A DNA stretch of 64,000 nt from Nitrosopumilus sp. Its GTDB lineage: Archaea > Thermoproteota > Nitrososphaeria > Nitrososphaerales > Nitrosopumilaceae. Below the pieces are notes generated by a model, which did not search any database, was not told the origin of the DNA, and was given only the letters and a program-made list of their open reading frames with translations. Shown here one piece after another: positions 1 through 64,000 of the stretch. Location of the stretch: positions 864,001-928,000 of the forward strand of contig OZ244732.1 of the NCBI GenBank assembly GCA_965219345.1, written 5' to 3'. Every line of letters begins with the position of its first letter. Within the stretch, counting starts at the first letter, position 1. The translations under genes and the position numbers were made by a program.

Positions 1-56
1 TACAACCGGCAGCCTAAGAAAGACTTAAAAGGATTCTGCATTAGAATAAATCCATA

Positions 57-419
57 ATGACTCTTCCTAAAGGATTCGGTTCTGGCGGTGGCGGTGGATC
101 ATCAAGCGCTGACGTAGAACGAATGATTGGACGACGCGTTGAAAATATGACTGGCATGATAACTATTTCATACTGGGCAGCTTTGTTGGCAACTTTTGGT
201 GGTACTGCAGCTGGATACTTCTATTATCCATGGGCATATCCAACGGCAAGTGGTCACTTTGCATTCATCGTACTTGCAATCATTGAGGCAATAGGTTACA
301 TCTTCTGTGTTAAAGTCATGGAAGAAGGTTCCAACAAGAATAGTAATGGTATAGTTAGCGGTAGTATTGCTGCTTCAGTAGTATTCGTAATCTTCGTATC
401 AATGTATGTTGGTTGGTAA
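57..419 (+). CDS. amoX: Archaeal ammonia monooxygenase subunit X
   Basis: Gly-rich N-terminus, 'DVERMIGRRVENM', three TM helices, directly upstream of amoA. Confidence 0.9.
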   Translation: MTLPKGFGSGGGGGSSSADVERMIGRRVENMTGMITISYWAALLATFGGTAAGYFYYPWAYPTASGHFAFIVLAIIEAIGYIFCVKVMEEGSNKNSNGIVSGSIAASVVFVIFVSMYVGW

Positions 420-494
420 CTAGAGGGAAATATCCTCAGACACACCTCTTTTCATTTTAATTTAGGTTCAAAAAACGATCTATATTCCACTCTA

Positions 495-507
495 AAATTT
501 TATATAC
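495..507 (+). promoter_or_regulatory. Probable TATA box of amoA
   Basis: TTTATATA ending ~23 bp before the ATG at 529, the spacing of a leaderless archaeal transcript. Confidence 0.5.
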
Positions 508-528
508 TGACTGCTTATTCTATTCGAT

Positions 529-1179
529 ATGGTCTGGTTAAGACGATGTACTCACTATTTGTTCATAGTAGTAGTTGCAGTAAACTCAACACTGTTAACA
601 ATTAATGCAGGAGATTACATTTTCTATACCGACTGGGCTTGGACTTCATTTACGGTATTCTCAATATCGCAAACGTTGATGCTTGTAGTAGGTGCATGTT
701 ATTACCTAACATTTACAGGTGTTCCAGGTACAGCGACGTACTACGCTCTGATTATGACAGTATACACATGGATAGCTAAAGGTGCATGGTTTTCACTAGG
801 ATATCCATATGACTTCATTGTAACTCCAGTTTGGCTACCATCAGCGATGCTGTTGGACTTGGTTTACTGGGCAACAAAGAAGAACAAGCACTCCTTGATA
901 CTGTTCGGCGGTGTACTAGTAGGAATGTCATTACCATTATTCAATATGGTAAACCTGATAACAGTAGCAGACCCGCTTGAAACGGCATTCAAATATCCGA
1001 GACCGACATTACCACCATACATGACACCGATAGAACCGCAGGTAGGTAAGTTCTATAACAGTCCAGTAGCGCTGGGTGCGGGTGCTGGTGCGGTATTGTC
1101 AGTCACTATGGCTGCGTTGGGTGTTAAACTTAACACTTGGACGTACCGATGGATGGCTGCTTGGTCAAAGTGGGACTAA
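529..1179 (+). CDS. amoA: Archaeal ammonia monooxygenase subunit A
   Basis: MVWLRRCTHYLFIVVVAVNSTLLTINAGDYIFYTDWAW... classic 216-aa archaeal AmoA. Confidence 0.99.
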   Translation: MVWLRRCTHYLFIVVVAVNSTLLTINAGDYIFYTDWAWTSFTVFSISQTLMLVVGACYYLTFTGVPGTATYYALIMTVYTWIAKGAWFSLGYPYDFIVTPVWLPSAMLLDLVYWATKKNKHSLILFGGVLVGMSLPLFNMVNLITVADPLETAFKYPRPTLPPYMTPIEPQVGKFYNSPVALGAGAGAVLSVTMAALGVKLNTWTYRWMAAWSKWD

Positions 1180-1350
1180 AAATCCAACCTTTTCATTTTA
1201 TTATTTTTCTTTAGAGTAATCTCTAAACGATCAGAACTTTTCCAAATTTACGAAGTTTGTATTTAAGCCATTTTGTGACTAGGAAAAAATTAGTTCAAGA
1301 TCAATTTATTTTATCTAAAGCAGGGATAACGAATTTTACAATATTCGTTA

Positions 1351-2211
1351 TTGAAACAAACCTACAGCCAAATTCTTGGAACACCAAAACCATTTGTAAA
1401 ATGGGCTGGAGGAAAACGCCAATTAATTCCAATTCTTAATGAAAATTTACCTAAAACTTTTGGAACCTATTATGAGCCATTTCTAGGCGGAGGTGCATTA
1501 TTGTTCCATATCTTAACTGAGAGAAATGGACCAAAATGTAGTATCTCTGATCTTAACTCCGATTTGGTATTGGCATATACCACAATTCGGGACAGAGTTG
1601 ATGAACTAATTTCTTCTCTCAAAAGCCATGAAAAAAATTATCAAAAAGATTCAAAATCTTACTATTATTCTGTTAGAGATACCAATCCTAGAAGCGAAAT
1701 TGAAAAGACATCTAGATTGCTCTTTTTGAACAGGACTTGTTTTAATGGATTGTATCGTGTTAACGGCAAAGGAAAATTCAATGTACCTTTAGGAAAATAT
1801 ACAAATCCAAATATTGTAAATGAGGAGAATCTACGTTCTGTTAGTAACATCTTGCAATCAAGCAGAGTTTCAATAAAATGCCGTGATTTTGAGGCAGTTC
1901 TGAGAGATGCCAAAAAAGGAGATCTTGTTTATTTTGATCCTCCATACCAACCAGTTAGTGAAACTTCCAACTTTACCAGTTACACAAACAAGAATTTCAC
2001 ATTTGATGATTTGAGCAGACTTGCAGAACTGTGCATGAAATTAGACTCGAAGGGATGTAGGGTTCTTTTGTCAAATTCAGATTCTAAACAAGTTTCAGAT
2101 ATGTTTGCAAAGAAACCTTGGAAAGTAACCAAAATTCAGGCTAATCGTTCAATTAATTCCAACTCCAAAAAGAGAACTGGACACTTTGAACTATTGATTA
2201 AAAATTATTAG
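1351..2211 (+). CDS. dam: DNA adenine methyltransferase (Dam/D12 class)
   Basis: KWAGGK, YEPFLGGG, FNGLYRVN and DPPY motifs. Confidence 0.93.
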   Translation: MKQTYSQILGTPKPFVKWAGGKRQLIPILNENLPKTFGTYYEPFLGGGALLFHILTERNGPKCSISDLNSDLVLAYTTIRDRVDELISSLKSHEKNYQKDSKSYYYSVRDTNPRSEIEKTSRLLFLNRTCFNGLYRVNGKGKFNVPLGKYTNPNIVNEENLRSVSNILQSSRVSIKCRDFEAVLRDAKKGDLVYFDPPYQPVSETSNFTSYTNKNFTFDDLSRLAELCMKLDSKGCRVLLSNSDSKQVSDMFAKKPWKVTKIQANRSINSNSKKRTGHFELLIKNY

Positions 2212-2249
2212 AAGCTTTGAACGGGATCTGAACCCGTGACCTTTACATT
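2212..2249 (+). repeat. att site (copy of the tRNA-Thr 3' half)
   Basis: aagctttgaacgggatctgaacccgtgacctttacatt matches 5514-5551 except for one base. Confidence 0.92.
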
Positions 2250-3077
2250 GTCAAATCCTCAGACTCTTGACGATAAATTCTGGCAACGCTATAATCAGCA
2301 TCTACAAAATAATTACAAACATTCTACTATTCAAACTCACAAGTGCTATTCCAGAAAATACTTCCATATACTAAATGACGGCAATGCTCAGGAACTACTC
2401 ACTCTATCTAATCATAAGCGATTAATGGTAATGAGTGCATAGCGTCACTGTCCAAATTCATGGGATGTTATGATTCATGGGAATCTATCAAGAAACGCTA
2501 TCATCTGAAATGGTCACACAATGATGGACTCAGTTTCTTTAATGCAATTACAAATGGGGATAATCTTGATTCCATGTTAAAATGGCTTAAGGATACTATT
2601 TCCAAACTATCTGAATCTGATTCTAATATCTTGATTTATTGTACTGTTACAGGATTAAGGCCTACTGAGACCCGTCATAGTATCGAACTAATCCATACAG
2701 ATCTTGATAACTATCTAAACAAGGACTCTATGATGTTAGAGCACTTCAAATATCCTCGCCAGTTCATTAGAAAAACTAAACATGCCTTTGTCAGTATAGT
2801 AGATGACTCAATAATTGATCTAGCTCAGAATACCTCTCAACGTAGTTACAATTCTACTAGGATGCTCTTACGTAAACAAAGTATTGAAATGCATATGGCT
2901 TTCTGTAGAAAGATCTTTGCTACTTATCTTAGAAATAATGGAATACAACCAGAAATCATTGATCTCTTACAAGGACGTGTTCCAAAGTCAGTCTTCTTGA
3001 GACATTACTATAAGCCAGATCTTGGATGTGGTACTAGAGTAATAACTGAGAAGCTACTTGACGAAATCACGGTTTAA
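2221..3077 (+). pseudogene. Tyrosine integrase C-terminal fragment (intC), frameshifted near 2440
   Basis: TGLRPTE, CRKIFATYL, LLQGR and RHYY motifs; restoring one base at ~2440 joins the two ORFs as ...MSALASLSKFMGCYD. Confidence 0.85.
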
Positions 3078-3827
3078 CACTTATTCTATTCTTACTTAGC
3101 AGCTATAGCTAGATCATGTTCTTTCTATGACGTGTCTTGCTCTAGATTGTGTTTGAAAAATTTGCTGTATGTTGGTATTTTAGAGAGATCTAATATTAAA
3201 GCAGTATTGTGCTCTCACTAATCTGTCGAGGAGATTTCGATCCATTAATTGTAGGAAATAAAGTACTTTCGTTCCAAAGAAAATTCAATAAAAACAACAA
3301 ATTCTAGGTTGATACTCCCTATGAAGATAGAATGTGATGACTGCTGTAAATCTCCACGTCATAAGAATAAACTAACATCCCTAGATCACTAGGTGTGTAG
3401 ATGGAATTGAAGAAATTATTAAAACATACGAAAAATAAAATTTGAATAGAAAATTCTGTTGGTAAATTATGAATTTTTGTTATCTAGATCAAAATCAGGA
3501 TCGGATAATAGGGAAAAGTATTATTACTTATTCATTTTTACAGAGGTTGATTAGATTGGTAGAGGTGTCTGAAAATGGTAATTTTAGTTTATTGTGTAAA
3601 TCCACTTTAATGGGAAACTTTCTCAATTCTGGTACAATTTGGTAGAAATGGCTTATAGTCAGAAATTCATAAAAATTACACACAACATGTTATACGATTC
3701 AAAGGAATTGAGTTATTCATGAATAAGCCTAAACCATGCCGATCTATTTTTAAAGATTGCTATACAAATAGAGAGATCCAAGTGAGAAAAATGATAGGTA
3801 TTAATTCGAGAAACATGGATTTAGGGG

Positions 3828-4082
3828 ATGGTACAAATGTCTTTGCTTAAAGCCAAAGGATTGGTTATACGTAGTGGACAAGCTTCTCCAGTTACTGGAT
3901 ATTTTGTCTATAATGGTAATCCAGAATATGGACAAATCCCATGTTATCCAGAACAAAAAGAAAGAGCGATTGTTTTAGAAAAAGGCCAGATAGCTCCACG
4001 TATATCTTCATGTCAAAATCATGAGGCATTATGGAGATTTGTTGTAGAGAAAAAATCTACTGGTCCAGCACATACTCACTAA
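3828..4082 (+). CDS. Hypothetical protein (element cargo)
   Basis: 84-aa ORF after a GGGG RBS-like stretch; no family recognised. Confidence 0.5.
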   Translation: MVQMSLLKAKGLVIRSGQASPVTGYFVYNGNPEYGQIPCYPEQKERAIVLEKGQIAPRISSCQNHEALWRFVVEKKSTGPAHTH

Positions 4083-4605
4083 ATTCTTTTAACTTATGAT
4101 CAGATGCGTAGTCTGAAAGAACAGTTCTAAAGAAATCCTGGAAGCTATCTAATAATTCATCATCATTGGGATTATTACGTAAAGCAGGAATAAAAAAATC
4201 AAGTATCGTGGATTTTTGAGCAATGAAATTATCAAGTTCAAGTGCACTTAGCAAATGGGCTTGTGATCTAACTCTATCAATTATACGATCATAATTATGC
4301 AAAATATTGTCAGTTAATTCTACAATATCAGTACGACTAGTTGGCTCCGAAACTAAAACACCAGAAATGGCAACACAATTCAGATATTCCGTTGCAGTTC
4401 TATTACGTATGTATTTTCTATTTTGACGATCCCGACTAGTAGTTAGAAACCAAACACTCACACCGACTAAAAGAGCAATTTGGATATTGATTAAAATCTG
4501 AAAGAATATTCCATCTTGTACAATAGATTGATTATAGATGCCAATAACAACAAAAGCTACTAATAGAAATACTGACGTAATTCCGACTTGAGATTCTATT
4601 CCCAT
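4057..4605 (-). CDS. Hypothetical membrane protein (element cargo)
   Basis: Two N-terminal TM helices plus a soluble helical domain. Confidence 0.65.
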   Translation of the reverse strand: MGIESQVGITSVFLLVAFVVIGIYNQSIVQDGIFFQILINIQIALLVGVSVWFLTTSRDRQNRKYIRNRTATEYLNCVAISGVLVSEPTSRTDIVELTDNILHNYDRIIDRVRSQAHLLSALELDNFIAQKSTILDFFIPALRNNPNDDELLDSFQDFFRTVLSDYASDHKLKEFSEYVLDQ

Positions 4606-4738
4606 ATCATAACATCCTCTGTAATCGTTGACTTAGATCTAAGTAATTAAGACTTATGACCAGATCAATAATTGTAATGAATGTTTAGATCATAAAACAC
4701 AATGTTTATAACACTATACCTATTAGGTAAGTATAGAA

Positions 4739-4930
4739 ATGGCAAAAATAACTATTGAGGGTTATCAATGTGAAAGATGTGAACATGAATGGGTTCCACG
4801 TTCTACAACCAAAGGAGAACCAACAATATGTCCTGACTGTAAATCACCATATTGGAACAAACCTAGATTAACTTCAGTAAAACGTAAAACAATAATTCGT
4901 CATTTTAAGAGAAAAGGTACGCAAAAATGA
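4739..4930 (+). CDS. Small zinc-ribbon protein
   Basis: CERCEHEW...CPDCKSPYW, a pattern common in archaeal viruses and integrated elements. Confidence 0.75.
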   Translation: MAKITIEGYQCERCEHEWVPRSTTKGEPTICPDCKSPYWNKPRLTSVKRKTIIRHFKRKGTQK

Positions 4931-5334
4931 TGGATGATATTTTAGAATCTGAATGTGCATAATATCATCATTGACGGAAATCATTCGGAAATGAACGTAC
5001 CAATATACCTTATGCCGCAACTTTTGAATGTCCGAGTTGTAAGGCCATTGGAGATTTTGAGTGGTTGGATGAAGAAACTAGAAAACTAAAGGCACAAAAA
5101 AATCTAGGTTTATTAAATAATGATGAGTCAATTAAAAAAATCCAGGATTTGGAATACAAATTAGAATTATTAACTAAAGAAGTAGAATTAGAGAAGAAGA
5201 AGCGAGAGTTATCTGATGCTGAACTAGAAAAAATTATTTTTTGGGCTAACGATAGAGAAGAGGACTTTCGACATACTGAAGTACTAGCAGAGGAATTAGA
5301 TGATGAATCTAAATTTCGAGAAAACAACAAATAA
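4927..5334 (+). pseudogene. Zn-ribbon/coiled-coil protein with in-frame stops
   Basis: Frame reads MMDDILESECA*YHH*RKS...FECPSCKAIG and continues into ORF 5065-5334. Confidence 0.55.
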
Positions 5335-5335
5335 C

Positions 5336-5551
5336 ATGTTTAGTAAAGCAAAACGAAATTATCTACAAAATAATGGTCATTTTTCAAAGTTATACAGTTA
5401 CGTACTTGAACATAGAATTAAAGAAAAACTTAAGCAGTTTTACAGATTGGAACTCCCATTAATTGAAGAGTCAAAATCTTACAGAATTTCATAAGAAACT
5501 TACAGAAAATAATAAGCTTCGAACGGGATCTGAACCCGTGACCTTTACATT
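5336..5551 (+). pseudogene. Probable integrase N-terminal fragment (intN)
   Basis: Frame ...LTENNKLRTGSEPVTFT through attR is in register with intC at the other att; upstream part appears frameshifted. Confidence 0.6.
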
Positions 5552-5588
5552 ACCAATGTAACGCTCTACCAGACTGAGCTACCGAAGC
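5515..5588 (-). tRNA. tRNA-Thr(GGT)
   Basis: Cloverleaf GCTTCGG...TTACA-TT-GGT-AA-TGTAA...GTTCAGATCCC. Confidence 0.95.
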
Positions 5589-5601
5589 ACAAATTCACCC
5601 T

Positions 5602-5711
5602 GTAGGAAATCCTTATAATTCTTCATCATCTCACAGCCTGACTTTGCGGATGCTGCCCAGGACACAACCGAGCAGGTAGGAAATCCTTATAATTCTTCAT
5701 CATTTCACACC
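5602..5711. repeat. Isolated repeat-spacer-repeat (34-36-bp duplication, 38-40-bp insert)
   Basis: gtaggaaatccttataattcttcatcatYtcaca at 5602 and 5676 around a GC-rich unique insert. Confidence 0.85.
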
Positions 5712-5753
5712 ACCCTCTAAACTGTTAAATTTCACACAGATTTTTACTCCTTT

Positions 5754-5875
5754 GGAGGAGTAATCAAGCCTGGCCAAAGTAAGCACTTTGTGCTTTTGGA
5801 CATGCAGGACTTAAGATCAAATAATGGGTGATCCTGTCTTTCAGGAGTTCGTGGGTTCAAATCCCACCTCCTCCA
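5754..5875 (+). tRNA. tRNA-Leu(TAA) with two introns
   Basis: GGAGGAG/CTCCTCC acceptor stem, CAGGA-CT-TAA-GA-TCCTG arm and long variable arm after removing ~5780-5801 and ~5816-5830. Confidence 0.85.
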
Positions 5876-5880
5876 CTAAT

Positions 5881-6267
5881 CTATTTTGGATGTTTGATTC
5901 CTCTGGCGTTTAGAACTTCGTAAACATCTGGCAGTGAAAACACAAAACCAACATGTACACAATCTTTCTCATCACAGAGCTGGCAAAACAGTTCTCCTTT
6001 CTGAACTGCAACTTCTGCAATTCTATTTTTGATGTTATCTTTTAGTATTACACGATCATCATCGACAGAAATCTTTTCAATCTTTGGAGCATATCTTGCA
6101 AAGGTCTTGTCCTTTTGCATCATCTCCTCTAACATGTAAGTTACATAACCTGAAAAGCTATTGACACCTTTCATTGCAAGGTCGTCTTTGCTCTTTAGAA
6201 AAACATCATGGAATTTATCATAAACGTTCTCTGAAACGGTAATTGATTTGAATCCTGCTTTTGGCAA
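5881..6267 (-). CDS. Conserved thaumarchaeal protein, RHH-like N-terminus plus Cys/His cluster
   Basis: FKSITVSENVYDKF; CQLCDEKDCVH. Confidence 0.75.
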   Translation of the reverse strand: MPKAGFKSITVSENVYDKFHDVFLKSKDDLAMKGVNSFSGYVTYMLEEMMQKDKTFARYAPKIEKISVDDDRVILKDNIKNRIAEVAVQKGELFCQLCDEKDCVHVGFVFSLPDVYEVLNARGIKHPK

Positions 6268-6386
6268 TTTACTTTTCCCTTACCGTACATTAAGGTACCC
6301 AACTATATAATGTTTTATTTTAAAAATAGACCATTCACGTAGAGATAGAAATTAGTCTTTATACCATACCTCAATTCAAAAGCACT

Positions 6387-7280
6387 ATGGGTCGAGGCTA
6401 TTCAACTGAGGAGATGAGGCAAAAACTGATCTCAACTTTGGAGGATTCAGAGACTGGAATGTCTGGAGTCGAGGTTTCCGAAAAAATTGGTGTCAACCGA
6501 ATAACCATGGCAAAGTATCTCAAAGTTTTTGCGGCTGAAGGATTGTTACGACAAAAAAATATTGGAAATGTTACACTATGGTTTTTAGAGCCAGGACAAG
6601 AATCTTACAACTTTCCTGATGATTATTTCAAAATAGCACCGCAGTATCTTGATCATTTAGTAAAAGGTCATGAAGGCCAGGTTTATTCCCTTGTTCATAA
6701 TTGTCTACATTCTGGGGCAACAGTAAATCGTTTGATATTTGAAGTAATTTTGCCTGCCATCAATTCCGTTAAGAATTTGTATGATGATGGCAAGATTGGG
6801 ACTGCCGAACAAAATCTCCTTAGAACCACAATTTCGAAATCTCTTCAAATCTTTTATCAGCTTCAGGTTGTTTCAGATCCAAAAAAGAATGTAGTTGTAA
6901 TAGCAGCTGATGCACAAAGTCTATTGTTTTCTGAAGCTGCATCGTCCGCATATCATTCTGACGGTTGGAAGGTTTCTCATTTAGGTGATATGTCTTCGGT
7001 AATCAATGTCTTGTTTGATCTTGATTTTCAAAAATTGATTGGAAAAATTTGGAAACAAAAACCAGGAATTTTGATGGTAGCTGTATTCTCACAGACTGAT
7101 GAGGGTCTGAACTTTTTTGCCGACTCTATCAATCCTATAAAAGAAAAATCTGGAAAACAAATGAAATTAATACTTTGTGGAAAAATATCCAAAAAAACTA
7201 AAATTGATTCTGATCTATTATCTGAAAAACTTGAGGATATCTTACAGTGGTCTCAAACAGTATTTGAAAATATGAAATAG
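6387..7280 (+). CDS. HTH transcriptional regulator with B12-binding-like domains
   Basis: N-terminal wHTH (NRITMAKYL), four-helix cap and Rossmann-like C-terminus (GWKVSHLG). Confidence 0.75.
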   Translation: MGRGYSTEEMRQKLISTLEDSETGMSGVEVSEKIGVNRITMAKYLKVFAAEGLLRQKNIGNVTLWFLEPGQESYNFPDDYFKIAPQYLDHLVKGHEGQVYSLVHNCLHSGATVNRLIFEVILPAINSVKNLYDDGKIGTAEQNLLRTTISKSLQIFYQLQVVSDPKKNVVVIAADAQSLLFSEAASSAYHSDGWKVSHLGDMSSVINVLFDLDFQKLIGKIWKQKPGILMVAVFSQTDEGLNFFADSINPIKEKSGKQMKLILCGKISKKTKIDSDLLSEKLEDILQWSQTVFENMK

Positions 7281-7288
7281 TGAAAGAA

Positions 7289-7363
7289 TGGGCCCGATGT
7301 GATTCGAACACATGACCTTTCGATTATCAGTCGAACGCTCCAGCCAAGCTGAGCTACGAGCCC
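7289..7363 (-). tRNA. tRNA-Ile(GAT)
   Basis: GGGCTCG...TTCGA-CT-GAT-AA-TCGAA...GTTCGAATC. Confidence 0.96.
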
Positions 7364-7396
7364 ACGAACAATTCTCTAGGCTGGAGTCATTTAAGT

Positions 7397-7951
7397 TTAA
7401 TTTTCTTTCCACTTGATTGAACAGCCAATTGACGGATCAAAATACTTTTCAATTTTTTCACCGGACAATAATTTTTGCATGTTGTTAATCATTGTCTTTT
7501 CTGTAACTGTATCATCTGGTTTCATGGCATTGTCAATTCTTCCATGAAAAACTAACTGCTTTTGGTTATTGAACAAGAATGGATCTGGGGTACACATCGC
7601 ACCATATTTCTTGGCAACCTCTTGTGTCTCATCTACCAGGTAATCAAACCCAAATCCTTTCTCTTTTGCTGTTTGTTTCATAGCATCAAAACTATCCTCA
7701 GGATAATCAACAGAATCATTACTGTTAATTCCTATAATGGCAATCTCTTTCCCAAATTTTTCATGGAGCTCGTTTAATGCATCCACTTTAGCTTTAACAT
7801 ATGGACAATGATTACACATGAAAATTACTAGAATTCCTTTGTAATTGCTGTAATCATTTAGCAGATGTTTTTTGTCATCAATTCCCAATAATTCAAAATC
7901 TGGTGCAATATCTCCTGCTTTCAGTTTTACTTGTGATTCTAAAAGTACCAT
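7397..7951 (-). CDS. Thioredoxin-fold protein (AhpC/TSA family)
   Basis: APDFEL, FMCNHCPYV, GCSIKW. Confidence 0.9.
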   Translation of the reverse strand: MVLLESQVKLKAGDIAPDFELLGIDDKKHLLNDYSNYKGILVIFMCNHCPYVKAKVDALNELHEKFGKEIAIIGINSNDSVDYPEDSFDAMKQTAKEKGFGFDYLVDETQEVAKKYGAMCTPDPFLFNNQKQLVFHGRIDNAMKPDDTVTEKTMINNMQKLLSGEKIEKYFDPSIGCSIKWKEN

Positions 7952-8031
7952 GGAAAAACCATCCTGTTTTCAAATAAAATCCTTGTCAAGAAGACAACAA
8001 TTAAAATCCACACGTTAACCATCCATCATAT

Positions 8032-8105
8032 GGGCCGGTAGTATAGCCTGGTAGTATACCCGCCTTGCACGCGGGGGGTCACGGATTCGAATTCCGTCCG
8101 GTCCA
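8032..8105 (+). tRNA. tRNA-Ala(TGC)
   Basis: CCCGC-CT-TGC-AC-GCGGG anticodon arm, TTCGAAT T-loop. Confidence 0.95.
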
Positions 8106-8181
8106 CTTTTTACTATCCCGATCTATGCTGAATTTCAGACTGCTGGATGGATTTAAATAGGATAAGTTCCGGTTTTTTCTT

Positions 8182-8283
8182 ATGACAAGTGTAGCAGATG
8201 GATGGCCTGTATGGATTCCACTCATTGTTGGTCTAGCTCCAGGTTTAATTTACTGGATTGCACTTACCGCAAAGAGAAAATAA
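8182..8283 (+). CDS. 33-aa single-TM small protein
   Basis: MTSVADGWPVWIPLIVGLAPGLIYWIALTAKRK; TTTAAATA box just upstream; basic tail. Confidence 0.65.
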   Translation: MTSVADGWPVWIPLIVGLAPGLIYWIALTAKRK

Positions 8284-8413
8284 AACTTACATCTATTTTT
8301 AATCTCTTTTTGTTATGTTCAAATTAGTGTCAACTGGGTTAAACGTTGTTACCTTTCTTGTTCACTATATGATATGATACACGAAATTAAACTACTACTC
8401 CCTAGAAATCCAT

Positions 8414-9475
8414 ATGCAGAAACTTGTTCTAAGCGCATTTTTGATTTTACTCTTTATTTCATTTTCCCAGGCATTCTCTCAAGAATATTCGGATAATGTT
8501 CCAACACTTTCTGTATCTCTGATAAATGACACCCCTTTTGTCTATCAGGATTCTGAGGGATATACCGTTGTAGTTGGCGCAGTTGAAAACAACGATTCCC
8601 TAGCTCATATAACCAATGTTATGATTCAAGTAAGCTTTTTTGATGATTTTGATTCCAATCCATTGGAAGTTGTAAATGGACGTACAACCTTACAAGTAAT
8701 TCCTCCTAATGGGCAGTCTCCATTTGCTATACGTTCTGAAACCGCAAATCCCAACATTACTCAAGCATCAGTGTCTCTTTTACCATTTGATGTTTCAGAA
8801 GCAAAACAAAAAGAACTTAAGATATTTCCTGGTGGGGTCTTTTCAGGTTCTTTGTTACACTTTTCCGGAGTTTTGCAAAGTGAAATTCCTCCTATTTCCA
8901 ATGCTAATGTTTATCTTGCCTTCTATGATGATTTTGATCCTCCAAGAATTCTTAGGGTGTATACAGTTGAAATTGGTGATGTAGAGTCAAATGAAGTAGC
9001 CTTTGAGTTTGACGAGCCAATCGACTTGAGGTCTGTAGGTTTCCTGGTGTTTTCTGAATCTGAAAAATTTTACTCGGATTTTGTTGATATAAAAATTCCC
9101 AATCCTAGAATCCCTACAAAACTACTAACAATTTCTGATGTGTCCGTAAAGGACATGATGGGAAACAAGCTTTCTGAAATAAAATTAGGATCAACCGTAA
9201 ATATAGAAAGTGAAACTTTACAGTTTGTAGCGGATCAAAAATCTAACGAAACTGCATATACCTATTATGTACAAATCAAAGAGTCCGGAACATCTCCCTT
9301 TGTTGAGTATATTGGAAAATTTGATGGACAATTCGTTGGAACGGGAACTGAATCTCAAACCATAGATTGGATTCCAGAAAAAAAGGGATTATTTTTTATC
9401 GAGACATTTGTTTGGGATAGAAATAACGTTCCACTAGCTGATCAGGGCCCTTTTGTTCTAATTCTTGTAAACTAG
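8414..9475 (+). CDS. Secreted beta-rich protein (FxLYD-like domains)
   Basis: Signal peptide, VVGAVEN...FFD...PF repeats. Confidence 0.8.
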   Translation: MQKLVLSAFLILLFISFSQAFSQEYSDNVPTLSVSLINDTPFVYQDSEGYTVVVGAVENNDSLAHITNVMIQVSFFDDFDSNPLEVVNGRTTLQVIPPNGQSPFAIRSETANPNITQASVSLLPFDVSEAKQKELKIFPGGVFSGSLLHFSGVLQSEIPPISNANVYLAFYDDFDPPRILRVYTVEIGDVESNEVAFEFDEPIDLRSVGFLVFSESEKFYSDFVDIKIPNPRIPTKLLTISDVSVKDMMGNKLSEIKLGSTVNIESETLQFVADQKSNETAYTYYVQIKESGTSPFVEYIGKFDGQFVGTGTESQTIDWIPEKKGLFFIETFVWDRNNVPLADQGPFVLILVN

Positions 9476-9508
9476 TAGATTTATTTTCAAAGAATTCTAT
9501 ACATCTGC

Positions 9509-9982
9509 ATGTCTGAATTCTCTCTCATTGCCACTGGTGGCACATTTGATATAATTCATAGAGGCCATCTAACTTTACTTTCAACTGCATTTACAATTTC
9601 TGACAAAGTTATCATTGGACTAACTAGTGATGAACTTGCCGAAAAAAAGGGAAAACTACCAATCAACAAGTATGAAAAACGATTTGAAACTTTAACAGAA
9701 GTTATTTCAAAAGAATTTCCAAACTCTTCATTCCAAATTAGTAAACTTGGGAATGATTTTGGACCTGCTGTTTTAGAGAAAGGAGTTGAAGCCTTGATAG
9801 TTAGCGATGAAACAAGTAGTCACGGTCCTGTTCTAAACCGACTTAGAGCAGAAAAGAAACTACCTCCTGTTAAAATTATAACAGTTCCAATGTTTTTGGC
9901 AAAAGACGGCACAAGAATATCTACAACTAGAATCAAAAACTCTGAAATTGATACAGAGGGAAACTTGCTATCAATTGACTAA
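9509..9982 (+). CDS. coaD: Phosphopantetheine adenylyltransferase
   Basis: GGTFDIIHRGH, LIVSDET, RISTTRI. Confidence 0.9.
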   Translation: MSEFSLIATGGTFDIIHRGHLTLLSTAFTISDKVIIGLTSDELAEKKGKLPINKYEKRFETLTEVISKEFPNSSFQISKLGNDFGPAVLEKGVEALIVSDETSSHGPVLNRLRAEKKLPPVKIITVPMFLAKDGTRISTTRIKNSEIDTEGNLLSID

Positions 9983-10037
9983 TAGCTTGTCTAACCTTGA
10001 GTAATCGGAATAAAACAAAATTCTAGAATTTAGTCTC

Positions 10038-10367
10038 ATGGCAATAATCAATCACATGATGGAAAAAATTGACACGGACGTCTCGAACATGAAACAAGGG
10101 TTACAACCCCAAAACCTCTCGTTCTGGCATGATAAAATTATCAAAGAAACAATTGAGATGGCACCTCCTTGGCTTCAAGATAAAATCAAAGTTCATCAAG
10201 ATCCTGTACTTACAATGAAATTTAATTTGGATATTTCAAAACGCGCGGTTAGATATTTTATGATTGTTGTTGACAATAATTTAGATGATATGCCATATTC
10301 AACAAAGCTCTATTTTCTCAAAGTTCAGGAGATAATGTCAACTGAAATGGATAAATCTCTAGTTTAA
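10038..10367 (+). CDS. Conserved hypothetical protein
   Basis: Clean ORF with core-like codon usage. Confidence 0.75.
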   Translation: MAIINHMMEKIDTDVSNMKQGLQPQNLSFWHDKIIKETIEMAPPWLQDKIKVHQDPVLTMKFNLDISKRAVRYFMIVVDNNLDDMPYSTKLYFLKVQEIMSTEMDKSLV

Positions 10368-10439
10368 TGAGATTTTTTTGTTTTAGGCACAAATTAAAGT
10401 CAAGGTATCTATAACCAATCCGTTTGAAATTCTCCAGAT

Positions 10440-11234
10440 ATGGAACTTTACAAAAGATATTCTGATAGAAAGAAATCTGGAAGAAATTCTAATCGAAGCG
10501 AAAAATCATTTCGTTCTTTTAGAAATTCCAGAGATGATGGGGGCTCAAGATATTCCAGAGATGATAGAAGAGAAGAATCTACAACTGTAACTTGTGCTGA
10601 TTGTGGTACCGAATGTCAAGTTCCATTTGTTCCGAGAACTGACAAACCTGTATTCTGCAGTGATTGTTTCAGACAAAACAAACCACAAGATTCTAGAAAT
10701 GATAGATATTCCAGAGATGATAGGGGTTCAAGATATTCCAGAGATGATAGGGGTTCAAGATATTCCAGAGATGATAGGGGTTCAAGATATTCCAGAGATG
10801 ATAGGGGTTCAAGATATTCCAGAGATGACAGGGGTTCACGTTCAAGTAAAGATAATTCTAGACCTAGAAAATCAATAAATAATAAATTTTTAAAAAAACA
10901 GGAAAGCTTCTTTTCTGATGGTTCAGAAAAATTCTATGCAACTCTAAAAGAAAAATTATTTGAAATTTTAGGAGGAAAAGTTTGTTCTAGCTGTGGATTT
11001 AAAGATGAAAGGGCTTTAGGATTTAGTCATAAATTTGATGATCAAGCATTTGATGATATTGGACGTGGAGGAGTCGCATCTTCATGGGGAAAGTATATCT
11101 CAGAACCGGAACTTGCTAGAGAAGAACTTAATGTGATGTGCTTGAACTGTAACGAAATTAGACAACCCATGTCAAAATCAAAAGAATCCAGTTCAAAACC
11201 TAAACAGAAAAAGAGCAGACACTTTCCTAGATGA
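10440..11234 (+). CDS. CxxC-x17-CxxC zinc-ribbon protein with R/S/D-rich repeats
   Basis: CADCGTECQVPF..P...KPVFCSDCF; second CxxC pair; SRDDRGSRY repeats. Confidence 0.85.
   Translation: MELYKRYSDRKKSGRNSNRSEKSFRSFRNSRDDGGSRYSRDDRREESTTVTCADCGTECQVPFVPRTDKPVFCSDCFRQNKPQDSRNDRYSRDDRGSRYSRDDRGSRYSRDDRGSRYSRDDRGSRYSRDDRGSRSSKDNSRPRKSINNKFLKKQESFFSDGSEKFYATLKEKLFEILGGKVCSSCGFKDERALGFSHKFDDQAFDDIGRGGVASSWGKYISEPELAREELNVMCLNCNEIRQPMSKSKESSSKPKQKKSRHFPR
10705..10838 (+). repeat. 27-bp in-frame tandem repeat (~5 copies)
   Basis: agatattccagagatgataggggttca units encoding RYSRDDRGS. Confidence 0.92.
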
Positions 11235-11296
11235 TCATTAAAATCATCTTTGAGAATTTATTAACACTTTAATAATAATAATTTGGAAATCAAATT

Positions 11297-11380
11297 ATGG
11301 ACGGCGACTCCAAGGCATTAACAATTTCTCTAGTAGCTATGGTTGTAATTGTAACACTATATGCTGTATTTACTCTGTAA
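11297..11380 (+). CDS. 27-aa single-TM small protein
   Basis: MDGDSKALTISLVAMVVIVTLYAVFTL exactly fills the intergenic gap. Confidence 0.5.
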   Translation: MDGDSKALTISLVAMVVIVTLYAVFTL

Positions 11381-11382
11381 AT

Positions 11383-11664
11383 TCACTCTTTCACAATTTC
11401 TATACTGTGCTCTAAAATTTTAGTGGAAACTAGCTTGTGTTCTTTGTCAATTACTGATTGAATAAAATCCGCAAATTTCTCAACATTTACTTTATCCTTT
11501 AGTACAATACTGTGAGCGGATTTATCTTTCAATGAAATCACTAGCTCATTTTCAATCACATTTAGGATTGATGTAATGTAGGTTTCTTTACCATCCTTTA
11601 TGAAAATTAAACTAGCAAATTTCTGAGCCTCATATTTGCTGTCACATACAATACTAATTTTCAT
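11383..11664 (-). CDS. Hypothetical protein, translationally coupled to trpS
   Basis: 4-bp overlap with the trpS stop. Confidence 0.75.
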   Translation of the reverse strand: MKISIVCDSKYEAQKFASLIFIKDGKETYITSILNVIENELVISLKDKSAHSIVLKDKVNVEKFADFIQSVIDKEHKLVSTKILEHSIEIVKE

Positions 11665-12773
11665 TTATTCTCAAAAAGGAATTGTTCTATCTGGTTTTTT
11701 GCCTTTTCTCTTTTTTCCTGATGAATGACAAGAAAATCGTTAATTTTTTCAATTAAAATTGCTTTTAATTCTCCAGTAAGTAATTTTCCAGATTTGTAAT
11801 CTTCATGGATTGACTTTAACTTGTTGTCATTTGGTTCAAAAAATATTCTGAGATATTGATATGATACATCTATGTCTGGATTTCCTCCAAGTTTTCTATG
11901 TTGTTCAATATCTGGCTGTCCACCTGAAAATGCATATTTGTTAATTTTCTTTTTTACTACATTTGGCGCATCAGTTGTGTAAACTGTACTATTTTCATCA
12001 GAAGCTGACATCTTTCCACCTGGCCCTTCCAAGCTTGGAATCATTATGTTGTGAATTAATGCGGGTTTTGGTTTTCCAACCTTTGATGCAATGTCTCTTG
12101 TTAATCTAAAGTGAGGGTCTTGGTCTACCCCTAACGGAATCAAGACCGGTTTATCTTCAATAAAACATGGTGCAGACTGTAATGATGTGTAAAAAATCAT
12201 GCCAATATTTGTCTCATTTGTAAAACCAAATGTTGCTTTTGTATTTGAAAAATTAATTTTCTTTGCTACTTGAGCTGCAATTGGATAGAGAGTTTGAATA
12301 TTTTTTGTATTGATAATAATTTTTGTTTTTTCTGGTTTGAAACCTAATGCAATAAAGTCTAATGCATTTTCATATGCAAATTTACTGGTTTCTTCTAAAG
12401 TAAGATTAGGTTTTGCGTAAAATTTTTCATCATCTGTTAATTGAAAATACATGTTAACATCAAACTTTTCTTGTAGCCATTTTGCAAAAACCCATGGTAC
12501 CAAATGTCCAATATGAGTATGACCAGAAGGCCCTCTTCCAGTATATAGAAAGAATTTGTTACCCTTTTCATAATCATCAAGAATTCTGTTCATTTCTCTA
12601 TGGGAGAAGAAAATACCTCTTCTGAGCATGAAATGGTCCTCGCCAGTATTCTTCTTGATCCTCTCTTGTAATTCTGAAGAAATCTTCTCAGTACCAAACC
12701 TCTTGATTAATTTATCATAATCAATATCTCCTTCAACATGCCAAGGAGTTACAATAAAGTCATCAGCTGACAT
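11661..12773 (-). CDS. trpS: Tryptophan--tRNA ligase
   Basis: YTGRGPS, HIGH, DQDPHFRLTRD, KMSAS. Confidence 0.97.
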   Translation of the reverse strand: MSADDFIVTPWHVEGDIDYDKLIKRFGTEKISSELQERIKKNTGEDHFMLRRGIFFSHREMNRILDDYEKGNKFFLYTGRGPSGHTHIGHLVPWVFAKWLQEKFDVNMYFQLTDDEKFYAKPNLTLEETSKFAYENALDFIALGFKPEKTKIIINTKNIQTLYPIAAQVAKKINFSNTKATFGFTNETNIGMIFYTSLQSAPCFIEDKPVLIPLGVDQDPHFRLTRDIASKVGKPKPALIHNIMIPSLEGPGGKMSASDENSTVYTTDAPNVVKKKINKYAFSGGQPDIEQHRKLGGNPDIDVSYQYLRIFFEPNDNKLKSIHEDYKSGKLLTGELKAILIEKINDFLVIHQEKREKAKNQIEQFLFENK

Positions 12774-12821
12774 TCAATCTGACTTAGGTTAAGGTTTAAA
12801 AAGTCTTTTTCGATCTTTCTG

Positions 12822-14252
12822 ATGTTGTCACAAGTTTTTCATGATATTGAAAAAAAAATCATTCATTCTTTGCAGCCTGATCAAATTCTAACAATATCTG
12901 AAATTGAAAAACAAACTGGTTTACAATCTGATCAAGTTAGAAGGGGCATTGAATGGTTAAAATTGAAAAATCTTACACATGTGAAAGAATCAACTGATGT
13001 TCATTATCATTTTGGAAAGAAAGGTGATGAAGCTATTGAAAATGGTTTACCTGAAAGAAGATTAGTAAATGAAATTGAAAAAGGAAATACGACTTTTGAT
13101 AGGTTAAAACCCATTTTAGGTTTAGATTTTAATGCAGCTATAGCATATGCAAAAAAGAATAATTGGATCTCTATTTCAAAAAATGAAACATCAACAGAAC
13201 TTTCTTTAAATGAGGTTCATCAAGAATCATTAGAAGAAAAATTTATCCTCGCCAATAAATCTCTTGAAAAAGATAAAACTAATGAAATTAAAGTATCTGC
13301 AGACTCTCTTTTTGCAGTAGCGTCGCTTAAAAAACGTCCTGATTTTATTGTTGAATCGTCATCCATCATCAAAAAAATTTCATTAACTGTTGAAGGCAAA
13401 AAAATCAATTTAGATGGTTTATCTCATTCAAGTGGCGCAATTGATGTTGAAGCAAATGTACCTGAAGTTTTTGCTTCAAGAACCCATCCATTAAAAGACA
13501 CTATTGATGAAATTCGTGAAATTTTTGTTACATTGGGTTTTTCAGAAATTCTTGGAAGTATGACCCAGCCAAGCTTTTGGAACTTTGATGCTCTATTTAC
13601 CCCACAAGATCATCCTGCAAGAGAATTACAGGATACATTTTATCTAGATGGCGTTTCTGCCAAAAAAATTGCAACTCCTGAACAAATTAGAAAAGTCTCT
13701 GAATCCCACAAAAAGAATTGGGGATATCATTGGGATATCAATGAAGCAAGAAAAATGGTTTTAAGAACTCACACCACCTGTGTTACAATTAAACATCTAG
13801 CTGAAACCAAACCTGATGAAGCTAGAGTTTTCTCATTAGGTCGTGTATTTAGAAATGAAAAAGTAAGTTACAAACATCTTGTAGAATTTAATCAAATTGA
13901 AGGAGTTGTTGTAGGAAAGGATGCTAATCTGAGAAATTTAATGGGAATTCAAAGAGAATTCTACAAACGAATTGGAATTACAAAGATAAAATTCTGGCCA
14001 ACATTTTTTCCGTATACAGAACCGTCACTGCAAACTATGGTGTATAATGAAAGATTAGGAAAATGGGTTGAACTATTTGGAATGGGAATTTTCAGACCAG
14101 AAGTAACTAAACCTCTTGGAATTACTAAACCTGTTTTGGCATGGGGTGGCGGTATTGAACGAATTGCAATGCTAAAGTATGGTCTTGATGATGTTAGGGA
14201 ATTTTACAATAACAACTTGAGTTGGCTAAGGAGTGCTAGAAAATGCCAGTAG
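12822..14252 (+). CDS. pheS: Phenylalanine--tRNA ligase alpha subunit
   Basis: NFDALFTPQDHPARELQDTFY, LRTHTT, FPYTEPS. Confidence 0.97.
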   Translation: MLSQVFHDIEKKIIHSLQPDQILTISEIEKQTGLQSDQVRRGIEWLKLKNLTHVKESTDVHYHFGKKGDEAIENGLPERRLVNEIEKGNTTFDRLKPILGLDFNAAIAYAKKNNWISISKNETSTELSLNEVHQESLEEKFILANKSLEKDKTNEIKVSADSLFAVASLKKRPDFIVESSSIIKKISLTVEGKKINLDGLSHSSGAIDVEANVPEVFASRTHPLKDTIDEIREIFVTLGFSEILGSMTQPSFWNFDALFTPQDHPARELQDTFYLDGVSAKKIATPEQIRKVSESHKKNWGYHWDINEARKMVLRTHTTCVTIKHLAETKPDEARVFSLGRVFRNEKVSYKHLVEFNQIEGVVVGKDANLRNLMGIQREFYKRIGITKIKFWPTFFPYTEPSLQTMVYNERLGKWVELFGMGIFRPEVTKPLGITKPVLAWGGGIERIAMLKYGLDDVREFYNNNLSWLRSARKCQ

Positions 14253-15868
14253 TTGAACTATCCTATACGCGTCTCCAAAAATTGGTTGGCAAAGTAACAA
14301 AAAAGCAAATTTCTGATTCCTTACCGTTTCTTGGATTGGATATTGAATCAGAAAACAAAGATCTAATCCGAATTGAATACAGCCCAAATAGACCTGATTA
14401 TTCAACCGATTTTGGAATTGCGCTTGGATTGCAAGGGTTGCTTGGAATCAAGACTGGAGCAATTAAACTGAAAGTCAAAAAATCAAACAAATATTGTATT
14501 ACTGTAAAATCTCAAGTATCGAAAATCCGTCCTTTTGTAACTGGTATTGTTGCAACAAAGGGAAAAATTGACGATAAAACAATTAAACAGTTCATTACCC
14601 TACAAGAAGATCTTCATTTTGGAATAGGAAGAAAGAGAAAGAAATCATCCATAGGAATTCACGACTTGGATAAGATCACTTTTCCCTTAGTTTACAAAAC
14701 CGCTAATAGAAATCATAAATTCATTCCATTAAACTCTGAAAAAGAACTTTCAATTTCTGAAATCTTTGAAAGCACTGATGTAGGAAAAGATTATGGTTCC
14801 ATACTTGGAAATTCCCCACAAGTACCTCTAATTTTAGACGCAAATCAAAAAACAGTTTCTTTTCCTCCAATAATTAACGCAGCAATAACTACTGTATCAA
14901 CTAAAACAAAAAATCTATTTGTTGAAGTAACTGGAATCAATAAAGAAGATGCTGAAGACATGCTTTCAGTTGTTGCAACCATTTTACAAAGTGCAGGTTT
15001 TACTTTGGAATCAGTTCAAATTTCTGGAGCAAAAAACTCTTCACCAAAACTTGAACAAAAGAAAATGTTTGCAAGTCCTTCCTTGATAAACCAAACACTT
15101 GGTTTGAATCTTAACACTTCAAAGATTATTTCATCATTGAAAAAATCTAGGTTAGATGCATCAACTAAAGGCAAGAGTATTATCTGTACAATTCCTGCAC
15201 ATAGATTTGATATTTTTGGATCAATGGATTTAGTAGAAGAAGTTGCTTTAGGGTATGGAATTCAGAATCTTGAACCTATACTGTCACCTTCTCGAACGTT
15301 GGGCCAAAAACATCCTAGCTCAACTAGTTTACAATCAATTTCTTGTATTATGACCGGATTAGGGTATATGGAAGCCCTAAATTCTAGCTTATCAAGTAAA
15401 AGAATTCTTTATCATAATACAAAAAGAGATTCATCAAAAACCATCTCAGTTTTAGATTCTAAAAGTCTTGAACACACCATTCTTAGAGATTCATTACTTC
15501 CAGGATTAATTGACAGTCTGGCAAAAAACATTCATGAATCATACCCTCAAAAATTATTTGAGATGGGAACTATTTTTAATAAAACAAGTTCTGTAACTGA
15601 AGAAATTCATCTTTGTGCAGTAAGCTCCCATAAAGATGCAAACTTTAGCGAACTAAAATCTGTTTTACAATCTGTTATTCAATCAATATTTGGAAAGACT
15701 TGTGAAACTAAAACCGCCACTTATCCAACTTTTGAAGAAGGACATGTTGCAAATATCACTGTAAATGGGAAAATTATTGGAATCATCGGTGAAATTAGCA
15801 AACCTACTAAAGATAACTTTAGGCTTAGAGAGCCAATAGTTTCCTTTGAAGTAAAACTACCTGGTTAA
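14243..15868 (+). CDS. pheT: Phenylalanine--tRNA ligase beta subunit
   Basis: PNRPD, SFPPIIN, DLVEEVA; overlaps pheS. Confidence 0.96.
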   Translation: MPVVELSYTRLQKLVGKVTKKQISDSLPFLGLDIESENKDLIRIEYSPNRPDYSTDFGIALGLQGLLGIKTGAIKLKVKKSNKYCITVKSQVSKIRPFVTGIVATKGKIDDKTIKQFITLQEDLHFGIGRKRKKSSIGIHDLDKITFPLVYKTANRNHKFIPLNSEKELSISEIFESTDVGKDYGSILGNSPQVPLILDANQKTVSFPPIINAAITTVSTKTKNLFVEVTGINKEDAEDMLSVVATILQSAGFTLESVQISGAKNSSPKLEQKKMFASPSLINQTLGLNLNTSKIISSLKKSRLDASTKGKSIICTIPAHRFDIFGSMDLVEEVALGYGIQNLEPILSPSRTLGQKHPSSTSLQSISCIMTGLGYMEALNSSLSSKRILYHNTKRDSSKTISVLDSKSLEHTILRDSLLPGLIDSLAKNIHESYPQKLFEMGTIFNKTSSVTEEIHLCAVSSHKDANFSELKSVLQSVIQSIFGKTCETKTATYPTFEEGHVANITVNGKIIGIIGEISKPTKDNFRLREPIVSFEVKLPG

Positions 15869-15892
15869 TATTTGACTTGGTAGACTATTGTA

Positions 15893-16322
15893 TGCCCTAA
15901 GAGCAACCATGCAGACGGATTGGGATGATGTCGATCGTAATGATGCCAATGATTTCTAATTCACCCAGGCATGGCACATGAGGGCACCCCGGTTTCAGAA
16001 CCCGAAGGAGGTTTTGGCTAAATACCAATGATCTTGTGCGAGTCAGAACCGGGGGACAATTTTATTTCCCAAAAATTGAAAAACCATAAAACATCCATCG
16101 ATGATACAAAAAACTGAAATGGTAAATTATTGGTTGGCTAAACAAGAACCCAGTGGACCATGGCAGAGTCTACAAATGAATCAGTGATATTCTTTGGAGT
16201 ATCAACTATGGGGCTGCCTTAATCCAGACATAATGAAATGCATCAAGGGAAAAGCGGCGGATTGCAGCTATTTATGATCCGAGGTATACTGATTCTGCCC
16301 AGCCACGTTCTATCAATGGTTC
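15893..16322 (+). ncRNA. Candidate structured non-coding RNA(s)
   Basis: ORF-free, GC-enriched, many nested helices, K-turn-like motifs, T-rich tail; strand assumed. Confidence 0.55.
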
Positions 16323-16545
16323 CTAATCTTTTTTGTTTTCATATTTCAGAATTAGTTATGTGTCAGAATTATCGTTAAAAGTTTCTCTGTGTAGATTCTG
16401 CCTTTGTCTGTATTTTATCCTCAAAACTTTTCCGATCACGGGCTTTACCTAAAATAGTAACATTTTACTAATATCTGCCAAAAAAGGTTATAAGCATACC
16501 TAAAATGCTCGGTTTATTGATATAGTCGATTTGTTTTATAAATTC

Positions 16546-16785
16546 ATGGCAACAGCTTATGTTTTAATAAACTGTGAACTAGGTTCAGAAGAAGCTATTA
16601 TTCAGCAACTAAAGGGTTTAGAGGATGTTAAGGAAGTTCATGGAACTTTTGGTGCATACGATATTTTGGCCAAGATTGAATCAGACACTGTGGAAAAACT
16701 TAGAGAAACCATTACTTGGAAGATCAGAAAAATTGAAAAGATTCGTTCAACTCTTACCCTGATGGGTATTGAAGGTCAAACATAA
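16546..16785 (+). CDS. Lrp/AsnC ligand-binding domain protein
   Basis: AYVLIN...GAYDILAKIE...STLTL. Confidence 0.9.
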   Translation: MATAYVLINCELGSEEAIIQQLKGLEDVKEVHGTFGAYDILAKIESDTVEKLRETITWKIRKIEKIRSTLTLMGIEGQT

Positions 16786-16804
16786 ACCCCCTCTTTTTCT
16801 TAGT

Positions 16805-17392
16805 ATGATTTTACATTTTATTTTCGTTGTAAAAGAAGAAGATCGTGAAAAACGACAATTTGAATTTGAATATATTCAAAAAATGAGCCAGTTTTACAGG
16901 GTTTGGATTAAAGAAAAATTTGGAAAAGATTGTGAAATCCAATGTGATGAAATGATTACAAAACCCAGAAGTTTTTTTCAGAGACTTGATACACACACTC
17001 TTGTAAAAGATCATGAACAAAGGGGAAGAGACGTTTACCATTTCTATCTAACTCATTTCAGACCATTCTGGACTGATTGTGCTGGTTGTGAAGGCTATCA
17101 CGCTGAAAATTTTGGAATGGTATTTTGGCAACCCCTTAAAGAATCGAATGATACATTATTTCTTGCAGAAAAAAACTGTACTGCCGTATCTCATGAATTA
17201 CTTCATGAGTTATTACGAATTTCTAAACGTAAAAAATTCATTCAAGAGGTTCATGACATTTGGACAAAGCATCTCTTCGAACAATTAGAATTTGAACAAT
17301 ATAGCGAAGATTTTCAAAAAACTGATGATAAGCCTATGTTTCTAACAATGGACACTTCCGAACTAAATCTAAAAAATAACCTTTCACATTAA
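16805..17392 (+). CDS. Hypothetical protein with zincin-like HExxH motif
   Basis: SHELLHE. Confidence 0.7.
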   Translation: MILHFIFVVKEEDREKRQFEFEYIQKMSQFYRVWIKEKFGKDCEIQCDEMITKPRSFFQRLDTHTLVKDHEQRGRDVYHFYLTHFRPFWTDCAGCEGYHAENFGMVFWQPLKESNDTLFLAEKNCTAVSHELLHELLRISKRKKFIQEVHDIWTKHLFEQLEFEQYSEDFQKTDDKPMFLTMDTSELNLKNNLSH

Positions 17393-18021
17393 CACTTTGT
17401 AACAGAATAGATATTGTTTTCAAAATTTGCTGTTTTGAAATCTAACTTATTTTCAAGATCATTTGGTCTTGATTTACTCAGGTTTTCAAGTTCTACTAAC
17501 GCATCGCCCCTAAAACCTACCGAAGAGCCATAAATTGCGTCAGTCAGCATTGTGCCATGTTCCCCTTTCTTAATATCATCCACCATTTTATAAAATCTTA
17601 AAGTTTCTTTTTTGTTAACAGGATTTCCAGTTGCTTTGTTATATGCAACTGCAATATACATTCCATTATTTTTTACTGCAACAGGAATTTTGTGATTTTT
17701 ACCCGTTGCACCGGGAATTGTTTCGTCAACTAGAACTTCACATTTGTGATACATACTTGAAACATATGCAAAGAATCTATACTGTGCATACCTTCCAGCA
17801 TCATCTTCCTTACAACCAACAAAAACTTGGTGCAGTAGTTCCAAAGCCTCATCATTCATGCTTTGTAATCTGTCATCAATTCTGCCTCTTTCAAGAAGAT
17901 CTGATTTGCATTCTTTTGCAACCATAACTAAAATGAAATCAGGTAAATTGTAATTTTTTAGAGCAGCAACAAATGCTCCTGCTTGTGACATGCCAAATTT
18001 TGGAAAACCTTTATTGACCAT
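17389..18021 (-). CDS. Conserved hypothetical protein (nuclease-fold-like C-terminus)
   Basis: Long clean ORF; IPGATGKNHKIPVAV resembles Mrr-like segments. Confidence 0.7.
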   Translation of the reverse strand: MVNKGFPKFGMSQAGAFVAALKNYNLPDFILVMVAKECKSDLLERGRIDDRLQSMNDEALELLHQVFVGCKEDDAGRYAQYRFFAYVSSMYHKCEVLVDETIPGATGKNHKIPVAVKNNGMYIAVAYNKATGNPVNKKETLRFYKMVDDIKKGEHGTMLTDAIYGSSVGFRGDALVELENLSKSRPNDLENKLDFKTANFENNIYSVTKC

Positions 18022-18176
18022 ACTTACACCTCACTTTAGAAAATTTGCAACTTCCCAACATTCAATTATAAAGTTGCTTTTCGTTTATAATTGTTGAGAA
18101 TTTACATGCCTACTGGATTAATTTTTCTAATCTTTAAATTGCAAAAATTAAATTCAGGATAAATTAATTGTACCAT

Positions 18177-20441
18177 ATGGAAGTCCATGACGCTGAACTT
18201 GTTTCACGTGTTTATCTGAAATTAAAAGAAAATATTGCAAAATATAGTAACATAGTTGGAAGACCACTTTCACTTAGTGAGAAAATTTTATCTGGTCATC
18301 TTAATAAAATTGATGACAAAAGTTTTGCTGGCGGAAAAGATTATGTTCTTCTAAAACCTGACAGAGTCGCATTACAAGATGTTACAGGACAAATGGTAAT
18401 GCTTCAATTTATGCAAGCTGGACTTAAACAAACATCTTTGCCGACAACCGTACATTGTGATCATCTCATTAGAGCTGAAGTTCAAGGTGATGTTGACATG
18501 AAAGTTTCCCTTGATGAAAATAGTGAAGTTTTCAAATTCTTACAATCCGGTGCTGCAAAATTTGGATGTGGTTTTTGGAAACCTGGTGCCGGAATAATTC
18601 ATCAGGTAGTTCTTGAAAATTATGCATTTCCTGGTGGTTTGATGATTGGCACAGATTCTCATACTCCGAATGCTGGTGGTCTTGGAATGATTGCTATTGG
18701 AGTAGGTGGATTGGATGCAGCAGAGACTATGGCAGACATGCCTTGGGAATTACTCTACCCTAAACTAATTGGAATTAAACTAACTGGAGAATTAAATGGA
18801 TGGACAGCCCCTAAGGATATCATACTAAAAGTTGCTGAGGAATTGACAGTTTCCGGAGGCACTAATTCAATAATTGAATACTTTGGACCTGGAACAAAAT
18901 CTATCAGTTGTACTGGCAAAGCTACAATTACAAATATGGGGGCTGAAATTGGTGCAACCTGCTCAATTTTTCCATATGATGAAAGAATGGAAACTTATCT
19001 GAAACATACCAACCGAGGTGATATAGCTGGATTAGCAAATCAAAATAAAGAATTACTTGTTGCAGATCCTGAAGTTGAAGCAAATCCAGAAAACTTTTTT
19101 GATAAAGTAATTGAAATCAATCTATCGACATTAGAACCCCATATTGTTGGACCTCACACTCCTGATTTGGCAAGAACAATTTCTAAACTATCTGATGATG
19201 TGAAATCCAATGACTATGTTGATCCAATTTCTGTTGCATTGATTGGTAGTTGCACAAATTCATCTTATGAGGATATGTCAAGAGCAGCAAGCTTGGCTGA
19301 TCAAGCAAAAGCAAAAGGAATCAAAGCTAAAATTCCATTATTAGTTACTCCTGGTTCTGAACAAATTCGAGGAACCATTGAAAGAGATGGGCTAATGGAT
19401 TCTCTTAAAGAGATTGGCGCAACTGTTTTAGCAAATGCTTGTGGTCCTTGTATTGGACAATGGAATAGACCTGAATTAGAAAAAGATCAAAAAAATACTA
19501 TTGTTACAACATTTAACAGAAATTTTCCCGGAAGAAATGATGGTCGTAGAAGTACTCTGAACTTCATCGGCAGTCCTGAAATGATTATTGCCTTAGCTTT
19601 AGGAGGAAAACTTTCCTTTAATCCATTAAAAGATGAGTTAACCGCAGCTGATGGAACAAAATTCAAACTTGAACCGCCCAAATCTGCACCTGAAGTTCCT
19701 GAAGAAGGTTTTATGAGGCCCGAGGGAATCTTTGTTGCACCTTCTAAAAATTCTGATAATGTTCAAGTCATAATTGATCCCAACAGTAAGAGACTACAAC
19801 GTTTGGAACCTTTTCCAAAATGGAATGGAAAAGATTTTGAAGAAATTTCAATATTGGTAAAGGCCAAGGGTAAATGTACCACCGACCATATCTCTCCCGC
19901 TGGTGTATGGTTATCACTTAGAGGACATTTGGATAACCTCAGCGATAATATGCTATTGGGAGCAGCTAATGCATTTAATGATGAGGCAGGTCAAGGTAAG
20001 AATATTCTTAACAATCAGCTTGAACCATTTTCAAAAATTGCAAGACAGTATAAAGAAAAACAAATGAACTGGGTGATAATTGGTGATAATAATTATGGTG
20101 AAGGTAGCAGCCGAGAGCATGCTGCAATGACTCCAAGATATTTGGGATGTGTCGCGGTTATCGCCAAAAGTTTAGCTAGAATACATGAAACTAATCTGAA
20201 AAAACAAGGAATCTTAGCACTGACCTTTGATAATCCTGATGATTACGACAAGATTCTTGAGGATGACAAAATTAGTCTGGTAGATTTAAATGATTTAGAA
20301 CCACACAAACAAGTTACTTGTATTATTTCACATAGTGATGGACGCAAGGAAGAAATTTTGTTAAATCACTCATACAACAAATCTCAAATTGAATGGTTCA
20401 AAGCTGGTTCTGCACTAAACGTTTTAAAAAATAATCGATAG
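18177..20441 (+). CDS. acnA: Aconitate hydratase
   Basis: HCDH, DSHTPN, GSCTNSSYED, CGPCIGQW, GSSREHA. Confidence 0.97.
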   Translation: MEVHDAELVSRVYLKLKENIAKYSNIVGRPLSLSEKILSGHLNKIDDKSFAGGKDYVLLKPDRVALQDVTGQMVMLQFMQAGLKQTSLPTTVHCDHLIRAEVQGDVDMKVSLDENSEVFKFLQSGAAKFGCGFWKPGAGIIHQVVLENYAFPGGLMIGTDSHTPNAGGLGMIAIGVGGLDAAETMADMPWELLYPKLIGIKLTGELNGWTAPKDIILKVAEELTVSGGTNSIIEYFGPGTKSISCTGKATITNMGAEIGATCSIFPYDERMETYLKHTNRGDIAGLANQNKELLVADPEVEANPENFFDKVIEINLSTLEPHIVGPHTPDLARTISKLSDDVKSNDYVDPISVALIGSCTNSSYEDMSRAASLADQAKAKGIKAKIPLLVTPGSEQIRGTIERDGLMDSLKEIGATVLANACGPCIGQWNRPELEKDQKNTIVTTFNRNFPGRNDGRRSTLNFIGSPEMIIALALGGKLSFNPLKDELTAADGTKFKLEPPKSAPEVPEEGFMRPEGIFVAPSKNSDNVQVIIDPNSKRLQRLEPFPKWNGKDFEEISILVKAKGKCTTDHISPAGVWLSLRGHLDNLSDNMLLGAANAFNDEAGQGKNILNNQLEPFSKIARQYKEKQMNWVIIGDNNYGEGSSREHAAMTPRYLGCVAVIAKSLARIHETNLKKQGILALTFDNPDDYDKILEDDKISLVDLNDLEPHKQVTCIISHSDGRKEEILLNHSYNKSQIEWFKAGSALNVLKNNR

Positions 20442-20452
20442 AATTTTTAACG

Positions 20453-20605
20453 TGGGGCCGACCGGAATCGAACCGGCGACCTACGGGTCACTACAGCTCC
20501 AAACTTACATCATCCCTGAGTCAGTTTAGCTTAGTTTACCTCTGGAGCCCTTAGCGGTGATCTAATCGTAGACACTGTCGCCCTACCAGGCTAGGCTACG
20601 ACCCC
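20453..20605 (-). tRNA. tRNA-Trp(CCA) with two introns
   Basis: Mature ACGGG-CT-CCA-GA-CCCGT arm after removing ~20551-20576 and ~20489-20541. Confidence 0.85.
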
Positions 20606-20695
20606 ACGAACAAGAATGAAATAAACTTGAATTTTAAGTTATTTTTAACTAAGATTTATTTGCGATTAACGTGAATTTGGTGTTGTTCAACAATC

Positions 20696-21229
20696 ATGGT
20701 AAAACCAATTCATTATGCATTAGGCGCCATTCCAGTAATTGTGGCACTTTTAATTTCAGTTCCATTACTTACAAAAAATGAAATTCCAATTTCTGCAGCT
20801 AATTCTTTTGATGTAATTGAAATTGAATATGTTAAACATCAGCTAAAGAAAATTTCTTATGGTATTACAGAAAGAGTTGGGGCACAAAAAACTGAAATTC
20901 TTTACATTAAGAATGATGGTGATCTCAAATACTCTGTAACTGAACTTGGATCTCTTCAACCCGATGTTCGTTCTAAATTAGACGAAAAAAGACTTGACAA
21001 AATAAAAGCGCTGATAAAAGAAACTGGTTTCATAGCAATTCCATCAGAATCATTTTCAATTCTAGAAAATGTAACTGAATATCAAAAATCAAGTGTTAAA
21101 GTTACTCTTAATGGACAAATCAATCAAATCCATTGGCCTGAACAAAATGCTACGAAACAATTCGTTCCTCCAATAATTACTATGGTTGAATCTGAACTGG
21201 ATTATATTATATCTGAAATTCGTGAATAG
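20696..21229 (+). CDS. Membrane-anchored hypothetical protein
   Basis: N-terminal TM helix. Confidence 0.75.
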   Translation: MVKPIHYALGAIPVIVALLISVPLLTKNEIPISAANSFDVIEIEYVKHQLKKISYGITERVGAQKTEILYIKNDGDLKYSVTELGSLQPDVRSKLDEKRLDKIKALIKETGFIAIPSESFSILENVTEYQKSSVKVTLNGQINQIHWPEQNATKQFVPPIITMVESELDYIISEIRE

Positions 21230-21259
21230 GTACAAATAGGCTTCAGTAAAAATTAGAAT

Positions 21260-22228
21260 ATGCTCCCACTATCCGGTGAACGACATGACGCTAAAGGTAT
21301 AATTTCTGAAAAAACAAACTCTGTTGATATTTTACGTGGTTCATCTGTTCTTAAACGAGGTTTTGCTCACATGTTGAAGAATGGAGTTGTAATGGATGTC
21401 ACAACAGTGGAACAGGCTCTAATTGCTGAAGAAGCTGGAGCAGTTTCTGTAATGGTTTTAGACAAACTCCCGTCTGAAGTTAGAAAAGCGGGAGGAGTTG
21501 CGCGAACTGCAAGCATTAGAATTATTGAAGACATTATGGATTCAGTTACAATTCCAGTAATGGCAAAATGTAGAATCGGTCATGTCAATGAAGCATTAGT
21601 TCTACAGGAAACTGATGTAGATATGATTGATGAATCTGAAGTTCTAACTCCTGCTGATGAGTTTCATCATATTTGGAAATGGGATTTTACAACACCAGTT
21701 GTAAACGGTGCAAGATCCTTGGCTGAAGCTTTAAGAAGAATTGAAGAAGGTGCAGCAATGATTAGAACAAAAGGTGAGCCTGGAACTGGAAATGTTGCAG
21801 AAGCTATTACTCATATTAAAAAAGTTAATGACGAATTAAGAACAATTAAGGCAATTTATGATTCTGGAGATAATCAAGATTTAGTAAGAATGGCAAGAGA
21901 ATTCAAAGTATCATATGATATTGTTGAACAAACTGCAAAACTTGGAAGATTACCTGTTGTAAATTTTGCTGCAGGTGGAATAGCCACTCCTGCTGATGCG
22001 GCATATCTTATGTCTCTTGGTTGTGATGGAATCTTTGTTGGTTCTGGAATTTTTAATGCAGATGACGCAAAAGAAAGAGCAAGAGCAATAGTTTTGGCTA
22101 CTACTTTTTGGAATGAATCTGATAAGGTCAAAGAAGCCCAAAAAATGATTGACGAAAGACAATCCATGTTGGGATTAGATGTAAATACACTAGAATTACG
22201 TATGCAAGAACGTGGTGGTTCCTCATGA
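21260..22228 (+). CDS. pdxS: Pyridoxal 5'-phosphate synthase subunit PdxS
   Basis: [34 protein letters not shown]. Confidence 0.97.
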
Positions 22229-22842
22229 GTCTTAATTTTGGAATATTATCCATACAAGGCGATGTTCAAGAAAATCTCTTGTCTACCAAAGCTGCCCTCA
22301 ATGAATTGGACATTGATGGAAACGTAACTGATGTAAAAACACCTGAAGAAATTTCTAAGTTGGATGGTTTGATAATACCTGGTGGTGAAAGTACTACTAT
22401 TGGACAACTTTCTTTGGTAAATGGTTCCCTGAAGGTCTTAAAAGAAAAAATTGAAAATGGAATGCCCGTATTAGGAATTTGTGCTGGCATGATTATGCTG
22501 TCAAAGACAGCTGATGATCGTGTTGTTGGGAAAACTGATCAACCCCTTTTAGACATTCTTGATATTAAATTAGAAAGAAATTCTTTTGGACGACAACAAG
22601 AATCCTTTGAAGCTGATATATCTATGGATTCTATTAATATTCCAAAATTTAATGGAGTCTTTATCAGAGCACCATCTGTCTCAGATGTTGGTTCTGATAT
22701 AGAAGTTATATCAAAATTTAATGAGCGAATAGTTGCAGTTAAAAAAGGGAATGTAATTGCTGCTGCGTTTCATCCTGAACTAACTGAAGATATTTCGTTG
22801 CACAAGTATTTTGTCAACCTTGTTAATACTTCTAAGAATTAA
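22225..22842 (+). CDS. pdxT: PLP synthase glutaminase subunit PdxT
   Basis: PGGEST, ICAG, FIRAP, FHPEL. Confidence 0.96.
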
Positions 22843-25157
22843 TCTGCCAAATTGTGCATAGATTTCAAGTCTTTCTGAAATGATTTTAAAATTTCAGGAA
22901 TTTCCATTTTTATTGAGTCTTTTAATGATAAACTCTGAGATTTTTTCTCACTCCACACCTTGGAATTAAATTCAGTAATTTCTTTTGTAATGTCACTTAA
23001 CACTTCAATATTTTCAGGCTCAGCTTGTGCTTGTTTGTGTATACTTTCTTCTGAATACAAAATCTTCCAGAGATGTTCTGTAATAAATGGAGTAATTGGT
23101 GCTAATAATTTTAAAATTGTTGATAATGTTTTGTGTAATGTAAATATTGCTCCGTCTCTTTCCTCATCTGAAAAACCAATTCCATAGGCTCTTGCTTTGA
23201 CCATTTCAATATAGTGCGCTGCAAATAAATTCCATGTGAATTCTCTAATTGCAACTGCAGGAATGAAAAAGTTGTATTCCTCATATCCTTTCTTGCATTC
23301 TTTTACCAAATTATCTAATTCTGACAAAACCCATTTGTCGGATGCATTAAGTGTCCCTGATTCAATTACTGGGAAACTAGACAAGAATCTTGACACATTC
23401 CATAACTTGCTAAGGAATTTTTTAGTTGATTCAATTTTTTGTTCGTTACATCTAAAATCAGATCCATGATTAGTCTCACTTGCACTCCAAAATCTAAAAG
23501 TGTCCGCACCTAATTTTTCAATGACTGGTAAAGGATCAATTGCATTTCCTTTACTTTTACTCATCTTCATTCCTTTTTCATCAAGACCATATCCCATTAT
23601 CCAAGCTTCAGACCATGGTTTTTCCCCTGTAAGCTGTTCACATCTTAGTAGTGTATAGTATAACCATGTTCTAACAATATCTTTTGCTTGAGGTCGTATT
23701 GAAGCGGGATATACCTTGCCAAAAAATTCCTCATCTTTCCTGAATTTGCTTACAAAAAGGGGTGATATGCTAGAATCCATCCATGTATCAAAAGTTCGTT
23801 CTTCTCCTACAAATTCTGTAGATTGACATTTTGGACATTGATTAATTGGACAATCTTCCTTCCATGGTTTATAGTACTTTCCAGGCTCAGGAACGTAAGA
23901 TTCCGAGCATTTTTTACAATACCAAATTGGGATTTCAGTACCATAATATCTTCTTCTTGAAATTGGCCAATCTATGTTGATGGATTCAAGCCAATTCATT
24001 AAGATTTGTTTGTGCATTGCGGGGTGAAATATAATCTCTTGTCCTAACTTCTTCATTTTTTCAACTGATTCTTTTTGTTTTAAATAATATTCTTCCATTG
24101 GAATTATTTCAATAGGAATTTTACTCCTCTCAGATACTGGCGTTCTGTGGATAATATCTTCAATTTTCTCTACAAATCCTTTAGATTCCAAGTCTTCTAT
24201 GATTTTTGTTCTTGCTTGTTTTGGTTTTAGTCCAACATATTCTCCTGCTACTTCAGTCATTCTCCCATCTAGATCAATTGCAACAATCTCTTCTAATCCT
24301 AATTCTCTAAACAACGCTACATCGCTTTGATCACCATAACTACATACCATTACCGCGCCTGAACCAAATTCTTGTTGAGCAGAATGATGTGTTCGTAATT
24401 CAACTTCTGCATTAGTTATCGGAACAATTATTTTCTTCCCAATGTACTGCGTGTATCTTTCGTCTTCTGGATTTACAATAATTGTTTTGCATGCACAGAC
24501 TAATTCTGGTCTTGTGCTTGCTATAACTATCTCCTTGCCTGTATCCTTTATTTTGAATTTCATGTAAACTAGTTTAGTTGGCAAATCTTCGTATATGATT
24601 TCTGCATCTGCAATGGTCGTTCCTGAAACCCAATCATAGTTGTTAGGTCTGTTTGCTAGATACACTTGATCTTTTTTCCATAACTCAATGAATGTTGATT
24701 GTGTAAGTGCTCTATATTCTTCTGAATCCGTTCTATAGTAGTTTGAAAAATCTCCACTAATTCCCATATTTTTCATAATTAGAATCATCTCAGCTTCTAA
24801 ATCGCCAAGTGCATTTTTACAAAGATTCAGAAATTCGTTCCTATCAGTTTCTCTCATTCTAATTTTGTGCTTTTTTTCAGTGTACAGTTCTACTGGAAGT
24901 CCATTTCTATCAATTCCTATGGGAAAGTAGACATTTTTTCCTGCCATTCTTGCAGTACGTGCAATCATGTCAATTTGTGAATAATGTGCCGCTGCTCCAA
25001 TATGCCATGGCCTACCTGATGGATATGGTGGAGGAGTATCTATGGTATAATTTTTTTCTTGCGGAACAAAATCATAAATTTTTTCTTCTTCCCATTGTTT
25101 GAGAATTTTTTTTTCTAACTCTGGATTCCATGCTTTTTCTGTTATTTTTGGTTCCAT
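22839..25157 (-). CDS. valS: Valine--tRNA ligase
   Basis: DTPPPY, HIGA, DTWMDSS, KMSKS; start taken at MEPKIT. Confidence 0.95.
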   Translation of the reverse strand: MEPKITEKAWNPELEKKILKQWEEEKIYDFVPQEKNYTIDTPPPYPSGRPWHIGAAAHYSQIDMIARTARMAGKNVYFPIGIDRNGLPVELYTEKKHKIRMRETDRNEFLNLCKNALGDLEAEMILIMKNMGISGDFSNYYRTDSEEYRALTQSTFIELWKKDQVYLANRPNNYDWVSGTTIADAEIIYEDLPTKLVYMKFKIKDTGKEIVIASTRPELVCACKTIIVNPEDERYTQYIGKKIIVPITNAEVELRTHHSAQQEFGSGAVMVCSYGDQSDVALFRELGLEEIVAIDLDGRMTEVAGEYVGLKPKQARTKIIEDLESKGFVEKIEDIIHRTPVSERSKIPIEIIPMEEYYLKQKESVEKMKKLGQEIIFHPAMHKQILMNWLESINIDWPISRRRYYGTEIPIWYCKKCSESYVPEPGKYYKPWKEDCPINQCPKCQSTEFVGEERTFDTWMDSSISPLFVSKFRKDEEFFGKVYPASIRPQAKDIVRTWLYYTLLRCEQLTGEKPWSEAWIMGYGLDEKGMKMSKSKGNAIDPLPVIEKLGADTFRFWSASETNHGSDFRCNEQKIESTKKFLSKLWNVSRFLSSFPVIESGTLNASDKWVLSELDNLVKECKKGYEEYNFFIPAVAIREFTWNLFAAHYIEMVKARAYGIGFSDEERDGAIFTLHKTLSTILKLLAPITPFITEHLWKILYSEESIHKQAQAEPENIEVLSDITKEITEFNSKVWSEKKSQSLSLKDSIKMEIPEILKSFQKDLKSMHNLAD

Positions 25158-25164
25158 TTCTTTA

Positions 25165-25980
25165 CTATCTAGAGATATTTGAGATGATGTGAGAACCTTT
25201 GTTATACCCTTCATAGATGTATACACCCACTGCTTCTACATTTGATGGCATTTTTGGTGCTAATAGTTTTATAATTTCGCTTGAAAGATTTTCAACAGTA
25301 GCTTCTCCTTCTAAAAGATATGTAGTGTTTTTTGGAACTTGTAATTCAAACATTCCTTTAGGACCTTCAAATTGAATTAGATAATGTGAATCATCCTCAC
25401 TCTTTAGATATTTCTTGTTAATGAAAAATTTATGATCAAATATGTTAACAACTTCTTTGATAATTTTTTTTGCTACACCAAAATCTAAAAGTAGATTATC
25501 TTTCATTTGTCCTATAAGCTCTACCATTACAGAAGATGTGTGTCCATGTAGGATAGAACATTTTTCAACTAATGGAAGTATATGTGCATAATCAAATGAG
25601 AATGATCCATCTTCTAAAAATATAGAACCTGTCTGTGGTGTCTTGTCATAAAATACTATATCTTGTAACTCTTTAATTTGTGCAACATATTTTGCATGTC
25701 CAATTGCCATTACTTTGTCTTGAGGAAAATCTTCTTTGATTTGTTTGTATTTTTTAATGTCTTCGTCATTATCAATTACTTCAATCAATCCTTTCTTTGT
25801 TTTAAAATCAATTGTGACATCATTCCCGTTCTTTAAGGTGAGTTTGTAATTGTATTGGTATTCTTCATCAAGAAAAGTAAGCATTTGCGCGACTGTTAAC
25901 TCGGTTCTTGTTCTAAGTAAATTTCCCTTTTTATCGATATATCTAAAGTCTGAATCTAGAATTGTAGGACTTGAAGCCAT
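25165..25980 (-). CDS. queD: 6-pyruvoyl-tetrahydropterin synthase/QueD family protein with N-terminal extra domain
   Basis: FDYAH...CSILHGH...DFG...FDH...TVEN. Confidence 0.8.
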   Translation of the reverse strand: MASSPTILDSDFRYIDKKGNLLRTRTELTVAQMLTFLDEEYQYNYKLTLKNGNDVTIDFKTKKGLIEVIDNDEDIKKYKQIKEDFPQDKVMAIGHAKYVAQIKELQDIVFYDKTPQTGSIFLEDGSFSFDYAHILPLVEKCSILHGHTSSVMVELIGQMKDNLLLDFGVAKKIIKEVVNIFDHKFFINKKYLKSEDDSHYLIQFEGPKGMFELQVPKNTTYLLEGEATVENLSSEIIKLLAPKMPSNVEAVGVYIYEGYNKGSHIISNISR

Positions 25981-26050
25981 GTAAAGTCATCTGACTTTGG
26001 ATATAATATAAATTCTGTAACGATGGTACCTGAAAATTCATCTTTTACAA

Positions 26051-26341
26051 TTATACCAAAGAATTTAGAATTTTGGCTAGATTGACATCATTTTTTGTAA
26101 TGCCTCCAGCATCATGAGTTGTTAATTCTATAGTGATTTTGTTGTACACGTTAAACCATTCTGGGTGATGATTCATTTTTTCAATTTCCATAGCTGCTCT
26201 AGTCATAAAACCAAATGCTTGGTTAAAGTTATCAAGCTGAAATTCTTTGTGAAGTTTCTCATTTACAACACTCCAGCCTGGCAGATTCTTTAGTTCTTCA
26301 TCAATGTCTGTTTGTGATAACCTCATCATATCGTATTGCAC
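26051..26341 (-). CDS. Pterin-4-alpha-carbinolamine dehydratase
   Basis: [21 protein letters not shown]. Confidence 0.93.
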
Positions 26342-26405
26342 AGAACGCTAAATTAATAGTTAAGGGATTTGATTCATTACCATTCTTATGGAATCTAACA
26401 TGTGA

Positions 26406-27167
26406 GTGATTGTGGAATCTATGGAAAAAGAATTATTTGAAAATATTAAAAATTCAATTTCTGAGACTGTTAAAGAAAAAAAAATTGGAATTGCTTTTTC
26501 TGGTGGTGTTGATAGTACATTAATCTCAAAAATTTGTTCAGATATGGATTATGATGTTACATTACTGACAATTGGTTTTCCAGAATCACATGATATTTTA
26601 TTTGCAAAACAAGTTAATGAGTGTCTGAACTACTCTCATCATATTTTGGAAATTGACTCAAAAACTTTTCCTGCTATTTCATCAAAAATTCACCAGACAA
26701 TTAACACAGATAATCTATCATGGAATGAAAATTGTATTGCATTTCATTATGTGTCTAAACTAGCAAAAAGCTTAGAACTTGAGAGTGTGGTTACTGCAAA
26801 TGGAATGGATGAATTGTTTTGTGGTTATAATGCCTATAGAGAAGCATTTTCCGGAGGCGAATCTAAAATTCATCAAGTTATGATCTCTAAATTAAACAAC
26901 GAACTAAAAATGATGAAGGCCGTAAATCTAATTGCATCAGAGTTTAAAGTAAAAATTATTCAACCCCTACTCTCTTCTAAATTCATAGATTATGCTAAAA
27001 CCATTCCTTTATCTGAGAAAATTCATGATTCTGAGGACTTGTATCGTAAACATATCATAAGAAAATTAGCTAGTCAAATCGATGTTCCAGAAATTTCTTG
27101 TACAAAAAGAAAGAAAGCCTTACAATATGGCTCTAAAATCCATAAGGCATTATTAAAAACTAGATGA
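26406..27167 (+). CDS. Asparagine synthase C-terminal domain protein
   Basis: SGGVDS, GMDELFCGY, KKALQYGS. Confidence 0.85.
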   Translation: MIVESMEKELFENIKNSISETVKEKKIGIAFSGGVDSTLISKICSDMDYDVTLLTIGFPESHDILFAKQVNECLNYSHHILEIDSKTFPAISSKIHQTINTDNLSWNENCIAFHYVSKLAKSLELESVVTANGMDELFCGYNAYREAFSGGESKIHQVMISKLNNELKMMKAVNLIASEFKVKIIQPLLSSKFIDYAKTIPLSEKIHDSEDLYRKHIIRKLASQIDVPEISCTKRKKALQYGSKIHKALLKTR

Positions 27168-28524
27168 ATTTTTTAACTGCCTTTTGAACTGATTTTTTTA
27201 CATTACTGATAATTGCAGGTGATGCCCCAAGATGTTTCTCTGGTAAAAATATTGCATCAATTTCTTTGTCAGTTAATTTTGAAGAAAATGCTTTATCGTT
27301 TTTGATAGCGTCTATGAATTGCATTCCCTTGTCATTTGCCTTGAATGCAACTCTTTGAACATCTTTGTATGCCACAAATCTTGGAACGCCTTTTTTGATT
27401 AGTGCTTCTAAAACAAATTCTGCAAATATTTGCCCTTTTGTGATGTAAAGATTCTCTACAATTCTTTTCTCATTCACCATCAAGTTTGAAATAATTCTAG
27501 TCATAGTTTCTAACATTTCATCAACTAGGATAGATACTGTTGGAATTACAAACCTCTCATTAGCTGAATTTGAAAGATCTCGCTCATGCCATAATGGAAT
27601 GTTTTCAAAGGAAATTCCTACTTGACTACGTACCATTTTAGATAATGATGATACTCTCTCACTTTTGATTGGATTTCTTTTAACGGGAACTGCACTGCTG
27701 CCCATTTGTCCCTTCTTGAATTGTTCAGAAACCTCTCCAATCTCTGTTCTTTGCAAGTTTCTAATTTCTACTGCAATTTTTTCTAGAGTTGCACCAATCA
27801 ATGCTAATTCAAACACATATTCTGCATATCTCTCTCTTGGAACAACCTGAGTGGTAACTTCTGCTGGGTAAAGTTTCAGACGCTTTGCAACTCTTTTTTG
27901 CACTTCAAGTGATTTTGCACCCATTAAAGAACCAGTACCTACAACACCAAGTGTCTTACAAATCAGAATTCTTTTCTTCATCTCTTCAATTCTTTCTACA
28001 TGTTTTGCCATCTCTGCGGCCCAATTTGCAAATTTTAATCCAAATGAAATGATGCTTGCATGTTGTCCATGAGTTCTACCTACAGCTGGAATTTTTCCAT
28101 GTTTAACGGCTTTTTGCGCTAGAATTGATGCCATCTTTGCAACTTTTGGTTCAATAATTTTTAATGAATCATGAATCTGCATAGAATTACTGGTGTCTAC
28201 CAAATCATTACTTGTTAATCCATAATGAATCCATGGTCTAGCATCCTTTGTACACTTCTCACTTAATGATTCCACTAGCGCCGCAGTATCGTGATCACTT
28301 TTTGCTTCAAGCTGTTTGATTCTTTTTGCAGTAATCTTTCCTGACATTGCTGCTTTTAGAATTTTTTTCCCAACAGTTTTCGGAATAATTCCTATTTCAC
28401 TTTGTGAAATAGCAGCTGCACCTTCAATCTCTAATTGATAATTGATTTTCTTTTGTTCACTGAAAATTTCTATCATTTCCTTAGTGCCATAACGGCCACT
28501 GTCTATAGGTAAAATTGCCAACAT
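27160..28524 (-). CDS. purB: Adenylosuccinate lyase
   Basis: GRTHGQHA, GSSAVPVKRNP, HERDLSNS. Confidence 0.95.
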   Translation of the reverse strand: MLAILPIDSGRYGTKEMIEIFSEQKKINYQLEIEGAAAISQSEIGIIPKTVGKKILKAAMSGKITAKRIKQLEAKSDHDTAALVESLSEKCTKDARPWIHYGLTSNDLVDTSNSMQIHDSLKIIEPKVAKMASILAQKAVKHGKIPAVGRTHGQHASIISFGLKFANWAAEMAKHVERIEEMKKRILICKTLGVVGTGSLMGAKSLEVQKRVAKRLKLYPAEVTTQVVPRERYAEYVFELALIGATLEKIAVEIRNLQRTEIGEVSEQFKKGQMGSSAVPVKRNPIKSERVSSLSKMVRSQVGISFENIPLWHERDLSNSANERFVIPTVSILVDEMLETMTRIISNLMVNEKRIVENLYITKGQIFAEFVLEALIKKGVPRFVAYKDVQRVAFKANDKGMQFIDAIKNDKAFSSKLTDKEIDAIFLPEKHLGASPAIISNVKKSVQKAVKKFI

Positions 28525-28645
28525 TATGACTTCAATTTATTGGAAAATAAATCTACTTCTTTATCCTACTTTTGTGCGTAGTTTAAACCAAAAGTTCTTT
28601 GATTGATGGTTTAAATTGGATTGAAAGAAAAATTCACCGATACTA

Positions 28646-30094
28646 ATGCCTGCTACAACTCCAAAAAAAATTGGAGAAAATCAATATCAAATTGATGCTG
28701 ATTCTAATCTTGGAATGAAAGTTCCTGTAAGGATCTATGCTGATGAACCCTTACTGCAGAAAATGTTATCCGATAGAACAATTATGCAGGCACAAAATGT
28801 TTCTTGTATTCCTGGAATACTTGGCCAAAGTATTGTTTTACCAGACGGTCATGAGGGTTACGGATTTCCAGTAGGCGGTGTTGCAGCCATGGATGCTGAA
28901 GAAGGAATGATCAGTCCAGGCGGTGTTGGATATGATATCAATTGTGGAGTTAGATTACTTCGTTCAAATTTAACTGAACAAACAGTTCGTTCAAAACTAA
29001 AAGAACTTGTAACTGATCTTTTTAGCTCTATTCCTTCGGGAGTTGGTTCTAAAGGCGCAATTAGACTTAGTCCTTCAGAACTTGATGAAGTTTTGGTAAG
29101 AGGAGTTAGTTGGGCAATTGATCATGGTTATGGTTCATCAGATGATTCTGATGTTTGTGAAGAGAATGGTCAAATTCCAAATGCTGATCCAAACAAAGTT
29201 TCTGACAAGGCAAGAAAAAGAGGAGCTCCTCAACTCGGAAGTTTAGGTTCTGGAAATCATTTTCTTGAAGTGCAGAAAGTTGCAGAAATTCATGATGAAG
29301 AAGCTGCAAACAGAATGGGAATTAAAGAAGGAACTATTACAATTTTGGTTCATTGTGGATCTAGAGGATTTGGTCATCAAGTGTGTAGTGACTATCTTAG
29401 AGTTGCAGAACAGGCAATGGGAAAATATGATATCAATTTACCAGACAGAGAACTTGCATGTGTTCCAAATAATTCTGAGGAAGGTGAATCTTACAGAAAA
29501 GCAATGTTTGCAGCGTTAAATTTTGCGTGGAGTAATAGACAAATGATAACTCATTGGACTAGGAAATCTTTTGAACGTGTATTTAATCAAACAGAATCTG
29601 ATCTTGATATGAAATTAGTTTATGATGTTGCTCATAACATTGCAAAAGTGGAAAAACACAAAGTTGACGGAAAAGAACGGAATGTAGTTGTTCATAGAAA
29701 AGGAGCAACACGAGCTTTTCCTGCAAACCGTGATGAAATACCTTCAAGATATCGTGATTTGGGACAGCCTGTTTTGGTTCCAGGCTCTATGGGGACTGCA
29801 AGCTGGATTTTGCTTGGACAACCCAATTCTATGGATTTGAGTTTTGGTTCAACTGCACATGGCGCTGGAAGAACAATGTCTAGAACAAAGGCTAGGAGAA
29901 ATTACACAGAGGATGACGTCAAAAAATCTCTTAATGATAAGGGCATATTTATCAAGGCGTTAACCAGAGATGGGATTGTGGAAGAGACTCCTCAAGCATA
30001 CAAGGATGTTGATGCTGTAGTGAATGTATCTCACAATCTAGGAATTGCCACAAAAGTAGCAAAATTAGTGCCTATAGGTGTGATTAAGGGTTGA
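28646..30094 (+). CDS. rtcB: RNA-splicing ligase RtcB
   Basis: PDGHEGYG, DINCG, GNHF, HRKGAT, HGAGR. Confidence 0.97.
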   Translation: MPATTPKKIGENQYQIDADSNLGMKVPVRIYADEPLLQKMLSDRTIMQAQNVSCIPGILGQSIVLPDGHEGYGFPVGGVAAMDAEEGMISPGGVGYDINCGVRLLRSNLTEQTVRSKLKELVTDLFSSIPSGVGSKGAIRLSPSELDEVLVRGVSWAIDHGYGSSDDSDVCEENGQIPNADPNKVSDKARKRGAPQLGSLGSGNHFLEVQKVAEIHDEEAANRMGIKEGTITILVHCGSRGFGHQVCSDYLRVAEQAMGKYDINLPDRELACVPNNSEEGESYRKAMFAALNFAWSNRQMITHWTRKSFERVFNQTESDLDMKLVYDVAHNIAKVEKHKVDGKERNVVVHRKGATRAFPANRDEIPSRYRDLGQPVLVPGSMGTASWILLGQPNSMDLSFGSTAHGAGRTMSRTKARRNYTEDDVKKSLNDKGIFIKALTRDGIVEETPQAYKDVDAVVNVSHNLGIATKVAKLVPIGVIKG

Positions 30095-30507
30095 GCAAAG
30101 AAGATTCTGAACTTGAAAGACTAAAGGCAAAACGACTCGCTGAAATGCAAAAAAATATCTCCTCAAAACAAGAAATTGAAAAAACTCAAGGATTCAACCA
30201 AGAAAAACCTGTAGAAAATCCACGAGATTTACTCGTTAACATATTGGGATTTCGAGGATTAGAAGTTTTAGAAAACGCGGAATCTCAATTTCCCAATGAA
30301 ACCAAAATTATTGTAGAAAAATTATCTGAATTGCTTCAAACAGGTGAAATTAATGAAATTATTGACGGAGGAAAATTATTGACATTATTTAGATCAGCTG
30401 GACTAAGTATTAGAATGGCAACAAAAATCAATGTTGAACAAGATGGAAAATTTGTCTCTTTAAGTGACAAACTTAGTACCAAGTCATCTAATGACAGTGA
30501 CGAATAA
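30091..30507 (+). CDS. PDCD5-like dsDNA-binding protein
   Basis: DSELERLKAKRLAEMQ N-terminus. Confidence 0.8.
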   Translation: MSKEDSELERLKAKRLAEMQKNISSKQEIEKTQGFNQEKPVENPRDLLVNILGFRGLEVLENAESQFPNETKIIVEKLSELLQTGEINEIIDGGKLLTLFRSAGLSIRMATKINVEQDGKFVSLSDKLSTKSSNDSDE

Positions 30508-30818
30508 TGAGTGTGGTTCTAGAAGTTGGAACAAAAAATTATGTCGATGATTTACTATCAATTAAAAAAGCGCTTTCACATATGGAAAGTCTTGTAGGAG
30601 GTTATAATGGATATGTTCTTAGTGAACCTTCATCAAAGTTTGGCTGGACATTTTTTAAATTGGCTTTTAAACCTAATTTACAAAATGGCATAGAAGAAAA
30701 ATTTTCTGACATGTTGGTAAAATATCAAACTAGTGATCAACCACAAAAATTTGTAAAATTTATGACAGATTATTTTCATTCTAAAGGCTGTGACGTAAGA
30801 ATAAAGATGGTTGACTAG
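30507..30818 (+). CDS. Conserved hypothetical protein
   Basis: Coupled ORF in the rtcB operon. Confidence 0.72.
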
Positions 30819-31342
30819 ACTCTTCTTCCTCTTTTTCCACCTTTCTTTCTAGTGGTATCATGAGGAATGGGTGTTACATCATCAATTCTTCCAATCTTAA
30901 ATCCACCTCTTGCTAATGCTCTAATAGCAGCTTGCGCACCTGGACCAGGTACTCTAGAACCAACTCCCCCTACTGCACGAACTCTGATATGAAATCCATC
31001 GAATCCTTTGTTTCTTGCAGATTCAACTACTGAATTTGCAGCTTTCATTGCAGCAAATGGTGATGACTCATATCTGTCAGCATTAACATGTATTCCGCCA
31101 GAACTGATGGAGACAGTTTCTCCACCGGTAAGATCAGTCAGGTGAATAATTGTATTATTGTAACTACTGTAAATGTGAACAATTCCCCATTTTTCAGGAC
31201 CTTCTTTTTTTGCCTCTGGTTGAGATTTTACTTCTTCTTTAGCCTCAGATTTAACTTCCTCAACCGGTGTTTCAGTCTCCTCAACTACTGCTTCGGTCTC
31301 TTCTGTTGCCACTTCCTCAACTTTGACTTCAATTTCTGACAA
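30815..31342 (-). CDS. rps11: 30S ribosomal protein S11
   Basis: [29 protein letters not shown]; acidic N-terminal extension; TTG start inferred. Confidence 0.96.
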
Positions 31343-31459
31343 TGAATACTCACATCTTAAAGGGTTTAAAAAACATTGATTTTCCAATCTTGACTAAATT
31401 TGGTCACTTGGCATGAAATTAATGATTATTCATATACTGTTTTTAATTGAATTTTCTTA

Positions 31460-31780
31460 ATGACACCAATTCTTCTTTTAGCTATTGGAATTGTTATTGC
31501 AACTGCTTTACTAGGATCTATGGCATTCCAGTTTCTAACACCGATCAATGATATGATTTTGTCTCCATTGGAACAAAAATGTCAACTAATTGCCAATGAA
31601 GGATATAAAATTCATACACTTTATCCTAATTCAAATCCTGATGAACTTCCTACAGCTGATATGAAACGATTGATATACCTAGATGAAAAATGGATTAAAG
31701 AATGTGTTTCTGTTCTTCCAGCTGATTCAATAATTAATATTGCAAATAATGTAGATCGAAATTTTTCTTCTGGAGAATAG
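31460..31780 (+). CDS. Membrane-anchored hypothetical protein
   Basis: N-terminal hydrophobic helix. Confidence 0.7.
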   Translation: MTPILLLAIGIVIATALLGSMAFQFLTPINDMILSPLEQKCQLIANEGYKIHTLYPNSNPDELPTADMKRLIYLDEKWIKECVSVLPADSIINIANNVDRNFSSGE

Positions 31781-32731
31781 TTATCTAAAATGTTTCCATC
31801 CTAAATCTTTCAAACGAACGTAACTGTTGTTCTCTTGAACAAAAACCCCTTTACCTGACGTGACATACCCAATTTCTATAATTGGCGTTTTAAGCAATCG
31901 TGCATTTTTTTTAATTATTTGTCTAAATTTGGGTGATACTGTAAATACAATCTCATATTCTTCCCCACCATGAAAAATTAATGTGTTCAAATCAAATTTT
32001 TGAGATTTCGCATAATATTGTAAATCTTTCATCGAAGGTATGTTGTTAATGACAAATTTCTTCTTACTCTGTCTTGACATTTCATTTAAAGTAGTAGATA
32101 ATCCATCACTTGAGTCCATTGTGGATGAAAAATATTTTTTATTTTTAATTCCAAAACTGAGTTTTGGTTTTGGTTTTACTACTAATTTAATGGATTTTTT
32201 AACGAAACTATCTTTTCCTTTTCTCTTACCAAGAAGCATATTCAATCCTGCAGAAGTATACCCAAATGGTCCAGTCACAAATATCAGATCCCCCTTTTTT
32301 GATCCTTTTCTATCAACTATTTTGTCGGTTTTTCCAAAAATACAGACATTAAACACAATTTCTTTGCCTGCGTTTGTATCGCCTCCCAGAATTGAAATAT
32401 CATACTCATCACATGCCTTTCTGAAACCTCCTGCAATCTCATCAATTTTTGAGCGTGAAATTGTCTTTGGCAGATTTACAGAAATAATTCCATATTGAGG
32501 CTTGGTGCCTTTTGCAGCAAAATCACTAACACATGCAACAACACTTTTTCTTGCGGCATCCGCTAATTTCATTTTAGATGGAATGTCAGTACTTTCTACA
32601 AGAGTATCTGTTTTTGCTACGATTTTGGTTTTGCCTAAATTGAAAATTTCCACATCTTCAGAAATAAATTTCTTGTTTCCTAATTTCCTCTGAAAAATTT
32701 TGATTATTGAAGATTCATCTAACTTGGTCAT
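31781..32731 (-). CDS. thiL: Thiamine-monophosphate kinase
   Basis: SDFAAKG, GGDT, DSSDGL, GGEEYE. Confidence 0.92.
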   Translation of the reverse strand: MTKLDESSIIKIFQRKLGNKKFISEDVEIFNLGKTKIVAKTDTLVESTDIPSKMKLADAARKSVVACVSDFAAKGTKPQYGIISVNLPKTISRSKIDEIAGGFRKACDEYDISILGGDTNAGKEIVFNVCIFGKTDKIVDRKGSKKGDLIFVTGPFGYTSAGLNMLLGKRKGKDSFVKKSIKLVVKPKPKLSFGIKNKKYFSSTMDSSDGLSTTLNEMSRQSKKKFVINNIPSMKDLQYYAKSQKFDLNTLIFHGGEEYEIVFTVSPKFRQIIKKNARLLKTPIIEIGYVTSGKGVFVQENNSYVRLKDLGWKHFR

Positions 32732-34013
32732 AGCTTTGTTTCACTAGTTCTAATGTGTCTTTAATAATTTTTTTACACTTTTCTTCATTATTTGACTCTG
32801 CTGAAACTCTTATGAGATCTTCAGTGTTTGATTTTCTAATCAAAACCCAACTGTCCTCATCAATAATTCCCTTAATTCCATCCAGTGTACTTATTTCTGA
32901 ATACTCTTTTGAAAATTTAGAATCTACTTGTTCAATAACTCTGTCATGAAAATTTGAATCAACTTCAGCTTTTTCTCTTATTTGATAATAACTTTTCATA
33001 TAATTCAAAATTTCATCAAGTTTTGAGTTTACCAACATCGAAGAAATTAAACCACTGGTAAGAATTCCTTCTCTACAGTAATTGAATTCTGGTAAAATAA
33101 AACCTCCACTACTTCCTTCTCCTCCTGCTTGTGCATTGGTTTTTAACATAAGATCTATAACATTTGCTTCTCCCACTTTTGATCTTTGGACAGTACCTCC
33201 TTTCTCTGTGATGAATTTTTCAATCGAAATACTTGTGTCTATACTTAAAACAAATTTCTTGCATCCTAGTTCCAGAGTTTTTGCAACACCCAATCCTAGT
33301 GTAACATCTGGAATCTGCTTCTTTCCTTTTAAAACGACAACTAAACGATCTCCATCCAAGTCAAATGCAAATCCAATTTCTTTTTTATCGGATGCTAAAA
33401 TTAATTCAGATAATTCATCAGATGTTGGATCAGGACCTCTAGAGCATCCTGAAAGTCCTTCATTTATTACTTCAACCTTACATCCTATCTTTTTTAACAA
33501 ATCTGGTGCAAAACCTTTTGCGGCTCCTCCCCCAATGTCAACTACTATTTCTGGATGACTTTCGATATTTCCTATGATTTTTTCTGCATCATCAATATAT
33601 GATGATGATATATCCTGTTCAGTTCCGATTTTTGATTCTAAAATTTCTTGATGCTCAATAATTTGTGGTAATTCCCTTTCATTAACGCCTCTTCCCTCAA
33701 TAATGAATTTCATCCCATTCCAATTTATTGGATTGTGTGATGAAGAAATTACTAATCCAGCACCATACTTCCTTGCTTCTCTAAAAACCACAGGAGTTGG
33801 AACTGTTTCTAAATTAAATACATCAATTCCATTTTTCATTAATGCGGCAGTGGCAGTATCTTTCATCATGGAACCTGAAGGTCTAGTGTCTTTTCCAATC
33901 ACACATTTTTGTGACTTGATTAAAGATGAAAAATTATTACAAAAATGTAATACATCTTTTAGGTTAATATCTTCTCCAAATATCCCCCTGATTCCAGAAA
34001 TTGTTTTCTTCAA
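32715..34013 (-). CDS. Phosphohexomutase (PMM/PGM family)
   Basis: SGIRG, SSHNP, DLDGDR, GGEGSSG. Confidence 0.9.
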   Translation of the reverse strand: MKKTISGIRGIFGEDINLKDVLHFCNNFSSLIKSQKCVIGKDTRPSGSMMKDTATAALMKNGIDVFNLETVPTPVVFREARKYGAGLVISSSHNPINWNGMKFIIEGRGVNERELPQIIEHQEILESKIGTEQDISSSYIDDAEKIIGNIESHPEIVVDIGGGAAKGFAPDLLKKIGCKVEVINEGLSGCSRGPDPTSDELSELILASDKKEIGFAFDLDGDRLVVVLKGKKQIPDVTLGLGVAKTLELGCKKFVLSIDTSISIEKFITEKGGTVQRSKVGEANVIDLMLKTNAQAGGEGSSGGFILPEFNYCREGILTSGLISSMLVNSKLDEILNYMKSYYQIREKAEVDSNFHDRVIEQVDSKFSKEYSEISTLDGIKGIIDEDSWVLIRKSNTEDLIRVSAESNNEEKCKKIIKDTLELVKQSYDQVR

Positions 34014-34066
34014 CTAGTCCAACTCGGAAAGACTTTTTATTAACTCTGATGGACTTATCCAAACGT

Positions 34067-34140
34067 GCCTTGGTAGCTCAGTCTGGTAGAGCGAACGCCT
34101 CGTAAGCGTTAGGTCGCGGGTTCGTACCCCGTCCGAGGCT
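34067..34140 (+). tRNA. tRNA-Thr(CGT)
   Basis: AACGC-CT-CGT-AA-GCGTT arm; GCCTTGG/CCGAGGC acceptor stem. Confidence 0.93.
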
Positions 34141-34349
34141 TTATCTTGTAAAATTTTTAAAATTATCTAGAAAATTCTTAACTTATTCCACAAAGGTTTC
34201 AATGTCCATTTCTAACTCTTTTCCTAAACCTTCCCACCATTGTTTAGTCTGTTCTGTCATACTCCCCTCATACATAACGTACAATTCTCCTTTATAGATC
34301 TGTCGATTGAAAAACGCTTGATCACTTGATGATAAATTCTAAAATACCT

Positions 34350-34535
34350 CTAACTCTCTTTCTCTTCTTGCTTTCTTTTCCTTTTTCTATATATGAGAAT
34401 CATAAGAGTACCCCCTGCACAAATCCAAAATAACTCTGATGTCCCATTCCTAATGGTTGGTTCGAATACACCAACAAAACCCAATGTCATTATTGCTACA
34501 AGAACTAATCCCAACATTTCAAGCATTTTTGCCAT
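34350..34535 (-). CDS. Small two-TM membrane protein
   Basis: Two hydrophobic helices, basic tail. Confidence 0.65.
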   Translation of the reverse strand: MAKMLEMLGLVLVAIMTLGFVGVFEPTIRNGTSELFWICAGGTLMILIYRKRKRKQEEKES

Positions 34536-34598
34536 GATTTTTCTATTATCACTTTGGTAAAATCAAAAAGATATATGGTTTTGTAAATCTTACATTTT

Positions 34599-34811
34599 GT
34601 GGACAAGTATCTTCTAGTAATCCTAGTCTTTATGATTGTAGGCATACCAATATCGTTTGTATCCCCAACTACGGGAGAAATTCGAGAACAACCATTGATT
34701 CTATTATTTTATGCTTCCATTGGTGGAATATCCGTCATTGTAATTTACAGCTCCTATACAGAAAGAAAAGAACGACAAAAAGCAAATGCTAAAAGAAGAT
34801 CTAAGAAGTAG
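34599..34811 (+). CDS. Small two-TM membrane protein
   Basis: Two hydrophobic helices, basic tail. Confidence 0.65.
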   Translation: MDKYLLVILVFMIVGIPISFVSPTTGEIREQPLILLFYASIGGISVIVIYSSYTERKERQKANAKRRSKK

Positions 34812-34814
34812 ATT

Positions 34815-35096
34815 TTAAAGCTCTAAACCAAATGATTCTGCAATACTGGAGAATTTTACATAAGAGTCCAAGTATTGTCTACCTTTTGTAGTAATTACAA
34901 AAGTATTCTTACCGTCAAACTCTATTCTGTTGATTAGACCCGCACCGGTCAAATTATCTAAGAATTTAGATAATCTTGAATGTGATAAATTGGCCTTTGT
35001 TAGAAGAGATGTTGTTTTGATTCCTTGTTGTCCAGATTGTTCAGTAACAGTCAGTAAATCTGCAACAATCTGCATACTAGTTCTATAGGAAACCAT
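34815..35096 (-). CDS. Winged-helix transcriptional regulator
   Basis: YRTSMQIVADLL...ANLSH...ITTKGRQYL. Confidence 0.85.
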   Translation of the reverse strand: MVSYRTSMQIVADLLTVTEQSGQQGIKTTSLLTKANLSHSRLSKFLDNLTGAGLINRIEFDGKNTFVITTKGRQYLDSYVKFSSIAESFGLEL

Positions 35097-35180
35097 ACGT
35101 AATTTAGTAAAAAACTCAGATATAAGGGTATTACCATTCATTCAGATCAGATAAATTAGCTCTGTTCTGATTTTTCTGCA

Positions 35181-35765
35181 ATGGTTTCTCAATCAACTAT
35201 TCCGTGGTTTGATGACTTTATGGGCGTTGCTTATAGATACTATGACCTTAGAATGAATGTAATTCCTTTACTTACAGACAGAAAACAATCAGCATCTCTT
35301 TGGCATGATACTATTCATTGGTGGGTGGATCCATCAATTAAAATCCGATTTGTAGAAACTGGCGATAAGTACTGGTTTATCATGGGTTCAGATTCTCAAA
35401 AACCTACTTCTAACCTGTCCTTTTTTAAAGTGTTACAAAAATCTGAAAATTATGAACGATTCAAGAAAGGTCACGGAGGAGAAGCATATCTTCGATTAGG
35501 AGTATATGCAAAAAAATCACTTGGTGATGTCAAAAAGAACGCAAAGTGTAATTGTAGTCATGAAGCTAGAGATCATGATGAAGGAGATGATGATGTATGT
35601 CTGTACAACGACTGTGACTGCAAAAAATTTTCCAGTTTTCAAGTAAACTTACTGAAAAGAAAAAAAACGATTACTGATATTGCATTTTTAGAAGAAAAAG
35701 ACATTAAAGATGATCCTCTTACATGGAATTGTCTTAATGTAAATAAATATTCAAAATCAGAATGA
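35181..35765 (+). CDS. Hypothetical protein with Cys/His cluster
   Basis: CNCSH..H....C...CDC. Confidence 0.75.
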   Translation: MVSQSTIPWFDDFMGVAYRYYDLRMNVIPLLTDRKQSASLWHDTIHWWVDPSIKIRFVETGDKYWFIMGSDSQKPTSNLSFFKVLQKSENYERFKKGHGGEAYLRLGVYAKKSLGDVKKNAKCNCSHEARDHDEGDDDVCLYNDCDCKKFSSFQVNLLKRKKTITDIAFLEEKDIKDDPLTWNCLNVNKYSKSE

Positions 35766-35767
35766 AA

Positions 35768-35944
35768 TTAATCTAAGTGTTTGTTTACTCTGACATGTTC
35801 TCCTGGATAGTGTTCACCAAGTTTTTTTGAATAGCATTTTCCACATATTGAACCTTTCATCCCCCATTCTTCCATAGGATTGTAACGAAGTTGGATTTTT
35901 TCACTACAAATTACACATTTATCTTTTGATCCCAAAGTGTTTTT
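35768..35944 (-). CDS. Small zinc-finger protein
   Basis: CVIC...CGKC; start position uncertain. Confidence 0.7.
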   Translation of the reverse strand, partial: KNTLGSKDKCVICSEKIQLRYNPMEEWGMKGSICGKCYSKKLGEHYPGEHVRVNKHLD

Positions 35945-36096
35945 CCTCTTTTTAATCGATATAAAAAACATTCTGGAATAAATCGTATTCAAAAATTATG
36001 TTAAATATCACTTATTTGTATTGGATTTAGGTAGGCAGTCTGACCAATGTAAACCTCCTGCAAGATTTTTACTTGGTTGGGCTTCTACCTTCGAAT

Positions 36097-37848
36097 TTAA
36101 AATAAACTATTTGTTAGTTTTTTCAATGCTAACACCTCATCTTCTTCATGTCTAATTTTCTTATCAATCACACGAAGCATTGTGTTATTCCATACATGTT
36201 GAGAGAAGAAATTATGTTTCGTGTTAGCCAACTCAATTTCATCATCTACTACAGTATCTTCAAGAAATTTAGTCACAACTACATCTGTTAGCTTCAAAAT
36301 TCTGGAATTAAGTTTGAAGCTACGAAAAATGGGTTCTAATTTTCTTACATCCAACTTGAAATCTTCATTTGATTCAAGAATTTTTTTATGGAGTATTCTA
36401 AAATAAACCGCTACAAAAAATAATGTTGCATATCTTTTTGTTTTGTGACCTCCTTGTTTTCCATACTTTAATGATTTTTTTGCAAATTCTTTGACAAGAT
36501 ATGGATATAATAAAATTCTGTAATCATCTTTTAAATTATCATTGAAGATGTCGTCATATTTACTTCCTCTTGGAAGAAATTGTGCTGGTGAGCTATATGC
36601 TTCAGTTGGCCTTTGTTCAATTCCTGCAACTAGCGATTGAATTGCATCTTTAGCAACAATGACTTTCTTATGGTTATCCGGAAGATAGCTATTGTATGTT
36701 GCATCTCCTTCATATTCACACTGTTTTGATTTTGTTTTTGTATCAAAAGAACCTGCCTGAATCTCATAAAAATAGCCACAATTTTTTAATTGTGACTTGA
36801 TAGATTTATGAAAATCCATTAATGAAACTAGATCTTTTCCTCTCACTGAATTCTGAGAATTTCTATATTTTGTAATGTTATTTTGTTCTTCTTCATCATC
36901 TGCTTTGATTATTGTAACTGTCATGGAGCCTTCCATGTTTTTTATTCTCTTTGAATGATCAAGAATAGAATTTGATGTTTGGGCGCCATTAACAATTTGT
37001 GGAGCATGAAGCTCAATCAAATTCTCTCCTAATTCAATGAAATCATTCACTACGATGGTAATTCCATTATTATAATAGAAAAATTTGTTTGGATTACTTT
37101 GTAACGTTTCACGCAATCCTTTGTTAACTGTAGTCTTGAATTGCATCCATTGTCTAATGTTTGATTCAAAAACATAATCTCTATTCTTACTTACAAACTC
37201 AGTAAGTTCCCGTAACTTCAAAATTCCTAGTATGGTATTCTCATGTTTGAGCATTCTTTCCAGTTTAATTGAGGATTTTTTGCCTGCTGCAGGTTTTTTA
37301 ATTCTGTCCCATAATTTTTGAATTATTTCTTTCCCATCTATAATCTCAACAAATTCATCATCATACTCTACTTTTTGATCTGTAACATAGCAACATTTTA
37401 TCTTAAGGTTTTTTTCTTTAATTTTTGTAACAAGTTGAGCTAGTTCAGGTCTCATTTTTGTAACGTCTTTTGCAAGTAATCGTTTTACGTCTTCTTTGAA
37501 TTTGGCAATTGCTTCCAGTGAATGTGATGTGCCATATTTTGATTGGAATAATCTGATTGTATTATCTGAAAAATCTACTGGAAGATAGGCATCAATTCCA
37601 AGATCGTTTGCTCCATCAATAATTGCATCTGCTGCATCATCTTCAGTGGCCTCAAAAACTCTTGTTAACACCCATTGAAGAAAGTTATTTCCTTTCTCAA
37701 CATCACTTTTAGCATTTTCAGCATATTCTTGAATGCTTCCATGAACATTTTCTGCAAATCCTTCTAGAGGAATACTAGAATTTTTCTGTACTAGTAGAGT
37801 ATGTAAACCTGGTATGTATTCTAATAACCCATTTTTGTTTTGAGGCAA
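36097..37848 (-). CDS. AIPR family protein
   Basis: DGANDLGIDA, QSKY, NIR, FFYYNNGITI, QIVNGAQT. Confidence 0.9.
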   Translation of the reverse strand: MPQNKNGLLEYIPGLHTLLVQKNSSIPLEGFAENVHGSIQEYAENAKSDVEKGNNFLQWVLTRVFEATEDDAADAIIDGANDLGIDAYLPVDFSDNTIRLFQSKYGTSHSLEAIAKFKEDVKRLLAKDVTKMRPELAQLVTKIKEKNLKIKCCYVTDQKVEYDDEFVEIIDGKEIIQKLWDRIKKPAAGKKSSIKLERMLKHENTILGILKLRELTEFVSKNRDYVFESNIRQWMQFKTTVNKGLRETLQSNPNKFFYYNNGITIVVNDFIELGENLIELHAPQIVNGAQTSNSILDHSKRIKNMEGSMTVTIIKADDEEEQNNITKYRNSQNSVRGKDLVSLMDFHKSIKSQLKNCGYFYEIQAGSFDTKTKSKQCEYEGDATYNSYLPDNHKKVIVAKDAIQSLVAGIEQRPTEAYSSPAQFLPRGSKYDDIFNDNLKDDYRILLYPYLVKEFAKKSLKYGKQGGHKTKRYATLFFVAVYFRILHKKILESNEDFKLDVRKLEPIFRSFKLNSRILKLTDVVVTKFLEDTVVDDEIELANTKHNFFSQHVWNNTMLRVIDKKIRHEEDEVLALKKLTNSLF

Positions 37849-38279
37849 TCTGTTTTACTGATATGTTATATATTTAGAGAACTTGGTAATTATGTAATAA
37901 CTGTCGATTTTAGCAGATCAGGTCAAGTAATCGAAGCCCTTTAGATCTTGATTAATCTGAAGACTGATCTTTATAAACCCAAGATCCATACAGCTACATC
38001 CAGAAAATAGAGAGATTATTTTTAATCCCATTAAGTTAAAATAAAAAAAATACATTATAAGTTTTAAGTCGAGTCGATATGGATTCTGGGCGTTTTAGTC
38101 TAGAAATTAGACATATTTTCAGAACCTAATAGTTACTTCAAAACTCATGTATCATATGTTATATATGCTAATTCAAAGTCTTATTTTGGATGCTTTATGC
38201 GTAAAATATTAAAAAATTACTCCAACCCTATCATAAATTCGCACAGATCCTTTTAATACGTTTAGAAAAAAAACTATTC

Positions 38280-38702
38280 ATGAACACGGAGGCAACTCTA
38301 AAGGGAAACGTATTACATGATGTTGCTTTCATGGGATTACGAACTGCCATTGGAGTGATTTTCATTGTTCACGGAACAGCAAAGTTTGATCCAGGTTTTG
38401 CAGGGTTTCTTAGCGGTCCTCTTGGATTTCCACCAGAGATGCAAATCCCAATTGCATTGGCAGAAACGATTCCAGGAATATTGTTAATTATTGGAGTTTT
38501 AACTAGAATTTCATCCTCATTATTATCTATAGTAATGTTAGGAGCTATATTTTACGTAAAAGGAGCTACAAATCTCACAGGAGAAAAAGCATTTGAGCTG
38601 GACTTGATACTTCTTGCTGCAAGTTTAGTAATTATTGTTGCAGGACCCGGAAGAATATCAATTTCACATCTAGTTAGGAAAATTCCCAGATTCCTACAGT
38701 GA
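38280..38702 (+). CDS. DoxX family membrane protein
   Basis: LRTAIGVIFIVHG...G.LTR...GPGRIS. Confidence 0.9.
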   Translation: MNTEATLKGNVLHDVAFMGLRTAIGVIFIVHGTAKFDPGFAGFLSGPLGFPPEMQIPIALAETIPGILLIIGVLTRISSSLLSIVMLGAIFYVKGATNLTGEKAFELDLILLAASLVIIVAGPGRISISHLVRKIPRFLQ

Positions 38703-38774
38703 TTACTTTATTTAAGATGGTAAATTTGGGTTTCCTTTATTAAAATAATCACTTATTGTATAGATCTGTATTTC

Positions 38775-39033
38775 TAGGCGTGATAAAATCTACGAAAGCT
38801 ACACCCTTTTAATTTCCTTTTTGGAAAATTAATTTTTTGTATTTTATTTTTTCTAATCTCTAAGAAATAACCCTGTAGCTTTCGTAGCTTCTTCTAGGCA
38901 CAAATCCTCATCCTATCACACCATTTTACTACACCTCTGTAGCTGCTCACGCCTAAAAAAATTAACGAATTTCGTTTTTTTGTAGCTTCATGTAGCTGAT
39001 AGCGTAATACAATCTGTATGTGTTTGTGCCTAG
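38775..39033. repeat. Cluster of short direct and inverted repeats (origin/iteron-like)
   Basis: 14-bp perfect IR ctacgaaagctaca/tgtagctttcgtag, taggcgtga/tcacgccta, ctaggcacaaa/tttgtgcctag, six GTAGCT/AGCTAC. Confidence 0.6.
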
Positions 39034-39219
39034 TTTGGATTAGATTTGGATACTAGATACGATATTAATACTAAATTATGCCAAGCCTAAAAAAAGAAAA
39101 AATGAAAGTTATTCTATACATACTGCGTCAACAACAAAAAGCGATCTAAAATCTAATCTCTATCAAAATACATGATCGTCAACATTATGATAGCCATTCC
39201 CAGAAATAGGAATTACTTT

Positions 39220-39721
39220 AAGAAACACAAAAACAATACTGTTTGCTTCTTTGATTGCTGCGATGATTCTACTGTTTTCTGCAATGAGCTTTGCTCAAAC
39301 AGATACATCAGTAGATAATGAAACAAAAAATTATGTAAATAACAAGATCAACGAACCAAGTACAAAAAAGAATCAAACCACAACAAGTAGTTACGAATTA
39401 GAAAAACTCAAACTCGTAAGACAGTGGATTAATGCAAAGGAAAATGGTAATGATACAAGAACGCATGAACTAATGGAAAAAATAACACGAGATTTTCCAT
39501 CTGATGATGAATACACTAAAAGTGTAACAAATATGAGTTTAAACAACCCAACCACAAAAACAAATCCATTCGTACATTACATTGGTTCAACTGAAAAACA
39601 TTGGGATTGTCATAATGACTCTGATTTGTTAGGATACATATATAGTACAATTACCGGATACCATTCAGCAATTTACACTGTTACTAACATGCATTATCCA
39701 TATGAGGTTGGTTCTGGATAG
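39220..39721 (+). pseudogene. Truncated secreted protein with thaumarchaeal KTILFASLIAAMIL signal peptide
   Basis: Signal-peptide motif begins upstream of the called start and lacks an obvious ATG; ends abruptly. Confidence 0.55.
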
Positions 39722-39933
39722 AAATAACTGTTAAATTATTATTTAAACAGATTATTCTGTGCTTATTTATATGTGAACTAAAGTCTTAAATTATCATTTT
39801 GTAAAGTATTGGTGAAGGTTAAAACTAGCAAAAAACTTTGCTTCTTGTAACTCTTCCCGAGCTCCGAAAAATGAAGCCTTGTTTGACTCGAATGACAAGG
39901 CGGATTTTTATCTTAATTAATTATTGTAAACGT

Positions 39934-40018
39934 GATAAGATGGTATAGTTTGGTTAGTACGCCTCCCTTATGAGTAGGTCACATTCGAGTGGCGGGGGTT
40001 CAAATCCCTCTCTCGTCG
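39934..40018 (+). tRNA. Degenerate type-II tRNA (Leu/Ser-like body, TAT at the anticodon)
   Basis: GTTCAAATCCC T-arm, D-loop GG, long variable arm; mismatches in the acceptor and anticodon stems. Confidence 0.6.
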
Positions 40019-40095
40019 TTTTTATGATCCATTTTATGTTGATCATATTTTTAAAAAATTCTGAAGGATGGGATTTTATATGACTAACAAGGCCT

Positions 40096-40392
40096 ATGCA
40101 TTTGCACAAAACTTTTCAGATTATTTTAACAACAAGCAAACTACCTGAGAATGCACAACTAATATTCTTGCGATATTACAATTCATGTTCTGATATTGAC
40201 AATTTGTTTGGCATGTTCTTTGATGGGACAAAACGAATCCATACCGAAAACCGCAGACACGCTAAAAAGACAAATCAGATCCTAACTACAAAGGAGATGA
40301 AAAAAATCACGTCACGTGAGTTAATTACACTAGACAAGCCACTAGAATTTGTAACCTCCAATGAGGCAAGGCTGCGGGGTATTTTAATGTAA
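40096..40392 (+). CDS. Hypothetical protein (island)
   Basis: ORF only; may be decayed. Confidence 0.35.
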   Translation: MHLHKTFQIILTTSKLPENAQLIFLRYYNSCSDIDNLFGMFFDGTKRIHTENRRHAKKTNQILTTKEMKKITSRELITLDKPLEFVTSNEARLRGILM

Positions 40393-40811
40393 ATACAAAA
40401 AAAGATTTTTTATTATAGGTATTTGAAACATTCTCAATGGGTTATTATAAATCAAAATGTACAGTCCCTGGATGTGATTTTTTAGCATATACATTAAAAG
40501 AGATAAGGCAACATAAAAAAGAAGTTCATGCGTATTAACGTCAAGGGAGGATCCAAATCAAGAGTATCTATGCAAGTTTACAATTGGGCAGGATTCTATA
40601 TTCGGAATTATCACAGATGAGGACAGAGGCTCTGGTTGGAGTGAATGGGATGTAGACGATGAGGATGATGGCTATGTTGAAGATGATGACTAGTATGATA
40701 TATGGTTAGATTCATAACATCAAAACATGGGCGAAATTGAAAAACTCGTATATGTTGGATTAGGCATTACATTTCTCACCGGACTATCCATAGGTTATGT
40801 TATAACAAAAA

Positions 40812-40955
40812 TTATTTGAGACCTTTTCTTAAAACATCATTTAGTGTTTCTGAATAACTCACAGATCTCTGCTCTGAGTAAATTCTTTTTGCTTGAAGTG
40901 TGCGTAGTTTCTTGTCTATATCATCAGCCATCATTATTGTGATTCTTTTTGACAT
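40812..40955 (-). pseudogene. Ribbon-helix-helix protein, frameshifted
   Basis: MSKRITIMMADDIDKKLRTLQAK ... (shift) SVSYSETLNDVLRKGLK. Confidence 0.6.
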
Positions 40956-41044
40956 ATTATTACTATAATACTGTATTATTTTAGTTGATCGTATATTTTA
41001 GGCATGAAAATTTAAACTGTGTAAACATTACAATATTTTGATGG

Positions 41045-41680
41045 GGTTCTGTGAAGTTATGGGGTGGTAAATATGGATCTTCTCTGAAATGAAAAAATAC
41101 GCAGAGAGTGGGATTCAAACTTTTTCCTGCAAGGTGAATATGTCTGACATGGTTTGTTTTCTTGTCAAATATTTTCCTGCTTAACTTCATGTGGGGGGGG
41201 GGAAGAGGTTTGCAAAAAATTACCCCTTCTTTGGTGATAATTTTGAAATACTACAGAAATACATAGATGACGAATCTATAGGCTTGATATATCTTGACCC
41301 TCCGTTTAATTCCAACAGAGACTATAACGTGCTGTTCAAGACCAAGGATGACAAAGACTCTTCTGCATAAATCAAGGCGTTTGATGATCCATGGACTTGG
41401 GGAGAGGAATCTGCATTAAAGAACCCACATCTGAAATGAAAAAAGAGGCCACATCAGGTGAAATGTTTGAGACACCTATTGGCACAAAGCATTCAAGAAT
41501 CCAGATATACACAATCAAGGATTACTTTGATGGTAAGATGCCCGATCTTCCACAGACAAGCAATATAATGCAAGTTCCAAAACCTGAGCAGAAAAAGAAG
41601 GCCGGAAGACAAACCACACTTTAGATAAATTTTGAATCTGGAGAAGATCCATATTTACCACCCCATAACTTCACAGAACC
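41045..41680. mobile_element. IS6-family deletion derivative with methyltransferase passenger remnants
   Basis: Perfect 40-bp TIRs starting GGTTCTG; internal tnp fragment KTNHVRHIHLAGK matches the 53.7 kb copy. Confidence 0.85.
41231..41624 (+). pseudogene. N4/N6 DNA methyltransferase, internally deleted
   Basis: GDNFEIL...LIYLDPPFNSNRDYN...*IKAFDD joined to C-terminal RIQIYTIKDYFDG..PDLP. Confidence 0.75.
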
Positions 41681-41726
41681 GAATTAAGAATAATTAAAAT
41701 AATAGTTTCTGGAATAAATAGACATA

Positions 41727-41837
41727 ATGACTATAGCAGATGTAAGTTCCAGAACCAAGTATTTAGAAACTTTAGAAGCTATAATTAATGAGAATCAAGA
41801 TTTGTTTAATGCATTACAGCTAGATCAATTCAATTAA
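41727..41837 (+). CDS. 36-aa putative Doc antitoxin-like peptide
   Basis: LEAIINENQDLFNAL amphipathic helix, convergent on the doc-like gene. Confidence 0.45.
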   Translation: MTIADVSSRTKYLETLEAIINENQDLFNALQLDQFN

Positions 41838-42258
41838 TTTTCTCAATTCGTTCTCTAAGAAAATCTTCAACATCCGAAATTAGATCTGGCACATCATTTT
41901 CAAATTTATACATTAATTCTTCAAGCAGATCAAAAACATCTTTCTTTTGTTGTTTAGTATTAAATGGAAGATCATAATGCTCTAATCACAACATGAGAAT
42001 TGCAATATTCAAAGCTGTTCTTTTATTAGCATTTTTGAATGGTTGATTATATCCTAAACCAACTATCAAAATACTTATTTTTCTGATAATTCTTTCTCGT
42101 TTATCTTCAATCCTATCAACAATTTTGATATTAGAAATGATATCTCTCAATCTCTCGTGATCATCAAGACCAAATTCTTCATCAGACTGTTTACATATTT
42201 GTCTATTTGCTTCAATTACATGAGGTTCATCTAATTCACCATTAAAGAAATTAGACAT
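41830..42258 (-). pseudogene. doc: Fic/Doc family toxin with internal stop
   Basis: QPFKNANKRTA Fic motif; the frame continues 52 codons past the TGA at 41986. Confidence 0.8.
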
Positions 42259-42361
42259 GATTTTTTTATCAAATTATTGCTTTTAACTACGCTGGAAAGT
42301 TAGAGGTTGTTTTAGCTGGTTTCTGAGATTTTGAGGAAGTGTAAAGATAGGCTGGTGCTGG

Positions 42362-42565
42362 TCAGATCATCTTTAATTCTTTGAGAATTTTCTCTAGTTT
42401 AGGAAAAACATCACTAGGACAAGGATACTTTGGCTTGTTTCCAATCCTATTCCACGCTTTATGTTTTGTTGTTCCATGTTTTCTTTTGATATCTGCGATA
42501 TAACATGTCTTTACTGTTTTTCCGGTGCGTTCTTTGTAGAGTTTTTGGGCTTGGGCATAAGTCAT
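42362..42565 (-). CDS. Small basic protein (TY..Q....VKTCYIADIK family)
   Basis: Resembles the stand-alone domain found at the C-terminus of some RNA methyltransferases. Confidence 0.65.
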   Translation of the reverse strand: MTYAQAQKLYKERTGKTVKTCYIADIKRKHGTTKHKAWNRIGNKPKYPCPSDVFPKLEKILKELKMI

Positions 42566-42704
42566 ATTTACGATTTATTTTATGTAGTTTTTAACTTATA
42601 ATGTTTTTCAGCATTATTTTCACCTTTAATTTTTAACATCCTTCACAAATAACTCAAGTTCTGATCGTCATATTTAATATTAAGAAATAATGTAAATTAT
42701 ACAT

Positions 42705-42938
42705 ATGCCTCAATTCGAGTTTCGGGTTCTTTGCAGTAGCCATAAAACATGTGGCACTGTCATGGAAGGAATGAAAAAAATGAAATATTCGGATGTTATG
42801 AAAAGAAGTAATTTGGTAACAAGTGACCATTCTGCAAAACTAACATTGAAAAATGAAAACGAAGCTTATGAAAAAGCACAACAACTTTTGGCAAAGTATC
42901 CTGAAAAAATACATGATGTGACTGTCATATCATCATAG
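42705..42938 (+). CDS. Hypothetical protein
   Basis: ORF with upstream TATA-like box. Confidence 0.5.
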   Translation: MPQFEFRVLCSSHKTCGTVMEGMKKMKYSDVMKRSNLVTSDHSAKLTLKNENEAYEKAQQLLAKYPEKIHDVTVISS

Positions 42939-43136
42939 GTAAAAACAATGAGTAATAATCTTAGTGTTTACATTGTTGCTAGTAATGTATTAAAATTAAG
43001 AGTTAAATTAAAAAAATTTCAACATTCTAATCCATTTACAAGTGTCTTTATTTTAAATCACGATAGAGAAAGAAAGTATCATCCATGTTGTTAATATTAA
43101 ACAACCATATTCATCAAGCCCTCCTTTAACTCATCA

Positions 43137-43307
43137 GGTTCTGGTAAATTCTGGTGATCTGCACCATAAATCATTAGACATAGATCCTCTCCGAACCGCT
43201 CTTTGAAACCTTGGGATAACTAGTACTTGGTAATTTTCTCGAAATTATCTATCATAACCTTGCTGTTAAATTTTGGTGATCTTGATCACCGTTTTTTTAC
43301 CAGAACC
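43137..43307. mobile_element. MITE copy 1 (IS6-like TIR GGTTCTGGTAAA)
   Basis: Terminal IRs; homologous over full length to 50329-50500 and 54733-54904, in opposite orientation. Confidence 0.88.
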
Positions 43308-43394
43308 TTCCATAGATCAAATATTAAAAATGCAAATGATTCGTCCTGAACATTAAAAATAAAACCCACTATCTCATCCCCAAAATGGTGTTGA

Positions 43395-43676
43395 TTAAAT
43401 TTGGAAACCTGCATTGACAAGACGTTCCTCAATGGTATTTCTATAAAGATGATTCAGTGAATAAGTACGACCCTGTTTCTTTTTCTCAACTAGCCTATCA
43501 CTGACTAATTTTTTCAATTGTCTGTCTGTATTTTTGCCATTGTTTTTGACTACCATGCCCAGTCTTCTTCGCATTTTTTCATAGTTAGTATAGGCTTCAC
43601 CCCAGGCACCTTCTTGCCACAAATAAAATAAAATTGTATCTTGTATTTCAACATCAGTCATTGTGCTTTTAACCAA
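43395..43676 (-). CDS. Winged-helix-like protein
   Basis: LKKLVSDRLVEKKKQGRTYSLN. Confidence 0.65.
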   Translation of the reverse strand: MVKSTMTDVEIQDTILFYLWQEGAWGEAYTNYEKMRRRLGMVVKNNGKNTDRQLKKLVSDRLVEKKKQGRTYSLNHLYRNTIEERLVNAGFQI

Positions 43677-43737
43677 TGGTACTCAAATGATACTATTCTT
43701 AGATAGTCTTTAAGTATCGTGGTTTTGGGAATATAGT

Positions 43738-44154
43738 GTGTCCAAAGCAGAATCGGGAATCATTGCACTTTATGGAGATTCACCACGTATGAGAATGATT
43801 GAATTTTTCATGCAATTCCCAAAAAATGAATTTACTGTGCCTGAATTAATTGAGGGAATTGGTATGAGTAAAACTACTGCGTTCAAAGAAGTTTACAAAC
43901 TAAAACACAATGATATGGTTAAACAGTCAGGAAACATTGGAAAATCCCCCACATACAAAATCAATCTAAACAGTCCAATAGTGTACTCTATGCAAAAATT
44001 AGTTAGTCACAGAAGTAAAAAAATTGCAGGCTCACAACCGCTGAGAACACACAGAGTCTTACTTAGACAACGCATAGAATCATTGTACAACAGAGAGTTA
44101 ATGTTGAAAAATGAACTCAAAATAGTACGTACCAGAATTAAAGATAGAACATAA
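43738..44154 (+). CDS. wHTH transcriptional regulator
   Basis: GDSPRMRMIEFF..EFTVPEL..IGMSKTT...YKINLNSP. Confidence 0.75.
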   Translation: MSKAESGIIALYGDSPRMRMIEFFMQFPKNEFTVPELIEGIGMSKTTAFKEVYKLKHNDMVKQSGNIGKSPTYKINLNSPIVYSMQKLVSHRSKKIAGSQPLRTHRVLLRQRIESLYNRELMLKNELKIVRTRIKDRT

Positions 44155-44288
44155 ACACATGCACAAAGACAAAATACTCGAAATATATCATGATGAGATG
44201 CCTGAATTCCCACGAGAGTGGGAGAACCTTGGAATCATGATATGCGGACACCGAAATTATAATCTTGGTGACGAGCAATATGACAAAG

Positions 44289-44438
44289 GGTTCTGTGTAA
44301 TCTTCGGTACTTGAGAAATATGGATCTTCTAAGGATTCATTCAGTAGTCTTGTTTAGTGAGGCATTTTGTATGATCGTCTTCCATTTGTTCTTACCGTCC
44401 ACTTCAATTAGTGAGGCTTGAGCAGGGGTCTTGCCTTT
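44289..44438 (-). mobile_element. IS6 transposase 3' end plus TIR
   Basis: [27 protein letters not shown] matches 53.9 kb; GGTTCTGTG TIR at 44289. Confidence 0.85.
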
Positions 44439-44573
44439 CTTTAACTCAATTTTATTTTTGGATTCTGTTGCAACCCCAACACTATCGTATCCACGATATT
44501 CCATTCTTTTTAATCCCTTTACAATGATGGGCGCGGCAATCTTCTTTCCGTAGTAACCAATAATTGAACACAT
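44433..44573 (-). pseudogene. glmS: Glutamine--fructose-6-phosphate transaminase 5' fragment
   Basis: MCSIIGYYG...[14 protein letters not shown]. Confidence 0.85.
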
Positions 44574-44812
44574 AGCTATCCTCCTTGATATTTTGGGGTT
44601 ATTTACTGATAAGCCTATTTTTTTGATTCTTCTGTTGAAGAACCTTGCATGGGGACTGAGCTGCCGTACCGCGTCTTGGCCTGCAACTGCTGCCACAGGG
44701 CCCGTGTGATTCCTTGTGTTGTTTTGCTGATGATTTCTATGCAATCCTGTCAGCTGGAATTTTATATATATGAGCATTAACTACCATTTTTTGTGAGCAT
44801 CAACAGAATAAC

Positions 44813-44836
44813 GGGGGGGGGGGGGGTGTGTGTGTG
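44813..44836 (+). repeat. G14 homopolymer plus (TG)5 upstream of the giant gene
   Basis: Directly visible between TTTATATATA (44761) and ATG (44848). Confidence 0.85.
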
Positions 44837-44847
44837 AAAATAAAGAG

Positions 44848-47800
44848 ATGGAGAGAATTTCCTTTGTTATTTTAATTTCCACGCTGATGTTGGCCTCTTT
44901 GTCCATTGTTCCGGCACATGCGGCGGAGCACCCGACAATCACCGCAGCTTCTGTAACCTTGGCTACCAGCATAGTCCTGACGTATGATGAGAATGTAAAC
45001 GTCACAACGATAGACGGCGCAGGATTCGCCCTCTCTGACGGGGGAACGGTGACGGCAAACTCTGATCCCGAAGGTTCGGACGACACCATAACCCTTACCG
45101 TCTCTGGCATCACAACATCCGATGCTCCAGTTATAACTTACATCGCTCCACCTGGCACCGTGGTTGACGCGGAATCAAACCCGGCAGCAGACCAGACCTT
45201 TGACCGCACAACCGATAACGCGCCGCCAACCGTGTCCTCCATTGCAACTGCCGGCACATTGGCAATTGATATCGTACTGTCCGAAGACGTCACAATAAAC
45301 GGTGCGGCACCAGGAGACTTTGCGCTGTCCGGCACCATATCCACAAATCCTACCGTGACTGGAATCACGGCCGCTGCCGACACGGTCACCCCTGCCCTCA
45401 GCAGTGTGCTTGATAGTAATGATGTCATCAACCTGGCATACGACAAAACCACGGGCAGCATAGATGACATTCCTGCTCCTCCTCCTCCGTCCTTTGTCGG
45501 CTCCTTCTCGGTAGACTCACAAAACATCGTCCCACAAGGCCTGGCCTTCTCTGCTGACGGATACAAGATGTTTGTAATGGATTCTATCTTTGATTTGGTT
45601 AACGAGTACGCGCTGCCAAAGCCATTTACTTTGCTTCCGCAGCCAAACTCGCTTGCCAGCTTTGATGCAAGGTCGGTCACAAACAACATTGCATCACCAC
45701 GCGGTGAAATTGATCCCTCGATAGATACCACCCCACCGGAAATCACCGCAGCTGCCGTGACCTCCCTTACCGAGATACTCCTGACATACAGCGAGAACAT
45801 AGACGTCACAACCACAGACGGCGAAGGATTCGCCCTCTCTGACGGAGGAACGGTGTCGGCAAACTCTGATCCCGCCAGTACGGACGACACCATAACCCTT
45901 ACCGTCTCTGGCATCACCACAGCATCCGATGCTCCAAACGTGATTTACACCGAGTCTGATGGCTCCGTGACAGATACCGCGTCAAACCCGGCCGAAGACC
46001 AGACCTTTACTGACACCACCCCGCTACCAGATACTATTCCACCAACAATCACCGCAGCTGCCGTGACCTCCCTTACCGAGATACTCCTGACATACAGCGA
46101 GAACATAGACGTCACAACCACAGACGGCGAAGGATTCGCCCTCTCTGACGGAGGAACGGTGTCGGCAAACTCTGATCCCGCCAGTACGGACGACACCATA
46201 ACCCTTACCGTCTCTGGCATCACCACAGCATCCGATGCTCCAAACGTGATTTACACCGAGTCTGATGGCTCCGTGACAGATACCGCGTCAAACCCGGCCG
46301 AAGACCAGACCTTTACTGACACCACCCCGCTACCAGATACTATTCCACCAACAATCACCGCAGCTGCCGTGACCTCCCTTACCGAGATACTCCTGACATA
46401 CAGCGAGAACATAGACGTCACAACCACAGACGGCGAAGGATTCGCCCTCTCTGACGGAGGAACGGTGTCGGCAAACTCTGATCCCGCCAGTACGGACGAC
46501 ACCATAACCCTTACCGTCTCTGGCATCACCACAGCATCCGATGCTCCAAACGTGATTTACACCGAGTCTGATGGCTCCGTGACAGATACCGCGTCAAACC
46601 CGGCCGAAGACCAGACCTTTACTGACACCACCCCGCTACCAGATACTATTCCACCAACAATCACCGCAGCTGCCGTGACCTCCCTTACCGAGATACTCCT
46701 GACATACAGCGAGAACATAGACGTCACAACCACAGACGGCGAAGGATTCGCCCTCTCTGACGGAGGAACGGTGTCGGCAAACTCTGATCCCGCCAGTACG
46801 GACGACACCATAACCCTTACCGTCTCTGGCATCACCACAGCATCCGATGCTCCAAACGTGATTTACACCGAGTCTGATGGCTCCGTGACAGATACCGCGT
46901 CAAACCCGGCCGAAGACCAGACCTTTACTGACACCACCCCGCTACCAGATACTATTCCACCAACAATCACCGCAGCTGCCGTGACCTCCCTTACCGAGAT
47001 ACTCCTGACATACAGCGAGAACATAGACGTCACAACCACAGACGGCGAAGGATTCGCCCTCTCTGACGGAGGAACGGTGTCGGCAAACTCTGATCCCGCC
47101 AGTACGGACGACACCATAACCCTTACCGTCTCTGGCATCACCACAGCATCCGATGCTCCAAACGTGATTTACACCGAGTCTGATGGCTCCGTGACAGATA
47201 CCGCGTCAAACCCGGCCGAAGACCAGACCTTTACTGACACCACCCCGCTACCAGATACTATTCCACCAACAATCACCGCAGCTGCCGTGACCTCCCTTAC
47301 CGAGATACTCCTGACATACAGCGAGAACATAGACGTCACAACCACAGACGGCGAAGGATTCGCCCTCTCTGACGGAGGAACGGTGTCGGCAAACTCTGAT
47401 CCCGCCAGTACGGACGACACCATAACCCTTACCGTCTCTGGCATCACCACAGCATCCGATGCTCCAAACGTGATTTACACCGAGTCTGATGGCTCCGTGA
47501 CAGATACCGCGTCAAACCCGGCCGAAGACCAGACCTTTACTGACACCACCCCGCTACCAGATACTATTCCACCAACAATCACCGCAGCTGCCGTGACCTC
47601 CCTTACCGAGATACTCCTGACATACAGCGAGAACATAGACGTCACAACCACAGACGGCGAAGGATTCGCCCTCTCTGACGGAGGAACGGTGTCGGCAAAC
47701 TCTGATCCCGCCAGTACGGACGACACCATAACCCTTACCGTCTCTGGCATCACCACAGCATCCGATGCTCCAAACGTGATTTACACCGAGTCTGATGGCT

Positions 47801-50235
47801 CCGTGACAGATACCGCGTCAAACCCGGCCGAAGACCAGACCTTTACTGACACCACCCCGCTACCAGATACTATTCCACCAACAATCACCGCAGCTGCCGT
47901 GACCTCCCTTACCGAGATACTCCTGACATACAGCGAGAACATAGACGTCACAACCACAGACGGCGAAGGATTCGCCCTCTCTGACGGAGGAACGGTGTCG
48001 GCAAACTCTGATCCCGCCAGTACGGACGACACCATAACCCTTACCGTCTCTGGCATCACCACAGCATCCGATGCTCCAAACGTGATTTACACCGAGTCTG
48101 ATGGCTCCGTGACAGATACCGCGTCAAACCCGGCCGAAGACCAGACCTTTACTGACACCACCCCGCTACCAGATACTATTCCACCAACAATCACCGCAGC
48201 TGCCGTGACCTCCCTTACCGAGATACTCCTGACATACAGCGAGAACATAGACGTCACAACCACAGACGGCGAAGGATTCGCCCTCTCTGACGGAGGAACG
48301 GTGTCGGCAAACTCTGATCCCGCCAGTACGGACGACACCATAACCCTTACCGTCTCTGGCATTACCGACACATCCGATACTCCAGCCATCACCTATACCG
48401 ATTCACTTGGCACCGTAGCAGATACCGCGTCAAACCCAGCAGCAAACCAGACCTTTACCGGTACAACCGATAACGCGCCGCCAACCGTATCCTCCATTGC
48501 AACTGCTGGCACATCAACAATTGATATCGTGCTGTCCGAAGACGTTACAATAAACGGTGCGGCACCCGAAGACTTTGTGCTGTCCGGCACCATATCCACG
48601 GACCCGGTCGTAACCGAAATCACCGCCATTGCCGCTGCCAACACGGTCACCCTTACCCTTAACGATACGCTTGATCATGATGATGTCATCCTCCTGGCAT
48701 ACACCAAAACCACGGGCAGCATAGATGACATTCCTGCCGCTTCTGCCTTCCCTGACGGCTCCTTCTCGGTAGGTTCACAGGACACAACCCCAAACGGCCT
48801 GGCCTTCTCTGCTAACGGAACCAGCATGTTTGTCATAGGCAGCGGTAACGATGCCGTACACCAGTACGCGCTACCCGCCCCATTTGACATATCCAATGTC
48901 ACCGGCACATCGGATGTCTCCCATGTCGCCCGTTTACTGGTAGGTTCACAGGACACAACCCCAAACGGCCTGGCCTTCTCTGCTAACGGAACCAGCATGT
49001 TTGTCATAGGCAGCGTTAACGTTGCCGTATACCAGTACGCGCTACCCTCCCCATTTGACATATCCAATGTCACCGGCGTATCCAATGTCACCCTTGCCAG
49101 CTCCTTCCTGGTAGGTTCACAGGACATGTTCCCGCGAGACGTGGCCTTCTCCAACGACGGACACAGGATGTTTGTAGTGGGTGAACAGAGTGATGCCGTA
49201 CACCAGTACGATCTGGCCGCCCCCTTTGACGTATCCACTGCCTCCTATGACGACATCTCCTTCTCAGTACTTTCACAAGACAACTCCCCGCGGGGCCTGG
49301 CCTTCTCCAATGACGGAACCAGCATGTTTGTCATAGGCAGCGTTAACGTTGCCGTATACCAGTACGCGCTACCCGCCCCATTTGACATATCCCATGTCAC
49401 CGGCATATCGGATGTCTCCTATGCCGGCTCCTTCCCGGTAGGTTCACAAGAGTCATCCCCGCGAGGACTGGCCTTCTCCAACGACGGTACCAGGATGTTT
49501 GTAGTGGGCTCTAACAGCGATGCCGTACACCGGTACGCGCTGTCCGAACAGTTCAACCTGCTTCCGCAACCAAACTCGCTTGCCAGCTTTGCGGCAATTT
49601 CTGTCACAAACAACATTGCACCGCCCGTTGTGGATGATACGGAGAAACCAGAACCTGAACCGGAAAGAAAGCCCGAAAAGAGCGGCAGAGGCGGTGGCGG
49701 CGGTGGCGGCCGTACCGGCGTCAGTCCTAGCGGAGAACCCCTGTCCAACATTGAGCTTTACGGCGTTTCATGGAACTGTGAGACGGGCCTAATCCGAATA
49801 ATAACCGGTGATGACTCGTCTACGCTGTCGGTATCCGTCAGAACCTCCATTGGTGGCCTGGCCGAGGCCAGCCTGTCCGATGAAAGAATACCCGGCAGCA
49901 AGGTATTCACATCCCACATGGGGCCTTCCGAGACATACCTTGGCATACTGCTGGTGGACATAGCGGGACGGGACAGCAACATTAGAAACGAAAGCATCAG
50001 CATAAAACAGTGCGTTGGCGAGAAGACATATGATGGTGATAATAATGGTGATATGTCAGATACGCCAAAAAAGTCCCAGTCCAGTAGTAGCAGCAGCAGC
50101 GCATCCAAAGGCGACATGGAATGCAAGCCGGGCTTTACGCTGGTCAAGAACCTGAGAGATGATCTTGCCTGCCTCCTTGACCGCTCGGTACAGCCATTGA
50201 TAGAGCGCGGCTGGGCGGAATCAATAGTCGGATAA
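44848..50235 (+). CDS. Giant secreted surface protein (Ig/SwmB-like repeats plus beta-propeller blades)
   Basis: Signal peptide, T/D/S-rich 102-aa repeats, P.GLAFS.DG..MFV blades, Gly linker, C-terminal C...C...RGW domain; GC-rich. Confidence 0.9.
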   Translation: MERISFVILISTLMLASLSIVPAHAAEHPTITAASVTLATSIVLTYDENVNVTTIDGAGFALSDGGTVTANSDPEGSDDTITLTVSGITTSDAPVITYIAPPGTVVDAESNPAADQTFDRTTDNAPPTVSSIATAGTLAIDIVLSEDVTINGAAPGDFALSGTISTNPTVTGITAAADTVTPALSSVLDSNDVINLAYDKTTGSIDDIPAPPPPSFVGSFSVDSQNIVPQGLAFSADGYKMFVMDSIFDLVNEYALPKPFTLLPQPNSLASFDARSVTNNIASPRGEIDPSIDTTPPEITAAAVTSLTEILLTYSENIDVTTTDGEGFALSDGGTVSANSDPASTDDTITLTVSGITTASDAPNVIYTESDGSVTDTASNPAEDQTFTDTTPLPDTIPPTITAAAVTSLTEILLTYSENIDVTTTDGEGFALSDGGTVSANSDPASTDDTITLTVSGITTASDAPNVIYTESDGSVTDTASNPAEDQTFTDTTPLPDTIPPTITAAAVTSLTEILLTYSENIDVTTTDGEGFALSDGGTVSANSDPASTDDTITLTVSGITTASDAPNVIYTESDGSVTDTASNPAEDQTFTDTTPLPDTIPPTITAAAVTSLTEILLTYSENIDVTTTDGEGFALSDGGTVSANSDPASTDDTITLTVSGITTASDAPNVIYTESDGSVTDTASNPAEDQTFTDTTPLPDTIPPTITAAAVTSLTEILLTYSENIDVTTTDGEGFALSDGGTVSANSDPASTDDTITLTVSGITTASDAPNVIYTESDGSVTDTASNPAEDQTFTDTTPLPDTIPPTITAAAVTSLTEILLTYSENIDVTTTDGEGFALSDGGTVSANSDPASTDDTITLTVSGITTASDAPNVIYTESDGSVTDTASNPAEDQTFTDTTPLPDTIPPTITAAAVTSLTEILLTYSENIDVTTTDGEGFALSDGGTVSANSDPASTDDTITLTVSGITTASDAPNVIYTESDGSVTDTASNPAEDQTFTDTTPLPDTIPPTITAAAVTSLTEILLTYSENIDVTTTDGEGFALSDGGTVSANSDPASTDDTITLTVSGITTASDAPNVIYTESDGSVTDTASNPAEDQTFTDTTPLPDTIPPTITAAAVTSLTEILLTYSENIDVTTTDGEGFALSDGGTVSANSDPASTDDTITLTVSGITDTSDTPAITYTDSLGTVADTASNPAANQTFTGTTDNAPPTVSSIATAGTSTIDIVLSEDVTINGAAPEDFVLSGTISTDPVVTEITAIAAANTVTLTLNDTLDHDDVILLAYTKTTGSIDDIPAASAFPDGSFSVGSQDTTPNGLAFSANGTSMFVIGSGNDAVHQYALPAPFDISNVTGTSDVSHVARLLVGSQDTTPNGLAFSANGTSMFVIGSVNVAVYQYALPSPFDISNVTGVSNVTLASSFLVGSQDMFPRDVAFSNDGHRMFVVGEQSDAVHQYDLAAPFDVSTASYDDISFSVLSQDNSPRGLAFSNDGTSMFVIGSVNVAVYQYALPAPFDISHVTGISDVSYAGSFPVGSQESSPRGLAFSNDGTRMFVVGSNSDAVHRYALSEQFNLLPQPNSLASFAAISVTNNIAPPVVDDTEKPEPEPERKPEKSGRGGGGGGGRTGVSPSGEPLSNIELYGVSWNCETGLIRIITGDDSSTLSVSVRTSIGGLAEASLSDERIPGSKVFTSHMGPSETYLGILLVDIAGRDSNIRNESISIKQCVGEKTYDGDNNGDMSDTPKKSQSSSSSSSASKGDMECKPGFTLVKNLRDDLACLLDRSVQPLIERGWAESIVG
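45742..48362 (+). repeat. 306-bp tandem repeat (8 full copies plus a partial ninth)
   Basis: Unit starts at 45742, 46048, 46354, 46660, 46966, 47272, 47578, 47884, 48190; identical by eye. Confidence 0.95.
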
Positions 50236-50328
50236 CACGTGTGTACGGTAGTGAGACAAAGCCGCAATCGCGCTTGCCTGTATGGTTACGTCACGCATGA
50301 CCCTGTCTTTGGTCTAGTAGTCTCATCG

Positions 50329-50500
50329 GGTTCTGGTAAAAAACGGTGATCAAGATCACCAAAAATTAACAGCAGGGTTATGACAGATAATTTCAAGAAA
50401 ATTACCATGTACTAATTATCCTAGGATTTCAAAGAGCGATTCGGAGAGAAGATCTATGTCTGATGATTTATGGTGCAGATCACCAGAATTTACCAGAACC
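50329..50500. mobile_element. MITE copy 2
   Basis: GGTTCTGGTAAA...TTTACCAGAACC. Confidence 0.88.
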
Positions 50501-50569
50501 ATTCCGGATGTTCCAGAACCTTAGATCATCATATTTATATTATAAATGAAAAGAAGTCATATTAAATAA

Positions 50570-50980
50570 ATGAGAGACATACAAATAGTATTTACTGATA
50601 AGCTTAAAGACATACAAAAAAATCTCGAAAACGCAAATTATTCTGCATGTGATAGAATTTCTCATGATTTAGTAAATTTTGCATGGAATTTAGAATTAGA
50701 AGATGAAGTATTCATAAGTGAGATTTTAGAAGGTGTATTTAGTAATTTGGAGGAGATGTCTATTGGATATAAAATTCCAAAGGAAGTTAAAGAAAGAATA
50801 GATTTAGATATATCAGAGAGGATGAAATTATTGGCAGACACATACAATACAAAAGATCCACTCAAGCTATATGAAAGTCTCAAACAATTACGTTATGTTG
50901 CAACACTACATCAACTGAATGTACGGCAAAATTATGACACTTCGCCAAGACTTCCACAACATATATCTAAACGCGGATAA
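50570..50980 (+). CDS. Hypothetical helical protein
   Basis: AT-rich ORF, first of a coupled pair. Confidence 0.65.
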   Translation: MRDIQIVFTDKLKDIQKNLENANYSACDRISHDLVNFAWNLELEDEVFISEILEGVFSNLEEMSIGYKIPKEVKERIDLDISERMKLLADTYNTKDPLKLYESLKQLRYVATLHQLNVRQNYDTSPRLPQHISKRG

Positions 50981-50983
50981 ACT

Positions 50984-51391
50984 ATGACAAAAGTATCTGT
51001 AGATAAACATGAAGCAGAGTACGAACAAAACATGCAAACATTAGAATATATAAAAAAAGAATTTCAAAATACCACATCTGCCAATTCAAATAATTTTGTT
51101 TATCTAGGTGGCGAGTTATGTGATTTATTAGAAAGAGTATTAAGAAATCAGGATAAGGTACAACATATGATAGAAAGTTATGGTTTGGATCAGATCCAAG
51201 AAAACAACAGTGAAGATAATTTTGACTTGGATAAAGAAAATGTAAAGAGAATAATATTAAAAGAAATCAGTGTTGGTCAGGTATTTTATCCGAGTGACAT
51301 AGCTAATGAATATAATTTAGATCTAAAAATGGTGATGGATGTAATGTCTGAATTAAAAGAAAATAAACAAATTATTGAAAAGTTAGGATAG
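50984..51391 (+). CDS. Hypothetical protein with C-terminal wHTH
   Basis: FYPSDIANEYNLDLKMVMDVMSELKEN. Confidence 0.65.
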   Translation: MTKVSVDKHEAEYEQNMQTLEYIKKEFQNTTSANSNNFVYLGGELCDLLERVLRNQDKVQHMIESYGLDQIQENNSEDNFDLDKENVKRIILKEISVGQVFYPSDIANEYNLDLKMVMDVMSELKENKQIIEKLG

Positions 51392-51624
51392 TATGTCAAT
51401 TCACTATAACACAAATGATTCCATACGAGGCGAACGTATTGCATGTCAGTTCAGAAAAAAGAACAGTGAAAAACTAATACGCATGACTGGAAACCATAGA
51501 GGAACCAGGATGATCATATCAGGGAACGCATATTGTGTAATCGAAGTCCAAATGATAAGAATTGATTGATAATGATATCCAAGTTTAGGTGATATGTTGC
51601 ATTCTGTGCCCAACTTGCGATTGT

Positions 51625-52040
51625 GTTATTCCAAATCTTTTTTCACCTCTTCGAATTCACCCTTTGAGATATCCCCCTGGCATACCTTGCCTTGAGAATT
51701 GTTATCGGGTTCTCATCAGCAGAAGACCTGGCTGGCATGTTCTTTTTGTCCTTGGCAACATTGATCTTCTCTCTGACACAGTCGTATATTTTTTCTGCCA
51801 TCTCCTTTTGGTACTGCTCCTAGCTGACGGGGCAGTCCATACAAGCTGACACAGTCGTATATTTTTTCTGCCATCTCCTTTGGTATGGCATCTATCACGC
51901 CTTCAGTCCCTGCCCCGTATCGTAGTCTTTCTGTCATACTTTGATATTTCAATCAGACCGGGAATCGCAAACACAAGCGATGAAGAGAACAGGCCCTTCT
52001 CCAGCCTCACGTTTGTGGTCTGTCGGTAATAGTATTCCTC
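51625..52040 (-). pseudogene. SHOCT-domain protein, disrupted
   Basis: ILKARYARG-ISKGEFEEVKKDLE across a small frameshift; interrupted by the 73-bp duplication/insertion. Confidence 0.65.
51773..51881. repeat. Isolated repeat-spacer-repeat (36-bp exact duplication, 37-bp insert)
   Basis: ctgacacagtcgtatattttttctgccatctccttt at 51773 and 51846. Confidence 0.9.
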
Positions 52041-52336
52041 AATGGGTTCTGATAAATTCTGATGATCCTCTTTTCCTCATTTCTCAAATATATTATGAGT
52101 CTAGTATAATATTAGATGTTGACAACTAATTTGATAAGATATTGGGTTGAGCACAAAGCCAATCTTTGATGATCATACGGATCTAAAGCGCAGCTAAGCA
52201 CATTCTGACTCGTCTGCATATAACTGGAATCCCTCACCTGTCAGATGGAAAAAAGCGTCAGACTCTGAGCTCTGACTCGTATCTTTATGCTCCTTTCAAG
52301 TTCTGTCTTCCTACCACATTTGTCTCACCTGATAAC

Positions 52337-52722
52337 GGTGAGACAGTATGAACAGAGGGCCGTCAATCCAGCTCGAGCAGATCCCCGAATTCATTGAGAT
52401 GCTAAAGTGGGTATGCGAGAGATATTCCAAAGGTAAAATCGGATCTAAGATGGCAAGGACTGGGCACGTTTGCAGATTTTATAGAAGAAGAAGAATAATA
52501 ATAATAATGATGATGATGATGCAAATCACTGCAAGCAATGATGCCGTGTATGACCCCCCGATAATCTCTGATGCCATGACAAGGCATCCTGCCAAGATAA
52601 TACATGACGCGTGGAAGCTCTTGGGAGTTGCACGGACTCTGTGCGCCTAAGAAAGCACAAAAAGACAATCAAAAAGATAGGCGGGAACCCGTAGGAATTC
52701 TTGACTCCTAACATTTTTTTAG
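52337..52722 (+). repeat. ~380-bp dispersed repeat, copy A
   Basis: Inverted homologue at 55181-55619. Confidence 0.88.
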
Positions 52723-52744
52723 TGGTACAACATACATGAGACAC

Positions 52745-52873
52745 ATGTCAGATACAAGGGAGGTAGATGATCTTACTCCTGAGGAGATCAAAGATATTGA
52801 TGAATTCTATCAATCAAAAGACAGAAAAACATCATCAATTGAGGAATTTCTTGAAGAATTGCATAACTCTTGA
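52745..52873 (+). CDS. Putative antitoxin (42 aa)
   Basis: DLTPEEIKDI...SSIEEFLEEL; overlaps the toxin start. Confidence 0.7.
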   Translation: MSDTREVDDLTPEEIKDIDEFYQSKDRKTSSIEEFLEELHNS

Positions 52874-53139
52874 CTGGATGGATTCCAGATAGACGTCCCA
52901 TATTTTCCAAACAATTTGGTAGATTAGATTCCAAAATACAAAAAAGAGTTGAAGAAGCCGTATTGGAACTACTCACTACTGAAAATCCTGCACGCCTTGG
53001 AAAATACAAGCAGGGCAAGAGAGTGTTTGCATACGATATAGGCAGAAAGTACAGGATAATCTACAATGTCAACTGGAGTGACAACACGATTGAATTTCTC
53101 AGGGTATGTGATCACAAGTCAGTCTACGGCAAAGACTAA
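52870..53139 (+). CDS. relE: RelE/ParE family toxin
   Basis: FSKQFGRLD..IQKR...IGRKYRIIY.V...V.DHKSVY. Confidence 0.85.
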   Translation: MTGWIPDRRPIFSKQFGRLDSKIQKRVEEAVLELLTTENPARLGKYKQGKRVFAYDIGRKYRIIYNVNWSDNTIEFLRVCDHKSVYGKD

Positions 53140-53419
53140 AACATTTTTTCCTGACCGAACCGATGGCCCAAACCCGTTTTATCTTCAGCGCAAGCCAAAG
53201 GTCAATCCTGCAGACATGTGGCGGGGGCAAAGCAAGAAAAAAACAATTCTGGAGAATATTTTTCAGAAAATACAGCAGGCAGACTCTCTGCAAGCTGCAA
53301 CAAAAAACCAATCAACACGGAGGTTGAAGCATGGAAGACAGCAACATACCTAAATTAGAAAAGACAGATAACATACCTTTTGATGAGAAGATAATCCATC
53401 ATAGGTATACAAACAACAG

Positions 53420-54018
53420 CTCTTTACGTGGCTTTTAGAGAGTATGACCCAAATACTGAAACGTACTTTGGATATGCAAACCTGAATTCGGACATTGATG
53501 CCCCAATGGATGATGATACCCGTTATTGGCTGGCTTCTGATGTTGCAGACAACAAGTTCCAGCACGTGCCGATAACCTGTTGAGATTAACCAAGCTACAA
53601 GCTGGCAAGAATCCTAGAAATTTCATTACTGATGGACTTCCAGCTTACATGAAATCATCAAAGAGAGTGTGTTTGGAAGAAAGACAAACCATGTCAGACA
53701 TATCCACTTGGCAGGAAAAAGAGACAGGGATAATAACAATAAAATGGAAAGACTGAACGGTGAAATAAGAGATCGTGAAAAGGTATTCAGAGGTCTCAAA
53801 AAGATGGATACTGGAATACTTGATGGAATGAGAGTCTGCTATAATTTCACAAAAAAACATGGAGCTCTAAAAGGCAAGACACCAGCATAGGCTTCATTAA
53901 TTGAGGCGGATGGTAGGAACAAATGGAAGACAATAATTCAAAATGTCTCACTAAACAAGGATTCTGAATAGGTATGAAATTTCAGGGAAAATCCATATCA
54001 CGAAGACTACACAGAACC
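53420..54018 (+). pseudogene. IS6-family transposase remnant with right TIR
   Basis: MDDDTRYWLA, FITDGLPAY, NNKMERLNGEIRDR, YNF..H..L.GKTPA*; ends CACAGAACC. Confidence 0.88.
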
Positions 54019-54069
54019 TACAGAAAAAAACCCTAAATAATTATATTGTGTAGTAAAAAGTAAAGTCTC

Positions 54070-54207
54070 ATGACAATAGATTATACGAAACTAACAGCAA
54101 AAGAATTAGTCGAAAAAATCAAAAGTGGAGAAATCGGTTCTTGTGTGTATAGTACGATGGAAGAATTTTATGAAGGACTGAGACAGCATGCGCCTAATTC
54201 TAGTTGA
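54070..54207 (+). CDS. Putative antitoxin followed by a decayed toxin-like frame
   Basis: YSTMEEFYEGL tail; overlapping ATG of a broken ORF at 54188. Confidence 0.5.
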   Translation: MTIDYTKLTAKELVEKIKSGEIGSCVYSTMEEFYEGLRQHAPNSS

Positions 54208-54732
54208 CGGCTTTTGGCTACAATTTTTTACATTTGATCCAAACAATGGTGATCGAGATTTAATCACTACAGCTCTTTCAAATATGCAAAGTTTAGCTGC
54301 CACTTGCATTGTTAGAAGTTAAAAATGATTATTCATATATTCAATTCCCAATTAAAAACAATAAATATTGCAATTCGTTTTAGATGCTGATTCTGTTATC
54401 GCTATGATTTATGATGGTAATAAAGCATCATTTGAAGAAAACCCCGCTAATCATTAGTTATTCATTTTACAAAAGATTCAGGGAGTTATTTAATTTTAAA
54501 TGATAAAAAGTAGTCTGAAGCAGTGACTTTGAATCCAAGACCCCTGAAACAAAAGAAATCAGAGCTTGAAAGGAACATAAGAAGATACAAGTCAGATCTT
54601 AGAGTCTGACGCTTTTTTTCTAACTGACAGACGATATCTTTTTCCAGGCATTAAGATAGTGTTTATTCTTTGATTTAAATCTCCAAACTCATTCTAATCT
54701 GTTAAGATCTTATAATGACTCTTCCAACAATA

Positions 54733-54904
54733 GGTTCTGGTAAAAAACGGTGATCAGGATCACCAGAATTTAACAGCATGGTTATGACAGATAATTTCAA
54801 GAAAATTACCCGGTACTGGTTATCCCAGGATTTCAAAGAGCGATTCGGAGAGAAGATCCATGTCTGATGATTTATGGTGCAGATCACCAGAATTTACCAG
54901 AACC
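54733..54904. mobile_element. MITE copy 3
   Basis: Same TIRs and body as copy 2. Confidence 0.88.
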
Positions 54905-54910
54905 TTCCAG

Positions 54911-55159
54911 CTAGTCATCTTTCTTCAGATCTTCTAATAGATCCTCAACATCGGAGAACACCTTTCCGGCTGGCTCGTTTTGCGCATCGATGATACCAAG
55001 TACTTCTTCAGGAATCAAATCATCTTCATGCAAGTCTTTTAGGTATTGCTCGAAGCTTTTAGATTTTGAGATTTCATCTTTCTCAAAATCTTCCCTGATT
55101 ATCTCCAGCTTGTCTTCTGGAAGATGGTCAAAGTGGTTTACGGTCCTGGTTTCAGACAT
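54911..55159 (-). CDS. Putative antitoxin (partner gene cut by MITE)
   Basis: Acidic; KVFSDVEDLLEDL tail; overlapping ATG ACT AGC TGG frame runs straight into the MITE. Confidence 0.65.
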   Translation of the reverse strand: MSETRTVNHFDHLPEDKLEIIREDFEKDEISKSKSFEQYLKDLHEDDLIPEEVLGIIDAQNEPAGKVFSDVEDLLEDLKKDD

Positions 55160-55180
55160 GTCTTTTTTATTTTCTGCATC

Positions 55181-55619
55181 CTAAAAAATGTTAGGAGTCA
55201 AGAATTCCTACGGGTTCCCGCCTTGTCTTTTTGATTGTCTTTTTGTGTCTTCTTAGGCGCACAGAGTCCTGTGCAATTCCTAGGATCTTCCACGCGTCAT
55301 GTATTACCTTGGCAGGATGCCTTGCCATGGCATCAGAGATTATCGAGTCATTAATTATTTTTAGTTAGTTTTTGATTTTTCAAGCAGGATGCCTTGCCAT
55401 GGCATCAGAGATTATCGAGGGGGTCATACTACGGCATCATTGCTTGCAGTGATTTGCATCATTATTCTTCTTCTATAAAATCTGCAAACGTGCCCAGTCC
55501 TTGCCATCTTGGACTCGATTTTACCTTTGGAATATCTCTCGTATATCCCTTTAGCATCTCAATGAATTCGGGAATCTGCTCGAGCTGGATTGACGGTCCT
55601 CTGTTCATACTGTCTCACC
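55181..55619 (-). repeat. ~380-bp dispersed repeat, copy B (with 72-bp insertion)
   Basis: Reverse complement of 52337-52722. Confidence 0.88.
55312..55419. repeat. Isolated repeat-spacer-repeat (36-bp exact duplication, 36-bp insert)
   Basis: gcaggatgccttgccatggcatcagagattatcgag at 55312 and 55384; single copy in the paralogue at 52557-52592. Confidence 0.93.
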
Positions 55620-56337
55620 AACCATTAACGGCATTTACATTAAAGCCGTAATTTTGGTTATATTTGCCGTCAATAATATCGGCATTTACTATATCGTATT
55701 TCTGTCCGTCTTTGTTTATTGTCATGTTTAGTTTTCCGTAATTCAGATCATCATCTATAATATGCACATTATAGCCAATATTATTATTAATTCTATAATC
55801 TAAAATTGTAATTAATGGTTCATAATTACTATCAAAGTCTTTAGACTCAAAATTATGTAATGTGCCATTAATAATTCTAAGAGTGTCATTAAAAGCCGTT
55901 ATCTTAGTATTTTTAGGTAAGGTATTCTTAATTCTATCATTTACAATTAATTTAAAATCAAAAATATCTTTTTGTTTTACATCTTTGATTTTTATTTTTG
56001 GTAAAATTGTATCAAAGTCATTTAGAGTTATAGTATTATTTGTTGGATTCAGATAAGTCCAATTATAAGATAATTTTCTTTTTTCAGGGTCATAAGAGCC
56101 AATGCCGTTTAGTAGCAATTCGGCAAATTTACCATTAATAAAATTATGATAAATTATTTGATCTAAATTAACAAAGGCATGGGGTTTATGATTCGTTGAA
56201 CCACTTTTAAGATATTTAACAAAAAAAGAATCCTCTAAATTATCATTAATGGTTTTTTTATCAAAGTTTTTTTCTGCATTAATTGTTATTTTGTATTCTC
56301 CTAAAACGGAATTACTAGGGATAAAATATTTTGTCAA
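55615..56337 (-). pseudogene. Very AT-rich fragment of a PKD/Ig-domain surface protein
   Basis: LNGIGSYDPEKRKLSYNWT...FDFKLIVND; 3' end abuts repeat copy B. Confidence 0.6.
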
Positions 56338-56421
56338 AAAATATACGAATTACATACTGTTAATTATTTTACACACAGAATTTGGAATAAATTTAATACT
56401 CTGGATTAACATAGTTGCGCT

Positions 56422-56640
56422 GTGAGTACGACAGTCCAGAAAAAAACATGCACAGTAGCCATAACTCCGGATAAAATCGATGGCGGTTTTGTGGGAGAAT
56501 GTGCTGAATTAAGTGCTTTCTCACAAGGTGAGACATATGGTGAGATTATGGAAAACATGAAGGAAGCTATGGAACTTGCAGCTGAGGAAAGTGGCAAAAC
56601 AAATGATTTTAACATACTAGTTATTCAAAAAACACAATGA
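56422..56640 (+). CDS. hicB: HicB family antitoxin
   Basis: DGGFVGECAEL.AFSQGETYGEIMENMKEAMEL. Confidence 0.88.
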   Translation: MSTTVQKKTCTVAITPDKIDGGFVGECAELSAFSQGETYGEIMENMKEAMELAAEESGKTNDFNILVIQKTQ

Positions 56641-56735
56641 CAAAAGTTCCACGTGTTTCTGGAAATACAATGATAAACTATTTGATCAAAAAGAATTTTT
56701 TCATAGCTAGTAGAAAAGGCGGTCATGCTGCCCTT
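56637..56735 (+). pseudogene. hicA: HicA toxin 5' fragment
   Basis: MTKVPRVSG...F...RKGGH, then GC-rich IS DNA. Confidence 0.75.
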
Positions 56736-57031
56736 GGCAATCAGAGGGTTCACTAGCGTATTCTGTCTGACACATCAGCTGCTGCTGATGGACTCTGACG
56801 GGTATGACGCCAAGTGGGTGCACGGGGTACCAGCGCCAGAGCTGCAATCCACGTCAGGAGGCAGGAGCCGGGATTCCGGACCCGCGGCAGGCACAGGAAG
56901 CAGATGAGGAGGGAGTTCGAGTTGGGGTCTGCGCTGGAGGAGTACGGGCAGAGGAACAAGACGGAGAGACCGTGTTCTCCGTGATCAAGAGGATGTTCGG
57001 ATCAGACATCAGGTCGCATAGCGGGCAGCAT
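56725..57031 (+). mobile_element. GC-rich IS5-like DDE transposase remnant
   Basis: DSDGYDA...YGQRNKTE-TVFSVIKRMFG in broken frames; 9-bp IR atgctgccc/gggcagcat at the ends. Confidence 0.7.
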
Positions 57032-57581
57032 CTTTTGAAGTTGCTTCAGCTGGCGTCTCTACTGCTTCAGGTTCAGATTTTGTCTTCTCTAGCATTTCTG
57101 GAATCTTAGATTCAGGTGAAAAATGTACACTGCCTTCTTCTCCTACTGTAACTGTGTATGATGGAATGTCTATTTTTCTTTCCCCGATCATTATGTGTCC
57201 ATGAATTACTGCTTGCCTTGCTTGATATGGTGTTTTGAATCCAAGCTTCTTTGAAACAATAGTTTGTAATCTACGTGAAAGTAAATCATTCACATTTAGA
57301 TTAAGTACATCATCTAATGTTGCATCACTACTTACTAATCCAATTCTAGCAAGTGATTTCATTAAGATTGGTTCTTTTTCCTCCCTAACTTCTTGTCTTA
57401 ATGCAAGTAATGATCTTGCTTGATGTCTTACACGTGATAATTCTGTATGTGCTTTCCATAATTCTCTTTTAGTTCTTAATCCAAATGTACCGAGAGTTTT
57501 TAGCTCTTCCATCTTTAGTTCATAATTAAGAGGTCTCTTTGGTTTTCTCCAAACTCTACGTGGATATTTTGGATCTCCCAT
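57009..57581 (-). CDS. rps4: 30S ribosomal protein S4
   Basis: [22 protein letters not shown]. Confidence 0.96.
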
Positions 57582-57590
57582 TCAAAACAC

Positions 57591-58190
57591 CTATTTAGTT
57601 TTCTCCGCTGGAGCTTCCTTCTTTCCTGTTGCTGGAACTTCCTTCTTTTCTGCATCTGCTGGAGCTGCTGTTTCTGCTGTAGTTGTATCTGTTGCATCTG
57701 CTGCTGGAGCTCCTGGATCTCCCTTCTTTGCTGGAGCTGCCAGTCCACCTTTAGCAACACCAACTGCTCCACCTTTTCTACCTGAGGTTCTGGTTCTCTG
57801 TCCTCTAACTTTTAAACCGCTTAGATGACGGTAACCTCTCCAACTTGCAGTTATTCTTTCTCTTTCAATGTCATTTCTTAATGTAAATGGAATATCTGAT
57901 GTTAACAAATGCAAATCTGCTCCGGTTTCAATATCCTTATTTCTATTAAGAAACCATGTTGGGAAATTTCCTCCAATTGGATCTAAAATTAATTTTTCAA
58001 TTGCTTCTATATTAGCATCAGAAAGATTACCAATATTGGAATTTGTGTTAATTTTTAGAGTATCAAGAATTGCAGTGGCAAAGTTATATCCAATACCTTT
58101 GATCTGAGTTAACCCTACAATCGATTTTCTCTCTCCTGGGATATCGTTACCCACAATCCTTACAATATGTCTATATTCTTGACTACTCAA
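57591..58190 (-). CDS. rps13: 30S ribosomal protein S13
   Basis: [20 protein letters not shown]; TTG start inferred. Confidence 0.96.
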
Positions 58191-58316
58191 GTATTCCAAA
58201 ATTCAAAGAAACCCCGATAAAAACCATGCTAGGCGTCAAATACTGTAATTTTTTAAATGTTCATTTCTGATGATTTTTGACCCTAGTCATAATCACAATG
58301 ACTTTTTCAATTCAGA

Positions 58317-58469
58317 TTATCTAAAGTCCTCATCCTTTGTCCAGTCATTGCCTTGTGCATTCCACAGGTTACATTTACAGCATTTTTTGACTCCTCGTTG
58401 GGCATCAATCTCTATACAAAAACAGTGTTCCCCTTTCCCAGTTGGATCTTCACTGCATAGTTTTTGCAT
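58317..58469 (-). CDS. 50-aa Cys-rich protein
   Basis: MQKLCSEDPTGKGEHCFC...CCKCNLW; below the ORF-track cutoff. Confidence 0.6.
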   Translation of the reverse strand: MQKLCSEDPTGKGEHCFCIEIDAQRGVKKCCKCNLWNAQGNDWTKDEDFR

Positions 58470-58557
58470 GATTCTGTGAGTGTCTTTTTCCTAATTATCT
58501 TATTGGGCACGATCTATTTGAAAAGTTATAAATTTCCAAATTTTCTATTTTAGGGAG

Positions 58558-58869
58558 ATGGATAAAACATTTGATCGAGAGAAAGTTGTAGATTGTATGT
58601 TTGATCCCGTAACATCTTCAATATTGGCAGAACTAGAAGATGGTGCAAAAGAATGTTCATTTTTAGCCCAACAAGTTTCCATATCTGAATCTGAGGTTCT
58701 TGAAAGACTGTCTTATTTGACAGAGCATGAATTCATTTCCAAAAACTCTGATGATGGAAAATGTTTACTTATTGCTAATTTTGACAAACTTAGTATCATT
58801 GTTGAAAATAATGAGAATTTTGATGATGCCATGAATAGTATTGCAAAAATGGATAGTTATCTAAACTGA
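58558..58869 (+). CDS. ArsR-like wHTH protein
   Basis: FDPVTSSILAEL...LSYLTEHEFI. Confidence 0.72.
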   Translation: MDKTFDREKVVDCMFDPVTSSILAELEDGAKECSFLAQQVSISESEVLERLSYLTEHEFISKNSDDGKCLLIANFDKLSIIVENNENFDDAMNSIAKMDSYLN

Positions 58870-59364
58870 TCTTACTCTATTTTTAACCCCGTATATTCCT
58901 GCTGCTACTAACCCAACCATTCCAATAACAAGTATATACACTGAAACAAAACCAAGTGATTTCTTACCCGCATCTGGAAGTGGTCCTATAGCTGCAAACA
59001 TTTGGGTTTCTTCATCACTAGTACTTTCAATGATTAGTTTGTAAGTTCCAGTCTCTAAAACATCAAATCCTTTTTCAATAGTTTCTTCATTAATTGTCTG
59101 AGAAATAATTTCACTTCCAGATGGATCCAATACCTTTGCAAAAAATGTATTGTCTTTAAATTCCATTATTTGGACTGCAAAAACTCCTATTGATGTATCT
59201 TGTAAAACAAAATCTCCAGAAATTACAAGTGTTTGTTCTGAACTTACTTTCCCACTTCCTTGACTAACTCCTTCTAGAATAATTTGATTTCCTAAAACTA
59301 ACAAAATTAATCCTATCACAATTAATGCCACTGAACAGATGAGCATTATTCCTAGTTTTTGCAC
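58861..59364 (-). CDS. Membrane protein with extracellular beta domain
   Basis: N- and C-terminal TM helices. Confidence 0.75.
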   Translation of the reverse strand: MQKLGIMLICSVALIVIGLILLVLGNQIILEGVSQGSGKVSSEQTLVISGDFVLQDTSIGVFAVQIMEFKDNTFFAKVLDPSGSEIISQTINEETIEKGFDVLETGTYKLIIESTSDEETQMFAAIGPLPDAGKKSLGFVSVYILVIGMVGLVAAGIYGVKNRVRSV

Positions 59365-59433
59365 AAATTATGACTGATTTTCTTTAGTTTAAACGTAATT
59401 TTTTTAAAATCTGCAAATATTTGGTATACAAAG

Positions 59434-59466
59434 TTAGATCATGCTAAAAAAGTTAGCTTAGGGTAA
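59434..59466. promoter_or_regulatory. Tandem DtxR/MntR-like operator boxes
   Basis: TTAG-N6-CTAA and TTAG-N6-GTAA upstream of the MCO-ZIP operon. Confidence 0.55.
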
Positions 59467-59504
59467 ATTTAAATTACAATTGAGAAGTGTGCAAAATATC
59501 TCTA

Positions 59505-60584
59505 ATGAAAAAATATCGTTCCAGAATTATGATCGTATCAATATCTGTGATCATAGCGATGTCTACACTTTACTTTACATTTACAGAAGATATTAGTGCC
59601 CAGCTAAAAGAGATTGCCTTTGTTACACATACTGGTGGTGTTATAAAGACAACAGGCGAGATAATTGATCCTGTATACACCGCATCGATAGATCCTGAAC
59701 ACACCACATCTACTGTAGAATTTGATCCAATGGAATATCTGCGAGAATTTAACTATGGAAAAATTTCACAGTTACCTGACGGTACAACTCTAAGAGAATT
59801 TACGATAATTGCCGAGGACGATAAAATTATGGAAGTTTCACCAGGTGTGTTCTTTAACGTATGGACCTTCAATGGTACTGTTCCAGGTCCAACCATAAGA
59901 GCTACTGAAGGTGATCTTGTCCGTATAAATTTCATCAATAACGGTTCAAAATCACATACAATGCACTTTCATGGAATCCATCCAGCAGAGATGGATGGTG
60001 TATTTGAAGTAGTTGGATCTGGAGGTGGATTTACTTATGAATTTGAAGCAGGTCCTGTTGGCGTTCATCCATATCACTGTCATGTGATGCCACTTGAAGA
60101 ACATATTGTACGTGGCCTGTATGGAGTTTACATAGTTGATCCAAAAGAAGGCAGACCCGCAGCAGATGAAATGGTTATGGTCCTAAATGGCTTGGATACT
60201 GATTTTGATACCGAAAATAATTTCTATGCTGCAAACACAATTCCATTTTACTACCAGAACAACCCAATCCAAATTAACACAAACGAATTAATCAGAATTT
60301 ATGTATTGAACATGGTTGAATTTGATCTAATTAACAACCTTCACTTGCATGGTAATCTATACAATTACTATCCAACGGGAACGGATATTGTTCCGTCATT
60401 TTACACAGATATGATAACTTTATCCCAAACTGAGCGTGGAATTATGGAATTTGAATACACATATCCTGGAAAGTATCTGTTCCATGCTCATAAGGTAGAA
60501 TTTTCAGAAAAAGGCTGGGTTGGAATATTCCAGGTTAATGACAATCAACAAGATCAAAGAGAGTCAGTAGAATATGGAAATTAG
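59505..60584 (+). CDS. Two-domain multicopper oxidase
   Basis: HTMHFHG, YHCH....H...G, HLHG, FHAH. Confidence 0.92.
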   Translation: MKKYRSRIMIVSISVIIAMSTLYFTFTEDISAQLKEIAFVTHTGGVIKTTGEIIDPVYTASIDPEHTTSTVEFDPMEYLREFNYGKISQLPDGTTLREFTIIAEDDKIMEVSPGVFFNVWTFNGTVPGPTIRATEGDLVRINFINNGSKSHTMHFHGIHPAEMDGVFEVVGSGGGFTYEFEAGPVGVHPYHCHVMPLEEHIVRGLYGVYIVDPKEGRPAADEMVMVLNGLDTDFDTENNFYAANTIPFYYQNNPIQINTNELIRIYVLNMVEFDLINNLHLHGNLYNYYPTGTDIVPSFYTDMITLSQTERGIMEFEYTYPGKYLFHAHKVEFSEKGWVGIFQVNDNQQDQRESVEYGN

Positions 60585-61767
60585 TGGAACACCATCAAAA
60601 GGCAAGCTGATTACAAGTGGAATAATTCCATTTGCATTTCTCGTACTTTTGATAGCATACATTTTTGGTCCAGGTTCTGATATTTTAGATTTGGGTGTAC
60701 CATTACCTGAGATAACTATGGAAAAAGTTGATTTTGTAGATTCTGAGATACTTGTAACCGTAAGAAACACTGGACCAATTCCTGTAGAGGTTGTTATGGC
60801 CGACATTAATGACAGAATTCAGCCCGCAGCAGTTGAACCTGATAGATTCTTGGAACGATATGAAACTGCTTTGGTTAGAATACCATTTGCATGGAATGAA
60901 GCAGAACCCTACATAATTGGATTAACAATTGAGGATGGAACCAGATTTGAAAAAGAAATTGAAGCAGCTGCTCCTGCATTGGAACCGAGCCTTGAACTTG
61001 TTGGATTTTTTACATTAATTGGAACTTATGTTGGAATCATACCTGTAATGATTGGGTTACTTTGGCTTCCATTTATCAAAAGAATTAGTAAAAACAAATA
61101 TCATTTCTTTTTAGCACTTACTGCAGGACTGTTACTGTTCTTAGGCATTGATTCTATTGAAGAGGCACTAGATGTCTCTGAAGAAAATCTTGCAGGCAGT
61201 TTCAATGGTGCATTGCTAGTAGCTACAGCTGTAGTCTTGTCATTTCTTGCTCTGTACTATGCTGGTGAAAAATTAGTAAAAAGAGCCGAATCCTCTAGAA
61301 TCACAAAACCTGTGGCTATAGCACTAATGATTTCCATTGGAATTGGACTGCATAATTTTGGAGAAGGACTTGCAATTGGCGCAGCAGTTGGTTTAGGTTC
61401 TATTGCATTTAGTACATTTTTGATAGTTGGATTTGCATTGCACAATACCACTGAGGGTATTGCCATTGCAGCGCCAATGTCTAGGGGAAAAGGATTGGTA
61501 GGAAAAGCATTGATAGGAAAACTTGCAGCACTGGGATTAATTGCCGGCGCTCCTGCAATTTTTGGTGCATGGATAGGCGGATTTGTTTACTCCCCATTTA
61601 CTTCAGTGATTTTTCTTGCAATTGGTGCAGGTGCAATATTCCAAGTAATAATTACCATATTGAGATGGATACGAGAAGAAGGCGACAAAAATCTCTCAAG
61701 TGCCTCAGTAGCTTCTGGATTTGCTATAGGAATGCTGATTATGTATCTAACTAGTATTTTGGTTTAG
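60574..61767 (+). CDS. ZIP family metal transporter with N-terminal extracellular domain
   Basis: LHNFGEGLAIG, LHNTTEG. Confidence 0.92.
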   Translation: MEISGTPSKGKLITSGIIPFAFLVLLIAYIFGPGSDILDLGVPLPEITMEKVDFVDSEILVTVRNTGPIPVEVVMADINDRIQPAAVEPDRFLERYETALVRIPFAWNEAEPYIIGLTIEDGTRFEKEIEAAAPALEPSLELVGFFTLIGTYVGIIPVMIGLLWLPFIKRISKNKYHFFLALTAGLLLFLGIDSIEEALDVSEENLAGSFNGALLVATAVVLSFLALYYAGEKLVKRAESSRITKPVAIALMISIGIGLHNFGEGLAIGAAVGLGSIAFSTFLIVGFALHNTTEGIAIAAPMSRGKGLVGKALIGKLAALGLIAGAPAIFGAWIGGFVYSPFTSVIFLAIGAGAIFQVIITILRWIREEGDKNLSSASVASGFAIGMLIMYLTSILV

Positions 61768-63116
61768 TCTGGTTCTGGATGGATTGTTATTACCGCATTT
61801 TTAATTTGTGTTCTAATGACATGCTCTATCTTTGATGTTAAATCATGAACTTTTTCAATTGACAATTCCTTATCAAATGAACAATCAATATCTATCTTGA
61901 GAATATTCTCAAAACTCAAAGATACTATACGGCCAATTTTTTTAATTTCTGAATATTTCTCTAAAACTGCCCTAATTTCTTCTTCCACGATCTTGTCTTC
62001 TAAATTAAAATTCTCAGGTACTGTCAGAAATGGCTCTAAATGGATAGTGGCGTGCTCAATTTCTGGGATATTTTCTTGAATTTTCTGCTCAACAATTTCA
62101 GAAATTTCATGGGCTGATAATAGATTGATGTCTTTGTCAACCATTACGTGTAAATCAGAATAGGTCTTTCCTCTGCTTTTGTGCGTGCTGACATTATGTA
62201 CTTCTTTTACACCATCAACACTTTTTGCAATATCCAATATTTTTGCATCCAGTGGAACATCTTTCCAATTTGGTTCAAAATGGATTGTGATTGCAGCATT
62301 TGAAATTTTGTTTTTTATGTTTCTCTCGACATTATTGCTAATTTCATGTGCCTTATCAAAACTAGTATCTCCTCTTAACGAGATTGTTATATCTGCAAAA
62401 AATGTATCACCTGATCTTCTCATTAGTATTGGATCAGCATCAATAACTCCTTCTGTTGAAGTTGCAATCTCTTTAACATTTTTTACAAGTTCTGGTGAGA
62501 TAATATCTGTTAAATCAAGAGCAGTTCTGTAGATTAATTTTACACTAAGTACTGCTAACAACCCTCCTAAAATCAGCGCCGCAACAAAATCTCCGTAATG
62601 GAATCCGTATGAAATCACAATTATTCCAACAATTGCAACTAAAGTAGAGCCAAGATCCATAAATGCATGATAAAAATCTGCTTTGAGAGTTGCACCTCCA
62701 ATTTTTTTAATGGATTTTCTCAACAGAACTATTCTAAAAATGTCAATTCCTATTGTGTATAACCCGCCAATTATTGCAAATAATCCTGGTAGAATGCTTG
62801 GTGGGGGACTTTGCAACCTATTGATAGATTCGTAAATAAAAAAACATGCAATCAGAAAAATTGCTATTCCTCCAATCAATCCTCCCAATGATTCAATTTT
62901 TCCATGTCCATAGGTATGTTCTGCATCAGGAGGTTTGATTGCCAATCTTGCCGCCAAAAGTAAAACAAGAGTAACAACACTATCTAGCAATGCATGAATG
63001 CTATCTGTAATTAGAGCAAGACTGTTTGAGACTAAACCAAAAATTAGCTCTACTAGAAATGCTGAAAAAATAGCTAGAAATGAAATCTGTAAAACTTTGG
63101 TTCTTTGAACAAACAT
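61764..63116 (-). CDS. Cation diffusion facilitator with three ZT_dimer domains
   Basis: DSIHALLD, HTYGHGKIE, three IH.EP motifs. Confidence 0.92.
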   Translation of the reverse strand: MFVQRTKVLQISFLAIFSAFLVELIFGLVSNSLALITDSIHALLDSVVTLVLLLAARLAIKPPDAEHTYGHGKIESLGGLIGGIAIFLIACFFIYESINRLQSPPPSILPGLFAIIGGLYTIGIDIFRIVLLRKSIKKIGGATLKADFYHAFMDLGSTLVAIVGIIVISYGFHYGDFVAALILGGLLAVLSVKLIYRTALDLTDIISPELVKNVKEIATSTEGVIDADPILMRRSGDTFFADITISLRGDTSFDKAHEISNNVERNIKNKISNAAITIHFEPNWKDVPLDAKILDIAKSVDGVKEVHNVSTHKSRGKTYSDLHVMVDKDINLLSAHEISEIVEQKIQENIPEIEHATIHLEPFLTVPENFNLEDKIVEEEIRAVLEKYSEIKKIGRIVSLSFENILKIDIDCSFDKELSIEKVHDLTSKIEHVIRTQIKNAVITIHPEPD

Positions 63117-63179
63117 TTTCCTTATTTTTTGATATTTTTTATCGTGTATTACAAGTTTCTAAGAAGAAATGCTACTACA

Positions 63180-63395
63180 ATGTTATCTGTGATTAGTCGA
63201 TATTTTGAGATGTTGGATAACAAATACTTGTATTTACTGGCAATTTTCTCAATAATTTTAGTAATTCCTGTCATAAATGCTGAGGCACCAAGCAATCCTA
63301 ACTTGTATGTCTCAGCAGAAAATTCTCAATTTAACAACTATTTTTCAGATACAAAGTATTGGAATCTTTTTACATATACTTGCTATATTAGGTAA
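63180..63395 (+). pseudogene. Secreted protein 5' fragment, apparently truncated
   Basis: Signal peptide plus NPNLYVSAENSQFNNYFS, then an abrupt stop before the recombinase. Confidence 0.5.
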
Positions 63396-63412
63396 AATTT
63401 CATTTAGGATAA

Positions 63413-64000
63413 CATTCCTATATCGAGGAATTAACACGTGAGCAGTATCTTGCAAACATAGAGAATCAAAGAACCAGAAAATCCAATCTAACTTCGCTGA
63501 ACCAGTTTGATGAATTCTGCATAGATTTGTTTGAAAAGAATGGTGACCAAGTAACTCTAGATGCAAGAGATCATATCAAAGAAACTTTAGATGATTCTAA
63601 TCTGTATAGATTGTTGCAGGGTTTTGTCAACTGGTTGAATGAAGATCATCTAGAGTTGTTAATCAAATCAAGAAATCATACAAGACCAATGACAAAAAGA
63701 CACCCCATCACCATCAAAAATTATCTTAGCGGGGTCAAACAATACATCGAAGAATTTGGAAACATCGATATCATAGACAGAAAATATCACAAGAGAGTAA
63801 AAATTCCAAAGAAACCAAAAGAGGAACTAGAGCCATTTAGAAAAGAAGAGATCAGAGATTTAATTGATCATTCTAGTTTTGATAGAAAAGTACTCTACAT
63901 GACACTAAAAGATTCAGGCATGAGGATTGGAGAGGCAGTGCAAATTCGGAAATGCCATATAGATGTGATTAAAGATCCTGTAGAAATTCACATTCCTGCA
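63413..64000 (+). CDS. Tyrosine recombinase/integrase (partial, runs off the window)
   Basis: Frame open from 63413: TIKNYLSGVKQY...FRKEEIRDL...LKDSGMRIGEAVQI; start codon unclear. Confidence 0.85.

Follow-up and report, generated by a model that had tools for sequence, protein, structure and literature searches.

The spacer-sized duplications scattered through the chromosome of this Nitrosopumilus sp. are very probably scars of ectopic (off-target) spacer integration by Cas4/1-Cas2, and the putative enzyme is most likely the Cas4/1-Cas2 of the type I-G CRISPR-Cas system resident on the same chromosome. In the larger class of scars, duplication and insert lengths match the repeat and spacer lengths of the array of that system. 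A ruler-based, weakly sequence-specific integrase of the Cas1-Cas2 type, scattering spacer-sized DNA, had been proposed in the original prediction on the window (the whole 64,000-nucleotide stretch analysed); the period peak, the array, the donors of the inserts, and the empty sites all agree with this proposal.

The window contains 3 scars (sites 1–3; Table 1), with duplications of 34, 36, and 36 bp, inserts of 40, 37, and 36 bp, and periods of 74, 73, and 72, as the original prediction had described them. Five families of short-range direct repeats occur in the window, of which only sites 1–3 are non-tandem and the other 2 are tandem repeats in coding sequence; rescanning the window under relaxed settings turned up no additional clear scar. 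The prediction had also placed site 1 at a tRNA promoter and site 3 in a dispersed repeat, and both placements held: (i) the site 1 target contains a TATA-like box upstream of tRNA-Thr(GGT), and its duplication is 34 nt with 1 mismatch, or 36 nt with an insert of 38 nt if one further mismatch is allowed, at a period of 74; the duplication is probably truly 36 nt long (to 5637); (ii) site 2 is surrounded by small ORFs without a Pfam family; and (iii) site 3 lies inside a multicopy element, where in silico deletion of the insert and one target copy restores a 114-codon open frame. An additional target in the window, designated the hot spot, is empty there and occupied in its paralogs at C1:1483340 and 1826944 (the same scar, 30-bp duplication) and at C1:1824847 (36-bp duplication). 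No cas gene or array was found within the window, in line with the prediction; both are located on the chromosome 714 kb away.

Table 1. Features of the scars and their targets in the window (window positions; C1, chromosome coordinates).
Feature	Position	Strand	Remarks
tRNA-Thr(GGT)	5515..5588	-	promoter region is the site 1 target; site 1 immediately upstream
Site 1, first target copy	5602..5635	.	contains TATA-like box upstream of tRNA-Thr
Site 1, insert	5636..5675	.	38–40 nt, 62% G+C
Site 1, second target copy	5676..5709	.	alignments of relatives restart exactly at 5676
Site 2, first target copy	51773..51808	.	36 nt, copies match 36/36, period 73
Site 2, insert	51809..51845	.	37 nt, identical to C1:1636412-1636448
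Site 2, second target copy	51846..51881	.	single copy in congener G014
Empty paralog of site 3 target	52559..52592	-	one copy, insert-free; from flank alignment
Hot-spot target, empty copy	54850..54880	.	paralogs elsewhere occupied
Site 3, first target copy	55312..55347	.	36 nt, copies match 36/36, inside multicopy element
Site 3, insert	55348..55383	.	36 nt, 14% G+C, identical to C1:575144-575179; period 72
Site 3, second target copy	55384..55419	.	duplicates 55312..55347

The occupied state is the derived one at all 3 window loci and at least 5 others. Site 1 is empty in all 6 aligned congeners, each with a single target copy and an exact 74-nt gap, and the same two-piece match pattern recurs among the matches listed for 150 other genomes of the genus. 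In congener G014, site 2 is empty: a single target copy is present there, and the alignment shows a gap of 74 columns. Besides site 3, at least 5 scars have empty paralogs; the left flank of site 3 aligns to C1:916559-916719 and its right flank to C1:916387-916592, with an overlap of 34 nt. Contigs of public runs X1 and X5, which come from two studies, carry two occupied forms of the hot-spot scar as repeat-insert-repeat. No read or contig among the public contigs over the window bridges sites 1–3, because these contigs break at repeats.

Across the chromosome of 1.87 Mb, 28 independent scars were found at periods of 70–76 (main class) and 8 at periods of 64–68 (minor class), 36 in all. The distribution from which they stand out is sharply peaked: among 51 isolated two-copy repeats with a spacing of 31–140 on the whole chromosome, 29 fell at periods of 70–76, 9 at 64–68, and 13 elsewhere, the last with spacings that are mostly multiples of 3. 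The clustering at these periods is far above chance. The duplications of the main class (n = 28) measure 36 bp in 11 cases, 37 bp in 8, 38 bp in 3, 35 bp in 2, and 32, 33, 34, and 42 bp in 1 each. A fixed 36 with chance matches at its ends would yield this spread; the 37–38-bp duplications (11/28) would be chance extensions and those of 32–35 bp (5/28) would reflect mismatches at the ends. Inserts range from 32 to 41 nt, and 7 of the 8 minor-class scars have duplications of 27–32 bp. Two scars were copied together with their multicopy host element (37490 and 243305; 1483340 and 1826944). Several scars split host genes. The earlier suggestion that such scars could seed new arrays found no support: a third repeat copy is present in 0 of 36 scars, and none has grown into an array.

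The chromosome carries a complete type I-G CRISPR-Cas locus, in which an array of 164 repeats of 36 bp with spacers of 35–40 bp (C1:1641728-1653821) sits between two groups of cas genes. The Cas4g/Cas1g fusion (561 aa; 754 bits, cut-off 560) is intact and, together with Cas2, adjoins the leader of the array; the other proteins of the locus are Csb2, Csb1/Cas7g, Cas8g1/Csx17, and Cas3g. Six proteins of the locus all exceed the curated cut-offs of their NCBIfam models, 5 of which are named type I-G. The periods of the array are 72 (37 cases), 73 (35), 74 (34), 75 (23), 76 (13), 71 (8), and longer (12); the median period of main-class scars is 73 compared with 74 for the array, the scar periods are slightly shorter (Mann-Whitney p = 0.046). 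A search of the genome for the Cas1 family returned the I-G gene and one fragment and nothing else, so a solo Cas1 or casposase, which the prediction had offered as the possible enzyme, was set aside. The fragment belongs to a decayed second locus, where two degenerate repeats of 30 bp come after it at a period of ~68; intact arrays of this 30-bp repeat, with periods of 66–69, are present in congeners G048 and G017.

Full-length matches of 97%–100% elsewhere on their own chromosome were found for 7 of the 28 main-class inserts and for none of the 163 array spacers (Fisher p = 7e-7). The donors lie hundreds of kilobases away, and the inserts are not copied from adjacent DNA. The donor of the site 2 insert is located ~3 kb upstream of the cas4/1 gene, and that of the site 3 insert is also conserved in congener G010 (31/32). 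The site 1 insert had no match in viral contigs, in metagenome contigs, or, with up to 3 mismatches allowed, in 150 other genomes of the genus. No protospacers were found in the sequence searched for the 163 spacers of the array or for 490 spacers of relatives. The mean G+C content of the inserts is 42.5%, compared with 42.0% for the array spacers and 36% for the genome. The donor flanks did not establish a PAM and are at most suggestive: among 8 cases, TTG stood on one side in 3, or TT bordered the opposite end in 4, and the rest had no clear pattern. The inserts are mutually unrelated and have no common terminal sequence, apart from those that were copied as part of their host element; a transposable element with target-site duplication was rejected on this ground.

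The targets show a weak half-site preference. In the 11 scars with duplications of exactly 36 bp, G occupies position +4 in 15 of 22 half-sites (background 0.18, p = 3e-7) and T is found at +1 just once (1 of 22). Starting at the cut on each strand, the half-site reads not-T, T, N, G, not-T, A/T, A. The aligned targets have an information content of 10.9 bits, compared with 6.7 ± 0.4 bits in 40 random sets. The prediction had pointed to AGGA at positions 3–6 of the duplicated segments. These letters are indeed present at the window sites (gtAGGA, gcAGGA, and, reversed, aaAGGA), but the genome-wide signal, on either strand, is the G at +4 with avoidance of T at +1, and this signal does not match the ends of the true repeat, the canonical repeat having T at +4 at both ends. 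The duplicated segments show only a slight rise in identity to the repeat (12.8 compared with 11.7 of 36, p = 0.008), and their folding does not surpass that of random 36-mers (p = 0.06). A bona fide CRISPR array was rejected, because each scar duplicates a different native sequence with ~13/36 identity to the repeat and no folding signal.

Congener G051 shares the 36-bp repeat exactly, and its Cas4/1 is 83% identical. In the first 1.2 Mb of G051 there are 8 independent scars of period 71–73, and the insert of one scar has a self match of 37/37. By contrast, no Cas1 was found in G010 with the Cas4/1 query, and the first 1.2 Mb of this genome yielded 11 isolated repeats and no convincing scar; of the two repeats at periods of 70–72, one is a non-coding stretch that is nearly palindromic and the other a coding repeat of collagen-like type. 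Scars thus occur in two genomes with the I-G module, this one and G051, compared with none convincing in G010, an association that rests on parts of three genomes and on a Cas1-free control that is smaller and more A+T-rich. No scar was found in the 400 kb sampled of G048, a carrier of the 30-bp-repeat array. In 395 kb of loci around cas1 genes of other genomes, 3 further scars were located beside or inside cas1 genes; one of the 3 lies inside the cas4/1 gene of a Caldilineaceae MAG (36-bp duplication and 37-nt insert).

Integration by another integrase or transposase that inserts short DNA at cuts staggered by 36 bp, with the CRISPR-like geometry a coincidence, is highly improbable. The identity of the enzyme is deduced indirectly, and the half-site G at +4 differs from the ends of the canonical repeat; these points would suit a different enzyme, but the duplication and insert lengths both fit the resident array, the second class fits a second repeat length, the inserts have no common termini and are each unique save for the element-borne copies, and scars recur in the congener with the same repeat and at cas1 genes of other genomes. 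It is scarcely credible that the scars descend from genuine mini-arrays or decayed arrays spread by recombination or mobile elements. Their repeat-spacer-repeat layout and the presence of some in multicopy elements, including the two copied pairs, would fit such an origin, but it is contradicted by the existence of empty sites: the duplicated segments are single in relatives and paralogs, each is a different native host sequence (a conserved tRNA promoter and open reading frames among them), and none resembles the CRISPR repeat. Equally little credence attaches to assembly or repair artefacts such as chimeric reads, template switching, or templated patch repair. The breaking of public contigs at repeats, which leaves the window scars unbridged, is the observation in their favor; against them stand lengths fixed at 36 loci, donors hundreds of kilobases off, the same scar type in other assemblies, and two scars carried by contigs from the runs of two studies.

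The minor class (30–32-bp duplications, periods of 64–68) was most likely left by the second, 30-bp-repeat system, now decayed here, although the Cas1 of that system is broken in this genome. That the same I-G integrase produced these scars in a shorter ruler state is rather unlikely, if still worth considering: 2 of 8 minor-class scars share a paralogous target with a 36-bp scar (404166 with 1448839; 1824847 with 1483340), and in G051 one scar combines a 29-bp duplication with a period of 63, though only one Cas1 was found there by the Cas4/1 query. The period distribution, however, is bimodal, the decayed locus here and the intact arrays of congeners have matching periods (~68 and 66–69), and G at +4 is present in only 2 of 12 minor-class half-sites (read by eye).

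Under off-target integration by the I-G enzyme, the adaptation complex (Cas4/Cas1 fusion and Cas2) would load a prespacer of ~36–38 bp, and its two Cas1 active sites would attack a non-CRISPR site on opposite strands, at points separated by 36 bp, the cognate repeat length. Gap repair would then copy those 36 bp, giving target copy, insert, and target copy; in the E. coli experiments described below, the off-target site was reportedly duplicated by one repeat length. Target choice would combine the 36-bp ruler with the weak half-site read on each strand, and prespacers may derive from the own chromosome, from DNA of related lineages, and from sources not known. Scar units lack both a leader and a true CRISPR repeat and are therefore presumably not made into crRNA; self-derived inserts would thus be tolerated in scars and purged from the real array. 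The effect of the insertions is mutational, with several genes split.

Canonical arrays share the repeat-spacer-repeat layout and the lengths of the resident system, as do virus-borne mini-arrays; unlike in either, every "repeat" here is a different native host DNA, without a leader or conserved hairpin. Casposons are long elements with target duplications of ~14–15 bp, unlike the 32–41-nt inserts in this genome, which has no casposase-type Cas1. Congeners contain Cas1 genes of ~410–440 aa that are casposase-like, a putative assignment from length and weak identity. Casposases, among them the Nitrosopumilus family 1 casposase (PMC8464041), are Cas1-family integrases that duplicate their target. 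In Streptococcus thermophilus CRISPR3, ectopic spacer acquisition is described inside the array (PMC7999890); integration away from the leader-proximal repeat is common to both cases, but true array repeats are used there. Purified Pyrococcus furiosus Cas1-Cas2, according to PMC6698737, integrates in vitro at non-CRISPR plasmid sites that share repeat-like sequence features and spacing, and these sites served to read the intrinsic preferences of the enzyme; the sites reported here are fixed in a chromosome, and the G at +4 preferred in their half-sites is absent from the ends of the cognate repeat.

Off-target spacer integration is not new in kind. It was preceded by experiments in E. coli overproducing Cas1-Cas2, in which off-target integration led to neo-CRISPR loci (Nivala, Shipman and Church 2018, Nat Microbiol; as related in PMC7054753, PMC11788318, and bioRxiv 10.1101/148544). 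There, as here, a spacer-sized fragment is put into a non-CRISPR chromosomal site. As far as these accounts go, the present case differs in that (i) the genome is a natural archaeal one without engineered overexpression, with an I-G Cas4/Cas1 fusion and a 36-bp ruler; (ii) there are 36 fixed events, with broken genes, two ruler classes, and one spacer per site; and (iii) a quarter of the main-class inserts are self-derived. Natural evidence, from two other species, is called no more than "circumstantial" in the same preprint (bioRxiv 10.1101/148544), and our literature search found no report of ectopic integration at such a scale in a natural genome. The scars that break host genes thus reveal, in a natural genome, a mutagenic cost of making CRISPR memory.

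Each of the three window scars consists of a target copy, a short insert, and a second target copy, and all three were confirmed in the window sequence as described in the original prediction (Table). They make up 3 of the window's 5 families of short-range direct repeats; the other 2, unconnected to the scars, are a 27-nt coding tandem repeat (10494-10892; 9 overlapping copies of 81 nt listed) and a 171-nt coding repeat in 5 copies (48744-49583). A relaxed rescan of the window revealed no further clear scar. The segment duplicated at site 1 lies directly upstream of tRNA-Thr(GGT) and includes a TATA-like box, in line with the tRNA promoter proposed. On the plus strand, window positions 5754-5878 face this tRNA gene and are conserved genus-wide, mostly at 85-95% identity. 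The sole Rfam match of this stretch is a sub-threshold hit to the tmRNA model (26.8 bits against 47), and it may be an intron-containing tRNA not called by ARAGORN. The site 1 scar falls in the promoter region common to both.

Table. Window scars, the tRNA gene beside site 1, and open frames before and after in silico removal of one target copy and the insert.
Feature	Position	Strand	Duplication	Period (bp)	Open frame with scar (codons)	Open frame after removal (codons)
Site 1	window 5602-5635 + 5676-5709		34 nt, one mismatch	74		
tRNA-Thr(GGT), neighbor of site 1	window 5515-5588	-				
Site 2	window 51773-51808 + 51846-51881		36/36	73		
Site 3	window 55312-55347 + 55384-55419		36/36	72	0	114
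Scar	C1:404166				0	493
Scar	C1:1448839				56	467
Scar	C1:1519410				63	666
Scar	C1:1339320				173	303
Scar	C1:1503080				218	304
Scar	C1:426365				138	261
Scar	C1:1265409				99	239

Comparison with relatives and paralogs revealed empty counterparts of the scars. (i) The site 1 region is conserved across the whole genus, and among the matches listed the relatives align in 2 pieces, of which the first ends inside copy 1 and the second begins exactly at base 1 of copy 2, with the insert left without a match; 6 of 6 aligned congeners had a single copy and an exact 74-nt gap. (ii) For site 2, a homologous stretch of approximately 70% identity in the congener G014 had a single copy and a 74-column gap. 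(iii) Site 3 has a single-copy paralog within the window itself (52387-52719, minus strand). (iv) By the same two-piece signature, the scars at C1:92343, 404166, 1335276, and 1503080 have empty paralogs, and the family of scars 37490/243305 has 2 occupied and 2 empty copies. Judged from these alignments, the occupied state is the derived one at the scars tested. Public contigs, from runs of several studies, cover the region and break at the 36-bp repeats, so that the window junctions are unbridged; no empty-allele joint was seen in the contigs over window 50500-56500. No RNA data set was among the listed runs containing the region. In a low-depth contig of one run (X7), copy 2 of site 2 (window 51846) is preceded by 20 letters that differ from both the insert and the empty-site flank; another population might carry a different insert at this target.

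The assembly of this genome comprises a 1.87-Mb and a 41.6-kb contig (36% G+C), and the window corresponds to C1:864001-928000 of the large contig. The original prediction had called for a genome-wide scan. We scanned the large contig (C1) for isolated two-copy direct repeats with at least 27 matches in 30 nt and a spacing of 31-140, and the periods of the 51 loci found peaked at 70-76 (29 loci) and 64-68 (9 loci); the 13 loci elsewhere were mostly at multiples of three. Once tandem repeats were removed, together with 2 copies that had arisen by duplication of their host element, the main class (period 70-76) comprised 28 independent scars and the minor class (period 64-68) 8. The main-class duplications are 36 bp (11 scars), 37 bp (8), 38 bp (3), 35 bp (2), and 32, 33, 34, and 42 bp (1 each), a spread expected from a constant length of 36 bp when insert ends happen to match the flanks. 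In the minor class, 7 of the 8 duplications are 27-32 bp, with inserts of 34-39. The two copies of the 28 main-class scars differ at 0 (17 scars), 1 (8), or 2 (3) positions, which indicates that the scars are young. Because the scan requires a 14-nt exact seed, older scars escape it and the counts are lower bounds.

The scars are clustered, with 12 of the 35 gaps shorter than 10 kb against 6.1 expected (p = 0.007). Clusters include 2 scars at the gene of an ABC transporter permease, 640 bp from each other (C1:1339320 and 1339961), 4 within 16 kb (C1:1503080-1519410), 3 within 6 kb (C1:426365-431953), and 2 only 400 bp apart (C1:1573079 and 1573477). In the window, sites 2 and 3 (2 of the 3 scars) lie in 50500-56500, which fits clustering in dispensable DNA. 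This stretch holds small ORFs of no above-threshold Pfam family (9 of 10 around the 2 sites had no Pfam match and the tenth a sub-threshold match only) and several copies of multicopy elements. Scars had also been proposed as seeds of new arrays, an idea of which this chromosome bears no sign, as no multi-spacer neo-array was found on it. Candidates were rejected as other kinds of repeat at C1:1464136 (81-bp period) and at C1:451555-451726 and 464948-465257 (137-138-bp period); the latter two are paralogous regions with 35-46-nt exact cores.

The main class has the geometry of the resident CRISPR array. This array (C1:1641728-1653821) contains 164 repeats of 36 bp (ATTTCC...ATTGAAGC) at periods of 72 (37 cases), 73 (35), 74 (34), 75 (23), 76 (13), 71 (8), and longer (12). 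A 561-aa Cas4/Cas1 fusion (Cas4/1) and Cas2 are encoded upstream in the same direction, and Csb2, Csb1/Cas7g, Cas8g1/Csx17, and Cas3g downstream on the other strand; all of these scored above the NCBIfam cut-offs, so the type I-G system is complete. A Cas1 family search of the genome revealed one further place, an 83-aa C-terminal fragment (C1:1123019-1123234) followed by 2 degenerate 30-bp repeats approximately 68 bp apart; this decayed locus (C1:1123019-1123345; L011:1495-1826) has the geometry of the minor class. In the congeners G048 and G017, a standalone 332-aa Cas1 lies beside intact arrays with a related 30-bp repeat and periods of 66-69. The minor class is most simply explained by an earlier or lost 30-bp-repeat system. 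The Cas4/1 fusions of G051, G014, and G009 are 83%, 66%, and 64% identical to the resident one and adjoin arrays whose 36-bp repeat is identical or nearly so. Arrays also lie beside Cas4/1 homologs in metagenome-assembled genomes (MAGs) of Dehalococcoidia and Thermoguttaceae (L186, L188, L189, and L202); the 12-nt repeat 3' end common to these and the Nitrosopumilus arrays, together with the 48-57% identity of the Cas4/1 proteins across domains, suggests horizontal transfer of the whole module.

The inserts are mutually unrelated, and their mean G+C content (42.5%) is close to that of the array spacers (42.0%), against 36% for the genome. Seven of the 28 main-class inserts match another place on the chromosome over their full length at 97-100% identity, among them the inserts of site 2 (C1:1636412-1636448, 37/37) and site 3 (C1:575144-575179, 36/36), and an eighth partially matches a multicopy family. 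No such self match exists among the 163 array spacers (Fisher p = 7e-7). The congener G010, in which no Cas1 was found, also has 2 of the donors conserved, which supports the direction from donor to scar. The insert at C1:1173661 represents a fragment of a gene homologous to a putative membrane pyrophosphatase-like gene (named from its translation); it differs from the allele of its own genome at 7 of 38 positions and from the G048 allele at 4, and its donor was therefore DNA of a related lineage. The site 1 insert had no match in viral or metagenome contigs, nor in 150 further genomes of the genus with as many as 3 mismatches allowed. Protospacers were found neither for the 163 array spacers in their own genome or 3.26 Mb of collected sequence, nor for 490 array spacers of relatives in the collected sequence. 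We read the flanks of 8 donors (6 from this genome and 2 from G051) with each scar turned to place the G-starting end of the duplicated segment on the left. The 5' flanks were TTG, TTG, TTG, ATA, GCA, CTC, CTC, and AGG and the 3' flanks AAA, AAA, CAA, AAT, AAT, CTA, CAG, and AGT; a TTG-like motif on one side, or TT beside the other end, could be a PAM, and 3 of the 8 donors have neither.

The original prediction was of an integrase scattering spacer-sized DNA over the chromosome, and the simplest account of the observations is ectopic integration by the resident Cas4/1-Cas2. Template switching from adjacent DNA was rejected, as the self donors sit hundreds of kilobases from their scars. A casposon was rejected because no casposase was found in the genome, and a transposon because the inserts are unrelated to each other. 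Decayed arrays were rejected as well, since the duplicated segments are native sequence.

Scars were also looked for in other genomes. In the first 1.2 Mb of G051, whose repeat is identical, 14 of 31 isolated repeats have a period of 71-73, and 8 independent scars remained after removal of one family that proved to be a tandem coding repeat (72 bp) belonging to a multicopy element; one insert has a 37/37 self match and another a 94% match 8 kb away. In G010, which gave no match to the Cas4/1 query, the first 1.2 Mb contained 11 isolated repeats; its period-70 repeat was rejected as a near-palindromic noncoding stretch and its period-72 repeat as a collagen-like coding repeat. No scar was found in a 400-kb sample of G048, which has only the 30-bp system, a sample too small to weigh. 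In 395 kb of sequence surrounding cas1 genes in other genomes, 3 further scars were found: one in G066 abuts a Cas1 fragment, one in a Nitrosopumilaceae record lies 450 bp upstream of cas4/1, and one in a Caldilineaceae bacterium MAG (L200:3963-4071) lies inside the cas4/1 gene. The last has a 36-bp duplication (12 codons encoded twice) and a 37-nt insert that together shift the frame; this integrase appears to have struck its own gene.

The duplicated segments are only marginally like the CRISPR repeat (12.8 identities of 36 against 11.7, p = 0.008); their hairpin potential was no better than that of random 36-mers, and visual inspection of the aligned flanks revealed no leader-like sequence. 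From the 11 scars whose duplication is exactly 36 bp, each strand read from the cut, we obtained 22 half-sites. Of these, 15 have G at position 4 (background 0.18, p = 3e-7), 14 have T at position 2, 13 have A at position 7, and only 1 has T at position 1. When 27 scars were aligned by orientation and offset, the information content reached 10.9 bits against 6.7 +/- 0.4 in 40 random sets. The AGGA noted at the window sites is a frequent form of this motif, the general signal being the G at position 4. Both ends of the canonical repeat (ATTTCCA, and GCTTCAA on the opposite strand) agree in part with the motif at positions 1, 2, and 5-7, and both carry T at position 4; of the original expectations for the array, the 36-bp repeat length was found and the AGGA-type end was not. 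Two paralogous targets were struck twice independently (404166 with 1448839, and 1824847 with 1483340), each with one 36-bp and one 30-31-bp duplication, and further copies of both are empty; thus, hot spots exist. Contigs of 2 runs from 2 studies (X1 and X5) carry repeat, insert, and repeat for both hot-spot scars.

Scars were proposed to act as insertional mutagens, and host genes are indeed broken: removal of one copy and the insert in silico restored long open frames at many scars (Table). Among the products of the broken genes are a surface protein with fn3 and Big_9 domains, an ABC transporter permease, an IS1595-type transposase, a UDP-glucose/GDP-mannose dehydrogenase, and a metallophosphoesterase. 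Some in-frame insertions are tolerated, such as a 75-bp scar within a 2037-codon frame; periods divisible by three are not enriched among the scars.

Frequent self inserts outside the array and none inside fit the purging of self-targeting spacers from a functional array, and fit the neutrality of ectopic units, which, given this tolerance, would lack a working crRNA. We lean toward a broader reading, in which type I-G adaptation modules, archaeal and bacterial alike, bear a chronic, lineage-wide cost in the form of off-target integration that leaves approximately 1 fixed scar per 50 kb, pseudogenizes host genes, and even knocks out the integrase gene itself. The scars would then be an unselected archive recording both the DNA captured by Cas4/1-Cas2, at least a quarter of it self, and the enzyme's intrinsic half-site preference; as this preference differs from the usual repeat, leader or host factors, not Cas1 specificity, would keep integration on target.

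Earlier reports document off-target integration in E. coli overproducing Cas1-Cas2 (PMC7054753, PMC11788318) and in vitro for P. furiosus (PMC6698737), and in one preprint the natural evidence is called circumstantial (bioRxiv 10.1101/148544). We found no report of a natural genome with dozens of such scars in an open-access full-text library. The type of event is thus already known, and its natural occurrence at large scale appears new. The chromosome is a countable natural record of 36 events, with targets defined, donors partly so, and damage visible, and is of high interest for the study of CRISPR adaptation. It opens the questions of how much mutation and autoimmunity it costs to keep an adaptation module active, of the self fraction of captured prespacers before selection, of what the integrase recognizes without a leader, and of whether new arrays ever arise from off-target units. 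Isolated duplications with repeat-plus-spacer geometry are simple markers of past or present CRISPR adaptation, lost systems included.

Follow-up and report, generated by a model that had tools for sequence, protein, structure and literature searches.

Off-target integration by Cas1-Cas2 is well documented in the laboratory, and by the accounts on which this comparison draws, its support in nature is circumstantial. A 2018 study by Nivala, Shipman and Church in Nat Microbiol reportedly describes non-canonical Cas1-Cas2 integration that gives rise to 'neo-CRISPR' loci. As outlined in citing papers, that study concerned off-target integration in Escherichia coli type I-E cells over-producing Cas1-Cas2 (bioRxiv 10.1101/148544; PMC6698737; PMC7054753), with 'circumstantial evidence' only for two other species (bioRxiv 10.1101/148544). 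For Cas1-Cas2 of Pyrococcus furiosus, off-target integration in vitro, in which the two strand transfers are a constant distance apart, is described in the part of the source used here (PMC6698737). The type I-U (now I-G) Cas4/1-Cas2 of Geobacter sulfurreducens, according to excerpts of the paper on it, inserts spacers predominantly of 36 bp with a TTN PAM, and TTN is found for 50-80% of naive spacers (PMC6547450). Among the titles and abstracts listed in literature searches there is neither a natural genome-wide catalogue of such scars nor a report on CRISPR in Nitrosopumilus.

The locus described here, at positions 55312-55419 of a stretch of Nitrosopumilus DNA, is a clean natural case in which the machinery, the donor, the filled site and, in the form of a paralogue, the empty site occur together in one genome. 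The unit very probably represents off-target (ectopic) integration of a spacer by the resident Cas4-Cas1/Cas2 of a type I-G-like system.

The 36/36/36 unit, its empty site and its donor

The window is the whole stretch of DNA that was analysed, 64,000 nt in length, and corresponds to C1:864001-928000 in a genome with two contigs, a chromosome of 1.87 Mb and a second one of 41.6 kb. Positions without prefix are those of the window. The 36-mer GCAGGATGCCTTGCCATGGCATCAGAGATTATCGAG is present at 55312-55347 and again at 55384-55419 on the plus strand with 0 mismatches in each copy, and a 36-nt insert at 55348-55383 (+) lies between them; the 36-mer had matches in 0 of 100 dinucleotide-preserving shuffles. 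The left and right copies of this duplicated target ('neo-repeats' 1 and 2) have the length of the repeat of the CRISPR array. A sequence-only reading of this DNA had reported a perfect 36/36/36 unit, and this is borne out, with the caveat that the left boundary is ambiguous by 1 nt (one G) and also admits a 35+37 reading, the donor match being 36 or 37 nt and the duplication 36 or 35 nt. The insert is also as extremely AT-rich as had been stated, with a GC fraction of 0.14. When one repeat and the insert are excised in silico, the open frame across the site increases from 91 to 114 codons, a gain too small for a gene call. A MITE-like element is found at 54733-54904, ~400 nt from the scar.

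A third copy of the 36-mer is present at 52557-52592 on the minus strand, where it is single, carries no insert and displays 34/36 identity. The two sites are part of inverted paralogous modules of ~480 nt, 55150-55640 (+) and 52320-52750 (-), which have 86% mean column identity when aligned. Module B (55159-55619, +) is an inverted copy of 52337-52743, as defined by inverted repeats I1-I6 and I8 and by the alignment, and is the module that received the insertion; module A (52337-52743, -), defined likewise by inverted repeats and alignment, is uninterrupted. The pairwise alignment of the two, which the sequence-only reading had put forward as a check, displays one clean gap in copy A that equals one repeat plus the insert. 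An empty copy had been claimed within the window: a single target without the insert is indeed found there, but with its 2 mismatches it is a paralogue rather than an identical allele, and it serves as a stand-in for the empty site. A 1-kb query centred on the unit, searched against 40 relatives, did not find the target region in any of them apart from a partial 77-81% match in G009 off the site, and no orthologous empty site was found among them, the 2-mismatch paralogue being the empty site available. Parts of the stretch are found in nine public runs, none of those listed being an RNA run. Contigs of four runs display no empty allele and none bridges the unit; the contigs break at the 36-mers, so that they allow no inference on filled/empty polymorphism. 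A joint among these contigs (X5) that 'goes back 72' is ambiguous across the repeat (both = 36).

A protospacer search, also suggested by the sequence-only reading, was productive. BLAST against the genome finds the insert as a 36/36 copy of C1:575144-575179, with unrelated flanks. This donor lies within a 484-bp intergenic region, 85 bp upstream of orc1/cdc6, a gene encoding a 402-aa protein with the Cdc6 lid and winged-helix domains (Cdc6/Orc1), and TTG directly precedes it. Of the 24 same-genus genomes among the 40 relatives searched, 19 contain a match of 86-97% to the 33-nt core of the insert, which argues that the copy beside orc1 is ancestral and the copy in the window derived. Cumulative GC skew along the chromosome reaches its maximum at 590 kb, near the donor, and the orc1/cdc6 region is therefore taken to be the replication-origin side.

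Two more units are present in the window. One, at 51773-51881 (+), has 36/37/36 dimensions, and its insert is copied from C1:1636412-1636448, within an LCM methyltransferase gene located 3 kb upstream of cas4-cas1. The other, at 5602-5709 (+; C1:869602-869709), is an older unit; it has a 34-nt repeat (33/34 identical), a 40-nt insert and a period of 74, and no donor was found for its insert. Donors had been described as heterogeneous, and an AT-rich intergenic region on the origin side for the 55312-55419 scar and a methyltransferase gene for the 51773-51881 scar agree with this.

Recurrence, donors and targets across the genome

A k-mer scan detects a single CRISPR array in the genome, at C1:1641727-1653803. 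The array has 164 repeats, all exactly 36 nt long and 163 of them identical, and its 163 spacers measure 35 nt (8), 36 nt (37), 37 nt (35), 38 nt (34), 39 nt (23), 40 nt (13) or longer (13); 150 of the 163 are within 35-40 nt, with a mode of 36. Upstream of the array are a Cas4-Cas1 fusion of 561 aa and a Cas2 of 95 aa, and downstream a GSU0053-family protein and a Cas3 with a C-terminal HD domain, a gene set that we take to be type I-G-like (formerly I-U). The fusion is intact, with an open frame without stops and a Cas_Cas1 Pfam match (E 7e-93) over Pfam positions 1-282 of 283, and it is the sole full-length Cas1 of the genome, the other Cas1-like match being an 83-aa C-terminal fragment. 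The nearest homologous cas loci are in Nitrosopumilus and Nitrosopumilaceae MAGs. Ribosomal and proteasome genes near the cas locus identify the organism as an archaeon.

The 55312-55419 unit matches this array in its dimensions. The duplication has the length of the resident repeat (36 bp, or 35 bp if the ambiguous G is assigned to the insert), the 36-nt insert is at the mode of the spacer lengths, intact cas1 and cas2 are present in the same genome, and the unit has both a separate protospacer and a paralogous site with a single target. A comparison of the 36-mer with the CRISPR repeat of the genome had been proposed by the sequence-only reading, and the two agree in length but share only 7/36 positions, the ends of the target being also unlike the ATTTCC and GCTTCA ends of the repeat. 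Resemblance of the target to the repeat, or to the leader-repeat junction, is treated here as a reported tendency of off-target sites and not as a defining requirement. The unit does not match a functional CRISPR array, which has resident-type repeats, a leader and usually at least three repeats: its repeats are two in number and unrelated to the resident ones. Nor does it have the attributes of an IS, MITE or casposon insertion, that is, a defined and recurring element with terminal inverted repeats or genes and a short duplication. The original proposal of a CRISPR-type spacer-insertion scar is thus supported by the array dimensions, the donor and the insert-free paralogue.

Similar units recur throughout the genome. 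Both contigs were scanned for direct repeats with periods of 30-199, seeds being extended with mismatches, and a repeat was termed a singleton when no other repeat was present within 50 nt. The scan yielded 82 singletons, 35 with a period of 66-80 and 47 with other periods. A repeat length (L) of 36, 37 or 38 nt is found in 12, 9 and 4 (25 total) of the former and in 0, 1 and 1 of the latter. Conversely, the period is 70-76 for 29 of 53 singletons with L 30-42 and 68-76 for 27 of 32 with L 35-38. By our own calculation, the 12:9:4 shape is the expectation from a fixed length of 36 with chance edge matches, given the base composition. There are 38 candidates with a period of 62-80 and L of at least 27, and those with L of at least 33 and a period of 70-76 (28) were kept. 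Left out of the final count were C1:37490, a paralogous copy of C1:243305, and 9-10 candidates outside these limits, including a tandem repeat at C1:1482757. About 27 independent units remain, of which 19 have perfect repeats and three are those in the window. Their periods (70:1, 71:3, 72:5, 73:8, 74:6, 75:3, 76:1) do not differ from those of the array (KS p=0.59), and are divisible by three in 8/27, which is chance level. Mean GC is 0.42 for the inserts and likewise 0.42 for the array spacers, and the genome has 0.36. Each unit has its own unique repeat, all inserts are different apart from paralogous copies, and growth into arrays, with more than two repeats, is seen in 0/27. The targets are clustered, with 8 adjacent pairs less than 10 kb apart vs 3.5 expected (p=0.009), which would fit survival in dispensable DNA. 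At 9/27 scars, excision in silico of one repeat plus insert makes the longest open frame through the site at least 20% longer. At C1:1519410 the frame increases from 439 to 666 codons. This scar displays the same asymmetry as the one at 55312-55419: its insert matches a conserved sequence in 26/60 same-genus genomes, and the interrupted gene was found in none of them except for one 73% partial match, in G007, off the site.

Polarity was assessed at two other scars with a 2.3-kb query spanning both, an uninterrupted target being recognized by a split alignment whose parts share the length of one repeat in the subject. The C1:1503080 scar is empty in three paralogues of the same genome, which lie near 789, 1593 and 1662 kb, and also in the copies carried by G052, G009, G055 and G015. 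The C1:1504869 scar is empty in an 87-89% identical orthologue of G018.

Within the genus, 80 further genomes were searched for orthologues of the Cas4-Cas1 fusion, and 6 of them contained one. The same scan was applied to the first 800 kb of three relatives, G055, G018 and G007, the genome under study being termed G000; units with L 33-38 and a period of 70-76 were counted per 800 kb. G000, with its own Cas4-Cas1, has 13, and G055, which has a Cas4-Cas1 83% identical and 36-nt repeats, has 6. In G018 (GC 0.54) and G007 (GC 0.355), where no Cas1 was found, there are 2, one of them a tandem repeat, and 1, respectively. With the stricter L 36-38 the counts per 800 kb are 11 and 12 in two parts of G000, 4 in G055 and 1 each in G018 and G007. 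Three 39/33 units of G055 are not counted as they belong to a 72-nt tandem-repeat family, and no full donor for the G055 inserts was detected within the first 800 kb of that genome. The look-alikes in the two Cas1-less genomes comprise a single 38/34 unit plus two units of period 71 with L 32-33; the latter are in G018, which for this reason and for its GC of 0.54 is an imperfect negative control. The link of such units with integrase-bearing genomes, 13 and 6 vs 1-2 per 800 kb, comes from three relatives that are non-independent kin and is no survey; it points to Cas1-Cas2 as the probable catalyst. Among 46 homologous cas-adjacent loci, three further units with unique repeats were detected: a 37/36 unit between cas2 and the array (L013), a 38/34 unit in or beside the cas locus (L031) and a perfect 36/37 unit inside the cas4-cas1 gene of a Caldilineaceae MAG (L032).

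Donors elsewhere in the chromosome, with unrelated flanks, were identified for 7 of the 27 inserts, six of them at 100% identity and one at 34/35. They are in genes for a primase large subunit, a Cdc48-like AAA ATPase, an ArsR-type regulator, a NuoL-like protein, a HEAT-repeat protein and a methyltransferase, and in the region upstream of orc1. An eighth insert has a 26-nt match to a multicopy gene family. Three of the seven donors are located within 52 kb of orc1/cdc6 (post-hoc p=0.006). The array spacers behave differently: 0/163 have a donor match in either contig, with nothing beyond 18-19 nt, and the difference from 7/27 is significant (Fisher p=5.6e-7). The ectopic inserts and the array spacers share no match longer than 9-14 nt. 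Self-derived inserts persist ectopically but not in the array presumably because ectopic units yield no crRNA, and the 7/27 vs 0/163 difference provides direct evidence from the genome that arrays are kept free of self sequences by selection against autoimmunity and not by capture alone. A consistent PAM at the donors was looked for and none was seen, the upstream triplets being tag, gta, act, ctc, ttg, ttg and ata; TTN is found at 2/7, not clearly above chance in an AT-rich genome.

Target preference was analysed with the 12 units that have an unambiguous 36-nt repeat, both 5′ ends of the duplicated segment being pooled (n=24 half-sites). G is found at +1 in 11/24 (p=0.0015), T at +2 in 15/24 (p=0.003) and G at +4 in 15/24 (p=1.6e-6, with G at 18% in the genome), and A is enriched at +6, +7 and +9. 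The end words GTAGGA, GTAGAT, GTTGCA and CTAGAA recur. The ends of the 55312-55419 target are GCAGGA and, on the opposite strand, CTCGAT. For three exact units elsewhere, two from G055 and one from L032, a hand count gives G at +1 in 4/6, T at +2 in 4/6 and G at +4 in 2/6. The ends of the real CRISPR repeat are without the G-T-N-G motif. Two other target features were considered and set aside. Likeness to the CRISPR repeat, 7/36 at the 55312 site, averages 12.75 over the 27 targets vs 10.8 for random 36-mers, a weak difference. The hairpin GATGCC-N7-GGCATC, which the sequence-only reading had pointed out, does occur in the 36-mer (positions 5-10 and 18-23), but is no general property of targets: the mean best stem is 3.6 vs 3.9 in random sequences, and a stem of at least 6 is found in 3/27 vs 6.6% of random 36-mers. 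Among the 27 targets, only the one at 55312 has its stem in the true repeat's register (5-10/18-23 vs 5-11/18-24), and its hairpin is treated as incidental.

Proposed mechanism and rival explanations

The following sequence of events is proposed. A 36-nt prespacer would be excised from chromosomal DNA of the cell itself, at a site 85 bp upstream of orc1/cdc6 and beside a TTG. At a non-CRISPR site, the integrase would then join one 3′ end of the prespacer to each strand, at points 36 bp apart, this spacing being the ruler that the enzyme would normally apply to the 36-nt repeat. Gap repair would leave the 36-bp target duplicated on either side of the insert. Since the neo-repeats bear no relation to the CRISPR repeat, crRNA is presumably not made from the unit, which would then cause no autoimmunity against the donor and may persist as a neutral scar.

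An unlikely alternative is a CRISPR-independent process that inserts ~72 nt, composed of a short copy of the cell's own genome and a compensating target duplication. It would account for periods clustered at 70-76, for an apparent trade-off between L and insert (32-35 nt with L 38, 36-40 nt with L 36), for the one to two look-alikes per 800 kb in the Cas1-less G007 and G018, and for the self-derived inserts in 7/27 units. Repeat length is, however, sharply peaked at 36 (12), 37 (9) and 38 (4), as a fixed 36 with chance edge matches would give, and 36 is the exact length of the resident repeat, the periods also matching those of the array. The trade-off vanishes where the donor fixes the ends of the insert: the C1:123645 unit, apparently 38/32, resolves to 36+34, and the C1:429362 unit, apparently 33/40, to 36 (one mismatch) +37. 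Units with shorter repeats have no constant sum, with periods of 64-71, and two of three period-72 singletons of G007, with repeats of at least 38 nt, read in our interpretation as protein repeats of 24-25 residues.

Two other explanations are less probable still. The repeat-spacer-repeat geometry, and a hairpin in the same register as the real stem (5-10/18-23 vs 5-11/18-24), would suit a minimal orphan CRISPR array of two repeats and one spacer, acquired or evolved as such without any insertion. This is most improbable given that the 'repeat' is ordinary local sequence, single in the paralogue and without similarity to the resident repeat, that all 27 units have a unique repeat and none more than two, and that several are inside open reading frames which excision restores. 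It is equally hard to credit that the unit is a local tandem duplication or the product of replication slippage, with a middle that later diverged, or that a transposon or MITE inserted there and duplicated a long target site. Direct repeats around an insert are a generic footprint of staggered cuts, and the MITE-like element is close by, but the insert matches a distant conserved locus perfectly and is no diverged local sequence. It also has no terminal inverted repeats and occurs in only one of the 27 units, and the 36-bp duplication is far above the target duplications of IS, MITE and casposon families, which to our knowledge are all far shorter.

Off-target spacer integration remains the preferred reading, and with 27 events it can be followed as a process: they suffice to read the ruler (36 bp), the target preference, the unselected prespacer pool and the cost, genes being interrupted at 9 or more sites. 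A joint interpretation is offered tentatively, with doubt slightly outweighing confidence. The units may represent steady off-target integration in a Cas4-Cas1 lineage, with a G-T-N-G rule of its own and an unselected record of capture. The 27 retained ectopic units, against 163 array spacers, would then amount to ~1 in 7 of retained integrations, and the integrase would favour a 36-bp segment with G-T-N-G (often GTAGRA) at each 5′ end, independent of repeat sequence or hairpin. Because ectopic units would not be read as crRNA, they would record what the integrase captures before selection. If so, the captured DNA includes the cell's own, from the origin side (3/7 donors within 52 kb of orc1/cdc6) and from beside the cas genes, mostly without a PAM.

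Comparison with known systems

Casposases are homologues of Cas1. The unit resembles transposon and casposon insertions in that a staggered double strand transfer followed by gap repair would produce the target duplication. It differs from them in that the insert consists of 36 nt of ordinary chromosomal DNA, without terminal repeats or genes, and in that the 36-bp duplication has the length of a CRISPR repeat.

Closer parallels are found among the Cas1-Cas2 systems. With G. sulfurreducens, as represented in the excerpts used, the locus shares a Cas4-Cas1 fusion with Cas2 and a predominant spacer length of 36 bp, and the TTG at its donor fits TTN (PMC6547450). It departs from that system in that TTN is present at only 2/7 donors; as far as those excerpts go, the Geobacter study covered array expansion and no ectopic sites. 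As with P. furiosus, in the portion of that paper considered here, the integrase is archaeal and spacers enter non-CRISPR sites with what would be a fixed spacing (PMC6698737). The targets here, in contrast, are barely more repeat-like than random sequences, and their G-T-N-G motif is absent from the ends of the real repeat.

The 'neo-CRISPR' loci of Nivala and colleagues, as known through citing papers, are the nearest counterpart: in both cases a spacer-sized insert is located outside the array, flanked by a target duplication of repeat length, in cells with active Cas1-Cas2. Relative to the E. coli work as portrayed there, the events described here are natural, are found in an archaeon with a Cas4-Cas1 fusion and number 27 independent cases in one genome; self donors have been identified for 7 units, and no unit has gone past one spacer. 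The kind of event is thus known. What goes beyond it is the scale of 27 events, the fraction of self donors and the target motif, which provides a testable feature for an integrase family little studied in archaea.

Neighbourhood of the scars

The island of ORFans that contains two scars (36-bp target duplications flanking a spacer-sized insert, read as off-target Cas1-Cas2 integration) is directly preceded by an 1801-amino-acid open reading frame at window 44830-50235, in which SWM repeats are found together with matches to lactonase-type beta-propellers. Its GC content is 0.48-0.56 vs 0.36 for the genome, and repeats of 171-327 nt are found inside it. The frame looks like a surface protein gene that is either foreign or fast-evolving.

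Around the main scar, two paralogous modules of ∼450 nt each are present in inverted orientation at window 52337-52743 (copy A, without the insert) and 55159-55619 (copy B, with it). They share ∼92% identity when indels are left out. An ATC/ATT simple repeat is expanded in copy A and missing from copy B. The 2.4 kb between the modules consists of small open reading frames, for which there is no Pfam match. The module pair and its centre could be a composite element, an invertible element or a palindromic duplication.

Elsewhere in the window, a 27-nt unit, AGATATTCCAGAGATGATAGGGGTTCA, is tandemly repeated at 10704-10855, as detected by a direct-repeat scan. ARAGORN calls an 87-nt tRNA-Ile (anticodon TAT) at 39933-40019; its Rfam score is 42.9 bits vs 60-66 for the other four tRNAs of the window, and it may be atypical, e.g. 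intron-containing.

A MITE-like element and a Cas1 fragment

A MITE-like element of ∼172 bp with terminal inverted repeats (GGTTCTGGTAAAAAACGGTGATC...) is found twice in the window, at 50329-50500 and 54733-54904, and the chromosome (C1) has ∼10 copies, full and partial. In other copies, two different spacer-like inserts are found at one identical internal site, a possible integration hot spot. One, at C1:1824847, is a 32-nt insert with a 36-nt duplication. The second, of 35 nt with a 30-nt duplication, is shared by the copies at C1:1483340 and C1:1826968, and here the element looks to have duplicated subsequent to the insertion event.

Outside the window, an 83-amino-acid open frame at C1:1123019-1123234 aligns with the Cas1 profile over its C-terminal positions 210-281 alone (71.5 bits); this frame may represent a relic of a casposon or of a second cas1.

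Scars and look-alikes in other genomes

The genome of G055, a relative with an 83% identical Cas4-Cas1, carries a repeat family, dispersed as well as tandem, whose period is exactly 72 nt (39+33); it is located around G055:C1 307648, 481088 and 673739-683029. It imitates scar geometry yet is a repeat family, and automated scar counts must leave it out. Scar-type units are found at two cas-adjacent loci of other genomes: a perfect 36/37/36 unit within cas4-cas1 itself in a Caldilineaceae MAG (L032:3963-4071), and a 37/36/37 unit between cas2 and the array in another Nitrosopumilus MAG (L013:4945-5054). These two units suggest that the homologous integrase family scars other lineages as well, its own gene included.
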